Assembly (NCBI GenBank): GCA_010909165.1
Contig: VJWM01000144.1
Span: 1-64,000 of the forward strand
DNA from: Anthoceros angustus
Taxonomy: Eukaryota; Plantae; Anthocerotophyta
Length of the DNA: 64,000 nt
Reading direction: 5' to 3'
Shown here: positions 1 through 64,000 of the stretch, piece after piece
Numbering within the stretch: position 1 is the first letter of the stretch
How the letters are laid out: each line of letters begins with the position of its first letter
Notes under the pieces: generated by a model
The model's database searches: none
Seen by the model: only the letters and a program-made list of their open reading frames with translations
Told to the model about the DNA's origin: nothing
Translations under genes and position numbers: made by a program

Positions 1-540
1 TATGCTTACGACGCTAAGGGAAGATGCTTAGGATGCTAAGGATGGATGATTAGGATGCTAAGGACACATGCTTAGGATGCTAAGTGCGATAGAAGGCGAG
101 GATGGTAAGGGTTGGCTCCCTCCCACAAAGCCAACATTATCCGAACCAAATTGTAAAGTTTCAAACATGAAAGACAAATCAAAAGTAGTTTGAGTTATTT
201 GAGTAGTCAATACATTATATAATATTAAAAATAAATTAGAGTGATTGAAGAAATTTTGTCACTTTAAATAATTTTCAATAATAAATCATGATCAATGATC
301 CTTGATTATTTAATTATAGTTTGAATTTTGAAACCCGACATGCTCACATGTCCTAGTTTATAGGGTGACATGAGTATGCAAAAGAGTGTGTCTAAAGAAC
401 GCCGCAAATAGTGTGTTACGGTGTGGTAGAGTGGCAGCCCATAAATAAATGAACCTGAATTAATTAGTATGGCTGGTGGTCAAGGATCCGGACCTAAAAA
501 TCTTATCACGACTTGAAAAAACAACGAATCACACATTATA
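1..540 (+). repeat. Partial copy (head segment) of the ~3.5-kb F-box array unit; the array probably continues left of the window
   Basis: Same order as array copies such as 15339-15905: 22-bp minisatellite, ggctccctcccacaaagcc, AT-rich block, gaaacccgacatgctcacatg, tcacgacttgaaaaaacaacg. Similarity ends at cacacattat (~540). Confidence 0.9.
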
Positions 541-3274
541 GAGAACACACGGAGGGACGCGAGAACGCCGAGGCCGAGGCCGAGACCGGCCGAGGCCGTG
601 GCGCCCGCGCCCGCTCTCTCGCGTGGCGGAGCGGCCGAGTCCGGGGCCGACGCGCTAACTCGACGCAGATCGAGGCGGGAGCCGAGGTCTGGAACTCAGA
701 GACTTGGTGCCTAAACCACCCGCTTATATGTCATTTCCTCTCCATCACCGCTTGCCTTTTCGTTTTTAAATCCTTTTACACAAAAGCATTAGCAATTCGA
801 AGGTAATTCAATGATTTTGGTAAATTCTACTCATCTTCTATTGGAGTAGATGGAGTGTAAAATGGTTCGCCTTCTCTAATAATAGTACTTTTGAGCTGCT
901 GATTGTATGGTCCGTATAAATGTATAATCATTTCAATATTTCATCCAAGCGAATATTTCGCAATTTAAACCTTTGTCGAATTTATATAAAACATATTGTT
1001 TTAACTTTAGTACTCACCTCAAAGAGTGAAAACAACTCGCTTTGATTCTCCGATAACTACAAACAAAAAGTAAAAGTAATTAGTCATTTACCTCCATTTC
1101 AATTGGAGAAGATCTTTCTTTGCATATACCTTTTCGACAAGCGTTAAACACGTGTCGTGAAGATTCCCACTCATGGAAATGTGATCGTATGTTCAAGAAA
1201 CATAAACATTAGAATTCATCTTGAATGCAAACAGATATTACCTTTCAAACGATGTACCTTTTGAATATTGTCTCCGGTTCTTCCATGAGAGACAACAAGT
1301 CTTTCAACTCCTTATTTTCAATTGCTGCCCTATCTCTCGCATTCAATGCTGCATTACATTACATAGTTATAAAAGAAAAGAAAGAGAAAGAGAAGTTATC
1401 GCTTACTTGCTTGGATCTCTCAGATCCGAATGTGGGGTTGGACCCATCTTCATTCAAGATGGGCGCTTGCTCTTTTAGACTATGCTCCCAAATTGCTGAT
1501 ACTTATTTTAAAGTCTAAAAAGTGGTGGATATTGAAAATTGCTCATCCACTTTCCAAACTCGTGAACTCAAGTGACGGCTGAAGTTGGTCCATTCTCCAT
1601 GAAGTCATCAATTTTTCTTTTTGCCCGATCAAAACCAAAATCATTACTTTCTTAAACCAAAATCATATTAAACAAATTAAATACAAAATACATTTTGTAA
1701 TTGATTGAGATGGCCGTCAATGTTGTTGTCAATCTTATCGACTTTGTCCTTTATATTTTTGCATTGTTTTCCAAAGATTCAGAATGCCAAGTTAAAAAGT
1801 GAATGAAGAAGCAAAGGTATGAATGTAATTTGATTACCTGATCGGATTGAACTTTGATATCCCTCCAACATTGTTTGCATTGAAACTGTCCATTAAACCT
1901 TTCCACAAGTGTACGCTTCAGCCAATTGAGTTGTTGTTGTTCTTATATCCCGCAGATAAATTTAGGGTTAGGATTTTGGATTCGAGCATACTTAGATCAG
2001 TTTATGAAATAGAAAAGTGCTTACCTTCTTTATCTTATTCAATCAAGTGCATCTCGCAAAGATGCTTGAGGTCTTGTTTGTCCATCACAGAACATTGTGT
2101 GCTCGCAGAGGATCAAAACCCACGGGTTTTCACCAACGAGAAGAATATACAGGACTAACAACAATCATTTTTCCCGAATACCTTTTTCACGATCTTTCCG
2201 ATCTCCCACACGCCTCCGCTCCTCTTGTTGTCAGATTGTTGTTCGACATCGCATTTGTTGTTGAAGCCATAATGGTGGCGCCTGCTTTTATGAAACCACC
2301 ATCCTCCGGTTCCTTTAAATCGACTGTGAACTTTCTTAGACTTAGAGGCTTGAGTGTTGCACCGCCAGTTTTGTTCACCGATGCATTTGTGATCTTTATT
2401 GTCTTCTCATATAATCCTTCTATTTGCTTGTTGGAAGTGTCCCTGTATGGGGTTGTTGTCGCTTGTTTCGTATGGTATCATCCGTCACTGCTTTCTTGTC
2501 TTCTCGTGTCATGTGATCCTACTTGACTTCGCTCGTAATGACTTTGTTTGTCTCTGTAGTGTTGATTGTCCGTTGTGTAGCGTTGTTTGTTCTTCCTATC
2601 GCACGATTTTTTGGTTCTGCTCGCTGCGGTTTGTTGTGTCGTTTAAGTTGACTTTGCAGGTCCGAACCCGCTTTTGCGTGCCTGCTTGTCGTTGAAGACC
2701 CTGCTTGTAGATTTGGTAATCCTCATCATTTGTGTATTGAAAAGTGAACTGGATTGGGCATGGTGTATTGTGTGCATGTCTTGGAGCTTAATCTCATAGA
2801 CCGGTGGTGTGTATTGAAGTGTGCAACGCTTGAGGGTTTGCCTCCCAACATCTTTGGATGTTTTCCGATTCTAATCTAGAAATATGTGTTGTTGTGTGGC
2901 ATGGATGAGTCTGTGTTGTCCAATGAGCTTGATTGTTTTACTTGTGGTCCGATGTATATTGTACATCTATGGTTGTTTGTACGCCTAACTCTTGTTGTAC
3001 TTGAAAAAGGGTTTTCACTTTATTTTTCCCATATGTGGTGTATTTTAGTTCTATGTGTCATCCTTAGAAAGTGGAAGGAATAACAACTCTAACAATGTCT
3101 AGCCCTGTTGTGTTTTGGGGCACGCCTATCCTCTCTTGTCTAGTTCGATAATCAACTTTTAGACCTTCCAGCAGTTCTCATCCGACGGTTCAAGGCGCAT
3201 GTGAGTTCTTTCTTTTCGCTTGTTATCGTTATGTTGTTTGTACATCTCAACGTTGTTCGATGACTTCTCGGTAG

Positions 3275-5420
3275 ATGGCTCCTAAAAGAAAACCCACCGG
3301 GCTGCTGGACCGCAAGAAGTGTGCACCTTTGTCTCAAGTCATGTCCAAGCCGTACACTCGACAACGTGTTAAAACAGCCATCGCTCACACCGCAACCCAC
3401 CGCAGGATGATGGTAAAGTTGACGGTGTCCTTGTGCATAGTGAGGGACATATTTGGTGCCGAAAAGTCCATTCCCAAACCGCCAAGGCACTTTTCATCCA
3501 AGGAGGATGCCCGTCTGAATTTGCTCAAGAGAAGAAGGGTTGACACCCGACTGTTGGTGGAGGGTCCCTTGTCGAGATTACTAACCACGCCCTGCTTAGA
3601 GAGGGGTTAAGTTTGTTGGTGAGAATGTCCATCCGATTACGATTCCATGGTCCTTGGCGCTGCGAAAGCATGCCTAGCCTCGAAATGGCTGTGGTGCTCC
3701 TGCAGCAAGATAAGTCTCTCAATTCCTTCACCGTGAGTTTTCCATTCCGGTCGCCCCCGAACTAAGTTATCCACGACCAGAGTGTATTGATATGTTTGAG
3801 AGAATGAGGTCCGCTGATCCCGAGGATGATTTTGCTATGGGCATGGAAGAAATTGAAGATGAGGCCCATTTTAGGGACCAAGGGTTTGACCCTCGATTCG
3901 AGGGAGCCGTGAATGATGCAATGAGTGGTGGTGAGGACAAGTCCAAACGCCAAAATAATTGGTCGTTAAGTCTTTCATGAAAGTGAGTGGTGTGAGGGGT
4001 TGGGATAGTGCAATAGAGGACATTCCTCACAAGGACTTGAACCTTATATTGATACTGTTTTCCACCAAGTTCGAACTTAAAAGACAACTCAAGATTCTCT
4101 CAAACGTAAGTCTTCATCCCTTTCGTTGTTCCGTGTTCTTTTCATTTTATGTGCCGATTTCGATATTGGTGCAGTTGATGTCCTTCTTCGAGGGTTCAAT
4201 CGCATTTTGATAAGGAAGTGTGTGGAGCAAAGCCGCCTTGGGTCCGATGCCCGTGATCAATATGTTTCACGGCGTGTTCAATGGTTGTCGCCGCACTTGT
4301 TGCTTCCATGAAAATCGAAAGACCTTGGTATAGTATCGTGAAGGTGAAACCGATATCCGATGATGATGAGACGAATTCTGCCCAGTGACCATCAATGTTC
4401 TTTTGGGCGAGGCGCCTAAAAGGTTTGTGTTCGATTCCTAGCTTCTTGTGCTTTTTTGCAATACGTTGTCGTTGTTTGCTTCTAACGAGGTTTTCTCGAA
4501 TAGGTGTGCATATTTTGCATGAATCGTCGAGTACGTGGGAGGAATTGCACAACGTTAATCGTGACTTCTCATTCTCTTGACTGAGGCGCAAAGACGCTTG
4601 TCCATGTTTTGATTGATGCTTTGTGTGGTAATACTCTGTGTATGATACCTTGTTTGTGTTGTAATACCTCCTTGTGTTGCCTCGCAGATACGAGGAACCA
4701 TTTCAAGAATTACAAAGTTGATATGCAACTACCAGAGTGAGCACTTCCGCCAAAAGTGAAAACTATGAGGTGGATGTTATTCAAACATTTAAAGCCGTCA
4801 TTGACCATTGTCCAAAGTGGACCGCAAATGACAAGAATATATCTATCCAAGGGTTTCTTTTCAATTCTCCCATCGATAATCCAAGATCGAATGTAAGTAT
4901 CTTTTGATAAGGGTTCTAGGTTTGTGTTCCATTGGACGTGCTAACTTTAATTTTCTCGTGAGTAGGCTTGGTATGCAAAACCCGGTATCCAAAGGAATGC
5001 TCTCAAAATATATGAAGACAATGGCGAAGCATTGGTCTTGATGGGTATTACACGAACAAGAGTCGCCGTAACGATGATTACGCTGGCCGACCATGGCTCG
5101 TGCGATCCGGAAGGCCACCGCCACAAACCGATGCTGGATTTTCAAGGTAGGATCTATTTGTTGATGCTCAGAATTTGTTTATGCCTTCTATTGACATGAT
5201 GTGTTCCCGCTGTGTGGACTTTGCTATGACCGTCGGGCAAGCAAAACAGCAGCCTGGTTCTAGTTCCCGTGAAAGAAGATCATACAATGAGTTGCTCAAT
5301 GAAGAACTCACGCGGGATGACTTGCGGGGTGTGCTTCCGTTTGTTGTCAATGGGACTCGGATATAGTTTTTCCAACTCAAGATGTAAGTATTTTCTACCA
5401 TGAAGGGAGTGATTTTCACG
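3275..5420 (+). other. Degenerate, probably spliced gene or transposon-derived coding fragments; unidentified (CACTA TnpA-like is only a guess)
   Basis: Short ORF pieces (MAPKRKPTG..., acidic MFERMRSADPEDDFAMGMEEIEDE..., LSKYMKTMAKHW / YYTNKSRR...RSGRPPPQTD) separated by T-rich stretches starting gtaagt (~4893, ~5385). No diagnostic motif recognised. Confidence 0.2.
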
Positions 5421-5512
5421 AGAAGATTATGATTCTACTCAGAAAGGATGCTGATGTTAAGAATTTGTTGTGCATAGGCTTGTGCTCAATGTTGCCTACA
5501 AGTTCGCAGAAC

Positions 5513-6505
5513 GTAAGCATTCCATGAGTCGTTTTGGTCAAGGTTTGTTTCTTTTAATCTTTGCGATTGGTATTTGATTCTTTTTGTTGCTTTTTGTTGC
5601 TGTGTTGCCAATGTACCACCTGCTATCCACCATGAAAGCAGGCCCTTTGTCAAGACGGACCATTAGTATCTTGCTATTTTGCCTCCTTGGTTTGCACCCA
5701 ATATTTCATGCAATGTTTGTTGTTGTTTGCGCCCGATTGTGAAGCTTTGAAGTCACCAAGTGCCGTGAAGTAGTGTTAAAGATCTTGATTGACAACAAGA
5801 CCAACTCGGGTGTATTCAACATCGACATGTTGAAAAGGTTAAGTGTAAAGGTGGTTTAAGTTTTATCCTTCATTCTCTTATTGTGTTTGTCGATTCTATG
5901 TTTGTCGGAGTATTAGCCCCACTAAAGATGCTGTGCCCACTAGTTTGACGAGCATTTCAGGTCCCCAACATTGATGGTGCCCTAAGTGTGGGAGGTGATG
6001 CCTCGCTTGGAGGCCCGTAAGCATTTTATGAGTCGCTTTTGGTGTCACAAGGTTTGTTTCTTTTCTTCTTGCCGATTGACTTTTTTTGTTGCTTTTTGTT
6101 GCGCAATCTACCACCCTTGCTATCCACCATGAAAGCAGGCCCTTTTGTCAAGACTGGACCGTTAGTGTCTTTGTTGTATTTTGGTTCTCCTTGCTGGTTT
6201 GCACCCAATATTTCATACAATGTTTGTTGTTGTTTGCGTCCATTGTGAAGCTTTGGAAGCCCAAGTGCCGAAAGTAGTGTTAAAGATCTTGATTGACAAT
6301 GCAGACCACTATGGGTGTATTCAACATCGACATGTTGAAAAGGTTATGTAAAGGTGGTTTAAGTTTCATCCTTCATTCTCTTATTGTGTTTGTCGATTCT
6401 ATGTTTGGCAGAGTATTAGCCCCACCACTAGTTTGACGAGCATTTCCTCATTTCAACATTGATGGTGCCCCGAGTGTGGTGGAGGTGATGCCTCGCTGAG
6501 GCCTG
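5513..6505 (+). repeat. Diverged tandem duplication, two copies of ~505 bp
   Basis: gtaagcat...atgagtcg at ~5513 and ~6018. Shared blocks ctatccaccatgaaagcaggcc, agtagtgttaaagatcttgattgacaa, ttcaacatcgacatgttgaaaaggtta and ggaggtgatgcctcgct, with many substitutions and indels. Confidence 0.85.
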
Positions 6506-6897
6506 TGCCAAGTGTCATTGTGGTGAGACATCGAATCGAAGTGCAACAGGAAGGATTGTGGAGACACCGCCTATAGCTTTGGATATTGTAGGGATGGCGT
6601 TATAGAATGTTAATTATAACCCGTGAGCACTAGGCGAACCATGACCGCTAACAACACTGGGACTATCCAATCGAACATACGATGAAATCTTGCAAGGCAT
6701 ACGATCTCGGGCCAAGAACATGATCGCTCACAACACCATTTACGAGGTGGATCGTTGTGGAAGGCTTTTGGATCTCGAGGAAAGTGACATCTTGGGCAAG
6801 AAGCGATCGCCAACCAGCCTTTGTCTTTGAATTTTGAAACCCGACATGCTCACATGTCCTAGTGCCATAGGGTGACATGATGTGCATACGAATTAAG

Positions 6898-7044
6898 GTG
6901 AGGCACAAGGATGTGGTGAGTGAAACATCACGCCACGTTTTGACAAGTGAGGCACAAGGATGTGGTGAGTGAAACATCACGCCACGTTTTGACAAGTGAG
7001 GCACAAGGATGTGGTGAGTCAAACATCACGCCACGTTTTGACAA
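6898..7044 (+). repeat. Three tandem copies of a 49-bp segment of the array spacer
   Basis: gtgaggcacaaggatgtggtgagt(g/c)aaacatcacgccacgttttgacaa starts at 6898, 6947 and 6996. Confidence 0.9.
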
Positions 7045-7440
7045 GTGAGGCACAAGGATGTGGTGAAAGGGAATGCCTAAGGATCTAGCTCTTGTCGAGC
7101 TCGAGTTGAGAGCTGCTGAATCTTTAATGCTGCCCTTCAAACCGTGTGCATTTGTCGTTGTCTTTGAATTTTGTAGGGATGGCGTTATAGAATGTTAATT
7201 ATAACCCGTGAGCACTAGGCGAACCATGATCGCTCACAACACTCACTCTATCCGATCGAACATACGATGATTGCAAGGCACAAGGATGTGGTGAAAGGGA
7301 ATGCCTAAGGATCTAGCTCTTGTCGAGCTCGAGTTGAGAGCTGCTGAATCTTTAATGCTGCCCTTCAAACCGTGTGCATTTGTCGTGACGAGATCGCGAT
7401 CGGTCCCAAGCCATCCTTGTCGAGTAGGTTGCATATGCTT

Positions 7441-7856
7441 ACGATGCTAAGGATGGATGATTAGGATGCTAAGGACACATGCTTAGGATGCTAAGGACAC
7501 ATGCTTAGGATGCTAAGGATGGATGATTAGGATGCTAAGGATGGATGATTAGGATGCTAAGGATGGATGATTAGGATGCTAAGGACACATGCTTAGGATG
7601 CTAAGGACACATGCTTAGGATGCTAAGGGAAGATGCTTAGGATGCTAAGGATGGATGATTAGGATGCTAAGGGAAGATGCTTAGGATGCTAAGGATGGAT
7701 GATTAGGATGCTAAGGATGGATGATTAGGATGCTAAGGGAAGATGCTTAGGATGCTAAGGGAAGATGCTTAGGATGCTAAGGATGGATGATTAGGATGCT
7801 AAGGACACATGCTTAGGATGCTAAGGATGGATGATTAGGATGCTAAGGATGGTAAG
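7441..7856 (+). repeat. 22-bp minisatellite, largest expansion (~18 copies; usually 3-5 per array unit)
   Basis: Three interspersed variants: gctaaggatggatgattaggat, gctaaggacacatgcttaggat and gctaagggaagatgcttaggat. Confidence 0.95.
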
Positions 7857-8528
7857 GCGGTGGCTCCCTCCCACAAAGCCAACATTATCCGAACCAAATT
7901 GTAAAGTTTCAAACATGAAAGACAAATCAAAAAGTAGTTTGAGTTATTTGAGTAGGTTGCATATGCTTACGATGCTAAGGATGGATGATTAGGATGCTAA
8001 GGGCGAGAAGCGCGGTTTTATTAGCATGGCCACAAAAGGATGTCGTAACGTGGAATGCCCTTGGATCCGGTCTTGCAAAATGTGGTGAGTCAAACATCAC
8101 GCCACGTTTTGACAAGTGAGGCACAAGGATGTGGTGAAAGGGAATGCCTAAGGATCTAGCTCTTGTCGGAGTAGGTTGCATATGCTTACGACGCTAAGGG
8201 AAGATGCTTAGGATGCTAAGGATGGATGATTAGGATGCTAAGGATGGATGATTAGGATGCTAAGGACACATGCTTAGGATGCTAAGGGAAGATGCTTAGG
8301 ATGCTAAGGATGGTAAGGCGGTGGCTCCCTCCCACAAAGCCAACATTATCCGAACCAAATTGTAAAGTTTCAAACATGAAAGACAAATCAAAAGTAGTTT
8401 GAGTTATTTGAGTAGTCGAATACATTACATCCATATATATATGTGGGTATTGTGTTAGTGTAAAATCAAACCTTTGTCTTTGAATTTCGACCTCGTCGAC
8501 TTTGAATAAGAGTACTAGTGGATGTATG

Positions 8529-8535
<7 letters not shown>

Positions 8536-8567
<32 letters not shown>
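8536..8567. repeat. (TA)n microsatellite
   Basis: Run of TA dinucleotides joining two non-adjacent parts of the array unit. Confidence 0.85.
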
Positions 8568-8573
<6 letters not shown>

Positions 8574-9894
8574 CCAGCGTGATCAATGTTGTGTCACCGA
8601 ATTTTGTAGAGATGGCGTTATAGAATGTTAATTATAGTTTGAATTTTGAAACCCGACATGCTCACATGTCCTAGTGCCATAGGGTGACATGATGTGCATA
8701 CGAATTAAGGTGAGGCACAAGGATGTGGTGAAAGGGAATGCCTAAGGATCTAGCTCTTGTCGGAGTAGGTTGCATATGCTTACGATGCTAAGGATGGATG
8801 ATTAGGATGCTAAGGGAAGATGCTTAGGATGCTAAGGATGGATGATTAGGATGCTAAGGATGGATGATTAGGATGCTAAGGATGGATGATTAGGATGCTA
8901 AGGACACATGCTCACATGTCCTAGTGCCATAGGGTGACATGATGTGCATTTGTCGTTGTCTTTGAATTTTGAAACCCGACATGCTCACATGTCCTAGTGC
9001 CATAGGGTGACATGATGTGCATACGAATTAAGGTGAGGCACAAGGATGTGGTGAGTCAAACATCACGCCACGCTTTTGACAAGTGAGGCACAAGGATGTG
9101 GTGAAAGGGAATGCCTAAGGATCTAGCTCTTGTCGGAGTAGGTTGCATATGCTTACGACGCTAAGGGAAGATGCTTAGGATGCTAAGGATGGATGATTAG
9201 GATGCTAAGGACACATGCTTAGGATGCTAAGGGAAGATGCTTAGGATGCTAAGGATGGTAAGGCGGTGGCTCCCTCCCACAAAGCCAACATTATCCGAAC
9301 CAAATTGTAAAGTTTCAAACATGAAAGACAAATCAAAAAGTAGTTTGAGTTATTTGAGTAGTCGGAATACATTATATAATATTAAAAATAAATTAGAGTG
9401 ATTGAAGAAATTCTTTGTCACTTTAAATAATTTTCAATAATAAATCATGATTAATGATCCTTGATTATTTAATTATAGTTTGAATTTTGAAACCCGACAT
9501 GCTCACATGTCCTAGTGCCATAGGGTGACATGAGTATGCAAAAGAGTGTGTCATAAGGTGCAGCAACGCAAATAGTGTGTTACAGGTGTGGTAGGGAGTG
9601 GCAGCCCATAAATAAATGAACCTGAATTAATTAGTATGGCTGGTGGTTCAAGGATCCGGACCTAAAAATCTTATCACGACTTGAAAAACAACGACGGTCA
9701 CACATTATGTAACATATTGGTGTGGGGAAGCGTTACATGAGTGTGATGAGGGATCCGGTGAGGCGAGGGCGGGAGGACTCGGAGGTGGTGCGTTACGCAA
9801 GGGCATCATTTTACAAGATGGTCCAAAAGTGTTAGAATACTATGTTACAACATCCCCCGCCTTCCTTCCACGGAGGTATTGCGATTTGTTTTGG

Positions 9895-10160
9895 CGCGAT
9901 CGATCCCAAGCCATCCTTGTCGAGCTCGAGTTGAGAGCTGCTGAATCTTTAATGCTGCCCTTCAAACCGTGTGCATTTGTCGTGACGAGATCGCGATCGA
10001 TCCCAAGCCATCCTTGTCGAGCTCGAGTTGAGAGCTGCTGAATCTTTAATGCTGCCCTTCAAACCGTGTGCATTTGTCGTGACGAGATCGCGATCGATCC
10101 CAAGCCATCCTTGTCGAGCTCGAGTTGAGAGCTGCTGAATCTTTAATGCTGCCCTTCAAA
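9895..10160 (+). repeat. 97-bp perfect tandem repeat (~2.7 copies) of array spacer sequence
   Basis: cgatcccaagccatcc starts at 9901, 9998 and 10095. The loop closes at the shared word atttgtcgt. Confidence 0.9.
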
Positions 10161-11625
10161 CCGTGTGCATTTGTCGTTGTCTTTGAATTTTGTAGGGATG
10201 GCGTTATAGAATGTTAATTATAGTTTGAATTTTGTAGAGATGGCGTTATAGAATGTTAATTATAACCCGTGAGCACTAGACGAACCATGATCGCTCAATC
10301 TCAACAAGTCCTCCTTTGTTTTGGTAATTTTAATCTCACCTATATATGTAGGGTTTCGTATCGTCAATATCATTGAACCGTTGAGTTCCAAGTTGCAGCA
10401 AAATCTACAATTTGTCGTTGTCTTTGAATTTTGTAGGGATGGCGTTATAGAATGTTAATTATAGTTTGAATTTTGTAGAGATGGCGTTATAGAATGTTAA
10501 TTATAGTTTGAATTTTGTAGGGATGGCGTTATAGAATGTTAATTATAACCCGTGAGCACTAGACGAACCATGATCGCTCAATCTCAACAAGTCCTCCTTT
10601 GTTTCGTCAATATCATTGAACTGTTGAGTTCCAAGTTGCAGCAAAATCTACAATTTGTCGTTGTCTTTGAATTTTGTAGGGATGGCGTTATAGAATGTTA
10701 ATTATAACCCGTGAGCACTAGACGAACCATGATCGCTCAATCTCAACAAGTCCTCCTTTGTTTCGTCAATATCATTGAACCGTTGAGTTCCAAGTTGCAG
10801 CAAAATCTACAATTTGTCGTTGTCTTTGAATTTTGTAGGGATGGCGTTATAGAATGTTAATTATAACCCGTGAGCACTAGACGAACCATGATCGCTCAAT
10901 CTCAACAAGTCCTCCTTTGTTTCGTCAATATCATTGAACCGTTGAGTTCCAAGTTGCAGCAAAATCTACAATTTGTCGTTCAATCTCAACAAGTCCTCCT
11001 TTGTTTCGTCAATATCATTGAACTGTTGAGTTCCAAGTTGCAGCAAAATCTACAATTTGTCGTGACGAGATCGCGATCGATCCCAAGCCATCCTTGTCGA
11101 GTAGGTTGCATATGCTTACGATGCTAAGGACACATGCTTAGGATGCTAAGGATGGATGATTAGGATGCTAAGGGAAGATGCTTAGGATGCTAAGGACACA
11201 TGCTTAGGATGCTAAGGGCGGGAGGACTCGGAGGTGGTGCGTTACGCAAGGGCATCATTTTCATTACAAGATGGTCCAAAAGTGTTAGAATACTATGTTA
11301 CAACATCCCCCGCCTTCCTAAAATTGCAATCTCCGATAAGTCGTGCTTTGTTTTGGTAATTTTAATCTCACCTATATATGTAGGGTATTGTGTTAGTGTA
11401 AAATCAAACCTTTGTGCCCAACCCTGGAAACTTCATGAGTTGTTGTACATAGGACTTTTCAGATCGCTCAATCTCAACAAGTCCTCCTTTGTTTCGTCAA
11501 TTTTAGTCTCGGGCTATATATGTAGGGTTTCGTATCGTCAATATCATTGAACCGTTGAGTTCCAAGTTGCAGCAAAATCTACAATTTGTTGTGCACTTGC
11601 TTGGGAACTTAGTGCGAGCGAGATT

Positions 11626-11730
11626 ATGGCGCATCGTGATGCTACGGTGTGCGTTGTGGAAGGCTTTGGACCCAAGTCGCAGCGATGGGGGCCCCGATAT
11701 GGACGCAACATTGTGGGAGAACCTCCACGA
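11626..11730 (+). pseudogene. F-box gene 5' fragment
   Basis: ATG gcgcatc through LWENLHD, then switches at acgacgc into the minisatellite. Confidence 0.75.
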
Positions 11731-12744
11731 CGCTAAGGGAAGATGCTTAGGATGCTAAGGATGGATGATTAGGATGCTAAGGACACATGCTTAGGATGCT
11801 AAGGATGGATGATTAGGATGCTAAGGATGGTAAGGCGGTGGCTCCCTCCCACAAAGCCAACATTATCCGAACCAAATTGTAAAGTTTCAAACATGAAAGA
11901 CAAATCAAAAGTAGTTTGAGTTATTTGAGTAGTCGGAATACATTATATAATATTAAAAATAAATTAGAGTGATTGAAGAAATTCTTTGTCACTTTAAATA
12001 ATTTTCAATAATAAATCATGATTAATGATCCTTGATTATTTAATTATAGTTTGAATTTTGAAACCCGACATGCTCACATGTCCTAGTGCCATAGGGTGAC
12101 ATGAGTATGCAAAAGAGTGTGTCATAAGGTGCAGAACGCCGCAAATAGTGTGTTACAGGTGTGGTAGGGAGTGGCAGCCCATAAATAAATGAACTGAATT
12201 AATTAGTATGGCTGGTGGTTCAAGGATCCCGGACCTAAAAATCTTATCACGACTTGAAAAACAACGACGGTCACACATTATGTAACATATTGGTGTGGGA
12301 AGCGTTACATGAGTGTGATGAGGGATCCGGTGAGGCGAGGGCGGGAGGACTCGGAGGTGGTGCGTTACGCAAGGGCATCATTTTCATTACAAGATGGTCC
12401 AAAAGTGTTAGAATACTATGTTACAACATCCCCCGCCTTCCTAAAATTGCAATCTCCGATAAGTCGTGCTTTGTTTTGGTAATTTTAATCTCACCTATAT
12501 ATGTAGGGTATTGTGTTAGTGTAAAATCAAACCTTTGTGCCCAACCCTGGAAACTTCATGAGTTGTTGTACATAGGACTTTTCAGATCGCTCAATCTCAA
12601 CAAGTCCTCCTTTGTTTTCAATTTTAGTCTCGCTATATATGTAGGGTTTCGTATCGTCAATATCATTGAACCGTTGAGTTCCAAGTTGCAGCAAAATCTA
12701 CAATTTGTTGTGCACTTGCTTGGGAACTTGGTGCGAGCGAGATT

Positions 12745-14231
12745 ATGGCGCATCGGTGATGCTACGGCTCATTGCTTTGGACCCAAGTCGCAGCGATGGG
12801 GGCCCCGATATGGACGCAACATTGTGGGAGAACCTCACGACGCGTTGTGGGCGTGTTGTCCTCTCGCCATTGGCAAGCGCGTTTCGCTTGGAGGATGCGT
12901 GCAGACGGTGGTACACGTATATGAGGTCGCCTCTTTTCTTGGAGGAGCATTCGCAAAATTTGATGATCGGGATGTGGAGCCAGTCCCGCTACGGTGTGCG
13001 TTGTGGGCGTGTTGTCCTCTCGCCATTGGCAAGCGCGTTTCGCTTGAGCATGCGTGCACGGTGGTACACGTACATGAGGTCGCCTCTTTTCTTGGAGGAG
13101 CATTCGCAAAATTTGATGATCGGGATGTGGAGCCAGTCCCGCTACGGTGTGCGTTGTGGAGCGCGCCCGTTGAAGAGAGGCCTAGGAGCTCAAGGGCCGT
13201 CGGAGATGGATTTGTCCTTCCTTCCACGGAGGTATTGCGATTTGTTTTGGCGCGATCCGAGCTTGAGGCGGAGTGCCTTGTGGGGTCCCGACACCACGTT
13301 CGCAGCCACGTGACGGCTACATTGTTGTCGCCGAGACAGTCCGCGGATGGGGAGGATCCCATGGTACCACCGACTCTTGCATTTTCAATCCAGTGACCAA
13401 GACGCATGTGGAGCCGCCGATCCGAGCTTGAGGCGGACGGCGGGTTGGCAGCCCGACCGGGTGTGCAAGTAGTAGCCGCGGACGGCGGGTTCAAGGTGTT
13501 TGTACTTCACCACGTTAGTGGCGGTGAAGTTCGAGCCTCCATGTACCGGCCGAGCGATACCATCCGGTGGTCAAACCGCTGGACATTGAGGGGTGAAAGT
13601 GGTGGGTGACATGATGTGCATACGAATTAAGGTGAGGCACCTCCGGTGGGGAGCCGCCGACCAAATCCTATGCAATCGACAACACCATTTACGAGGTGGA
13701 TCGTTGTGGAAGGCTCTCGGCTTATTACCTAGATGTCGCGCTGAAGGCGCAGTTCATCCATGCAAATGTGCTCATCAATGATGACACTCGAGGAGTCCGG
13801 TGTCATTCAAGTGGTTTAATAGTCGCTCGCGTAAGGGCCGTGCACGGTTGTGTGAGCACCGTGGAACTCTCTACCTCGTTCACACCATTAACGGGGCTTG
13901 AGATCCGGAAGCGGACAGAGCCTGGATCGGTCACGCGTTTGTGTCTCGAAGGCCGAGCGATACCATCCAGTGGTCAAACCGCTGGACATTGAGGGGTGAA
14001 AGTGGTGGGTGACATGATGTGCATACGAATTAAGGTGAGGCACCTCCGGTGGACGAAGCCCGGCAAGCCAAACCTAGTGATGAGTCGGGATTTGTTGGGG
14101 TACCACGAGAAGAAGAGTGGCTTTGCTTTCACGTTGTGGAAGGCTTTTGGATCTCGAGGAAAGTGACATCTTGGGCAAGAAGCGATCGCCAACCAGCCTT
14201 TGTCTTTGAATTTCGACCTCGTCGACTTTGA
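12745..14231 (+). pseudogene. F-box protein gene copy, frameshifted, with internal duplication and rearrangement
   Basis: Fragments MLRLIALDPSRSDGGPDMDATLWENL, RRWYTYMRSPLFL and C-terminal PAFVFEFRPRRL*. Segment ~12840-13010 is repeated at ~13000-13150. Confidence 0.8.
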
Positions 14232-16370
14232 ATAAGAGTACTAGTGGATGTATGTACATACATATATGCGATGTTCAAGTGTTGTGAACTTCTCTCCAAC
14301 ATCCATTAGGTTGTCTTAGTCCAATTCCTCTATGAAATTCTTGGTTTAATATCAAATTGTGCCAAAGTCCACAACAAAAGCTCTTAATAATATGTCCAAC
14401 CTACGGACTACAGCACTATAGGTTGTAATACATTATACATATATAAAATACCAGCGTGATCAATGTTGTGTCACCGAATTTTGTAGGGATGGCGTTATAG
14501 AATGTTAATTATAACCCGTGAGCACTAGACGAACCATGATCGCTCACAACACTCACTCTATCCGATCGAACATACGATGAAATCTTGCAAGGCACACGAT
14601 CTCACAGTGCAGCTGTAATACATTACATCCATATATATATAAACTACCAACGTGGTGGTGGTTCGAATTTTGTAGAGATGGCGTTATAGAATGTTAATTA
14701 TAACCCGTGAGCACTAGACGAACCATGACCGCTAACAACACTCGGGACTATCCAATCGAACATACGATGATTGCAAGGCATACGATCTCATTGGGCCAAG
14801 AACATGATATCGCTTTGATGCCAAGCAAACTTCAATTCTTGCTAGGTCATGCGACTGGCGGGCATATGTTTGATTACCTTCGATTTGCCGAGCGGCCGAT
14901 CCGATCAACCGGAGCTGGATGCGCTCGTGCACCCCATCCACTAAGCCGGAGCTCCACCTCGGTGAAGGACCAAAAGAAAAAGTGAACAATTTGTCGTGAC
15001 GAGATCGCGATCGGTCCCAAGCCATCCTTGTCGAGCTACCGAGTTGAGAGCTGCTGAATCTTTAATGCTGCCCTTCAAACCGTGTGCATTTGTCGTTGTC
15101 TTTGGAATGCGGCAGCCTATTAACTTTTGTTGCCAATGGTGTGGGACATGTGTGCAAGATCCGGCGAGTTGAAAGAAGCGCGTTTTATTAGCATGGCCAC
15201 AAAAGGATGTCGTAACGTGGAATGCCCTTGGATCTGGTCTTGCAAAATGTGGTGAGTCAAACATCACGCCACGTTTTGACAAGTCGAGGCACAAGGATGT
15301 GGTGAAAGGGAATGCCTAAGGATCTAGCTCTTGTCGGAGTAGGTTGCATATGCTTACGACGCTAAGGGAAGATGCTTAGGATGCTAAGGATGGATGATTA
15401 GGATGCTAAGGACACATGCTTAGGATGCTAAGGGAAGATGCTTAGGATGCTAAGGGCGGTGGCTCCCTCCCACAAAGCCAACATTATCCGAACCAAATTG
15501 TAAAGTTTCAAACATGAAAGACAAATCAAAAAGTAGTTTGAGTTATTTGAGTAGTCGGAATACATTATATAATATTAAAAATAAATTAGAGTGATTGAAG
15601 AAATTCTTTGTCACTTTAAATAATTTTCAATAATAAATCATGATTAATGATCCTTGATTATTTAATTATAGTTTGAATTTTGAAACCCGACATGCTCACA
15701 TGTCCTAGTGCCATAGGGTGACATGAGTATGCAAAAGAGTGTGTCATAAGGTGCAGCAACGCAAATAGTGTGTTACAGGTGTGGTAGGGAGTGGCAGCCC
15801 ATAAATAAATGAACTGAATTAATTAGTATGGCTGGTGGTTCAAGGATCCGGACCTAAAAATCTTATCACGACTTGAAAAAACAACGAGCGGTCACACATT
15901 ATGTAACATATTGGTGTGGGAAGCGTTACATGAGTGTGATGAGGGATCCGTGAGGCGAGGGCGGGAGGACTCGGGAGGTGGTGCGTTACGCAAGGGCATC
16001 ATTTTCTGTTACAAGATGGTCCAAAAGTGTTAGAATACTATGTTACAACATCCCCCGCCTTCCTAAAATTGCAATCTCCGATAAGTCGTGCTTTGTTTCG
16101 TCAATTTTAGTCTCGGGCTATATATGTGGGTATTGTGTTAGTGTAAAATCAAACCTTTGTGCCCAACCTGGAAACTTCAATGAGTTGTTGTACATAGGAC
16201 TTTTCAGATCGTTCAATCTCAACAAGTCCTCCTTTGTTTCGTCAATTTTAGTCTCGGGCTATATATGTAGGGTTTCGTATCGTCAATATCATTGAACTGT
16301 TGAGTTCCAAGTTGCAGCAAAATCTACAATTTGTTGTGCACTTGCTTGGGAACTTGGTGCGAGCGAGATT

Positions 16371-17682
16371 ATGGCGCATCGGTGATGCTACGGCTCATTT
16401 TGGACCCAAGTCGCGATGGGGCCCCGATATGGACGCAACATTGTGGGAGAACCTCCACGACGCCAGGGCGAAGTGTTGTCCTCTCGCCGTTGGCAAGCGC
16501 GTTTCGCCGAGCATGCGTGCACGGTGGTACACGTACATGAGGTCGCCTCTTTTCTTGGAGGAGCATTCGCAAAATTTGATGATCGGGATGTGGAGCCAGT
16601 CCCGCTACGGTGTGCGTTGTGGAGCGCGCCCGTTGAAGAGAGGCCTAGGAGCTCAAGGGCCGTCGGAGATGGATTTGTCCTTCCTTCCACGGAGGTATTG
16701 CGATTTGTTTTGGCTGCGATCCGAGCTTGAGGCGGAGTGCCTTGTGGGGTCCCGACACCACGTTCGCAGCAGCCACGGTGACGGCTACATTGTTGTCGCC
16801 GAGACAGTCCGCGGATGGGAGGATCCCATGGTACCACTGGACTCTTGCATTTTCAATCCAGTGACCAAGACGTCTGAGCCGGCCGGGTTGGCAGCCCGAC
16901 CGAGCCGGCCGGGTTGGCAGCCCGACCGACCGGGTGTGCAAGTAGTAGCCGCGCGGACGGCGGTTCAAGGTGTTTGTACTTCACCACGTTAGTGGCGGTG
17001 AAGTTCGAGCCTCCATGTACCGGTCGGCCGAGCGGATGGAGCAGGACGCGACTTCAACTCGTCGCGTGTGGACTTTGAGCTTACGGGCAGCCGGCGGGTT
17101 CAAGGATCCGGACCAAATCCTATGCAATCGACAACACCATTTACGAGGTGGATCGTTGTGGAAGGCTCTCGGCTTATTATTTAGATGTCGCGCTGAAGGC
17201 GCGCAGTTCGTCCATGCAAATGTGCTCATCAATGATGACACTCGAGGGAGTCCGGTGTCATTCAAGTGGTTTAATAGTCGCCGCGTAAGGGCCGTGCACG
17301 GTTGTGTGAGCACCGTGGAACTCTACCTCGTTCACACCATTAACGGGGCTTGAGATCCGGAAGGGACAGAGCCCGGATCGGTCGACGTTTGTGTCTCAAG
17401 GCTGCCGAGCGATACCATCCGGTGGTCAAACCGCTGGACATTGAGGGGGTGAAAGTGGTGGGTGACATGATGTGCATACGAATTAAGGTGAGGCACCTCC
17501 GGTGGGACGAAGCCCGGCAAGCCAAACCTAGTGATGAGTCGGGATTTGTTGGGGTACCACGAGAAGAAGAGTGGCTTTGCTTTCACGTTGTGGAAGGCTT
17601 TTGGATCTCGAGGAAAGTGACATCTTGGGCAAGAAGCGATCGCCAACCAGCCTTTGTCTTTGAATTTCGACCTCGACTTTGA
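16371..17682 (+). pseudogene. F-box protein gene copy, full span, multiple frameshifts
   Basis: DMDATLWENL...RWYTYMRSPLFL...SCIFNPVTKT...EEEWLCFHVVEGFW...PAFVFEFRPRL*, distributed over several frames. Confidence 0.85.
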
Positions 17683-19949
17683 ATAAGAGTACTAGTGGAT
17701 GTATGTACATACATATATGCGATGTTCAAGTGTTCAAGTGTTGTGAACTTCTCCAACATCCATTAGGTTGTCTTAGTCCAATTCCTCTATGAAATTCTTG
17801 GTTTAATATCAAATTGTGCCAAAGTCCACAACAAAAGCTCTTAATAATATGTCCAACCTACGGACTACAGCACTATAGGTTGTAATACATTATACATATA
17901 TAAAATACCAGCGTGATCAATGTTGTGTCACCGAATTTTGTAGGGATGGCGTTATAGAATGTTAATTATAACCCGTGAGCACTAGACGAACCATGATCGC
18001 TCACAACACTCAGCTCTATCCGATCGAACATACGATGAAATCTTGCAAGGCACACGATCTCACAGTGCAGCTGTAATACATTACATCCATATATATATAA
18101 ACTACCAACGTGGTGGTGGTTCACGAATTTTGTAGAGATGGCGTTATAGAATGTTAATTATAACCCGTGAGCACTAGACGAACCATGACCGCTAACAACA
18201 CTCGGGACTATCCAATCGAACATACGATGATTGCAAGGCATACGATCTCGGGCCAAGAACATGATATCGCTTTGATGCCAAGCAAACTTCAATTCTTGCT
18301 AGGTCATCGATGCGACTGGCGGGCATATGTTTGATTACCTTCGACGGCCGAGCGCCGATCCGATCAACCGGAGCTGGATGCTCGTGCACCCCATCCACTA
18401 AGCCGGAGCTCCACCTCGGTGAAGGACCAAAAGAAAAAGTGAACAATTTGTCGTGACGAGATCGCGATCGGTCCCAAGCCATCCTTGTCGAGCTACCGAG
18501 TTGAGAGCTGCTGAATCTTTAATGCTGCCCTTCAAACCGTGTGCATTTGTCGTTGTCTTTGGAATGCGGCAGCCTATTAACTTTTGTTGCCAAGCTGGTG
18601 TGGGACATGTGTGCAAGATCCGCGAGTTGAAAGAAGCGCGGTTTTATTAGCATGGCCACAAAAGGATGTCGAACGTGGAATGCCCTTGGATCCGGTCTTG
18701 CAAAATGTGGTGAGTGAAACATCACGCCACGTTTTGACAAGCCGAGGCACAAGGATGTGGTGAAAGGGAATGCCTAAGGATCTAGCTCTTGTCGGAGTAG
18801 GTTGCATATGCTTACGACGCTAAGGGAAGATGCTTAGGATGCTAAGGATGGATGATTAGGATGCTAAGGACACATGCTTAGGATGCTAAGGGCGAGATAG
18901 CGAGGATGGTAAGGCGGTGGCTCCCTCCCACAAAGCCAACATTATCCGAACCAAATTGTAAAGTTTCAAACATGAAAGACAAATCAAAAAGTAGTTTGAG
19001 TTATTTGAGTAGTGAATACATTATATAATATTAAAAATAAATTAGAGTGATTGAAGAAATTCTTTGTCACTTTAAATAATTTTCAATAATAAATCATGAT
19101 TAATGATCCTTGATTATTTAATTATAGTTTGAATTTTGAAACCCGACATGCTCACATGTCCTAGTGCCATAGGGTGACATGAGTATGCAAAAGAGTGTGT
19201 CATAAGGTGCAGCAACGCCGCAAATAGTGTGTTACAGGTGTGGTAGGGAGTGGCAGCCCATAAATAAATGAACTGAATTAATTAGTATGGCTGGTGGTTC
19301 AAGGATCCGGACCTAAAAATCTTATCACGACTTGAAAAAACAACGAACGGTCACACATTATGTAACATATTGGTGTGGGAAGCGTTACATGAGTGTGATG
19401 AGGGATCCGGTCTTGCAAAATGTGGTGAAAGGGAATGCCTAAGGATCTAGCTCTTGTCGAGTAGGTTGCATATGCTTACGATGCTAAGGATGGATGATTA
19501 GGATGCTAAGGGAAGATGCTTAGGATGCTAAGGGAAGATGCTTAGGATGCTAAGGGAAGATGCTTAGGATGCTAAGGCGGTGGCTCCCTCCCACAAAGCC
19601 AACATTATCCGAACCAAATTGTAAAGTTTCAAACATGAAAGACAAATCAAAAAGTAGTTTGAGTTATTTGAGTAGTGAATACATTACATCCATATATATA
19701 TGTGGGTATTGTGTTAGTGTAAAATCAAACCTTTGTGCCCAACCACTGGAAACTTCATGAGTTGTTGTACATAGGACTTTTCAGATCGTTCAATCTCAAC
19801 AAGTCCTCCTTTGTTTCGTCAATTTTAGTCTCGGGCTATATATGTAGGGTTTCGTATCGTCAATATCATTGAACTGTTGAGTTCCAAGTTGCAGCAAAAA
19901 TCTACAATTTGTTGTGCACTTGCTTGGGAACTTGGTGCAGAGCGAGATT

Positions 19950-21267
19950 ATGGCGCATCAGGTGATGCTACGGCTCGCTGTTTTGGACCCAAGTCGCAGC
20001 GATGGGGGCCCCGATATGGACGCAACATTGTGGGAGAACCTCCCTGACGACGTTGTGGGCGAAGTGTTGTCCTCTCTGCCGTTGGCAAGCGCGTTTCGCT
20101 TCGAGCATGCGTGCAGACGGTGGTACACGTACATGAGGTCGCCTCTTTTCTTGGAGGAGCATTCTGCAAAATTTGATGATCAGGATGTGGAGCCAGGTCC
20201 CGCTACGGTGTGCGTTGTGGAGCGCCCGTTGAAGAGAGGCCTAGGAGCTCAAGGGCCGTCGGAGATGGATTTGTCCTTCCTTCCACGGAGGTATTGCGAT
20301 TTGTTTTGGCGCTGCGATCTGAGCTTGAGGCGGAGTGCCTTGTGGGGTCCCGACACCACGTTCGCAGCAGCCACAGGTGACGGCTACATTGTTGTCGCTG
20401 AGACAGGTCCGCGGGATGGGGAGGATCCCATGGTACCACTGGACTCTTGCATTTTCAATCCAGTGACCAAGACGTACAGGGAGCTGCCTGTGCTGAATCT
20501 GAGCCGGCCGGGTTGGCAGCCCGACCGGCGGGGTGTGCAAGTAGTAGCTGCAGCGGACGGCGGGTTCAAGGTGTTTGTACTTCACCACGTTAGTGGCGGT
20601 GAAGTTCGAGCCTCCATGTACCGGCCGAGCGATACCATCCGGTGGACGCGACTTCAACTCGTCGCGTGTGGACTTTGAGCTTACGGCAGCCGGCGAGCCG
20701 CCGACCAAATCCTATGCAATCGACAACACCATTTACGAGGTGGATCGTTGTGGAAGGCTCTCGGCTTATTACCTAGATGTCGCGCTGAAGGCGCGTCCAT
20801 GCAAATGTGCTCATCAATGATGACACTCGAGGAGTCCGGTGTCATTCAAGTGGTTTAATAGTCGCCGCGTAAGGGCCGTGCACGGTTGTGTGAGCACCGT
20901 GGAACTCTACCTCGTTCACACCATTAACGGGGCTTGAGATCCGGAAGCGGACAGAGCCCGGATCACCGACGCTTTGTGTCTCAAGGCTGCCGAGCGATAC
21001 CATCCGGTGGTCAAACCGCTGGACATTGAGGGGTGAAAGTGGTGGGTGACATGATGTGCATACGAATTAAGGTGAGGCACCTCCGGTGGACGAAGCCCGC
21101 AAGCCAAACCTAGTGATGAGTCGGGATTTGTTGGGGTACCACGAGAAGAAGAGTGGCTTTGCTTTCACGTTGTGGAAGGCTTTTGGATCTCGAGGAAAGT
21201 GACATCTTGGGCAAGAAGCGATCGCCAACCAGCCTTTGTCTTTGAATTTCGACCTCGTCGACTTTGA
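19950..21267 (+). pseudogene. F-box protein gene, best-preserved copy (F-box plus kelch/FBA-like beta-propeller); N-terminal ~240 aa open, then frameshifted
   Basis: F-box motif LWENLPDDVVGEVLSSLPLASAFRFEHACRRWYTYMRSPLF, plus CIFNPVTKTYRELP and terminal AFVFEFRP, which are typical of plant F-box/kelch-like proteins. Intronless; ATG at 19950, TGA ends at 21267. Confidence 0.9.
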
Positions 21268-22129
21268 ATAAGAGTACTAGTGGATGTATGTACATACATA
21301 TATGCGATGTTCAAGTGTTGTGAACTTCTCCAACATCCATTAGGTTGTCTTAGTCCAATTCCTCTATGAAATTCTTGGTTTAATATCAAATTGTGCCAAA
21401 GTCCACAACAAAAGCTCTTAATAATATGTCCAACCTACGGACTACAGCACTATAGGTTGTAATACATTATACATATATAAAATACCAGCGTGATCAATGT
21501 TGTGTCACCGAATTTTGTAGGGATGGCGTTATAGAATGTTAATTATAACCCGTGAGCACTAGACGAACCATGATCGCTCACAACACTCACTCTATCCGAT
21601 CGAACATACGATGAAATCTTGCAAGGCACACGATCTCACAGTGCAGCTGTAATACATTACATCCATATATATATAAACTACCAACGTGGTGGTGGTTCGA
21701 ATTTTGTAGAGATGGCGTTATAGAATGTTAACCCCGAGCCGGACGAACCATGACCGCTAACAACACTCGGGACTATCCAATCGAACATACGATGATTGCA
21801 AGGCATACGATCTCACAGTGCAGCTGTAATACATTATATCCATATATATATATGTAAACTACCAACGTGGTGGTGGTTCGAATTTTGTAGAGATGGCGTT
21901 ATAGAATGTTAATTATAACCCGTGAGCACTAGACGAACCATGACCGCTAACAACACTCGGGACTATCCAATCGAACATACGATGATTGCAAGGCATACGA
22001 TCTCTGGGCCAAGAACATGATATCGCTTTGATGCCAAGCAAACTTCAATTCTTGCTAGGTCATCGATGCGACTGGCGGGCATATGTTTGATTACCTTCGA
22101 CGGCCGAGCGCCGATCCGATCAACCGGAG

Positions 22130-22765
22130 CTGGATGCAGGACGCGACTTCAACTCGTCGCGTGTGGACTTTGAGCTTACGGCAGCCGGCGAGCCGCCGAC
22201 CAAATCCTATGCAATCGACAACACCATTTACGAGGTGGATCGTTGTGGAAGGCTCTCGCTTATTACCTAGATGTCGCGCTGAAGGCGCGCAGTTCGTCCA
22301 TGCAAATGTGCTCATCAATGATGACACTCGAGGAGTCCGGTGTCATTCAAGTGGTTTAATAGTCGCCGCGTAAGGGCCGTGCGGTTGTGTGAGCACCGTG
22401 GAACTCTCTACCTCGTTCACACCATTAACGGGGCTTGAGATCCGGAAGCGGACAGAGCCCGGATCACCGACGCTTTGTGTCTCAAGGCCTGCCGAGCGAT
22501 ACCATCCGTGGTCAAACCGCTGGACATTGAGGGGTGAAAGTGGTGGGTGACATGATGTGCATACGAATTAAGGTGAGGCACCTCCGGTGGGGCCCGGCAA
22601 GCCAAACCTAGTGATGAGTCGGGATTTGTTGGGGTACCACGAGAAGAAGAGTGGCTTTGCTTTCACGTTGTGGAAGGCTTTTGGATCTCGAGGAAAGTGA
22701 CATCTTGGGCAAGAAGCGATCGCCAACCAGCCTTTGTCTTTGAATTTCGACCTCGTCGACTTTGA
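22130..22765 (+). pseudogene. F-box gene 3' half, entered directly from spacer sequence
   Basis: Spacer (accggagctggatgc) runs into aggacgcgacttcaactc. Ends ...FEFRPRRL* at 22765. Confidence 0.8.
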
Positions 22766-25101
22766 ATAAGAGTACTAGTGGATGTATGTACATACATATA
22801 TGCGATGTTCAAGTGTTGTGAACTTCTCTCCAACATCCATTAGGTTGTCTTAGTCCAATTCCTCTATGAAATTCTTGGTTTAATATCAAATTGTGCCAAA
22901 GTCCACAACAAAAGCTCTTAATAATATGTCCAACCTACGGACTACAGCACTATAGGTTGTAATACATTATACATATATAAAATACCAGCGTGATCAATGT
23001 TGTGTCACCGAATTTTGTAGGGATGGCGTTATAGAATGTTAATTATAACCCGTGAGCACTAGGCGAACCATGATCGCTCACAACACTCACTCTATCCGAT
23101 CGAACATACGATGAAATCTTGCAAGGCACACGATCTCACAGTGCAGCTGTAATACATTACATCCATATATATATAAACTACCAACGTGGTGGTGGTGGTT
23201 CGAATTTTGTAGAGATGGCGTTATAGAATGTTAATTATAACCCGTGAGCACTAGACGAACCATGACCGCTAACAACACTCGGGACTATCCAATCGAACAT
23301 ACGATGATTGCAAGGCATACGATCTCACAGTGCAGCTGTAATACATTACATCCATATATATATAAACTACCAACGTGGTGGTGGTTCGAATTTTGTAGAG
23401 ATGGCGTTATAGAATGTTAATTATAACCCGTGAGCACTAGGCGAACCATGACCGCTAACAACACTCGGGACTATCCAATCGAACATACGATGATTGCAAG
23501 GCATACGATCTCTGGGCCAAGAACATGATATCGCTTTGATGCCAAGCAAACTTCAATTCTTGCTAGGTCATCGATGCGACTGGCGGGCATATGTTTGATT
23601 ACCTTCGACGGCCGAGCGCCGATCCCGATCAACCGGAGCTGGATGCGGCTCGTGCACCCCATCCACTAAGCCGGAGCTCCACCTCGGTGAAGGACCAAAA
23701 GAAAAAGTGAACAATTTGTCGTGACGAGATCGCGATCGGTCCCAAGCCATCCTTGTCGAGCTCGAGTTGAGAGCTGCTGAATCTTTAATGCTGCCTTCAA
23801 ACCGTGTGCATTTGTCGTTGTCTTTGGAATGCGGCAGCCTATTAACTTTTGTTGCCAACCGGTGTGGGACATGTGTGCAAGATCCGCGAGTTGAAAGAAG
23901 CGCGGTTTTATTAGCATGGCCACAAAAGGATGTCGAACGTGGAATGCCCTTGGATCCGGTCTTGCAAAATGTGGTGAGTCAAACATCACGCCACGTTTTG
24001 ACAAGTGAGGCACAAGGATGTGGTGAAAGGGAATGCCTAAGGATCTAGCTCTTGTCGAGTAGGTTGCATATGCTTACGACGCTAAGGGAAGATGCTTAGG
24101 ATGCTAAGGATGGATGATTAGGATGCTAAGGACACATGCTTAGGATGCTAAGGCGAGATAGCCGAGGATGGTAAGGCGGGCTGGCTCCCTCCCACAAAGC
24201 CAACATTATCCGAACCAAATTGTAAAGTTTCAAACATGAAAGACAAATCAAAAAGTAGTTTGAGTTATTTGAGTAGTCGAATACATTATATAATATTAAA
24301 AATAAATTAGAGTGATTGAAGAAATTCTTTGTCACTTTAAATAATTTTCAATAATAAATCATGATTAATGATCCTTGATTATTTAATTATAGTTTGAATT
24401 TTGAAACCCGACATGCTCACATGTCCTAGTGCCATAGGGTGACATGAGTATGCAAAAGAGTGTGTCATAAGGTGCAGCAACGCCGCAAATAGTGTGTTAC
24501 AGGTGTGGTAGGGAGTGGCAGCCCATAAATAAATGAACTGAATTAATTAGTATGGCTGGTGGTTCAAGGATCCGGACCTAAAAATCTTATCACGACTTGA
24601 AAAACAACGAACGGTCACACATTATGTAACATATTGGTGTGGGAAGCGTTACATGAGTGTGATGAGGGATCCGGTGAGGCGAGGGGCGGGAGGACTCGGA
24701 GGTGGTGCGTTACGCAAGGGCATCATTTTCATTACAAGATGGTCCAAAAGTGTTAGAATACTATGTTACAACATCCCCCGCCTTCCTAAAATTGCAATAT
24801 CCGATAAGTCGTGCTTTGTTTCGGTAATTTTAATCTCAGCCTATATATGTAGGGTATTGTGTTAGTGTAAAATCAAACCTTTGTGCCCAACCCGCTGGAA
24901 ACTTCAGCTGAGTTGTTGTACATAGGACTTTTCGTATCGTTCAATCTCAACAAGTCCTCCTTTGTTTCGTCAATTTTAGTCTCAGGCTATATATGTAGGG
25001 TTTCGTATCAGTCCAATATCATTGAACCGTTGAGTTCCAAGTTGCAGCAAAAATCTACAATTTGTTGTGCACTTGCTTGGGAACTTGGTGCGAGCGAGAT
25101 T

Positions 25102-26434
25102 ATGGCGCATCGTGATGCTACGGCTCATTGCTTTGGACCCAAGTCGCAGCGATGGGGGCCCCGATATGGACGCAACATTGTGGGAGAACCTCCACGACGC
25201 GTTGTGGGCGTGTTGTCCTCTGCCGTTGGCAAGCGTTTCGCCGAGCATGCGTGCGACGGTGGTACACGTACATGAGGTCGCCTCTTTTCTTGGAGGAGCA
25301 TTCGCAAAATTTGATGATCGGGATGTGGAGCCAGTCCCGCTACGGTGTGCGTTGTGGAGCGCGCCCGTTGAAGAGAGGCCTAGGAGCTCAAGGGCCGTCG
25401 GAGATGGATTTGTCCTTCCTTCCACGGAGGTATTGCGATTTGTTTTGGCGCGATCCGAGCTTGAGGCGGAGTGCCTTGTGGGGTCCCGACACCACGTTCG
25501 CAGCAGCCACGGTGTGGCTACATTGTTGTCGCCGAGACAGTCCGCGGATGGGGAGGATCCCATGGTACCACCGACTCTTGCATTTTCAATCCAGTGACCA
25601 AGACGCATGAGGTCGCCTCTTTTCTTGGAGGAGCATTCGCAAAATTTGATGATCGGGATGTGGAGCCAGTCCCGCTACGGTGTGCAAGTAGTAGCTGCGG
25701 CGGACGGCGGGTTCAAGGTGTTTGTACTTCACCACGTTAGTGGCGGTGAAGTTCGAGCCTCCATGTACCGGTCGACGCTGAACAGATGGACAGCAGGACG
25801 CGACTTCAACTCGTCGCGTGTGGACTTTGAGCTTACGGGCAGCCGGCAGGAGCCGCCAGACCAAATCCTATGCACTGACAACACCATTTACGAGGTGGAT
25901 CGTTGTGGAAGGCTCTCGGCTTATTACCTAGATGTCGCGCCTGAAGGCGCGCAGTTCATCCATGCAAATGTGCTCATCAATGATGACACTCGAGGGAGTC
26001 CGGTGTCATTCAAGTGGTTTAATAGTCGCTCGCGTAAGGGCCGTGCACGGTTGTGTGAGCACCGTGGAACTCTCTACCTCGTTCACACCATTAACGGGGC
26101 TTGAGATCCGGAAGCGGACAGAGCCCGGATCGACGCGTTTGTGTCTCAAGGCTGGCCGAGCGATACCATCCGGTGGTCAAACCGCTGGACATTGAGGGGT
26201 GAAAGTGGTGGGTGACATGATGTGCATACGAATTAAGGTGAGGCACCTCCGGTGGACGAAGCCCGGCAAGCCAAACCTAGTGATGAGTCGGGATTTGTTG
26301 GGGTACCACGAGAAGAAGAGTGGCTTTGCTTTCACGTTGTGGAAGGCTTTTGGATCTCGAGGAAAGTGACATCTTGGGCAAGAAGCGATCGCCAACCAGC
26401 CTTTGTCTTTGAATTTCGACCTCGTCGACTTTGA
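25102..26434 (+). pseudogene. F-box protein gene copy, frameshifted, with internal switch at ~25605
   Basis: Same fragments as the other copies. At gcatgaggtcgcc (~25605) it returns to an earlier CDS position, then skips forward at cggtgtgcaagtag. Confidence 0.8.
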
Positions 26435-26837
26435 ATAAGAGTACTACTAGATGTATGTACATACATATATGCAGTGTTCAAGTGTTGTGAACTTCTCTCC
26501 AACATCCATTAGGTTGTCTTAGTCCAATTCCTCTATGAAATTCTTGGTTTAATATCAAATTGTGCCAAAGTCCACAACAAAAGCTCTTAATAATATGTCC
26601 AACCTACGGACTACAGCACTATAGGTTGTAATACATTATACATATATAAAATACCAGCGTGATCAATGTTGTGTCACCGAATTTTGTAGGGATGGCGTTA
26701 TAGAATGTTAATTATAACCCGTGAGCACTAGACGAACCATGATCGCTCACAACACTCAGCTCTATCCGATCGAACATACGATGAAATCTTGCAAGGCACA
26801 CGATCTCACAGGTACAGGCTGTAATACATTACATCCA

Positions 26838-26868
<31 letters not shown>

Positions 26869-29399
26869 TACCAACGTGGTGGTGGTTCGACGAATTTTGT
26901 AGAGATGGCGTTATAGAATGTTAACCCCTGAGCACTGGACGAACCATGACCGCTAACAACACTCGGGACTATCCAATCGAACATACGATGATTGCAAGGC
27001 ATACGATCTCTGGGCCAAGAACATGATATCGCTTTGATGCCAAGCAAACTTCAATTCTTGCTAGGTCATCGATGCGACTGGCGGGCATATGTTTGATTAC
27101 CTTCGATTTGCCGAGCGCCGATCCCGATCAACCGGAGCTGGATGCGCTCGTGCACCCCATCCACTAAGCCGGAGCTCCACCTCGGTGAAGGACCAAAAGA
27201 AAAAGTGAACAATTTGTCGTGACGAGATCGCGATCGGTCCCAAGCCATCCTTGTCGAGCTCGAGTTGAGAGCTGCTGAATCTTTAATGCTGCCCTTCAAA
27301 CCGTGTGCATTTGTCGTTGTCTTTGGAATGCGGCAGCCTATTAACTTTTGTTGCCAATGGTGTGGGACATGTGTGCAAGATCCGCGAGTTGAAAGAAGCG
27401 CGGTTTTATTAGCATGGCCACAAAAGGATGTCGTAACGTGGAATGCCCTTGGATCCGGTCTTGCAAAATGTGGTGAGTCAAACATCACGCCACGCTTTTG
27501 ACAAGGTGAGGCACAAGGATGTGGTGAAAGGGAATGCCTAAGGATCTAGCTCTTGTCGAGTAGGTTGCATATGCTTACGACGCTAAGGGAAGATGCTTAG
27601 GATGCTAAGGATGGATGATTAGGATGCTAAGGACACATGCTTAGGATGCTAAGGGAAGATGCTTAGGATGCTAAGGCGGTGGCTCCCTCCCACAAAGCCA
27701 ACATTATCCGAACCAAATTGTAAAGTTTCAAACATGAAAGACAAATCAAAAAGTAGTTTGAGTTATTTGAGTAGTCGGAATACATTATATAATATTAAAA
27801 ATAAATTAGAGTGATTGAAGAAATTCTTTGTCACTTTAAATAATTTTCAATAATAAATCATGATTAATGATCCTTGATTATTTAATTATAGTTTGAATTT
27901 TGAAACCCGACATGCTCACATGTCCTAGTGCCATAGGGTGACATGAGTATGCAAAAGAGTGTGTCATAAGGTGCAGCAACGCAAATAGTGTGTTACGGTG
28001 TGGTAGGGAGTGGCAGCCCATAAATAAATGAACCTGAATTAATTAGTATGGCTGGTGGTTCAAGGATCCCGGACCTAAAAATTCTTATCACGACTTCGAA
28101 AAAATAACGAACGGTCACACATTATGTAACATATTGGTGTGGGGAAGCGTTACATGAGTGTGATGAGGGGATCCGGTCTGGAGGCGAGGGCGGGAGGACT
28201 CGGAGGTGGTGCTTACGCTAAGGGAAGATGCTTAGGATGCTAAGGATGGATGATTAGGATGCTAAGGACACATGCTTAGGATGCTAAGGCGAGATAGCGA
28301 GGATGGTAAGGCGGTGGCTCCCTCCCACAAAGCCAACATTATCCGAACCAAATTGTAAAGTTTCAAACATGAAAGACAAATCAAAAAGTAGTTTGAGTTA
28401 TTTGAGTAGTCGGAATACATTATATAATATTAAAAATAAATTAGAGTGATTGAAGAAATTCTTTGTCACTTTAAATAATTTTCAATAATAAATCATGATT
28501 AATGATCCTTGATTATTTAATTATAGTTTGAATTTTGAAACCCGACATGCTCACATGTCCTAGTGCCATAGGGTGACATGAGTATGCAAAAGAGTGTGTC
28601 ATAAGGTGCAGCAACGCAAATAGTGTGTTACAGGTGTGGTAGGGAGTGGCAGCCCATAAATAAATGAACCTGAATTAATTAGTATGGCTGGTGGTTCAAG
28701 GATCCCGGACCTAAAAATCTTATCACGACTTGAAAAAACAACGAACGGTCACACATTATGTAACATATTGGTGTGGGAAGCGTTACATGAGTGTGATGAG
28801 GGATCCGGTCTTGCAAAATGTGGTGAAAGGGAATGCCTAAGGATCTAGCTCTTGTCGGAGTAGGTTGCATATGCTTACGCAAGGGCATCATTTTCTACAA
28901 GATGGTCCAAAAGTGTTAGAATACTATGTTACAACATCCCCCGCCTTCCTAAAATTGCAATCTCCGATAAGTCGTGCTTTGTTTTGGTAATTTTAATCTC
29001 ACCTATATATGTGGGTATTGTGTTAGTGTAAAATCAAACCTTTGTGCCCAACCCTGGAAACTTCATGAGTTGTTGTACATAGGACTTTTCAGATCGCTCA
29101 ATCTCAACAAGTCCTCCTTTGTTTCGTCAATTTTAGTCTCGGGCTATATATGTAGGGTTTCGACGTCCAATATCATTGAACTGTTGAGTTCCAAGTTGCA
29201 GCAAAATCTACAATTTGTTGCACATAGGACTTTTCAGATCGTTCAATCTCAACAAGTCCTCCTTTGTTTCGTCAATTTTAGTCTCGGGCTATATATGTAG
29301 GGTTTCGACGTCCAATATCATTGAACTGTTGAGTTCCAAGTTGCAGCAAAATCTACAATTTGTTGTGCACTTGCTTGGGAACTTGGTGCGAGCGAGATT

Positions 29400-30400
29400 A
29401 TGGCGCATCGGTGATGCTACGGCTCATTGCTTTGGACCCAAGTCGCAGCGATGGGGCCCCGATATGGACGCAACATTGTGGGAGAACCTCCACGACGCGT
29501 TGTGGGCGTGTTGTCCTCTCGCCGTTGGCAAGCGTTTCGCTTGAGCATGCGTGCACGGTGGTACACGTACATGAGGTCGCCTCTTTTCTTGGAGGAGCAT
29601 TCGCAAAATTTGATGATCGGGATGTGGAGCCAGTCCCGCTACGGTGTGCGTTGTGGGCGCGCCCGTTGAAGAGAGGCCTAGGAGCTCAAGGGCCGTCGGA
29701 GATGGATTTGTCCTTCCTTCCACGGAGGTATTGCGATTTGTTTTGGCGCTGCGATCGAGCTTGAGGCGGAGTGCCTTGTGGGGTCCCGACACCACGTTCG
29801 CAGCCACGGTGGCTACATTGTTGTCGCCGAGACAGTCCGCGGATGGGGAGGATCCCATGGTACCACCGACTCTTGCATTTTCAATCCATGACCAAGACGA
29901 TGTGGAGCCAGTCCCGCTACGGTGTGGTAGGGAGTGGCAGCCGGCGGGTTGGCAGCCCGACCGGGTGTGCAAGTAGTAGCCGCGCGGACGGCGGTTCAAG
30001 GTGTTTGTACTTCACCACGTTAGTGGCGGTGAAGTTCGAGCCTCCATGTACCGGTCGGCCGAGCGATACCATCCGGTGGACGCGACTTCAACTCGTCGCG
30101 TGTGGACTTTGAGCTTACGGGCAGCCGGCGGGTTCAAGGATCCGGACCAAATCCTATGCACCGACAACACCATTTACGAGGTGGATCGTTGTGGAAGGCT
30201 CTCGGCTTATTACCTAGATGTCGCGCTGAAGGCGCGCAGTTCGTCCATGCAAATGTGCTCATCAATGATGACACTCGAGGAGTCCGGTGTCATTCAAGTG
30301 GTTTAATAGTCGCTCGCGTAAGGGCCGTGCGGTTGTGTGAGCACCGTGGAACTCTCTACCTCGTTCACACCATTAACGGGCTTGAGATCCGGAAGCGGGA
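29400..30400 (+). pseudogene. F-box gene copy, truncated 3'
   Basis: From the ATG at 29400 to gatccggaagcgg, then switches to upstream sequence ggaggactcgg. Confidence 0.8.
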
Positions 30401-30832
30401 GGACTCGGAGGTGGTGCGTTACGCAAGGGCATCATTTTCTGTTACAAGATGGTCCAAAAGTGTTAGAATACTATGTTACAACATCCCCCGCCTTCCTAAA
30501 ATTGCAATCTCCGATAAGTCGTGCTTTGTTTTGGTAATTTTAATCTCACCTATATATGTGGGTATTGTGTTAGTGTAAAATCAAACCTTTGTGCCCAACC
30601 CTGGAAACTTCATGAGTTGTTGTACATAGGACTTTTCAGATCGCTCAATCTCAACAAGTCCTCCTTTGTTTCGTCAATCTCAACAAGTCCTCCTTTGTTT
30701 CGTCAATTTTAGTCTCGTGCTATATATGTAGGGTTTCGTATCGTCCAATATCATTGAACCGTTGAGTTCCAAGTTGCAGCAAAATCTACAATTTGTTGTG
30801 CACTTGCTTGGGAACTTGGTGCGAGCGAGATT

Positions 30833-32960
30833 ATGGCGCATCGTGATGCTACGGCTCATTGCTTTGGACCCAAGTCGCAGCGATGGGGCCCCGATATGGA
30901 CGCAACATTGTGGGAGAACCTCCACGACGCGTTGTGGGCGGTGTTGTCCTCTCGCCGTTGGCAAGCGTTTCGCTTGAGCATGCGTGCACGGTGGTACACG
31001 TACATGAGGTCGCCTCTTTTCTTGGAGGAGCATTCGCAAAATTTGATGATCGGGATGTGGAGCCAGTCCCGCTACGGTGTGCGTTGTGGAGCGCGCCCGT
31101 TGAAGAGAGGCCTAGGAGCTCAAGGGCCGGAGATGGATTTGTCCTTCCTTCCACGGAGGTATTGCGATTTGTTTTGGCGCTGCGATCGAGCTTGAGGCGG
31201 AGTGCCTTGTGGGGTCCCGACACCACGTTCGCAGCAGCCACAGGTGACGGCTACATTGTTGTCGCTGAGACAGGTCCGCGGGATGGGGAGGATCCCATGG
31301 TACCACCGGACTCTTGCATTTTCAATCCATGACCAAGACGTCTGAGCCGGCCGGGTTGGCAGCCGGCGGGTTGGCAGCCCGACCGGGTGTGCAAGTAGTA
31401 GCCGCGCGGACGGCGGTTCAAGGTGTTTGTACTTCACCACGTTAGTGGCGGTGAAGTTCGAGCCTCCATGTACCGGTCGGCCGAGCGATACCATCCGGTG
31501 GACGCGACTTCAACTCGTCGCGTGTGGACTTTGAGCTTACGGGCAGCCGGCGGGTTCAAGGATCCGGACCAAATCCTATGCGACAACACCATTTACGAGG
31601 TGGATCGTTGTGGAAGGCTCTCGGCTTATTACCTAGATGTCGCTGAAGGCGCGCAGTTCGTCCATGCAAATGTGCTCATCAATGATGACACTCGAGGAGT
31701 CCGGTGTCATTCAAGTGGTTTAATAGTCGCTCGCGTAAGGGCCGTGCGGTTGTGTGAGCACCGTGGAACTCTCTACCTCGTTCACACCATTAACGGGCTT
31801 GAGATCCGGAAGCGGACAGAGCCTGGATCGATCCCAAGCCATCCTTGTCGAGTAGGTTGCATATGCTTACGACGCTAAGGGAAGATGCTTAGGATGCTAA
31901 GGCGGACGCGACTTCAACTCGTCGCGTGTGGACTTTGAGCTTACGGGCAGCCGGCGGGTTCAAGGATCCGGACCAAATCCTATGCGACAACACCATTTAC
32001 GAGGTGGATCGTTGTGGAAGGCTCTCGGCTTATTACCTAGATGTCGCTGAAGGCGCGCAGTTCGTCCATGCAAATGTGCTCATCAATGATGACACTCGAG
32101 GAGTCCGGTGTCATTCAAGTGGTTTAATAGTCGCTCGCGTAAGGGCCGTGCGGTTGTGTGAGCACCGTGGAACTCTCTACCTCGTTCACACCATTAACGG
32201 GGCTTGAGATCCGGAAGCGGACAGAGCCTGGATCGGTCTTGCAAAATGTGGTGAGTCAAACATCACGCTCGTTTTGACAAGCCGAGCGATACCATCCGGT
32301 GGACGCGACTTCAACTCGTCGCGTGTGGACTTTGAGCTTACGGGCAGCCGGCGGGTTCAAGGATCCGGACCAAATCCTATGCGACAACACCATTTACGAG
32401 GTGGATCGTTGTGGAAGGCTCTCGGCTTATTACCTAGATGTCGCTGAAGGCGCGCAGTTCGTCCATGCAAAATGTGCTCATCAATGATGACACTCGAGGA
32501 GTCCGGTGTCATTCAAGTGGTTTAATAGTCGCTCGCGTAAGGGCCGTGCGGTTGTGTGAGCACCGTGGAACTCTCTACCTCGTTCACACCATTAACGGGG
32601 CTTGAGATCCGGAAGCGGACAGAGCCTGGATCGATCCCAAGCCATCCTTGTCGAGTAGGTTGCATATGCTTACGATGCTAAGGCGAGCGATACCATCCGG
32701 TGGTCAAACCGCTGGACATTGAGGGGTGAAAGTGGTGGGTGACATGATGTGCATACGAATTAAGGTGAGGCACCTCCGGTGGACGAAGCCCGCAAGCCAA
32801 ACCTAGTGATGAGTCGGGATTTGTTGGGGTACCACGAGAAGAAGAGTGGCTTTGCTTTCACGTTGTGGAAGGCTTTTGGATCTCGAGGAAAGTGACATCT
32901 TGGGCAAGAAGCGATCGCCAACCAGCCTTTGTCTTTGAATTTCGACCTCGTCGACTTTGA
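30833..32960 (+). pseudogene. F-box gene copy with triplicated central ~330-bp segment
   Basis: The segment encoding DATSTRRVWTLSLRAAGGFKDPDQILCDNTIYEVDRCGRLSAYYLDV occurs at ~31500, ~31905 and ~32299. Stop at 32960. Confidence 0.8.
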
Positions 32961-35109
32961 ATAAGAGTACTAGTGGATGTATGTACATACATATATGCGA
33001 TGTTCAAGTGTTGTGAACTTCTCTCCAACATCCATTAGGTTGTCTTAGTCCAATTCCTCTATGAAATTCTTGGTTTAATATCAAATTGTGCCAAAGTCCA
33101 CAACAAAAGCTCTTAATAATATGTCCAACCTACGGACTACAGCACTATAGGTTGTAATACATTATACATATATAAAATACCAGCGTGATCAATGTTGTGT
33201 CACCGAATTTTGTAGGGATGGCGTTATAGAATGTTAATTATAACCCGTGAGCACTAGGCGAACCATGATCGCTCACAACACTCACTCTATCCGATCGAAC
33301 ATACGATGAAATCTTGCAAGGCACACGATCTCACAGTGCAGTGTAATACATTACATCCATATATATATATGTAAACTACCAACGTGGTGGTGGTTCGAAT
33401 TTTGTAGAGATGGCGTTATAGAATGTTAATTATAACCCGTGAGCACTAGGCGAACCATGACCGCTAACAACACTCACTCTATCCGATCGAACATACGATG
33501 ATTGCAAGGCATACGATCTCGTGGGCCAAGAACATGATATCGCTTTGATGCCAAGCAAACTTCAATTCTTGCTAGGTCATCGATGCGACTGGCGGGCATA
33601 TGTTTGATTACCTTCGATTTGCCGAGCGGCCGATCACGATCAACCGGAGCTGGATGCGCTCGTGCACCCCATCCACTAAGCCGGAGCTCCACCTCGGTGA
33701 AGGACCAAAAGAAAAAGTGAACAATTTGTCGTGACGAGATCGCGATCGGTCCCAAGCCATCCTTGTCGAGCTCGAGTTGAGAGCTGCTGAATCTTTAATG
33801 CTGCCCTTCAAACCGTGTGCATTTGTCGTTGTCTTTGGAATGCGGCAGCCTATTAACTTTTGTTGCCAATGGTGTGGGACATGTGTGCAAGATCCGCGAG
33901 TTGAAAGAAGCGCGGTTTTATTAGCATGGCCACAAAAGGATGTCGTAACGTGGAATGCCCTTGGATCCGGTCTTGCAAAATGTGGTGAGTCAAACATCAC
34001 GCCACGTTTTGACAAGCCGAGGCACAAGGATGTGGTGAAAGGGAATGCCTAAGGATCTAGCTCTTGTCGAGTAGGTTGCATATGCTTACGACGCTAAGGG
34101 AAGATGCTTAGGATGCTAAGGATGGATGATTAGGATGCTAAGGACACATGCTTAGGATGCTAAGGCGAGATAGCGAGGATGGTAAGGCGGTGGCTCCCTC
34201 CCACAAAGCCAACATTATCCGAACCAAATTGTAAAGTTTCAAACATGAAAGACAAATCAAAAAGTAGTTTGAGTTATTTGAGTAGTCGGAATACATTATA
34301 TAATATTAAAAATAAATTAGAGTGATTGAAGAAATTCTTTGTCACTTTAAATAATTTTCAATAATAAATCATGATTAATGATCCTTGATTATTTAATTAT
34401 AGTTTGAATTTTGAAACCCGACATGCTCACATGTCCTAGTGCCATAGGGTGACATGAGTATGCAAAAGAGTGTGTCATAAGGTGCAGCAACGCAAATAGT
34501 GTGTTACAGGTGTGGTAGGGAGTGGCAGCCCATAAATAAATGAACTGAATTAATTAGTATGGCTGGTGGTTCAAGGATCCGGACCTAAAAATCTTATCAC
34601 GACTTGAAAAACAACGACGGTCACACATTATGTAACATATTGGTGTGGGGAAGCGTTACATGAGTGTGATGAGGGGATCCGGTCTGGAGGCGTAGGGCGG
34701 GGAGGACTCCGGAGGTGGTGCGTTACGCAAGGGCATCATTTTCTGTTACAAGATGGTCCAAAAGTGTTAGAATACTATGTTACAACATCCCCCCGCCTTC
34801 CTAAAATTGCAATCTCCGATAAGTCGTGCTTTGTTTCGGTAATTTTAATCTCAGCCTATATATGTGGGGTATTGTGTTAGTGTAAAATCAAACCTTTGTG
34901 CCCAACCCGCTGGAAACTTCAGCTGAGTTGTTATACATAGGACTTTTCGTATCGTTCAATCTCAACAAGTCCTCCTTTGTTTCGTCAATTTCAGTCTCAG
35001 GCTATATATGTAGGGTTTCGACGTCAATATCATTGAACCGTTGAGTTCCAAGTTGCAAAATCTACAATTTGTTGTGCACTTGCTTGGGAACTTGGTGCAG
35101 AGCGAGATT

Positions 35110-36541
35110 ATGGCGCATCGGTGATGCTACGGCTCATTGCTTTGGACCCAAGTCGCAGCGATGGGGGCCCCGATATGGACGCAACATTGTGGGAGAACCT
35201 CCACGACGCCAGGGCGGTGTTGTCCTCTCGCCGTTGGCAAGCGCGTTTCGCCGAGCATGCGTGCAGACGGTGGTACACGTACATGAGGTCGCCTCTTTTC
35301 TTGGAGGAGCATTCTGCAAAATTTGATGATCAGGATGTGGAGCCAGGTCCTGCTACGGTGTGCGTTGTGGAGCGCGCCCCGTTGAAGAGAGGCCTAGGAG
35401 CTCAAGGGCCGTCGGAGATGGATTTGTCCTTCCTTCCACGGAGGTATTGCGATTTGTTTTGGCGCTGCGATCTGAGCTTGAGGCGGAGTGCCTTGTGGGG
35501 TCCCGACACCACGTTCGCAGCAGCCACGGTGACGGCTACATTGTTGTCGCCGAGACAGTCCGCGGATGGGAGGATCCCATGGTACCACCGGACTCTTGCA
35601 TTTTCAATCCAGTGACCAAGACGCATGAGGTCGCCTCTTTTCTTGGAGGAGCATTCGCAAAATTTGATGATCGGGATGTGGAGCCAGTCCCGCTACGGTG
35701 TGCGTTGTGGAGCCAGTCCCGCTACGGTGTGCGTTGTGGAGCCGGCGGGTTCAAGGTGTTTGTACTTCACCACGTTAGTGGCGGTGAAGTTCGAGCCTCC
35801 ATGTACCGGCCGAGCGGATGGAGCGGACGCGACTTCAACTCGTCGCGTGTGGACTTTGAGCTTACGGCAGCCGGCAGGAGCCACTAGACCAAATCCTATG
35901 CATTGACAACACCATTTACAAGGTGGATTGTTGTGGAAGGCTTTCGGCTTATTACCTGGATGTCGCGCCTGAAGGCGCGTAGGTCGTCCATGCGAATGTG
36001 CTCATCAATGATGACACTTGAGGGAGTCCGGTGTCTTTCAAGTGGTTTAATAGTCGCTCGCATAAGGACCGTGCATGGTTGTGTGAGCATCGTGGAACTC
36101 TACCTCGTTCACACCATTAACGGGCTTGAGATCCGGCGAGTTGAAAGAAGCGGTTTTATTAGCATGGCCACAAAAGGATGTCGAACGTGGAATGCCCTTG
36201 GATCCGGTCTTGCAAATGTGGTGAGTCAAACATCACGCCACGTTTTGACAAGCCGAGCGATACCATCCGGTGGTCAAACCTGGACATTGAGGGGTGAAAG
36301 TGGTGGGTGACATGATGTGCATACGAATTAAGGTGAGGCACCTCCGGTGGGACATGTGCAAGATCGCGATCGATCCCAAGCCAAACCTAGTGATGAGTCG
36401 GGATTTGTTGGGGTACCACGAGAAGAAGAGTGGCTTTGCTTTCACGTTGTGGAAGGCTTTTGGATCTCGAGGAAAGTGACATCTTGGGCAAGAAGCGATC
36501 GCCAACCAGCCTTTGTCTTTGAATTTCGACCTCGACTTTGA
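35110..36541 (+). pseudogene. F-box protein gene copy, frameshifted, with a more diverged central part (~35880-36120)
   Basis: N-terminal ORF 35121-35615 and terminal ...FEFRPRL* at 36541. The central part has many substitutions relative to other copies (e.g. ggattgttgtggaaggctttcgg). Confidence 0.8.
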
Positions 36542-38385
36542 ATAAGAGTACTAGTGGATGTATGTACATACATATATGCGATGTTCAAGTGTTGTGAACT
36601 TCTCTCCAACATCCATTAGGTTGTCTTAGTCCAATTCCTCTATGAAATTCTTGGTTTAATATCAAATTGTGCCAAAGTCCACAACAAAAGCTCTTAATAA
36701 TATGTCCAACCTACGGACTACAGCACTATAGGTTGTAATACATTATACATATATAAAATACCAGCGTGATCAATGTTGTGTCACCGAATTTTGTAGGGAT
36801 GGCGTTATAGAATGTTAATTATAACCCGTGAGCACTAGACGAACCATGATCGCTCACAACACTCACTCTATCCGATCGAACATACGATGAAATCTTGCAA
36901 GGCACACGATCTCACAGTGCTGTAATACATTACATCCATATATATATAAACTACCAACGTGGTGGTGGTTCGAATTTTGTAGAGATGGCGTTATAGAATG
37001 TTAATTATAACCCGTGAGCACTAGACGAACCATGACCGCTAACAACACTCAAGACTATCCAATCGAACATACGATGATTGCAAGGCATACGATCTCATTG
37101 GGCCAAGAACATGATATCGTTTGATGCCAAGCAAACTTCAATTCTTGCTAGGTCATCGATGCGACTGGCGGGCATATGTTTGATTACCTTCGATTTGCCG
37201 AGCGCCGATCCGATCAACCGGAGCTGGATGCAGCTCGTGCACCCCATCCACTAAGCCGGAGCTCCACCTCGGTGAAGGACCAAAAGAAAAAGTGAACAAT
37301 TTGTCGTGACGAGATCGCGATCGGTCCCAAGCCATCCTTGTCGAGCTACCGAGTTGAGAGCTGCTGAATCTTTAATGCTGCCCTTCAAACCGTGTGCATT
37401 TGTCGTTGTCTTTGGAATGCGGCAGCCTATTAACTTTTGTTGCCAATGGTGTGGGACATGTGTGCAAGATCCGCGAGTTGAAAGAAGCGCGGTTTTATTA
37501 GCATGGCCACAAAAGGATGTCGTAACGTGGAATGCCCTTGGATCCGGTCTTGCAAAATGTGGTGAGTCAAACATCACGCCACGTTTTGACAAGTGAGGCA
37601 CAAGGATGTGGTGAAAGGGAATGCCTAAGGATCTAGCTCTTGTCGGAGTAGGTTGCATATGCTTACGACGCTAAGGGAAGATGCTTAGGATGCTAAGGAT
37701 GGATGATTAGGATGCTAAGGACACATGCTTAGGATGCTAAGGGAAGATGCTTAGGATGCTAAGGGCGGTGGCTCCCTCCCACAAAGCCAACATTATCCGA
37801 ACCAAATTGTAAAGTTTCAAACATGAAAGACAAATCAAAAAGTAGTTTGAGTTATTTGAGTAGTCGAATACATTATATAATATTAAAAATAAATTAGAGT
37901 GATTGAAGAAATTCTTTGTCACTTTAAATAATTTTCAATAATAAATCATGATTAATGATCCTTGATTATTTAATTATAGTTTGAATTTTGAAACCCGACA
38001 TGCTCACATGTCCTAGTGCCATAGGGTGACATGAGTATGCAAAAGAGTGTGTCATAAGGTGCAGCAACGCCGCAAATAGTGTGTTACAGGGTGTGGTAGG
38101 GAGTGGCAGCCCATAAATAAATGAACCTGAATTAATTAGTATGGCTGGTGGTTCAAGGATCCCGGACCTAAAAATTCTTATCACGACTTCGAAAAAACAA
38201 CGAACGGTTACACATTATGTAACATATTGGTGTGGGGAAGCGTTACATGAGTGTGATGTGCTAGGCGTATGCTTATCTAGAATCTTTTTTCCCATATATT
38301 GGGTACATACCCCTTGGAAAAGAAGAGCCTGGAATGTGTAGGAATTTCGGAAGGTTGCGCGAAACTTGAAAGGGCAGCAGCAGGT

Positions 38386-38543
38386 TCCGGTGGTCAAACC
38401 GCTGGACATTGAGGGGTGAAAGTGGTGGGTGACATGATGTGCATACGAATTAAGGTGAGGCACAAGGATGTGGTGAAAGGGAATGCCTAAGGATCTAGCT
38501 CTTGTCGAGTAGGTTGCATATGCTTACGATGCTAAGGCGGTGG
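38386..38543 (+). repeat. Mosaic array-derived segment embedded in unique sequence upstream of MBF1c
   Basis: Unique sequence resumes at 38259. 38386-38543 is F-box 3' CDS joined at gtgaggcac to spacer and minisatellite, flanked by the direct repeat cggtgg (38388-38393, 38538-38543). Confidence 0.85.
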
Positions 38544-38661
38544 AAGTTGGATCTTGAAGACATTCAGGGTGCCGAGCCAGGGAGGAGAAGGGGACGAAGG
38601 ACGAGGGTTGGGAAGCGAAGGAATTCCTTTGGACAGGAAGGGGTTTATTCAGCGAGCAGGG

Positions 38662-39096
38662 ATGCCAAACAGGTCAAGCGGCCCTTTCGACCAAGACTGG
38701 ACGCCTGTGGTGGTGCACAAGAGAGGGGCCAAGGCGTCGGACTCGCGTGACCCTAAGGCGGTGAACGCGGCCATCAGGGCCGGTGCCGATGTCCTGACCA
38801 TCAAGAAGTTCGATGCCGGCACCAACAAGAAGGAGGCGTCCGTGTCCGTCAATGCTCGCAAGCTCGATGAAGAGACGGAGCCCGGGTCCCTGGAGAAGGT
38901 GCCCTCCGAGGTGCGCCACGCCATCCAGAAGGCCAGGATTGACAAGAAGCTGACGCAGGCGCAGCTAGCGCAGCAGATTAACGAGCAGCCTAAGGTGGTG
39001 CAGGAGTACGAGGCTGGGAAGGCGGTGCCGAATCAGCAGGTGCTGTCTAAGATGGAGCGCGTGCTGGGCGTGAAGCTCAGAGGGAAATTGAAGTGA
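38662..39096 (+). CDS. MBF1c: Multiprotein bridging factor 1c (transcriptional co-activator, HTH), 144 aa, intronless
   Basis: MPNRSSGPFDQDWTPVVVHK...DPKAVNAAIRAG...KKFDAGTNKK...KLDEETEP...IQKARIDKKLTQAQLAQQINEQPKVVQEYEAGKAVPNQQVLSKMERVLGVKLRGK. The N-terminus and lack of introns match the MBF1c type. Confidence 0.97.
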   Translation: MPNRSSGPFDQDWTPVVVHKRGAKASDSRDPKAVNAAIRAGADVLTIKKFDAGTNKKEASVSVNARKLDEETEPGSLEKVPSEVRHAIQKARIDKKLTQAQLAQQINEQPKVVQEYEAGKAVPNQQVLSKMERVLGVKLRGKLK

Positions 39097-39790
39097 TTTA
39101 GGGTGAGTTGGTGAGTGAGACTGTGAGTGACTGGGTTGCTTTGATGAGGTGAGGGAAGGGGAGCCATGGAGCTCATGATTTTGGTTGGGTAGGATGTGCA
39201 GACCGGTGCGAACATGCAGGCATGATGCAGTATCCTGCTCCATCGTTTGTGGAGTTGTAGCTGGCCTGGGGCTTTTGGTGGCTGGAGCCTGTGGTCTTCT
39301 CAGTTGTTGTCCCTAGGGTTTCCATCTCCAGAGAGATAGGGAGGAGGGTTTAGCTTATTCATTTGTCCACTTTGTGCTGGGTTTGTGCTCACCTTGTGAG
39401 TCAGGGAAGTCCAATCTCAGAACCGCGTGAGACGAGACCTTGTTGCCTTCGCCATTTGTAAATCTCTTGTACAAGCTTTTTTAGCTTTTAGTTGAGAATT
39501 ATGTGTTCTTGACAGTTATGGATATTGTCGTGGGAAGTTGGAAAAGATGGAAAAATCTCTTCATATTACATCTAGTTTATACTGAACACTCTAAAACAGA
39601 TTTGCAGTTGCCCTTTCCGGACATCTCTGCATATTCGATTTACATATAAATGTATAAAAAAAGTTAGCTTCCTGTCAGAATGCTCTTTTGAATCTTTACG
39701 TAGGTCCTAGCCAAAGAATAATAAGGAGCGCAGGCAGACATATCGATGATGACTCATCGGTAGATGATAGATAGTCGAAACTAGCTGGAC

Positions 39791-39920
39791 CTACCACTGC
39801 TGCTAGAAGGTAGCTATGTAATAGTCGTGGGACAGTCTATGTCTCCGGTACCCACCGCTGCTGCTAGGAGGTAGCTATGTAGTAGTCGCAGGCAGTGTAT
39901 GACTCCGGTACTCACCGCTG
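39791..39920. repeat. 60-bp tandem repeat, ~2.2 copies, downstream of the MOT gene
   Basis: c(t/c)acc(a/gc)ctgctgctag(a/g)aggtagctatgta...ctccggta at 39791, 39851 and partially at 39911. Confidence 0.8.
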
Positions 39921-39980
39921 TATGCTTACTGGTCATTGTGTTGAAGACAATGGGGAGAACTTGGTCTGAAACGTTCCACA

Positions 39981-41661
39981 TCAACGAAGCCCTGGAATCC
40001 TTCGAATGTGCCTCCTCAGGTCAAGGTTTCCCGATCGCAAGTTGAGGAGAAGAACCAAGTAAATACCAGCTATAAAGCCCTGAGCTGCCGACGAGGTAGT
40101 TGAGACCACTGCTGTAACAAGCATGATAAAGGCATCAAGCCTAGTGTTCTGGTCCCTGCACGCCATAGCCAGCTCCACTCCAGCAAACAAGAGAAGTACC
40201 CCGAGCAGGCCGATTGGGAACATTGCCAGAATCTGCACCAGCGAGTTTCCCAGAACAAGACCGATCACCAGCTTGGCTGTTCCCAGAATCACCACTGACA
40301 GGCCGCTGTTAGCCCCGAATCTGTACTGCCCAGCCAGTCCTCCAGCTCCATGGCAGACTGGCATTGCTCCAAACCAGCACCCAACAATGTTCATCAGCCC
40401 CACTGACGTCGAGACGGCAAAGGCTGTGACATCGGTTTTGAGAGGAAAGAGATCCTCAGACAGCTTCACCACTGCAATCACCGAGTTGAGGACACTCAGA
40501 GGGAGCTGGGGAATGGCTCCCCTCAAGAACCCAGTCTTCCAGTCGCTCCAGGATATGCTGACCACCTGAAATGGGATAGGAAGAAAGAGCAAGACGCTCG
40601 TTAGGACTGAAAGGAGGGGAGCAAGATGTGACAATGGGTGCAGATGGATCAGTGGAAAAAGGCTTGCCTTGATACTGGAGGGACCAAACGTCAGTGCACT
40701 GAAGATGCTGGGATCACGGACAAAAGCAAGAACAACCCCGAGCAGGAAGACTATGAGAGCTGCTGGGACGACATAGCTCTGTTGCTCCATCTGTCCAGCA
40801 GGAGCACTGGTTGGCAGAAGAGAAGCGGTGACAGAAGGCTCCCTCCTTCCTTCCCCTTGCTGCCCAGCTCCACTCTCGGCATCCTCTTCTCCAAGAAACC
40901 TGCCAATGCGCTGCTTCACATGCCTCACCTGGTGGTGCTCACTAGCACTTCCAGAGCTGCAGCTCTGCCTGCTGCCTCCAGCTCCCACAGCTAGCACAAC
41001 AAACGAGAAGCCCACAAGAGCCAGCACCCTCCCATCCAAGCCCAGCCATGGCCGAGCTCCAGGAGACTTCCCAGTGGCGAAGTTCTGCTGATTCAACATA
41101 TACTTCACAGCAGTAGACCCGAAGCTGAGGCCCTGCGAGAGCTGGATTCCTCGAACCACAGAAACCGGCACCAGCCACTGCACCCAGCTCATCAACCCCG
41201 TGATGCCCAGAAACAGGAGCACAAACGCCGTGGACAGCCCTGGTACCCACATCGTCCTCCATCAGCGTCCAGACCATTTAAATGCAGAACAGACATCCAC
41301 CACCCGAGAAGAAGAAGAAGAAGATCTCACCAGCCGCCATGATCTGAGGAATTGTGAGCGGGTTTCCCTCCGTGATGGCCACCGCAGCTATGGACTTCAT
41401 GGGCTGCACTGGCATGGGCACCCCGAACACGCATCCTGTGATGATGTTGTACAGCCCAGTGAAGACGAGTGTTGTGCCCAGATCCAGATTGTTCACCAAA
41501 GCCAAGGCCAGCACGATGGGCACAAAAGTGCCCAAATCGCCCAACGACCCGCTGATTTCCTGCACGATGGTCTTGCTCTTCACCTCCACATTGGACTTGA
41601 TCTTGGTAACCCAAGTCTCCCAGGCACCCGCCTCCCAGGCCTCCTCCGACCGGTCGGCCAT
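39981..41661 (-). CDS. MOT2: Molybdate transporter (MOT1/MOT2 family, closer to MOT2 from recall), 3 exons, 495 aa
   Basis: Exons 41661-41331, 41239-40668 and 40565-39981; introns GT-AG 91 nt and GC-AG 102 nt; phases consistent. Motifs ISGSLGDLGTFVPIVLAL, PMPVQPMKSIAAVAI, GFLRGAIPQLPLSVLNSVIAV and FGAMPVCHGAGGLAGQYRFG. Confidence 0.93.
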
Positions 41662-41856
41662 GCCTTCCACTTCCTGCAAGCGCCCACTCTATGGCACACC
41701 ACACAAATCCCAAGCCCCCACACTAGAAATCCACCCGAAACCCAGGACTGTCGAGGGAGATGGATATCCTCTCGACCAGCCCACCCGTAGGCCAAGCCCA
41801 CACCAGCCTGCCCTGCTGCTGCTGCTGCCCACAGCCTCACACGCTCCTCGGGATGG

Positions 41857-41862
41857 TTTATA
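41857..41862 (-). promoter_or_regulatory. Candidate TATA box for the MOT gene inside a 420-bp divergent intergenic region
   Basis: TATAAA on the minus strand ~200 bp upstream of the first downstream ATG (41661). A GACGTCA element lies at ~41941. Confidence 0.45.
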
Positions 41863-42081
41863 GATGATGTGGGGTCAAGCTCCTGTGCGCAGCGTCCCGT
41901 GCAGGGCCGCGACACCTTTCTTTTCCCAACACGCAAGAACGACGTCATCGCCTTGCAAATCCGTCCAACACTGCACGGAGCCTGACTCCGAGCCTGTCCC
42001 GGTTCTGCCTCCTACTTGGAGGCTTTTTTTAAGGCCTGCTTGATCCTGCCCGGATTCCTCCTCCCAGTCTCACCATGAGCC

Positions 42082-43290
42082 ATGGCTGCCTCCGCAGCCC
42101 CGGCTTGGGCCTCCTGCTCCTCGCTCATATTCAGCGCAACTTCGTCGCACCTCTCTGCACCCAAGGTCCTGGGTGTGGCCTTGCGCTCAGATCGTGATGG
42201 CGGATTCGAGTGCGGATGCTCATCTTCCTCTTCCTCCTCCACCGACCGGCTGCATCTGCGTGCCTGGAGCTGCCGGCGAAGGAGCGGGGAATTTTCCGTG
42301 CTGCAGGTGGCGGCGGGGAATGGGTTGGTGGTGTCCCGGAAGGAGATGAGGGCGGTGGGGGGATGGATGGGGAGGATGGGATGGTCTGAGGATGGGAAGG
42401 GACTGGGGTGGATGGCAGCATTGATGGGGGATGGCAGGAAGCATCTCTTCTCCAGGTGCCTGGAGCTGGCATTGCCGGTGCTGGCTGGTGCGCCGGCGCT
42501 GGTGGGATTGGCAGGGCCTTCTCTTGCTGGGGGGTTAGGGCAGCCGAACGAGGTGTTTGGAGAAGTGGGAGCATTGTTGGAGGTCGGAGTGCAGCTGATC
42601 TACCTTGGCCTGCTGCTGCTGTTTCTTGGAGTGGGAACTTTCCTGGTGGTTCGGCAGGTGCTTGTGCGCAGAGAGCTGGAGACAGCTGCCAAGGAGCTGC
42701 AGGTAGGTATGGATGGAAGGGTTTGATGAACATGGTGATGGTGTTATTGGGATCCAGGTTGATCTTCCTCTGAGGTTCCCGGATTCGTGTAGGATCGAGT
42801 GCGAAGTGGTGAGGCGAGCTCAGAAGAGTACTATGAGCTGGGAGCAATCTTTTTGAGGAAGAAGCTGTATTCCACTGCCAACAAGTATCTGGAGCAGGCT
42901 ATCAAGAAGTGGGATGGTGATGATCAAGATTTGGCTCAGGTCAGGTCACCTTCTTCAGCAGCTCGTGTGGGGTTGGAGCTTTACTTCTGGATGGTGTGTG
43001 CTTACAGATGTGATAGCCTGCAGGTGTACAATGCGCTTGGCTTCTCCCTGTACAGCGACGACGAGGTGGATGCCGCTGTTGTTCAGTATGAGAAGGCCGT
43101 GAAGCTTCAACCGGGATATGTCAAGGCTTGGAATAATCTCGGGGACGCTTACGAGAAGAAGAAGGATTACAAGAAGGCTTTGAAAGCGTACCAAGAAGCA
43201 TTGCAGTTCGACCCCACGAACAAGATTGCACTTGCTCGCAGGGACGTGGTGAAGGAAAGAGTGAAGATGTTTCAGGGAATTCCGGATTAG
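42082..43290 (+). CDS. PYG7: Chloroplast TPR protein PYG7 / Ycf37 (photosystem I assembly), 3 exons, 344 aa
   Basis: Exons 42082-42702, 42793-42939 and 43024-43290 (GT-AG introns of 90 and 84 nt). Ser/Ala-rich transit-peptide-like N-terminus; TM segment [36 protein letters not shown]; TPRs [20 protein letters not shown] and [20 protein letters not shown]. Confidence 0.95.
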
Positions 43291-43676
43291 CAGTCCCGCA
43301 TCTGCTTCCGGATCCAGTTTTGTGTTTACTTCAGCGAGGATGACGAATTGTATTCTCCCGTGGCTTCTTTTGAGGAGTGGGTTTTGCTACTGGTGGTCTG
43401 GTCTGTGGGCAACATCAGTGTCCGAGAACGTATCACACAAGACTGCGCAAGAAAGGTCTGCGTGCACGGTAGCTGACAGCGTTTTTCATAACGCCCCAGG
43501 GGCTTGCAGCTGCACACCTAGCTTTATAGGTGTAGGCCATCCACATCTGCTACAGGTTTACCCTAAGAACTCCATCGCCGACAGCGCATTCCACCAAAAA
43601 TGGGACCATTTTGTAAGGCAAAACATGTGCCTTTCAAGAAGAATCTCAGCGGTCTCTCCGGCCATAGACCAACTAA

Positions 43677-45161
43677 TTATATGCGAGACCCGGTAAGGAC
43701 CTTGCCTCCCTTGGCAATCTTGAACCACTCAGTGTGGAAGGCACCTCCGGCATCAACACGCTCATAGGTGTGGGCACCGAAGTAGTCTCGCTGGGCCTGC
43801 ACGAGGTTGGCAGGAAGCCGTGCCCTGCGGTAAGTGTCGAAGTATGCCAGACTGGCACTCATGCCTGGGGTGCTGACACCAACGCTGATGGCCAGGCTCA
43901 CCACCCGTCTCCATGCAGCTTGCCTTTCCACCATCTCCTTGGCGAACTCGGGGTCCACCAGAAGGGAAGCCAGCTTGGCGTTGCGGTCGTAGGCCTGCTT
44001 GATTCTGTCGAGGAAGATGGCACGAATGATGCATCCACCCTTCCAGATACGCGCTAGCTCGCCCAGGTTCAGGTCCCACCCTTGCTCGATGCTCTTGGCA
44101 CGGATCAGGTTCATGCCTTGGGCATAGCTGCAGATTTTGGATGCATACAGTGCCTTCCTCACATCATCAACCAGCTGCTTCTTGTCCACATTCTTGGAAG
44201 CCAGGATATCACCAACACCAGCCTCCTTGAAGATCGCAGCAGCAGCCAACCTCTCTTCCTTCAACCCGCTCAGAAACCGAGAATCTAAGGAAGCAGCAAT
44301 AGTAGGGGCAGCGATGGACAACTCCGCAGCTTGCTGCACAGTCCACTTCCCCGTCCCCTTCATGCCGGTCTTGTCAAGAATCTTATCAACCAGCTCCCCG
44401 TCTCCCTTATCATCCTTCACAGCAAAGATATCCGCAGTAATCTCCACCAGAAAACTCTCCAACTCCCCCTTGTTCCACTCACTGAAGGCCTCATGCAGCT
44501 CCGCGTTGGTCAACCCTCCAACAGACTTGAGCACATCATAAGCTTCCGAGATGAGCTGCATATCACCATACTCGATCCCATTGTGCACCATCTTCACGAA
44601 ATTCCCAGATCCACCCTTCCCAACGTATGTCACACACGGGCCGTCATCAACCTGGGCAGCCACCTTCTTCACGATATCCTCAATGTAATGGTAAGCCTCA
44701 GGAGTGCCTCCAGGCATCAGGGACGGCCCGTTCCGGGCTCCCTCCTCACCTCCAGACACCCCCATCCCCAAATACAGCAGCCCCTTCTCCGCCACCTGCT
44801 TGGCCCGCCGTTCCGTGTTCTCATACCACTCATTCCCACCATCCACAATGCAGTCCCCGGGCTCCAGATACTCCGACAGAGTCTCGATCGTCTGGTCCAC
44901 AGGAGCTCCAGCCTTCACCAAAATGATCACCGACCGTGGCTTCTGAATGGACAGCACAAAATCCTTGGGAGTGTAGTACCCCCGGAGAGGCAGGTTTCCT
45001 TCCAACTTCGCCCGTTCCACGGTCTCATCCACCTTGCTGCTGCTACGATTGTACACTGAAATCGGGAACCCTTTTTCCGCGATGTTCAGGGCCAGATTCT
45101 GCCCCATCACGGCCAGCCCAGCCAGCCCTATCCGGGACAGGGTCGCAGCGTCCAAAGCCAT
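43677..45161 (-). CDS. PGD2: 6-phosphogluconate dehydrogenase, decarboxylating, 494 aa, C-terminal SRI (PTS1)
   Basis: IGLAGLAVMGQNL (NADP binding), VDGGNEWYENT, LGMGVSGGEEGA, GNFVKMVHNGIEYGDMQLISEAY and NLVQAQRDYFGAHTYERVD. CDS uninterrupted. Start taken as the ATG at 45161; a splice acceptor at 45202-45201 suggests a 5'UTR intron. Confidence 0.97.
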   Translation of the reverse strand: MALDAATLSRIGLAGLAVMGQNLALNIAEKGFPISVYNRSSSKVDETVERAKLEGNLPLRGYYTPKDFVLSIQKPRSVIILVKAGAPVDQTIETLSEYLEPGDCIVDGGNEWYENTERRAKQVAEKGLLYLGMGVSGGEEGARNGPSLMPGGTPEAYHYIEDIVKKVAAQVDDGPCVTYVGKGGSGNFVKMVHNGIEYGDMQLISEAYDVLKSVGGLTNAELHEAFSEWNKGELESFLVEITADIFAVKDDKGDGELVDKILDKTGMKGTGKWTVQQAAELSIAAPTIAASLDSRFLSGLKEERLAAAAIFKEAGVGDILASKNVDKKQLVDDVRKALYASKICSYAQGMNLIRAKSIEQGWDLNLGELARIWKGGCIIRAIFLDRIKQAYDRNAKLASLLVDPEFAKEMVERQAAWRRVVSLAISVGVSTPGMSASLAYFDTYRRARLPANLVQAQRDYFGAHTYERVDAGGAFHTEWFKIAKGGKVLTGSRI

Positions 45162-47072
45162 GGCTTCGCCTCTGTACTGAGCTTCCAGAGAATATCTCCG
45201 CTGAACAGATCCAACACACAACAGTTAGACAAACCCTTGCCTCCAGCTCCAACATAAATGCAACCAAACAAAGAGCCTGAATACATCCGCGGTATCTGCA
45301 GCTCAGAAACATCAGAGTCTTCCACAAAACATCATCGAGCCATCCAAACCACGTATCAACAACCCGTACAGCTCACACGTCAACAATCCTGCCTGCAACT
45401 AACACAGACTGCAACCGCGTGAGCAAAACACCAGAATCTCACCACCCCGGAAGCTCGTCTGGCCGCAGCGACTCAGTGAAGTGAATGGATTCGTCAGTGC
45501 ACATCAAAATGAAGGAACGGCTTATGAGAGCTAGAACGCGCTCGGCGTAAATGGCAGAACTTGTGGTATAAAAAAGGTGCGCTTATGCGCAGGTTTCGCC
45601 GGCTGGCGGAACCGGGTGGAGGATTTTTTCAGGAAGGACCTTGCGAAGGCTCCGACGCGCGACCCTGGTTCGAACCAGGGGTTGCCGATATGCCATATCC
45701 AAAGATATATAAGTACATATAAACCACATAAGTGCGGTCCCACCGGTAGCCTCGTGGCGAGGGGACCAACTGCCAGGTCACATCTCGGCAGGTGGCTGTT
45801 GAAGGAACCCAATTGCAGGACGACAGCGAAGAAGAGGAGGAAGAAGCACTTGAACAGCGAACGAACTGGGAAACAGAAAAAGACGCAGAAGCACAAGAGC
45901 CGAATCTGACAAGGGAGAAGATTCTTGGTTTATGTGTCCTTCCGTTCTTTCAGAGCAGAGGGAATAGATACAACAGCCCAGTGTGAGACGGGCAGAGGTG
46001 TGATAACTTAAGTAGGAAAGGAAAAAAAAAACAAGCTTCAGACAAGCAGAGAAGCAACAACCATCCGAGGCTATAGATACAAAGGCCTTGGCCCTGGCTG
46101 ATCAGGTCAGCGATAAATCTCTGCTGCTGCAGAACAGAACGCTGCCAGTCTGGCACAGCAGAAGAGAATGGAACCCCCACCCGACCAGACCCGATTGATA
46201 GTTTAAGCAGAAAAATGTCTCTTACGAGGCCATGATCTACACCCAGCAATCAACACTGACAACGTTAGCATAGGCAAGCAGGATGGAGAAAACAGAGAAA
46301 AAGGAAAAACAAAACCAGAGGAAAAGGAAAAACAAAAACAAAGGAAACGGAAAGCATGATGTGAAGAAGCTGAAAGACATGAAGGGATGGATCAGCAAAG
46401 GCAAGAAACACAAGCTGTACTTTCTGAACAAGACAAGCTACCTACCATCAGAAACTGTAAAGCAAAGAACACGAAATGCCAACTTCAGACAGGAACTGTA
46501 GCTAGCTGTCTTATCAGACAGTGCATTGTCGATCATGTCACATCTGGTAGTAGCTGAGTCCTAGAGAACACATCCTTCTTCCGAAGATCCAAGGCAAAGT
46601 CAGAAACCAACATCAACTCGAGGCACTCAGTTTGCTGCCATTAGTACGAGCCAGTCTTCTTACCTCTCACAGTCCTCACTGTGGTAACACCAACAACCAA
46701 CCAACCGCAAAGGACAGTCGTCCTTCTGCAGGCCGGTGACAACTATGTCCTGAAGGGTTCAGTACCAAATTATCATCTACAAGCTTCGAGCTTCTTTGGG
46801 TTCATTCCCGGTTTAGCATCACGTAGGTGAGAGCAACTAGTCTTCACCTGATATACCACCAAGAAATGCTTACCGTCCTTCCTCCAAGAATGTTCACGGG
46901 CTTAAGGGGCAGGGGAGGGAAGACTATCGCATAACTTAGCCTTTTGTCTTCCTGCCAGTCAGGGAGGTAGACTGTTCCGGGTCCTACTGGGAATGAGCAG
47001 GCTTGCTTACTACGCAAGCCTTGTAATCGCTGCAGCAGCAAGCAAGGATACCTCAGAGCAACGGGGAGAGAG

Positions 47073-49554
47073 TCAGAAATGTTCTTGCCTGGTTATCCCA
47101 ACTGGGCTACGGACGACATGGGTGCCGTCAGTCCAGGAGATGTGCGCGAACACCGTGTCCGACTGACCCGGTGAAAGCTCCTCGTATTCAGCTGCAACTG
47201 TAACCGTGAAGCTCTGCTTCTCGTTGAGTGCGGAGAAGACGAGTTTCTCGGGGTTGACTGTGAGCTTGATATCTCCCGGTGCCTTGGTAGTGACCACGTA
47301 GGTGGATGAAGCCGTGCCCACATTGGTGACTGTCCTGTAAAACTTGGTTTCCAGAACCTTGGTGGTGCTCTCGTCGAAGACTGCCGAGAAGGAAGGGTAG
47401 TTGAAGTCTGCCAAGGTGAGGACTGTGTCTGGGCAAGACACCGTGGGATCCTGTGTCACGATCTGCAGGGACCTGGCAGAGTAGTTAAGGGCGCAGAGGA
47501 AGTGGACGTAGTCTTCCTCCACCAGATCATACACCAGACCTGGGTTCAGAGCCTTCTGAGGGTCCACATGGCCGGCACCATAGCCGAACGGGTCTGAAGC
47601 TTCCCCGGTTGCCTCATCGGTGATGAGAGAGTTGCGGTTGTCAGTCACATCTGCTGTGGTCATGAGAGCAGACTTGATGGCCGATGGGGTCCAGTCAGGA
47701 TGTGCAGCTTTGATCAGGGCAGCCAGGCCACTGATGTGCGGGCATGACATCGATGTTCCAGATATGATGTTGAACTTCACCTGCAACACAGCGCAGCACC
47801 CAACATGATCAGAAAACAGCACTGCAGAAAGGAGGAGAACAGATGAAATGATCAACCGGGAGCTGGCATTGCAATGCAGCAAGCTTGTGTATGAAGACGA
47901 GCCTTACCTGACGGGGATCGGAAGTGATTCCAGTAGGCCCTGTAGCACCAGTCCAGGCTGCAAGGATGTTCACACCAGGCCCAGTCACATCCGGCTTCAG
48001 GATCTGAGGGGTCAGGGAGTTGGGTCCTCGGGAAGAGAAAGATGCAACCACGGGAGCTGGAGAGTATCCCAACACAGTCCCACCGGAGGTGATGGTGGCC
48101 TTGGGGTTCGTGGTGGAAGAGATGTAGCTCTTGATGAGAGCACCAGCCTTGTGGCCCAGAGCAACAGCAGGCAGTATGTGAGCATCTGCAATGATACCTT
48201 CACCATCAACCTCCTGGTTTGCCAGAATCAAGCCTACACCACCAGCATTGCTCACGGTCCAACCCTTCTCAACTCTAGCATTGGTTCCGCGATCACAGAA
48301 CACCACCTTCCCCTTCACCTTCGCTGGGTCCAGCGTCCCTGCCATGCAGAGACTAGCAAAATACGAGTTTCCCGAACCAAACCCAGCATCCCCAGAGTAC
48401 ACCAGATCGTACTCTGCGTCATTGGATAGAGCCACTCCACTCGACAGAGATTCTCCCTTGTAGGACACCCCATTCCCGAGCTTCGCAAAGGCAGGGAAAT
48501 CACGATCCACAGTGCTAGCCCCGACTGTGATGACCCAGGGAGCGATGTTGGCCACAGTCTGAGCTCCCGGCCCACTGTTCCCTGCAGAGCACGACACCAC
48601 AACTCCCTTCTTGATAGCGCCGAAGGATCCGATGGCGATGGAGTCCAGGTAGTATGGCACCACTCCCCCGCCCACAGACAGAGAGATGATGTCCACCCCA
48701 TCCTCCACAGCCTGGTCAAATGCAGCCAGGATGTCGGAGTCGTAGCATCCTGTCTCCCAGCACACCTTGTACATGGCCACCCTGGCCTTGGGAGCCATGC
48801 CCCTGGCAGTCCCCGGAGCATAGCCCAGCAGGCTGGCCTTGTACACATACCTTCCCCCTGCCGTGGAGGATGTGTGGGTGCCATGGCCCTCGCTGTCCCT
48901 TGGAGATCGGTACTCCAGGGTCTCGTTCACAGGGCCTTTGGATGCCTCGTACCCTCGCACATAGTATGTGGCACCAATGAGCTTCCTGTTGCAGATGCTG
49001 GCATCGAAGTCGGTGCCCGACACACAGGTGCCCTTCCAGCGAGCAGGGATCGGACCCATCTTGTGGTCGGAGAAGGACTTGCTCTCGGGCCAGATCCCAG
49101 TGTCCAGCACCCCGATGATCACATCCTCGCCATAGTCTGCCTCCGGCCACAGCCCCCAGGAAGTGTTGAGCTGCAGGAATTCCGGGGTGTGGGTTGTGTG
49201 CAGCTGCTTCACCGTGTCCGGGAACATGGCCAGGAAGCCTGGAACTTCCTGAAGCCGCTGGGCTTGGGCGTCTGTGAGCTTGGCTGCGAAGCCATGGAAC
49301 ACCGTGTCGTAGACGTGGATCAAGGGGTCTGACTCCAGCTCTACTGCCTCCTCGCTTGCCGATTGTCGCAGCACGTTGCCCTTGATGGACGCCAGAGTGC
49401 TGAGGTACCAGTGATCGTGCGTCAGGAACAAGGACGGCTTGTGGTCCTCCGCCATGTGGATGATGTATGTCTTGGCACTATCGGCATCTCCGAATGCCGA
49501 TGCCAGGCCTGCCAGCAGGAGGCACACGGAGAGGAAGGCCACTGCTCGAGCCAT
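47073..49554 (-). CDS. SBT1: Subtilisin-like serine protease, SBT1 subfamily, 2 exons, 784 aa
   Basis: Exons 49554-47908 and 47780-47073 (127-nt GT-AG intron). Signal peptide; I9 prodomain ending LHTTHTPEFL; catalytic VLDTG, GHGTHT and SGTSMSCPH; PA domain; C-terminal Fn-III-like region DFNYPSF...RTVTNVG. Confidence 0.96.
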
Positions 49555-49910
49555 CTTTGGTTCAGTCTTTCGTGCCCGGAGCTTCTGGGCCCAGCTTCTC
49601 CCTCAGTCTGCCGAAGCAAACCACTTCCAGACGAGTCAGTGCAAACGCAAAGCAGAGACGGAGATCACCCAGCTTTCGTTACCAAGACAGGTAAAATCCC
49701 TCCGACCGGCTGGCTTACCAGCTGCAAGAAGAAGGTTGCAATGCAGACAGCAAGCTCAATGACGGAATGCAACACGACAGGAAACAAGACCCAGCCTACA
49801 GTGATCTTCCCAGCAGCAGTAATTCCCCTACCGAGAACAGCACGCCCAAACCTTCCATCAGCAATGCGTTGAATCTTACGACCCGGCACAACACAAGGGC
49901 AGGCAGAAGA

Positions 49911-50045
49911 ACCATCGCCCACAACGTTATCACCCACCAAATCCTATCGCCCATAAATGCTATCGCCCACAAACGCTATCGCCCACAAAGCTACCGCCCA
50001 CAAAGCTACCGCCCACAATGCTCCGCCCACAACGCACCACAAACC
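49911..50045. repeat. Degenerate 15-16-bp tandem repeat (~8 copies)
   Basis: Repeated gcta(t/c)cgcccacaaa. Confidence 0.8.
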
Positions 50046-52717
50046 AAACCGATCGACCACACCACACTCCCTCCCATGCCCACGCAGAACTACATCTGGC
50101 CACAAATGCGCAACAACGGAAGGCTGCAGAACAAGAAAGGCGCCAAGAAAGGCGACACCCAGACCAGGCAAGGCACGGGACGCACCGAATCCAAGCACCT
50201 CTCAGACGGCGACGACGCAGCCTCCCATCTCCTCGCCCGAGCGACACCCCAGCGAGGCGGAAAGATCAGCAGTAACGCGCGCACGCTTTGTGTCGCATCC
50301 GGACCCCGGGGTTGTCACGACCCGGGCTGTAAGTGTAGAGAGAGCCAGGGAGGTGCTCCGGGTCCTGCCACGCCTGCGCCTGGCTACAAAGCACAGTAGA
50401 ATGTACCGCATACATTCATCGCCACTTCTAGAGAGAGACTGCCGGGGACGTAGCAGCATAAAGGGGCCATCCGTGCCCAGACCCAAATGCACCAACCGGA
50501 CCAGGGCGCAGGGCCCAGGCCCAACGGGATTCTCTATTCCCATCCGTTCATGAACCTGCTCGTCCACGCTCCAGCCTTCTGCTCCTCTTTCAGGACGCGG
50601 ATTTCGGGTCTCTCCTGGAATCGGAAGGCTGCACAGCGCTGTGCCCGAGTTGCAAGATGGGTTACTCTAAAAAACGATATGACAGAAATGACGCACACCA
50701 CCCGCACTTGATCCTCCAAAACATTTCTTCTCCATCCTTCAAAGTTCAAACCGGAGCGCTTTCTCCCACCGTCCCAGGCCCAGGCCCCATCTGGCCAGGA
50801 CGTCACGACTCCACGACTCCACGACTCCTGGCTCCGGCAATCATTGTTGCAGGACCTTCCCGCACTTGCTTCCACGCACACGTGTCCAGCGTTTCCCGTG
50901 ATCAGCATTTGTCGTTCTGCTGCGGTTACCACTCCCCGCCATAAGCTTCTCCTCTTCCAACAACCGGAAACCGGATTAGACTGTTATCTGCTAATTCATG
51001 ATCGCAGTATTGTAATTATTGGATTTATGTACCATGTAGTGATGAGATAAGGATAGAACAGACCGGCTGTATTGAATCCATATGTACACCTACGTGCATA
51101 CATATAAAGCTCCAAAATAGATATTTTATTTTATTTTATGTTGGATAAATAAATCCCTCAATCCAAATTCACCACGGTGGGACCTGACCTTGAGAGGGAA
51201 CATGCCCATTGTCACTCCTCCACTATTCTATGCTCAGACCACAAGACTCCTGAATAGTGCAAATAATGGCACAAGGATTAGAGGGATCTAGTTAGCTACC
51301 TCTGAATTTGACAATTGTCCAGAGGATACAAAGCACATGCATGAATGGTTGAGGCCCGAAAACTAGGCCACCACTCAAGCTACATAAGTAGACAATCAAT
51401 CATCCTACATGTGTTCTTTACGATCTTCAGCTCTAAGGAAAGATTTTTATGACCACATGACATTCGATTTTTTCATAGGTTGAAGTAAATATACAGCTGT
51501 AAAATCATCAAAAGACTTCGAGTTTTACTAAGGTCAAAATGGGCCGGTCCTTTTGGAGTTAATATAAAAAAACCCTTTATTGAAAAACAAGAGATGGGGT
51601 TAACCTATCTACTAGAGGACATCATAGGAAGACCCCAAGAGTCACGTTAGTAAAAAGGAGCAACTAAGCTCCATTACAAAATCACCTATAGGACCTACAA
51701 TGTCATCATAAAAACCAAGGAGATTAATGAATGACCTACATACTACTAAGTTTATCTAAGATGCATCTCTAGTAATCGTCGCCATCCGTAAGATAGCCCT
51801 GCAACTATTGCCTTTGATGGGTAATGCACACCCTATACCGAAAAGCGCCCCTGCAAGCACCCTTTTAAGGGTAATGGATAGCCGTTACCAAAAAAATGCC
51901 CCACTTCGAGTCTCCTTGCATAACACAGAGTATGCTTTGGAGCATTACTTAATAAATTTAAGTAAGTCTTTAGCCAATGCCTAATAAGTGTCCAAGGCAA
52001 GAATCAAAACGTGCTATACGAGAATAATTTTATAATTTTAAATCATTATTTCTTCTACAGGGATATATTTTCTCAAACCATGTTGTGATGTTATTTATTT
52101 GTTCCAAATATCTTGACCATATTTTCTTAAGCAACTCTATTACAAGCATATTACTTTGTTCCGGATATCTTTCTGTGAACCATATTATGTATGAATCAGT
52201 GACAAATAATACAATTTTAATCGTGCCTATGAGAGAAATGACCAATAGGGCTAGGCATAGAGCCATAACAATTACTTGCTCGGGCCCGTAGTAGGCAAGC
52301 TTGTAGCCATAATTATCCATATTAGGATCAAGCATTCCAAAATCTCTAGCCATATGGAATGTTGTTATCCACGTATAGCAAAACACAAGCCAAAAATAGG
52401 GTAGGAACTTCTCAACAAGAGAAGTGATCAATTAACAAATGAGCATAAACATAAAAACAAGAGTAATGAGCATTACGCGAGACGAATAGTTACTTTTCAG
52501 TAAGAGTAGTAAGCACTAGCAAGATCAATAGGAACTTTACAACAAGAGCTGTGAGCAACAGGCAAGATGAGTAAGAATTTCACAACAAGGCGAGATGAAC
52601 CATATTATTCTCAAAACATGACCATACAGTTCACCTCTAGAAGCTTTTATATAGGAGACTAAGCTACCCTATTAACCCCTCAATGGTCAAGGAGCTTTTG
52701 AGACTTTTTGTTATTCG

Positions 52718-52935
52718 GGTTGAGAAGACATCCAAAGTAGAAAACTTAATATAATAGTATCACACACGAACACCAAAGAGACATATGGGTGAGTGTTTTC
52801 GGGTTAAGAAGTCATCCAAAGTAGAAACCTTTATAAAGTATCACACACAAACTCCAAAGAGACATATAGGTGACCATTCTTGGGGTAAGAAGACATTCTA
52901 AAGTAGAAACCTTAATATACTATCACACACGAACA
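52718..52935. repeat. ~81-bp tandem repeat, ~2.7 diverged copies
   Basis: agaaga(c/g)at(c/t)c(t)aaagtagaaa...tatcacacac at ~52725, ~52806 and ~52886. Confidence 0.85.
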
Positions 52936-53139
52936 TCATTAATGCCTATTTAGTATTATATGAACCTATTCCACTAATCTGTAGAATACTTTAGTTGTAT
53001 CATCTTCACCCCTTGTTCAAACTTAGCTATAAACCACAAGATCAAGTCTCTCCCTACACAAAGGATGAGAAGAAAAGAGGAAACCCTAAGAGCCATAAAA
53101 AAGCCATTTTATAAAGACCTCGAGGAAAAATCTATCACA

Positions 53140-53305
53140 AAGCAAAAAGCCATGCTTAAAAAACTTTTCATCTAAGTTAGGAGTCTTCTTCTTTGTTGCA
53201 AAAAGTTATGCTTAAAAGTCTTTCTGTCTAAGTTAGGTGTCTTCTCCTTTGTTGCAAAAAGCCATGCTTTAAAGTCTTTTCGTCTTAGTTAGGAGTCTTC
53301 TTCTT
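53140..53305. repeat. ~58-bp tandem repeat, 3 copies
   Basis: aaaaag(c/t)(c/t)atgctt...tct(a/t)agttagg(a/t)gtcttct repeated three times. Confidence 0.8.
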
Positions 53306-53727
53306 CGCTCTTCGCATATTGTTTGAGACTAGAGAACTCTTTAGATAGAGGTAATTGAACAACACACATGTATTTCACAAACTCCTGAAAGCTGTTCCAC
53401 AAAAGACTCCTAAAAGCAGCATGTCCTATCAAGGGAAGAACTTTGGTTACACCATCAACTTCATAATCACAGCTGCAATATATGTGAAATATCAATCTCA
53501 CTTGCTTTAACCAACATCAATATGTTTTGTACACTAATGATACTCCAAATTATGCGCAAGAATAAGACTACTCTAACTATTTATTTTAGTTGCATTGTTG
53601 AAAAAACAATATCTCTAAGCCAAGTTTCACTGTACTTGCTTCCCTCCCCAGGACTTTGTTTAAGGGTGACCAAGCTTGCAAGGAAAGTCACAAACAAACA
53701 ACTTTCTAAGTATGATGCAAAGCTTTC

Positions 53728-56431
53728 ATATAACACCATAATTTTTGAAGGGGGTGAATAATCTCGATGGGGGTTTTCCGTAAATAATCTATGAAGGGGG
53801 TTTTTGATGGGCCCTAAAACAACGTTTATTAGTCATCCCGAAAAACATCTTCGAAAAAAAGGGTGTCACCCAGTAAAGTTACTATTTTCCAACCAGCAAT
53901 GTTTCTGTTGAATGGTGGTCGCAAACTCGAACCTATGGGATTAATGCAAAGTGGGACATGTAAGGAAGGCTGTTTCTGCCGGGAAGAGATGACCGTAAAT
54001 TCAGTTTTGGAAGGAAAATGTGGTTTAGTAAGGACACAACAAAAGCCACGGACAGGGTATTTCCAAAACACGGTAACATCTGGAACCGGACGTACAACAT
54101 TCAGTTTGGGACCCCGGGACAAACCGTAATTTGAGTTTTACTCATCCCTAGAGTCCAATCCTTCGTGATCACTTGGTCCAGCTTTTCCAACATTGTCATC
54201 ACTATCTTCGCATATTGTTTGAGACTAGAGAACTCTTTAGATAGAGGTAATTGAACAACACACAACAAAAGCCACGCAACTCACAGAGCTTATCCCTTAT
54301 CGCTTTTTTGTCCACCGCATATAAATGTTTCCGTGCGTTCAACACAAACCCATAATACAGGATGACTGTTTCATTCATAAATACCTCCTGTATGTTTTTT
54401 GGGTAATGGACCTTATTCCCTTTTTTCCTCGACATTGGACGGATGGGTTGGCACTGGCGGACTATGTATTCTCGACATATCTCCTTCAGACGCACTGTGC
54501 TCGGTCCGATACCAGTGGATAAGAAAGTGAGGTCGTGGTGCATTTACCTTCGCATCAATGACCTCCGTGCACTGCCAGAAACATCCCCTACAAGATTTTC
54601 GTTATGTCCCCATTCATCCGCGCCATTTCCCGCTGTTGCCTTCCCGCATTTTGATATGCCCCCAAGTACATATCACGCTGTGGGAGGTCCCTCAATAATG
54701 CCTCATCCAGCAAAGCTTCATTCGGCACTTGAAATGGTCCGGCTATATGATCCACTTCTGCATGCGAAAACCACTTCCAAGGACGCTCTAGCACTAGCCC
54801 GATGTTATTCTCCACAATGATAGCAATCTCCTTTTGGTCCACCAAAAAGCTTCCCACCACTTGTACTCTTCAGCAGTCACCTATGAACGCAAATCTTTTA
54901 ACCCTTTCTGCAAATGGGCCACACCTTTCGTCGGTGATAGGATACCTGCCGTTCCCTTCTTGTCCCCCCCTAGCTCCACCCGCATGCACCAACGGGTGGT
55001 GCTAGGGAGGCACGGCACCGCACCACTGCCGGTGCATGCGGGTGGTGCTAGGGAGGCGCCACCGACCGCGCCTCCCAAGCACGCCCGCCCATGGGCGCCG
55101 GCCGGCCGGCGCCTCCCAAGCACGCCCATGGGCGCCGGCGCCTCCCAAGCACGCCCATGGGCGCATGGGCGCCGGCGCCTCCCAAGCACGCCCGCCGCCC
55201 ATGGGCGCCGGCCGGCGCCTCCCAAGCACGCCCATGGGCGCCACGGCCGAGGCCCCCCCCCCTAGCACGCCCTGCCCATGGGTTCCCGAACGGAGGAACT
55301 ACTCAGAAAGCTTATTTAATATAAATCTCTAGTATTAGAGAGTACACAAGTCTTTGGGAATTTCCAGCATAAAGACCAAGGGGTCAAAGTCTGCATGGAC
55401 TGTAGTTGGCCAAACAGGCCTGGCATCCATGAATAAACTGGTCCTTTTTTCTAAAGCTTTTTGATTACAGCTTAAAAAAAAAAGAGTAAGCACTACGTGC
55501 CGAGGCGGCGGCCAGAAGGCGTTGGTACAAGGGCGCCGGCCGGCAGGCGCCCTCCCCATGGCCGTACTCCTCATAGGCTGTTTTTTATAAAATAAATAGT
55601 TAGCGGTTCAAATGGTATGCAACTTGGGATAGTTTCTCAAGTGGTTGGGAAGGCAATATAGCAATGAATAGGTCTGAAGTTCAAAACCTTTGCTAGCATC
55701 ACAAAACAACTTCGTTGATTTTAAGGACGCTGGCATGGGCGCATGGGCAACCAACTTTGTTCATTTTCAGGACGTTGGCATTGCCTTAAAGCCCAAATGG
55801 TTGCATTGAGTGCTAGAAGATTGAAGACCACGACTAGCGAGCTTTTGGATGAAGTTGTTGTGTGGCAGTCGACACCATCGGAAGCTCTATACTAATGAAT
55901 ACGAGCAAGTATTGGAGGAGAATGACAACTTTGACGCCGAGGATATGGACCGCCTTCGGAATTTGGCGGTGGTCCTTGACTCAGTATCGGCGCAAGGCAT
56001 GGACGAGTTGCTAGGACGCCCTCTTGAATGACTATTGTTGATGCTAATGACCACTTCCTCCTTTAGTAGTTGTTTATTGCAAGGTTTTCACGAATACTGA
56101 AATGAGACTCTCGCAAGTACAAGCATGATTTTTATTGTGTTCCACCACTTGAAAAGTAAATGTTTTCGGTTGTAATAAACAGATGCAAACGGCAGCCCAC
56201 TATGCATTCTATAAAAACGCACATGGCCCCGCGCCCTACAATGCTCTAGTTCTGGGATGTAGAATTGAAAGTGCGTCTTTTATCAAAGGTATGGACTCAG
56301 AAAGGGTGTGCCCATTATCAAAGCTTGGCAGATATGCTATCGCAGGAAGGCTGTAAACTGTGACAAGGGGGTGCTGTTTCGACCGAAGGGGGTTACTATA
56401 TTGCCCCCCTTCAAAAATTATCATGTTATAT
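53728..56431. mobile_element. 2.7-kb interval bounded by 33-bp imperfect inverted repeats (possible non-autonomous DNA TE, or two opposed retroelement PPT remnants)
   Basis: 53728-53760 (atataacaccataatttttgaagggggtgaata) matches the reverse complement of 56399-56431 (atataacatgataatttttgaaggggggcaata) at 29/33 positions. No convincing TSD or transposase. Confidence 0.35.
54995..55282. repeat. GC-rich ~28-bp irregular tandem repeat with inverted copies
   Basis: gcgcctcccaagcacgcccatgggcgccg occurs about 5-6 times in 55068-55240. Inverted gtgctagggaggc copies at ~54998 and ~55025. Confidence 0.85.
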
Positions 56432-56908
56432 ACTCTGCCTCTTTGGAAGAAAGAGCAATTGTGGCTATACAAATACTATTCTAGGTTGCCCCTCATTGCT
56501 CTCAAAAGCAATGAACATTATGTCATGAGTACGTTAAGATAACCACATGTGGGAAAGATTGACATTGGGGCAAGGGTTAATTGGTCCACAGGAGACTATG
56601 GTGTATGGTAAACAACATGTTATAGTCCTTTACTAGAAAAAATTGGTGGTAACACGGTGCCTTGTTTAGAATTACACTCGAATGTATTCTAAACAAGCAT
56701 GCAAAAACAGATTTGCAAACTCGTCGTTACAAACCTTCATAATTACTAATGGGAATAAATCCTACCCGAAATATTTATCTCCGCAGAACTTCCCCGTATA
56801 ACAAGTTAGTGGAGCTCTCAATTGACACGTCGGCATTCTTTCTCAATATGCATCATACACAAGCACAAAAGAAAGAAAAGGTTGCAGGAAGAGACTTTTA
56901 TATTGAGT

Positions 56909-57413
56909 TTAAGGATTCCTTGTCATCGACTTTGGTATGAAGCTCTTGAAGATCTTGATGGCTTGCATAACTGGAAGGAAATACTTCCGCAAGTTCATTT
57001 CCCACAGTTCCTCAAAAATTTTCAACGGGAAATATTCGGGTGGATTCCTCAGAAATTTTTGCAAACTCTTTTAAATGAGCGGTTGGAGCTTGGTTGTTGC
57101 ATTTCAGCAGCATTCCTTATAGCTCACCAGTAGGTGCAGCTTCAACTTCTTAAGCTCATCGATCATGAGAAAGGTAAGTTCACCGTGAGTGTTCGGATCT
57201 GGATCGATAAGCGATAGACTTGAGCCTAGGTTTGTGAAGATCGAGGAGCTTATTATATGTGGTGCCCATTTTAGGAGATCATGCCGTTGCAGAGTTGTCA
57301 ACACATACTCCTTAAGTGTCATCTATAAGATTGGGAAGGGTTCAAAAAAGTGGAAGAAAGATGAACTTACCTTCATATCAAATTTCACACTATGGAGCTT
57401 AGTTTCATTGGTC
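56909..57413 (-). other. Candidate 3' exons of an unidentified spliced gene
   Basis: Predicted exons 57413-57371, 57322-57129 and 57067-56909 with GT/AG boundaries join to TNETKLHSVKFDMK-MTLKEYVLTTLQRHDLLKWAPHII...ELKKLKLHLL-SLQKFLRNPPEYFPLKIFEELWEMNLRKYF...*. Frame of the last exon is uncertain; no family recognised. Confidence 0.35.
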
Positions 57414-58191
57414 CTCAGACCGACGTATAGGGCAAATAAATCATTTTATTTGAAATAAAAATTTAATATTAAAATTATTATTATTATAAGTATGTGAGCG
57501 AGATAGATACAAATCTATTAGTTATTTCTCGATAAAGTTTATATTGCAACTACATATGTAGGTGTTCTATAGTGATCCCAACGTGTTTTTTTAGTATTCT
57601 TAGGTTACTTTTGCATGAGTTGTACCCTTAATGCAATCCCCCATAGAGTAGCATAGATGCGGTGATTCGGGTTGGAGCCTGCAGCAGTAGTCGATCTTCG
57701 GGTACTTTGCGATGCTGATGTCATCAGGCAAGAAAGAAGCGGTTGGTGGTGCCCCGAATCCGGCCGGTGCTCACTGAATTCTGGTCTTGTGCTGATAACT
57801 GGTCCCCCAAGGTGTGGATTGGTTGAATTTGTTGGGCTCGTGGTTGTGCTTTGTTGCGTGTGGGAATGGGGCAGACACAATTCGAAAGCAAACATTGCAG
57901 AACGGTCTGTAATGCACTGCCAATTGGTGTGGTGTGCTGACATACATGTTTATCAGGGTTCATTTGTCACTGCTGATTGCTGATTCCTAGCAGAGAGATG
58001 AGGATTCGGCAGCAGCATACGCTGTGGGGTGTCACGGGCCCAATGGCGGCTTACCAGCGGGAGCTCATCTTGAATTGGTACAGGTCGAACGTGGCAGGAT
58101 CCCGGTATCCACTGGTCCAGAATTCTGGAGAGAGCTCGGTTGCATCGGACGTCTGGGCGCAGTCGCCCGAGGCGTGTACAAGGAGGGTGAA

Positions 58192-58246
58192 GTCAGGTCA
58201 GGTCAGGTCAGGTCAGGTTGAGTCGGAGTCAGAGTCAGAGTCAGAG
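58192..58246. repeat. Compound microsatellite (GTCAG)5 plus (GAGTCA)-like units
   Basis: Read directly from the sequence. Confidence 0.85.
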
Positions 58247-58326
58247 GATCTTGCTGCACGGGAATCGGTTGTGGGTTGCAAGCGTGGCACTGAGGAGTTG
58301 GATGGGGATCTGGGAATGGCTGCACA

Positions 58327-59170
58327 GGTGGGTGGGAAATTAGTACTGGGTTCTGTGAATTCGATCTCTTGTTGCTGGAAACTGGACTCCTGAATTCTCC
58401 CATTTGGGTCGAGTTCCGTTTTGACAGTTGCTGTTCGATCTGTGCAGGGTACCTTGGGCTTTGAGGATGATTCTGCTCTGGCAGTTTGTAAGGTGGAGAG
58501 TGAGGAATGTGGTCCGGGTTATGTTGCAAAGGTGGGTGGGAAATTAATACTGGGTTCTGTGAATTGATCAGAATTTTCGATCTCTTCATGCTGGAAATGC
58601 TGGACTCATGAATTCTCCCATTTGGGTCGAGTTCCGTTTTGACAGTTGCTGTTCGATCTGTGCAGGGTACCTTGGGCTTTGAGAATGATTCTGCTCTGGC
58701 AGTTTGTAAGGTGGAGAGTGAGGAATGTGGTCCGGGTTATGTTGCAAAGGTGGGTGGGAAATTAATACTGGGTTCTGTGAACTGATCAGAATTTTCGATC
58801 TCTTCATGCTGGAAATGCTGGACTCGTAAATTCTCCCATTTGGGTCGTCGAGTTCCGTTTTGACAGTTGCTGTTCGATCTGTGCAGGGTAGCTTGGGCTT
58901 TGAGAATGATTCTGCTCTGGCAGTTTGTAAGGTGGAGAGTGAGGAATGTGGTCCGGGTTATGTTGCAAAGGTGGGTGGGAAATTAATACTGGGTTCTGTG
59001 AATTGATCAGAGTTTTCGATCTCTTCATGCTGGAAATGCTGGACTCGTGAATTCTCCCATTTGGGTCGTCGAGTTCCGTTTTGACAGTTGCTGTTCGATC
59101 TGTGCAGGGTAGCTTGGGCTTTGAGAATGAGGTGGAGAGTGAGGAATGTGATCGGTGGTATGTTGCAAAG
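58327..59170. repeat. 218-221-bp tandem repeat, ~4 copies (outer copies diverged or partially deleted)
   Basis: gtgggtgggaaatta at 58327, 58531, 58751 and 58972. Shared core gaattctcccatttgggtcg...gttccgttttgacagttgctgttcgatctgtgcaggg. Confidence 0.92.
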
Positions 59171-61299
59171 AAGCCGAGATTGGCCAAGTCTGAGGATGTT
59201 TGTTGTTGTTGTTTTTGTCCTGGGGATTAAGGACCTCATGGTGATTGTGCAGGTCAGGAAACAAGGAGCGTGATGATCGTGGTAAGCATGTTGCAGGTGA
59301 TGTTCGTTCTGATTCTGTCAAGGAGGAAGATGATGCACGGGAGATCGAGAAAGGGACTGTACTTGAAGTGGTCAAGATCTACCAACCATCCAATCCAAAC
59401 CAAAGATAGCGGATGCTTCCGAGATCGCCAAGGCCCTGCGCTTTGAAGACACGACGGGTCCAACTCTCTATAGCACGCCAGATTGATGCCCTGTGAGAAA
59501 GGGTAGTTGTGAATGTGTGTCGTCACTTTTGTGCGTCTCGTCTCTATGACAAATGTTACATGTGGGGAGACCCACGACTTCAAACAACCCGTTCCATCGA
59601 TCATAGTTAGCCCCAAAACGTCCGAGCGACTCATTTGGATCCTTTCATCCTCGTATATGGATCGAAAAATTCGTGATTCTTGGGTGGTTCATAGAGAATT
59701 CTAAGACGCATCCCCCGGTGCAATTGTGCAATCGGAAAGAAAAATGGAGCATTCTTACACCATAGAAACGATGACAGAAGTTGTTGGAAACGGCTGAAGA
59801 TGGGCGCCGCCATAGCTCGGGCTGGGCATGGCCTGGGGTAGGCCCTCTCCCCCTGGCCACCGCATCCCACCTCACGACCGGCAGCCGCACTGCGCCATGC
59901 CAGCTCGGCCTATATGCCGATCTGGTTCCCAATGTGTGGGAGCGGCCAATGAGGGTGCAGTATCTGGCCAGGAGACTTCTACCGCGACACAGTCCAGTGC
60001 ACAAGCTGGCTTTGTAGTTTAGACGCGTCCTCGGTTAGTGAGGAACATTGGTTGGGGACGCTTCGAAGTGTTAGAAGAAGTAAAATTATTATTTCAGATA
60101 AATAGAAATTAATATTCTAAACGCTAGTTGCCCGAAGAAGGATTCTTTTATAGTCCATTTGGATGAAATGTTCGATTATGAGACTTGTTCTTAACATTTT
60201 GTACCACGGTGTACTTAAGCTATTTGCACCAAAGGCATCCACTCCCAGGCACCCAAGGCACCCATCTCAGTACCGATCTAAGTGCATGATGTTTAATTAA
60301 TTCTAATCAAACACTAAACCCAAGTGCAGAGATTCGTGTCACACGACAAGACATGGCCCTCTTCACTATTTTGATTCTACTATAATTTTTGAGCTTAAAT
60401 ATCACACCATGAGTAATTTTAAACAATGCCATCAACGAACCATTGAGATTGGAACGCATTTGCCATAACTTTGAGTTCAAAACTGTAAATTTACTGCAAA
60501 ATAGGGATGTAAGAAAAAATGTTGTATCATCATCACCACAAGCTTGTCACAAGTAAGCACATCATCACGCTTTCTTATAAGCACCGCCCTTGTATTCACA
60601 TGAGCATAAAAAAAAAGACTTACATACTAGACTTAGACAAAGATTTATCTCCATCTCATGATGATCATAATAGAATTTGCACTCACCCTTGTAATCCCAG
60701 AGTTGAATCGCATAATCTTGGTCTTGACAGAGAGACCTTTGGCTAACCCTCACTTAGGAAAATATCTGAGGGGGTAATGATATATGGCATAAACAAGTGC
60801 CCAGAGGGAGAGGGCGTTGGCCGTTCTTGCACCATCCCTACACCCCCGCCCACTCCTCTCAAGCCCTCCTCCGCTTCCTCCCCCTTCCCATCCCTTTGAA
60901 TCCAATACACTATATGATTATACAGCCCTACTTCACCTATACACCCATAACGCAATGAATACTATTACACAACTAAGCTACCCGAAGTGTGGATAATGTA
61001 CTTCACTGGGCAAAGTAAGGCTCAGCAACGGTAACTCTTCAGATGTTTCGTGAGGTGTAGAAGTGGATAGGAAGTGTAAACCGTGTTGAACAAAATAGTG
61101 GTTTTGTCCCGCCAGAAAACATGTTCTAGGATCAAATTCCAATGGGAATCGGACAAAGTGAATGGTGTTGAGCACCTTGCCGATCGGCATGTGGGTATTG
61201 GTAGTTTGACGGCCAAAAGATACAAAGACCTTGCCATTACTATTGCTTGTTGAGACACAATACTATGTTTGCAGCGGTCTCGTGCCATTATTTTGGAGC

Positions 61300-62376
61300 C
61301 ATCCAATCCCATGAGGCGGAGAATATTTCCATAAGGGAAAAATATGAGTCTCTTTTGGCTAAGCACCAATCTTTGGCATGGGACTCGGAGGACGAGGGGG
61401 GTGAGGAGGGCCATGAGGACAAGGGGGATGAGTTCAATTCCATAAAGGATGATCTTATAGATGAGAGATTCAATAGTCCGAATGTTATCATTAGAAAATT
61501 ACAATAGGATCTTAAATCGGCAAGCTCATGGGCTAAAGATTTTGAGGCGTCTTTCCAGGTCAAGTTTGATTCATTTCTTTTGCAAGTCAATGCCTTGCAA
61601 ATTCCTGTTCGTTATGTGGGTTGCTTGTCGAAGGCAGATCTGGCACCTAGTTTGGAAGGCTACAAGTTATTCTCGAGCTTATTCATGCACATAGGGAAGA
61701 AATGCACGGTTATATGGCCGAAAAGTTGCAGGGTTTGGATGATCAGGTTGGAAGACACTCGGAAAGGTTGGTGGAGCAAGGATTACAAAATGAAGTTTTT
61801 TCACGGACCATAGAGGAGAAAGCCATAAATTTGGCAAATCATTTCACTTCAACGAAACAAGTTTTACCTACATATTTGGAGAAGCTTACTGGTAATAACC
61901 TCGTAGGGATTAATGATCCCCCTGCTCCGTCTTATCTTGGTGGCAACACAGTATCGGAAGTTGTTTCCGAGACGGCGGATCGTGCTCGCCATGCTTTGAA
62001 CTTGAGAATTTCTGGTCTTGGTAATGACATTGTTGCACCACTTGTGGCTGCAAAGGAGTTTCTCAATAGGCTAGAGGTCGATGTGGTCGTTCCTTGAGCC
62101 TTCTAGCTTGGAAAGGATCCTGGTAAGGAGCGCATATTGATTATGACTTTTCACTCTATGGATGATCGCCTCCAGGTTATGAAGGCTAGGTCTATGTTAC
62201 GGACAACTCAGTTATATATCAATGAGGATCTTACACCATTGCAACGGAAGACTAAGAAGGAGAAATTACCCGCTTTCAGAGCAAGTCGCGCTGCAGGTCA
62301 AGTGGCTTTCTTTCATGGGAATGAATTGCTGGTGTTTGGCCCTCGTTCACGCAATTTCATTGACCTTGTTGATTGA
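61300..62376 (+). mobile_element. Degraded non-LTR retrotransposon (LINE) ORF1-like sequence: coiled-coil plus RRM/Tnp_22-like C-terminus
   Basis: Fragments MAEKLQGLDDQVGRHSERL...ETADRARHALNLRISGL...LGKDPGKERILIMTFHSMDDRLQVMKARSMLRTTQLYINEDLTPLQRKTKKEKLPAFRASRAAGQVAFFHGNELLV, with stops and a frameshift. The YINEDLT motif context is typical of LINE ORF1 proteins. Confidence 0.65.
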
Positions 62377-63039
62377 TTGAAGATTATTTGTCTTGTTTGA
62401 ATTTTACCTTTACATTCGTCCAGACCATTTTACCGCAATCTATGTAGTTATCATATTTCAATCCCATGACGGAAATCCGTCCTTAGTAGACTTAAGTAAA
62501 ATTCTTTTTCTTCTTCCATGGGGCATATATTCCTTCGCATGCACCTACACAGAAGGTGACCTCACGTGAACATTTATTCTACATGAAATATAATGTTGTT
62601 CTCTCTTTGGTCCCTCCTTGATTGTGGCACGCAACCTAAACGTCGCATCTTTGCCACCAGAAATTTGTCTTTTATGGTTTTTTTTTTTGGTGGAATGCCT
62701 TTGTAGACTGTTTTAAGACCCTACTAAAACCGCCTTCCCAGTATAATAGCTAGCCATATGTCCCATTATAATAGCTAGCCATATGTTTCTTCATGTTATA
62801 AAATATGGTGTTTTCTCGCTTGCTAGTCTATCAGCCAACCCTCGGAGGGGAAGTGGGTTCCGCTTGCTCTAGCTACTATCCAACTAGAACAGTTAAATGT
62901 AGCAAAACACAAGGCAAAAACACTGGGGGAACTTTTCAAGAGTAGTAAGCACTAGCAAGATCCTTCTAGCAAACTACTGGAGCTGCAAATCAATCAAAAC
63001 ATCGACCTGTTGATTGATTGATTGATCAATCTCTCAATA

Positions 63040-64000
63040 TGCACCATTATCAAGTATAAAGGAAAGAGCTTGAAGAGGCCTTCATATTGAGTTTATGGAT
63101 CCATATTATCGACTTTAGTATTTTTATCATATACATTGTGTTATAGTATTAGCTTGTATGATTGAGAAGTGTTAAAATAAATGAAAAAAAAAGACTTACC
63201 TTTGAATTCAACATTGTGAAGTTTAGTTCTATTGCTTTTCTAGTTCCCACCCTCTCGACTTGACAGGGCAAAAAAATAAGTTCTATTTAAAAATAATAAT
63301 TATTTTTATATAAAAATATTGTTATTTTAAGTATCTGAGGGAGTAAATATAAATGTGAGGATTATTTCTGGATAAAAAGTTTATATGTAGGTGTTCTCTA
63401 GTGATTAGTGATCTTAAGACCTTGTTTTTCAGATTACTTTGGCATGAGTGTTACCCTTGCGGCAAGCCCCAAAAGCGGTGGACTGTAGGTCCACGTAATG
63501 TTGGCGGCAAATTAGCATTACATTAGACGAGAATCTTTGATGAGTGGCCTAGACCAGGTTGGCTGATGTTGCGCGCACGCTGGTCAAGAAACAGAGCCTT
63601 TGGTTGGAGACGAGCAGCTCTTTGTGTGTCGTCACGATTGGTTATCGGGTCGGGGCCTGGAGCAGTATTTTCGAGTACTTTGCGCTGCTGGTGTCATCAG
63701 GCAAGAAAGAAGCGGTTGGGGCTGATTGGTGGTGCCCAGAATCGGCATTGGGCCGGCGCTCACTGAATTCTGGGCCTTTTGCTGAAAACTGGTCACCCAA
63801 GGTGTGAATTGGTTGAATTTGTTGGGCTTGTGGTTGTGCTTTCTTGCGTGTGGGAATGGGAGGCACAATTCAAGTCTGGAATGCACTGCCAGTGGGTGTG
63901 CTGACATACATGTTCATCAGGGCTTACTTGTCACTGCTGATTGCTGATTTGCAGGGAGAGAGATGAGGATCCGGCAGCGGCATTCGCTGTGGGGTGTCAC
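63040..64000 (-). repeat. Diverged direct-repeat paralog of 56890-58035 (offset ~5.97 kb), continuing beyond the window
   Basis: Shared blocks gtcatcaggcaagaaagaagcggttgg, attggttgaatttgttgggct, gtgtgctgacatacatgtt and gctgtggggtgtcac. Homologous micro-exon 63239-63200 (SNRTKLHNVEFK). Confidence 0.85.

Follow-up and report, generated by a model that had tools for sequence, protein, structure and literature searches.

Short-word junctions in a tandem F-box repeat array of Anthoceros angustus: a probable artefact of assembly

Does a tandem repeat array whose parts are re-joined in irregular order at short shared words record a genuine shuffling of DNA, or was the disorder introduced while the sequence was being assembled? 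The question is raised by a locus on contig VJWM01000144.1 of Anthoceros angustus (assembly GCA_010909165.1), of which we analyzed positions 1 to 64,000 of the forward strand, hereafter the window. A sequence-only reading of this DNA had described an F-box array that walks through its own unit, switching at microhomologies of 5-14 nt, and had weighed a locus-confined generator of chimeric F-box alleles against an error of assembly.

The array occupies positions 6583-38537 of the window (+) and amounts to about 9 equivalents of a 3,452-bp unit, all in a single orientation and with irregular joins. As the reference, or canonical, unit we took the 3,452-bp copy at 13659-17110 (+), each of whose adjacencies is backed by at least three collinear copies (13659-19409, 23158-28224, 32301-35623 and others). 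Mapping to this unit accounts for 31,185 of the 31,955 array bases (97.6%), each unit position being covered 6-17 times and every piece lying on the + strand, and it bears out the description of the array as a walk through its own unit with junctions at short words that the joined parts have in common. A 22-bp minisatellite (ATGCTTAGGATGCTAAGG plus 4 nt), which in a normal unit comprises about 5 repeats (unit 1690-1800), is expanded at 7435-7852 (+), and an isolated piece that corresponds to unit 1691-2244 (minisatellite included; 93-95% identity) lies at 1-539 (+), 6 kb to the left of the array. On the right, the array is adjoined by an intact, intronless MBF1-type gene of 144 aa (38662-39096, +) whose closest relative found is 87% identical. 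The flanking genes MBF1, MOT1 and 6PGD are all intact, as the earlier remark about clean flanks would have it; exact sequence look-ups of these three genes returned no record. The structure beneath the disorder is most likely a series of tandem units of about 3.45 kb, each with an F-box/beta-propeller gene, a 22-bp minisatellite and internal duplications, set between clean single-copy genes.

The name F-box array finds modest support. An open reading frame of 254 aa at 19914-20678 (+) carries the Pfam F-box domain PF00646 at residues 40-80 (29.5 bits, threshold 20.5; E=6e-7), being the sole open reading frame above the Pfam F-box threshold, whereas ten further open reading frames from other copies gave no match in a Pfam search. 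The frame runs on into a beta-propeller-like region before it is cut by frameshifts; its Atlas features resemble those of streptophyte F-box and beta-propeller clusters (0.92-0.95), and no Pfam propeller domain was detected in the tested open reading frames of the unit copies. A word-based protein search with the F-box open reading frame yielded no relative at E<=1e-5, and scanning metagenomes for a 33-mer taken from the unit gave no match. As assembled, the frame of the F-box gene is broken in every copy, and the frameshifts may be sequencing noise. Scattered small indels between copies, to which attention had already been drawn, are indeed abundant: in 58.5 kb of comparison, gap openings (1,199) outnumber mismatches (781), and the differences are mainly indels of 1-4 nt. 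Plant F-box genes are typically amplified in tandem, and a head-to-tail array with a lineage-specific F-box/beta-propeller gene is probably real.

The disorder is finest at the array's left-hand end (6583-11214, +), which an exact-match parse divides into 180 pieces with an overlap histogram that peaks at 9 nt; a greedy BLAST parse had mislabelled some multi-hop chains as joins of 1-6 nt, and these the exact-match parse resolved. All five junction words that had been reported for 6730-6906 (ACAACAC, CGTTGTGGAAGGCT, TTTGAATTT, GGGTGACATGA and GTGAGGCAC) were found there, and several reported recurrences were found as well: GGGTGACATGA followed by GTGAGGCAC at about 8682/8710 and at 9005/9033, GGATCCGGT at 19403 and 28801, and a junction at GCGTTGTGG at 12998. 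A further recurrence of the first pair, claimed near 38430, stands only in its second half, inasmuch as GTGAGGCAC at 38455 is a junction, but 38386-38463 is collinear with unit 308-385 and hence includes GGGTGACATGA, at about 38427, in its normal setting. This junction belongs to the terminal two unit pieces of the array (38386-38537, +), in which unit 308-385 is joined to unit 1628-1709 at AAGGTGAGGCAC (38452-38463); lying between a unique stretch of 127 bp and the MBF1 gene, these pieces make the junction at 38455 the best anchored one. The unique stretch (38259-38385) is the sole insertion-like sequence noted, and among the joins parsed no untemplated filler was otherwise seen.

The exact or near-exact loops that had been noticed, of 49, 97, 159 and 29 bp, are likewise present. 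The 49-bp loop (3.4 copies; 6898-7066, +) closes on ATGTGGTGA, leading from unit 1639 back to 1589, and the exact 97-bp loop (2.9 copies; 9895-10177, +) on ATTTGTCGT, from unit 1430 back to 1331, while every turn of the 159-bp loop (3 copies; 10507-10980, +) is a chain of overlaps of 8-9 nt (GATCGCTCA, TCGTCAAT, ACAATTTGT and others); all three close on 9-mers. The exactness of the loops, at first sight cleaner than the noise, was dropped as evidence because many intervals of the unit are the same in every copy. Replication slippage, too, would switch within one strand and form loops at direct repeats, an observation that speaks against an artefact.

Chains of 2-8 pieces, each contributing at most 10 nt, are found in the fine mosaic, the clearest being a chain of five hops at 10407-10433 (+) that passes through unit positions 2668, 1328, 1430, 542, 2014 and 818 with overlaps of 9, 9, 9, 9 and 8 nt, its intermediate pieces contributing just 3, 8, 5 and 2 new nucleotides. 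The whole chain recurs at 10650-10676, and the part from unit 1430 onward also at 10170-10192. Were it to be read as two plain joins with overlaps of about 6 and 1 nt, all spanning 10-mers would need to be present by chance elsewhere in the unit. Another sub-path, from unit 2014-2075 to 349-385 and then to 1625 onward, recurs after being reached from differing predecessors, its edges again being shared words.

The lengths of the overlaps follow a strikingly simple rule. For 6583-11214 we counted the runs of k-mers that are missing from the collinear copies: k=9 gives 25, k=10 gives 38 and k=11 gives 74, and for k>=12 the number stays near 82. The vocabulary of the fine mosaic is closed at k=10 (2.5% of its 10-mers are missing, in 38 mostly-noise runs) and open at k=11, whereas a control collinear copy shows no step between these two values. 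Breaks with an overlap of exactly 9 nt number 36 in the same region, and the neighbouring classes of 8 and 10 nt hold 13 and 8, respectively; the 36:8 ratio of the 9-nt to the 10-nt class fits a hard floor at 9 nt followed by a geometric tail of 1/4, and a floor at 8 nt is rejected, in a test in which the class of at least 11 nt was entered as an approximated rather than counted 3. When joins are expressed per ordered pair of non-homologous shared words, the fraction used climbs from 0.3% (6-mers) through 1.6% (7-mers) and 2.9% (8-mers) to 17.8% (9-mers) and is about 15% at 10 nt and above; the rise from 8 to 9 nt is sharp (p=1.4e-5), and 9-mers do not differ significantly from longer words (p=0.69). 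Random joining would produce overlaps of at least 9 nt at a rate of about 4e-5, and yet these are the commonest class observed. Some 20 distinct joins with overlaps below 9 nt, including 0-5 nt, are not accounted for by the 9-nt floor. As regards orientation, the claim that switches stay on the forward strand holds fully: among shared words of at least 9 nt, 30 of the 182 direct ones are used and 0 of the 130 inverted (p=4e-8).

The core of the array (11-38 kb) shows the 9-nt peak less strongly: k=10 brings 7 new breaks, k=11 brings 12 and k=12 brings 8, on a background of about 105 noise events, and the overlaps of the joins span a broad range of 0-22 nt. The irregularities here include units from which about 380 bp, bounded by the 22-nt direct repeats GCCGAGCGATACCATCCGGTGG, are missing, a 153-bp duplication (12842-13159) and truncated units, and this is the noisiest region, with about 12 events per kb.

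From these letters we judge it likely that the mosaic is an artefact of a small-word (de Bruijn-type) graph, or of a consensus step, in a noisy assembly and does not reflect biology. The leaning of the sequence-only reading toward such an origin gains support from the closure of the vocabulary at k=10, the step and plateau of the fixed 9-nt rule, the restriction of the switches to one strand and the tiny hops of 2-8 nt, beside which stands the indel-type noise. Software as the cause is something we infer, and what we name is a class of cause, not a program. A long-read consensus or correction step might have threaded its path through a small-word graph built from oriented reads stacked on a near-identical repeat; any word of at least 9 nt present at two places of the unit would then become a branch point at which the path may exit wrongly, loop or take a shortcut, and the output would hold only 10-mers seen in the reads, in a false long-range order. 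The consenser of wtdbg, for one, operates on a de Bruijn graph.

The chief rival is that the mosaic is genuine, microhomology-mediated template switching or slippage (MMBIR/FoSTeS-like or Pol-theta-like) within the array having produced chimeric F-box copies. Joins at shared words do lie far above chance, all switches are on the same strand, as would be expected of slippage on one template, a single word can serve deletions as well as duplications (ATGTGGTGA is used in both directions), some joins have overlaps of 0-8 nt, and the junction at 38455 lies less than 100 bp from unique sequence on either side. However, use per word rises abruptly at exactly 9 nt and is flat beyond, where annealing should give a smooth dependence on length; MMBIR and TMEJ junctions are mostly of 0-6 nt with a decaying distribution and often carry small insertions, and untemplated insertions are absent here. 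Five consecutive hops of 2-8 new nucleotides are hard to square with a polymerase. FoSTeS/MMBIR events and Pol-theta fillers often include inversions and mix orientations, and yet no inverted segment was seen despite 130 inverted opportunities. Moreover, the F-box gene is intact in no copy, such that no functional alleles would have been made. We regard this account as unlikely, and the proposal of a locus-confined MMBIR/Pol-theta-like diversifier of F-box alleles is left unsupported, since it agrees neither with the distribution of overlaps nor with the orientation or the sizes of the pieces. A stricter version would take the junctions as the work of same-strand template switching in the plant that needs about 9 nt of annealing, uses nearly every word of at least 9 nt and scrambles tandem repeats, the F-box array included; we hold this to be quite unlikely. 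Were it true, it would be an unprecedented, sharply thresholded process of DNA shuffling, and we know of no described counterpart to same-strand repeat shuffling with an annealing requirement of about 9 nt.

An intermediate account, in our judgment decidedly unlikely as a whole, would keep the fine 9-nt mosaic as an artefact and treat a substantial part of the kb-scale irregularity in the core as true structural variation among units. It would accommodate the broad 0-22-nt overlaps and the weak 9-nt peak of the core, together with the recurrence of the 22-nt repeat join in several copies (13549, 30057 and 31479), as inherited variants would show; against it, the core is also the region of highest noise (about 12 events per kb), and a walk through a graph likewise yields recurrence. 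Differences among units on the kb scale, for example at long direct repeats, may nonetheless be genuine in part.

It is very improbable that chimeras formed in vitro, by whole-genome amplification or library PCR, were then faithfully assembled: template switching in vitro likewise uses short shared words, but multiple-displacement chimeras are mostly inverted and the array uses 0 of 130 inverted words, a consensus should outvote random events in single molecules, an enzyme would not be expected to impose a sharp 9-nt floor, and the multi-hop chains recur identically.

Two mobile-element candidates were also considered. The word GTGAGGCAC might have been a target-site duplication of 9 bp around a Mutator-like element inserted as unit 386-1627, which was rejected when terminal inverted repeats were not found, and capture of gene fragments by a Helitron or Pack-MULE was rejected given that the unit itself supplies every piece and the joins obey the fixed-word rule.

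If the mosaic is indeed an artefact of the assembly, the biological content of the locus reduces to an ordinary tandem array of F-box genes, and its value lies in a warning: the order of the repeats, their copy number and their reading frames in the assembly are not to be trusted. The analysis also offers tests that require no reads and can part software walks from real rearrangements, namely closure of the vocabulary at k=10 versus k=11, use per shared word and use of inverted words.

It remains to set the locus beside systems that are already known. The plant F-box/beta-propeller families that occur in tandem arrays (FBA, KIB1-4 and AT5G49610-like) resemble the array gene in that the F-box lies near the N-terminus of its open reading frame and in that its features are akin to those of streptophyte F-box and beta-propeller clusters; unlike them, it has no protein relative at E<=1e-5 and no Pfam propeller, and all its copies are interrupted. 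MMBIR/FoSTeS and Pol-theta end joining share with the array junctions at common words, serial switches and a nearby template, but they differ in overlap (mostly 0-6 nt, against a mode of exactly 9 nt with a step and a plateau), and the array uses 0 of 130 inversion opportunities and makes some hops of only 2-8 nt.

The remaining comparison is with small-k graph correctors (Daccord, CONSENT) and consensers (wtdbg-cns). CONSENT builds local de Bruijn graphs with k=9 and puts a path through the graph in place of the sequence (PMC7804095); in wtdbg-cns the k-mer size can be chosen, the usual or default setting being k=15 (PMC6701489). One published hornwort genome was assembled with wtdbg-1.2.8 after correction with NextDenovo (PMC7027989). 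Other hornwort genomes were assembled with miniasm/racon or MaSuRCA. The floor of the array, a 9-nt overlap with closed 10-mers, differs from the 8 nt that a node-centric graph with k=9 gives and from the 14 nt of wtdbg-cns at -k 15, and tools that work in local windows normally should not view a whole 3.45-kb unit in one graph, unlike the pattern seen here. The likeness extends, nevertheless, to output limited to words present in the reads with switches at words common to two places, to overlaps with a fixed lower bound and a geometric tail and loops at repeated words, to a single strand, as the reads are oriented beforehand, and to a disturbance that is worst in near-identical tandem repeats and spares their unique flanks.

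The array at 6583-38537 is made almost wholly of one unit, as revealed by self-comparison and by mapping to a 3,452-bp reference copy (13659-17110, along which unit positions are numbered): 31,185 of its 31,955 bases map to this unit, all on the + strand, amounting to about 9 unit-equivalents in which each unit position is covered 6-17 times. Five + strand stretches (13659-19409, 19695-21815, 23158-28224, 32301-35623 and 36252-38258) follow the order of the unit and are collinear among themselves, so each adjacency of the "canonical" unit is attested at least three times. Irregularly joined kb-scale pieces, also on the + strand, occupy 11215-13658, 19410-19694, 21816-23157, 28225-32300, 35624-36251 and 38259-38537, and the left edge of the array (6583-11214, + strand) is a 4.6-kb fine mosaic in which a piece contributes anywhere from roughly 2 to 120 nt. 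Within the unit lie an internal tandem duplication of about 189 bp (unit ~800-1270), a 22-bp minisatellite (unit 1690-1800) and an F-box-like coding region running from unit ~2700 through the unit end to ~300. A solo copy of unit 1691-2244, minisatellite included, is found at 1-539, 93-95% identical and 6 kb left of the array, and is either a dispersed element or a second array starting left of the window. Both the tandem array and its F-box-type gene are probably genuine and unremarkable.

The joins, that is, the points where non-adjacent parts of the unit meet at a short shared word, obey a sharp rule of overlap length in the fine mosaic. Runs of k-mers in 6583-11214 missing from the five collinear stretches rise in number from 25 (k=9) to 38 (k=10) and 74 (k=11), then level off at about 82 for k of 12 or more. 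Thus 36 break sites first become visible at k=11, corresponding to an overlap of exactly 9 nt, next to 13 with 8 nt and 8 with 10 nt; in a collinear control copy compared with the other four, every event is visible by k=8 and no further step follows. The 36:8 ratio matches the prediction of a hard floor at 9 nt with chance extension of 1/4, and a floor at 8 nt was rejected by a test of overlap counts in which the class of at least 11 nt was approximated. Use per opportunity was measured by taking all maximal words common to two non-homologous unit positions and seeking in the array the recombinant sequence, in which the word is preceded by 12 nt from one position and followed by 12 nt from the other. 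The share of words used is 0.3% for 6-mers, 1.6% for 7-mers and 2.9% for 8-mers versus 17.8% (16/90) for 9-mers (8 versus 9 nt, p=1.4e-5) and about 15% for longer words, with no difference in use between 9-mers and longer words (p=0.69). About 20 distinct joins have an overlap below 9 nt, and several joins scored in that range are 9-12-nt joins viewed through a noisy donor copy. The non-collinear core (9 kb) shows a weak 9-nt peak, with 7 breaks first seen at k=10, 12 at k=11 and 8 at k=12 on a background of about 105 noise events.

Joining is also restricted by strand, 30 of the 182 direct shared words of at least 9 nt being used as joins versus none of the 130 inverted ones in the unit (p=4e-8). 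An exact-match parse yields 180 pieces whose overlaps spike at 9 nt (38 cases, versus 13 at 8 and 9 at 10). The chain at 10407-10433 visits unit 2668, 1328, 1430, 542, 2014 and 818 in turn, with overlaps of 9, 9, 9, 9 and 8 nt and intermediate pieces contributing 3, 8, 5 and 2 new nt; it is repeated at 10650-10676, and its final three hops appear again at 10170-10192. Accounting for it by two plain joins (overlaps of about 6 nt and 1 nt) would require all spanning 10-mers to occur elsewhere in the unit by chance. The junction words and recurrences listed in the sequence-only reading are all present, apart from the recurrence near 38427, of which GTGAGGCAC at 38455 is indeed a junction while GGGTGACATGA at ~38427 sits in normal unit context. 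As for GTGAGGCAC as a transposon target-site duplication, a search for terminal inverted repeats found none.

Since 10-mers are closed and 11-mers open, word use is flat above the 9-nt threshold, and the joins are strand-specific and accompanied by tiny hops and cycles, we favor a word-graph path as their origin: threading a path through a graph of words taken from oriented reads would yield them. Judged from sequence, the shuffling is thus most probably an assembly or consensus artefact, named as a class rather than a program. The earlier preference for an artefact gains support from k-mer closure, the 9-nt threshold, strand and piece size; the exactness of the small loops, which it had also invoked, proved uninformative on origin. 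Some kb-scale unit differences may be true variants; one candidate is a join on the 22-nt direct repeat GCCGAGCGATACCATCCGGTGG that is present at each of 13549, 30057 and 31479. It is very improbable that the joins come from a genuine process with a threshold at 9 nt. MMBIR/FoSTeS or Pol-theta joining leaves short microhomologies that become rarer with length, pieces in both orientations and small insertions, and does not fit a mosaic with 10-mer closure, flat use above a 9-nt threshold, strand specificity, hops of a few nt and cycles.

Paralogous alignments of at least 1 kb between array copies (58.5 kb) contain 781 mismatches, whereas gaps open 1,199 times and fill 2,051 columns. Most gaps are 1-4 nt long, and homopolymers hold about half of those of 1 nt; this indel-heavy profile is that of an unpolished long-read consensus rather than of normal divergence. 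Directly left of the array, a tandem duplication of about 500 bp (5512-6503, 83% identical) is, in contrast to the array copies, older and substitution-rich. The ORF at 19914-20678 (254 aa) matches the Pfam F-box (29.5 bits versus a threshold of 20.5) and falls by protein-language features among streptophyte F-box plus beta-propeller clusters; the ORFs tested from other unit copies gave no F-box match in Pfam, and a word-based protein search with the F-box ORF returned no relative at E<=1e-5. Each unit therefore contains a lineage-specific F-box-type gene, all copies of which appear broken.

The host of the window is a land plant. An intact, intronless MBF1-type gene (38662-39096) adjoins the array on the right, followed on the minus strand by a MOT1 molybdate transporter (39981-41252), 6-phosphogluconate dehydrogenase (6PGD; 43677-45221) and a subtilase with I9 inhibitor, S8, PA and fn3_6 domains (47073-49554). 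Among named relatives of MBF1, bryophyte proteins rank highest (69-72% identity). The closest entry in the protein collection reaches no more than 87% identity, so the species and its close kin are absent from that collection. MBF1, MOT1 and 6PGD, which lie in unique flanking sequence, have uninterrupted reading frames. The subtilase is split into overlapping minus-strand ORFs (47073-47882 and 47809-49554), which suggests one interruption of the frame near 47809-47882, perhaps due to sequencing noise or an intron. Farther right, AT-rich tandem repeats of 42, 56 and 81 bp (52402-53305) adjoin 60-nt direct repeats (53309-53368 and 54205-54264, 100% identical, spaced 896 bp) that may mark the termini of a small mobile element. 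A GC-rich segment at 55060-55245 looks like a set of small loops with units of 29-37 bp and contains a stutter of 8 nt (CATGGGCG CATGGGCGCC); it may be a natural minisatellite or graph looping as in the array. At 58300-59170, in unique surroundings, stands a tandem repeat of 3.5 copies of 221 bp, 97-98% identical.

Long-read correctors and polishers employ small-k local de Bruijn graphs, and wtdbg-cns is de Bruijn-graph-based. The documented defaults of CONSENT and wtdbg-cns do not give exactly the 9-nt floor of the array joins, and the window is not tied to any of these programs, so we name the cause as a class. One published hornwort genome went through read correction and then wtdbg-1.2.8, with polishing by short reads only (PMC7027989), and wtdbg-cns has a k-mer-size option (PMC6701489). 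CONSENT, for which k=9 is stated, rewrites weak regions with sequence read along a path in the graph (PMC7804095).
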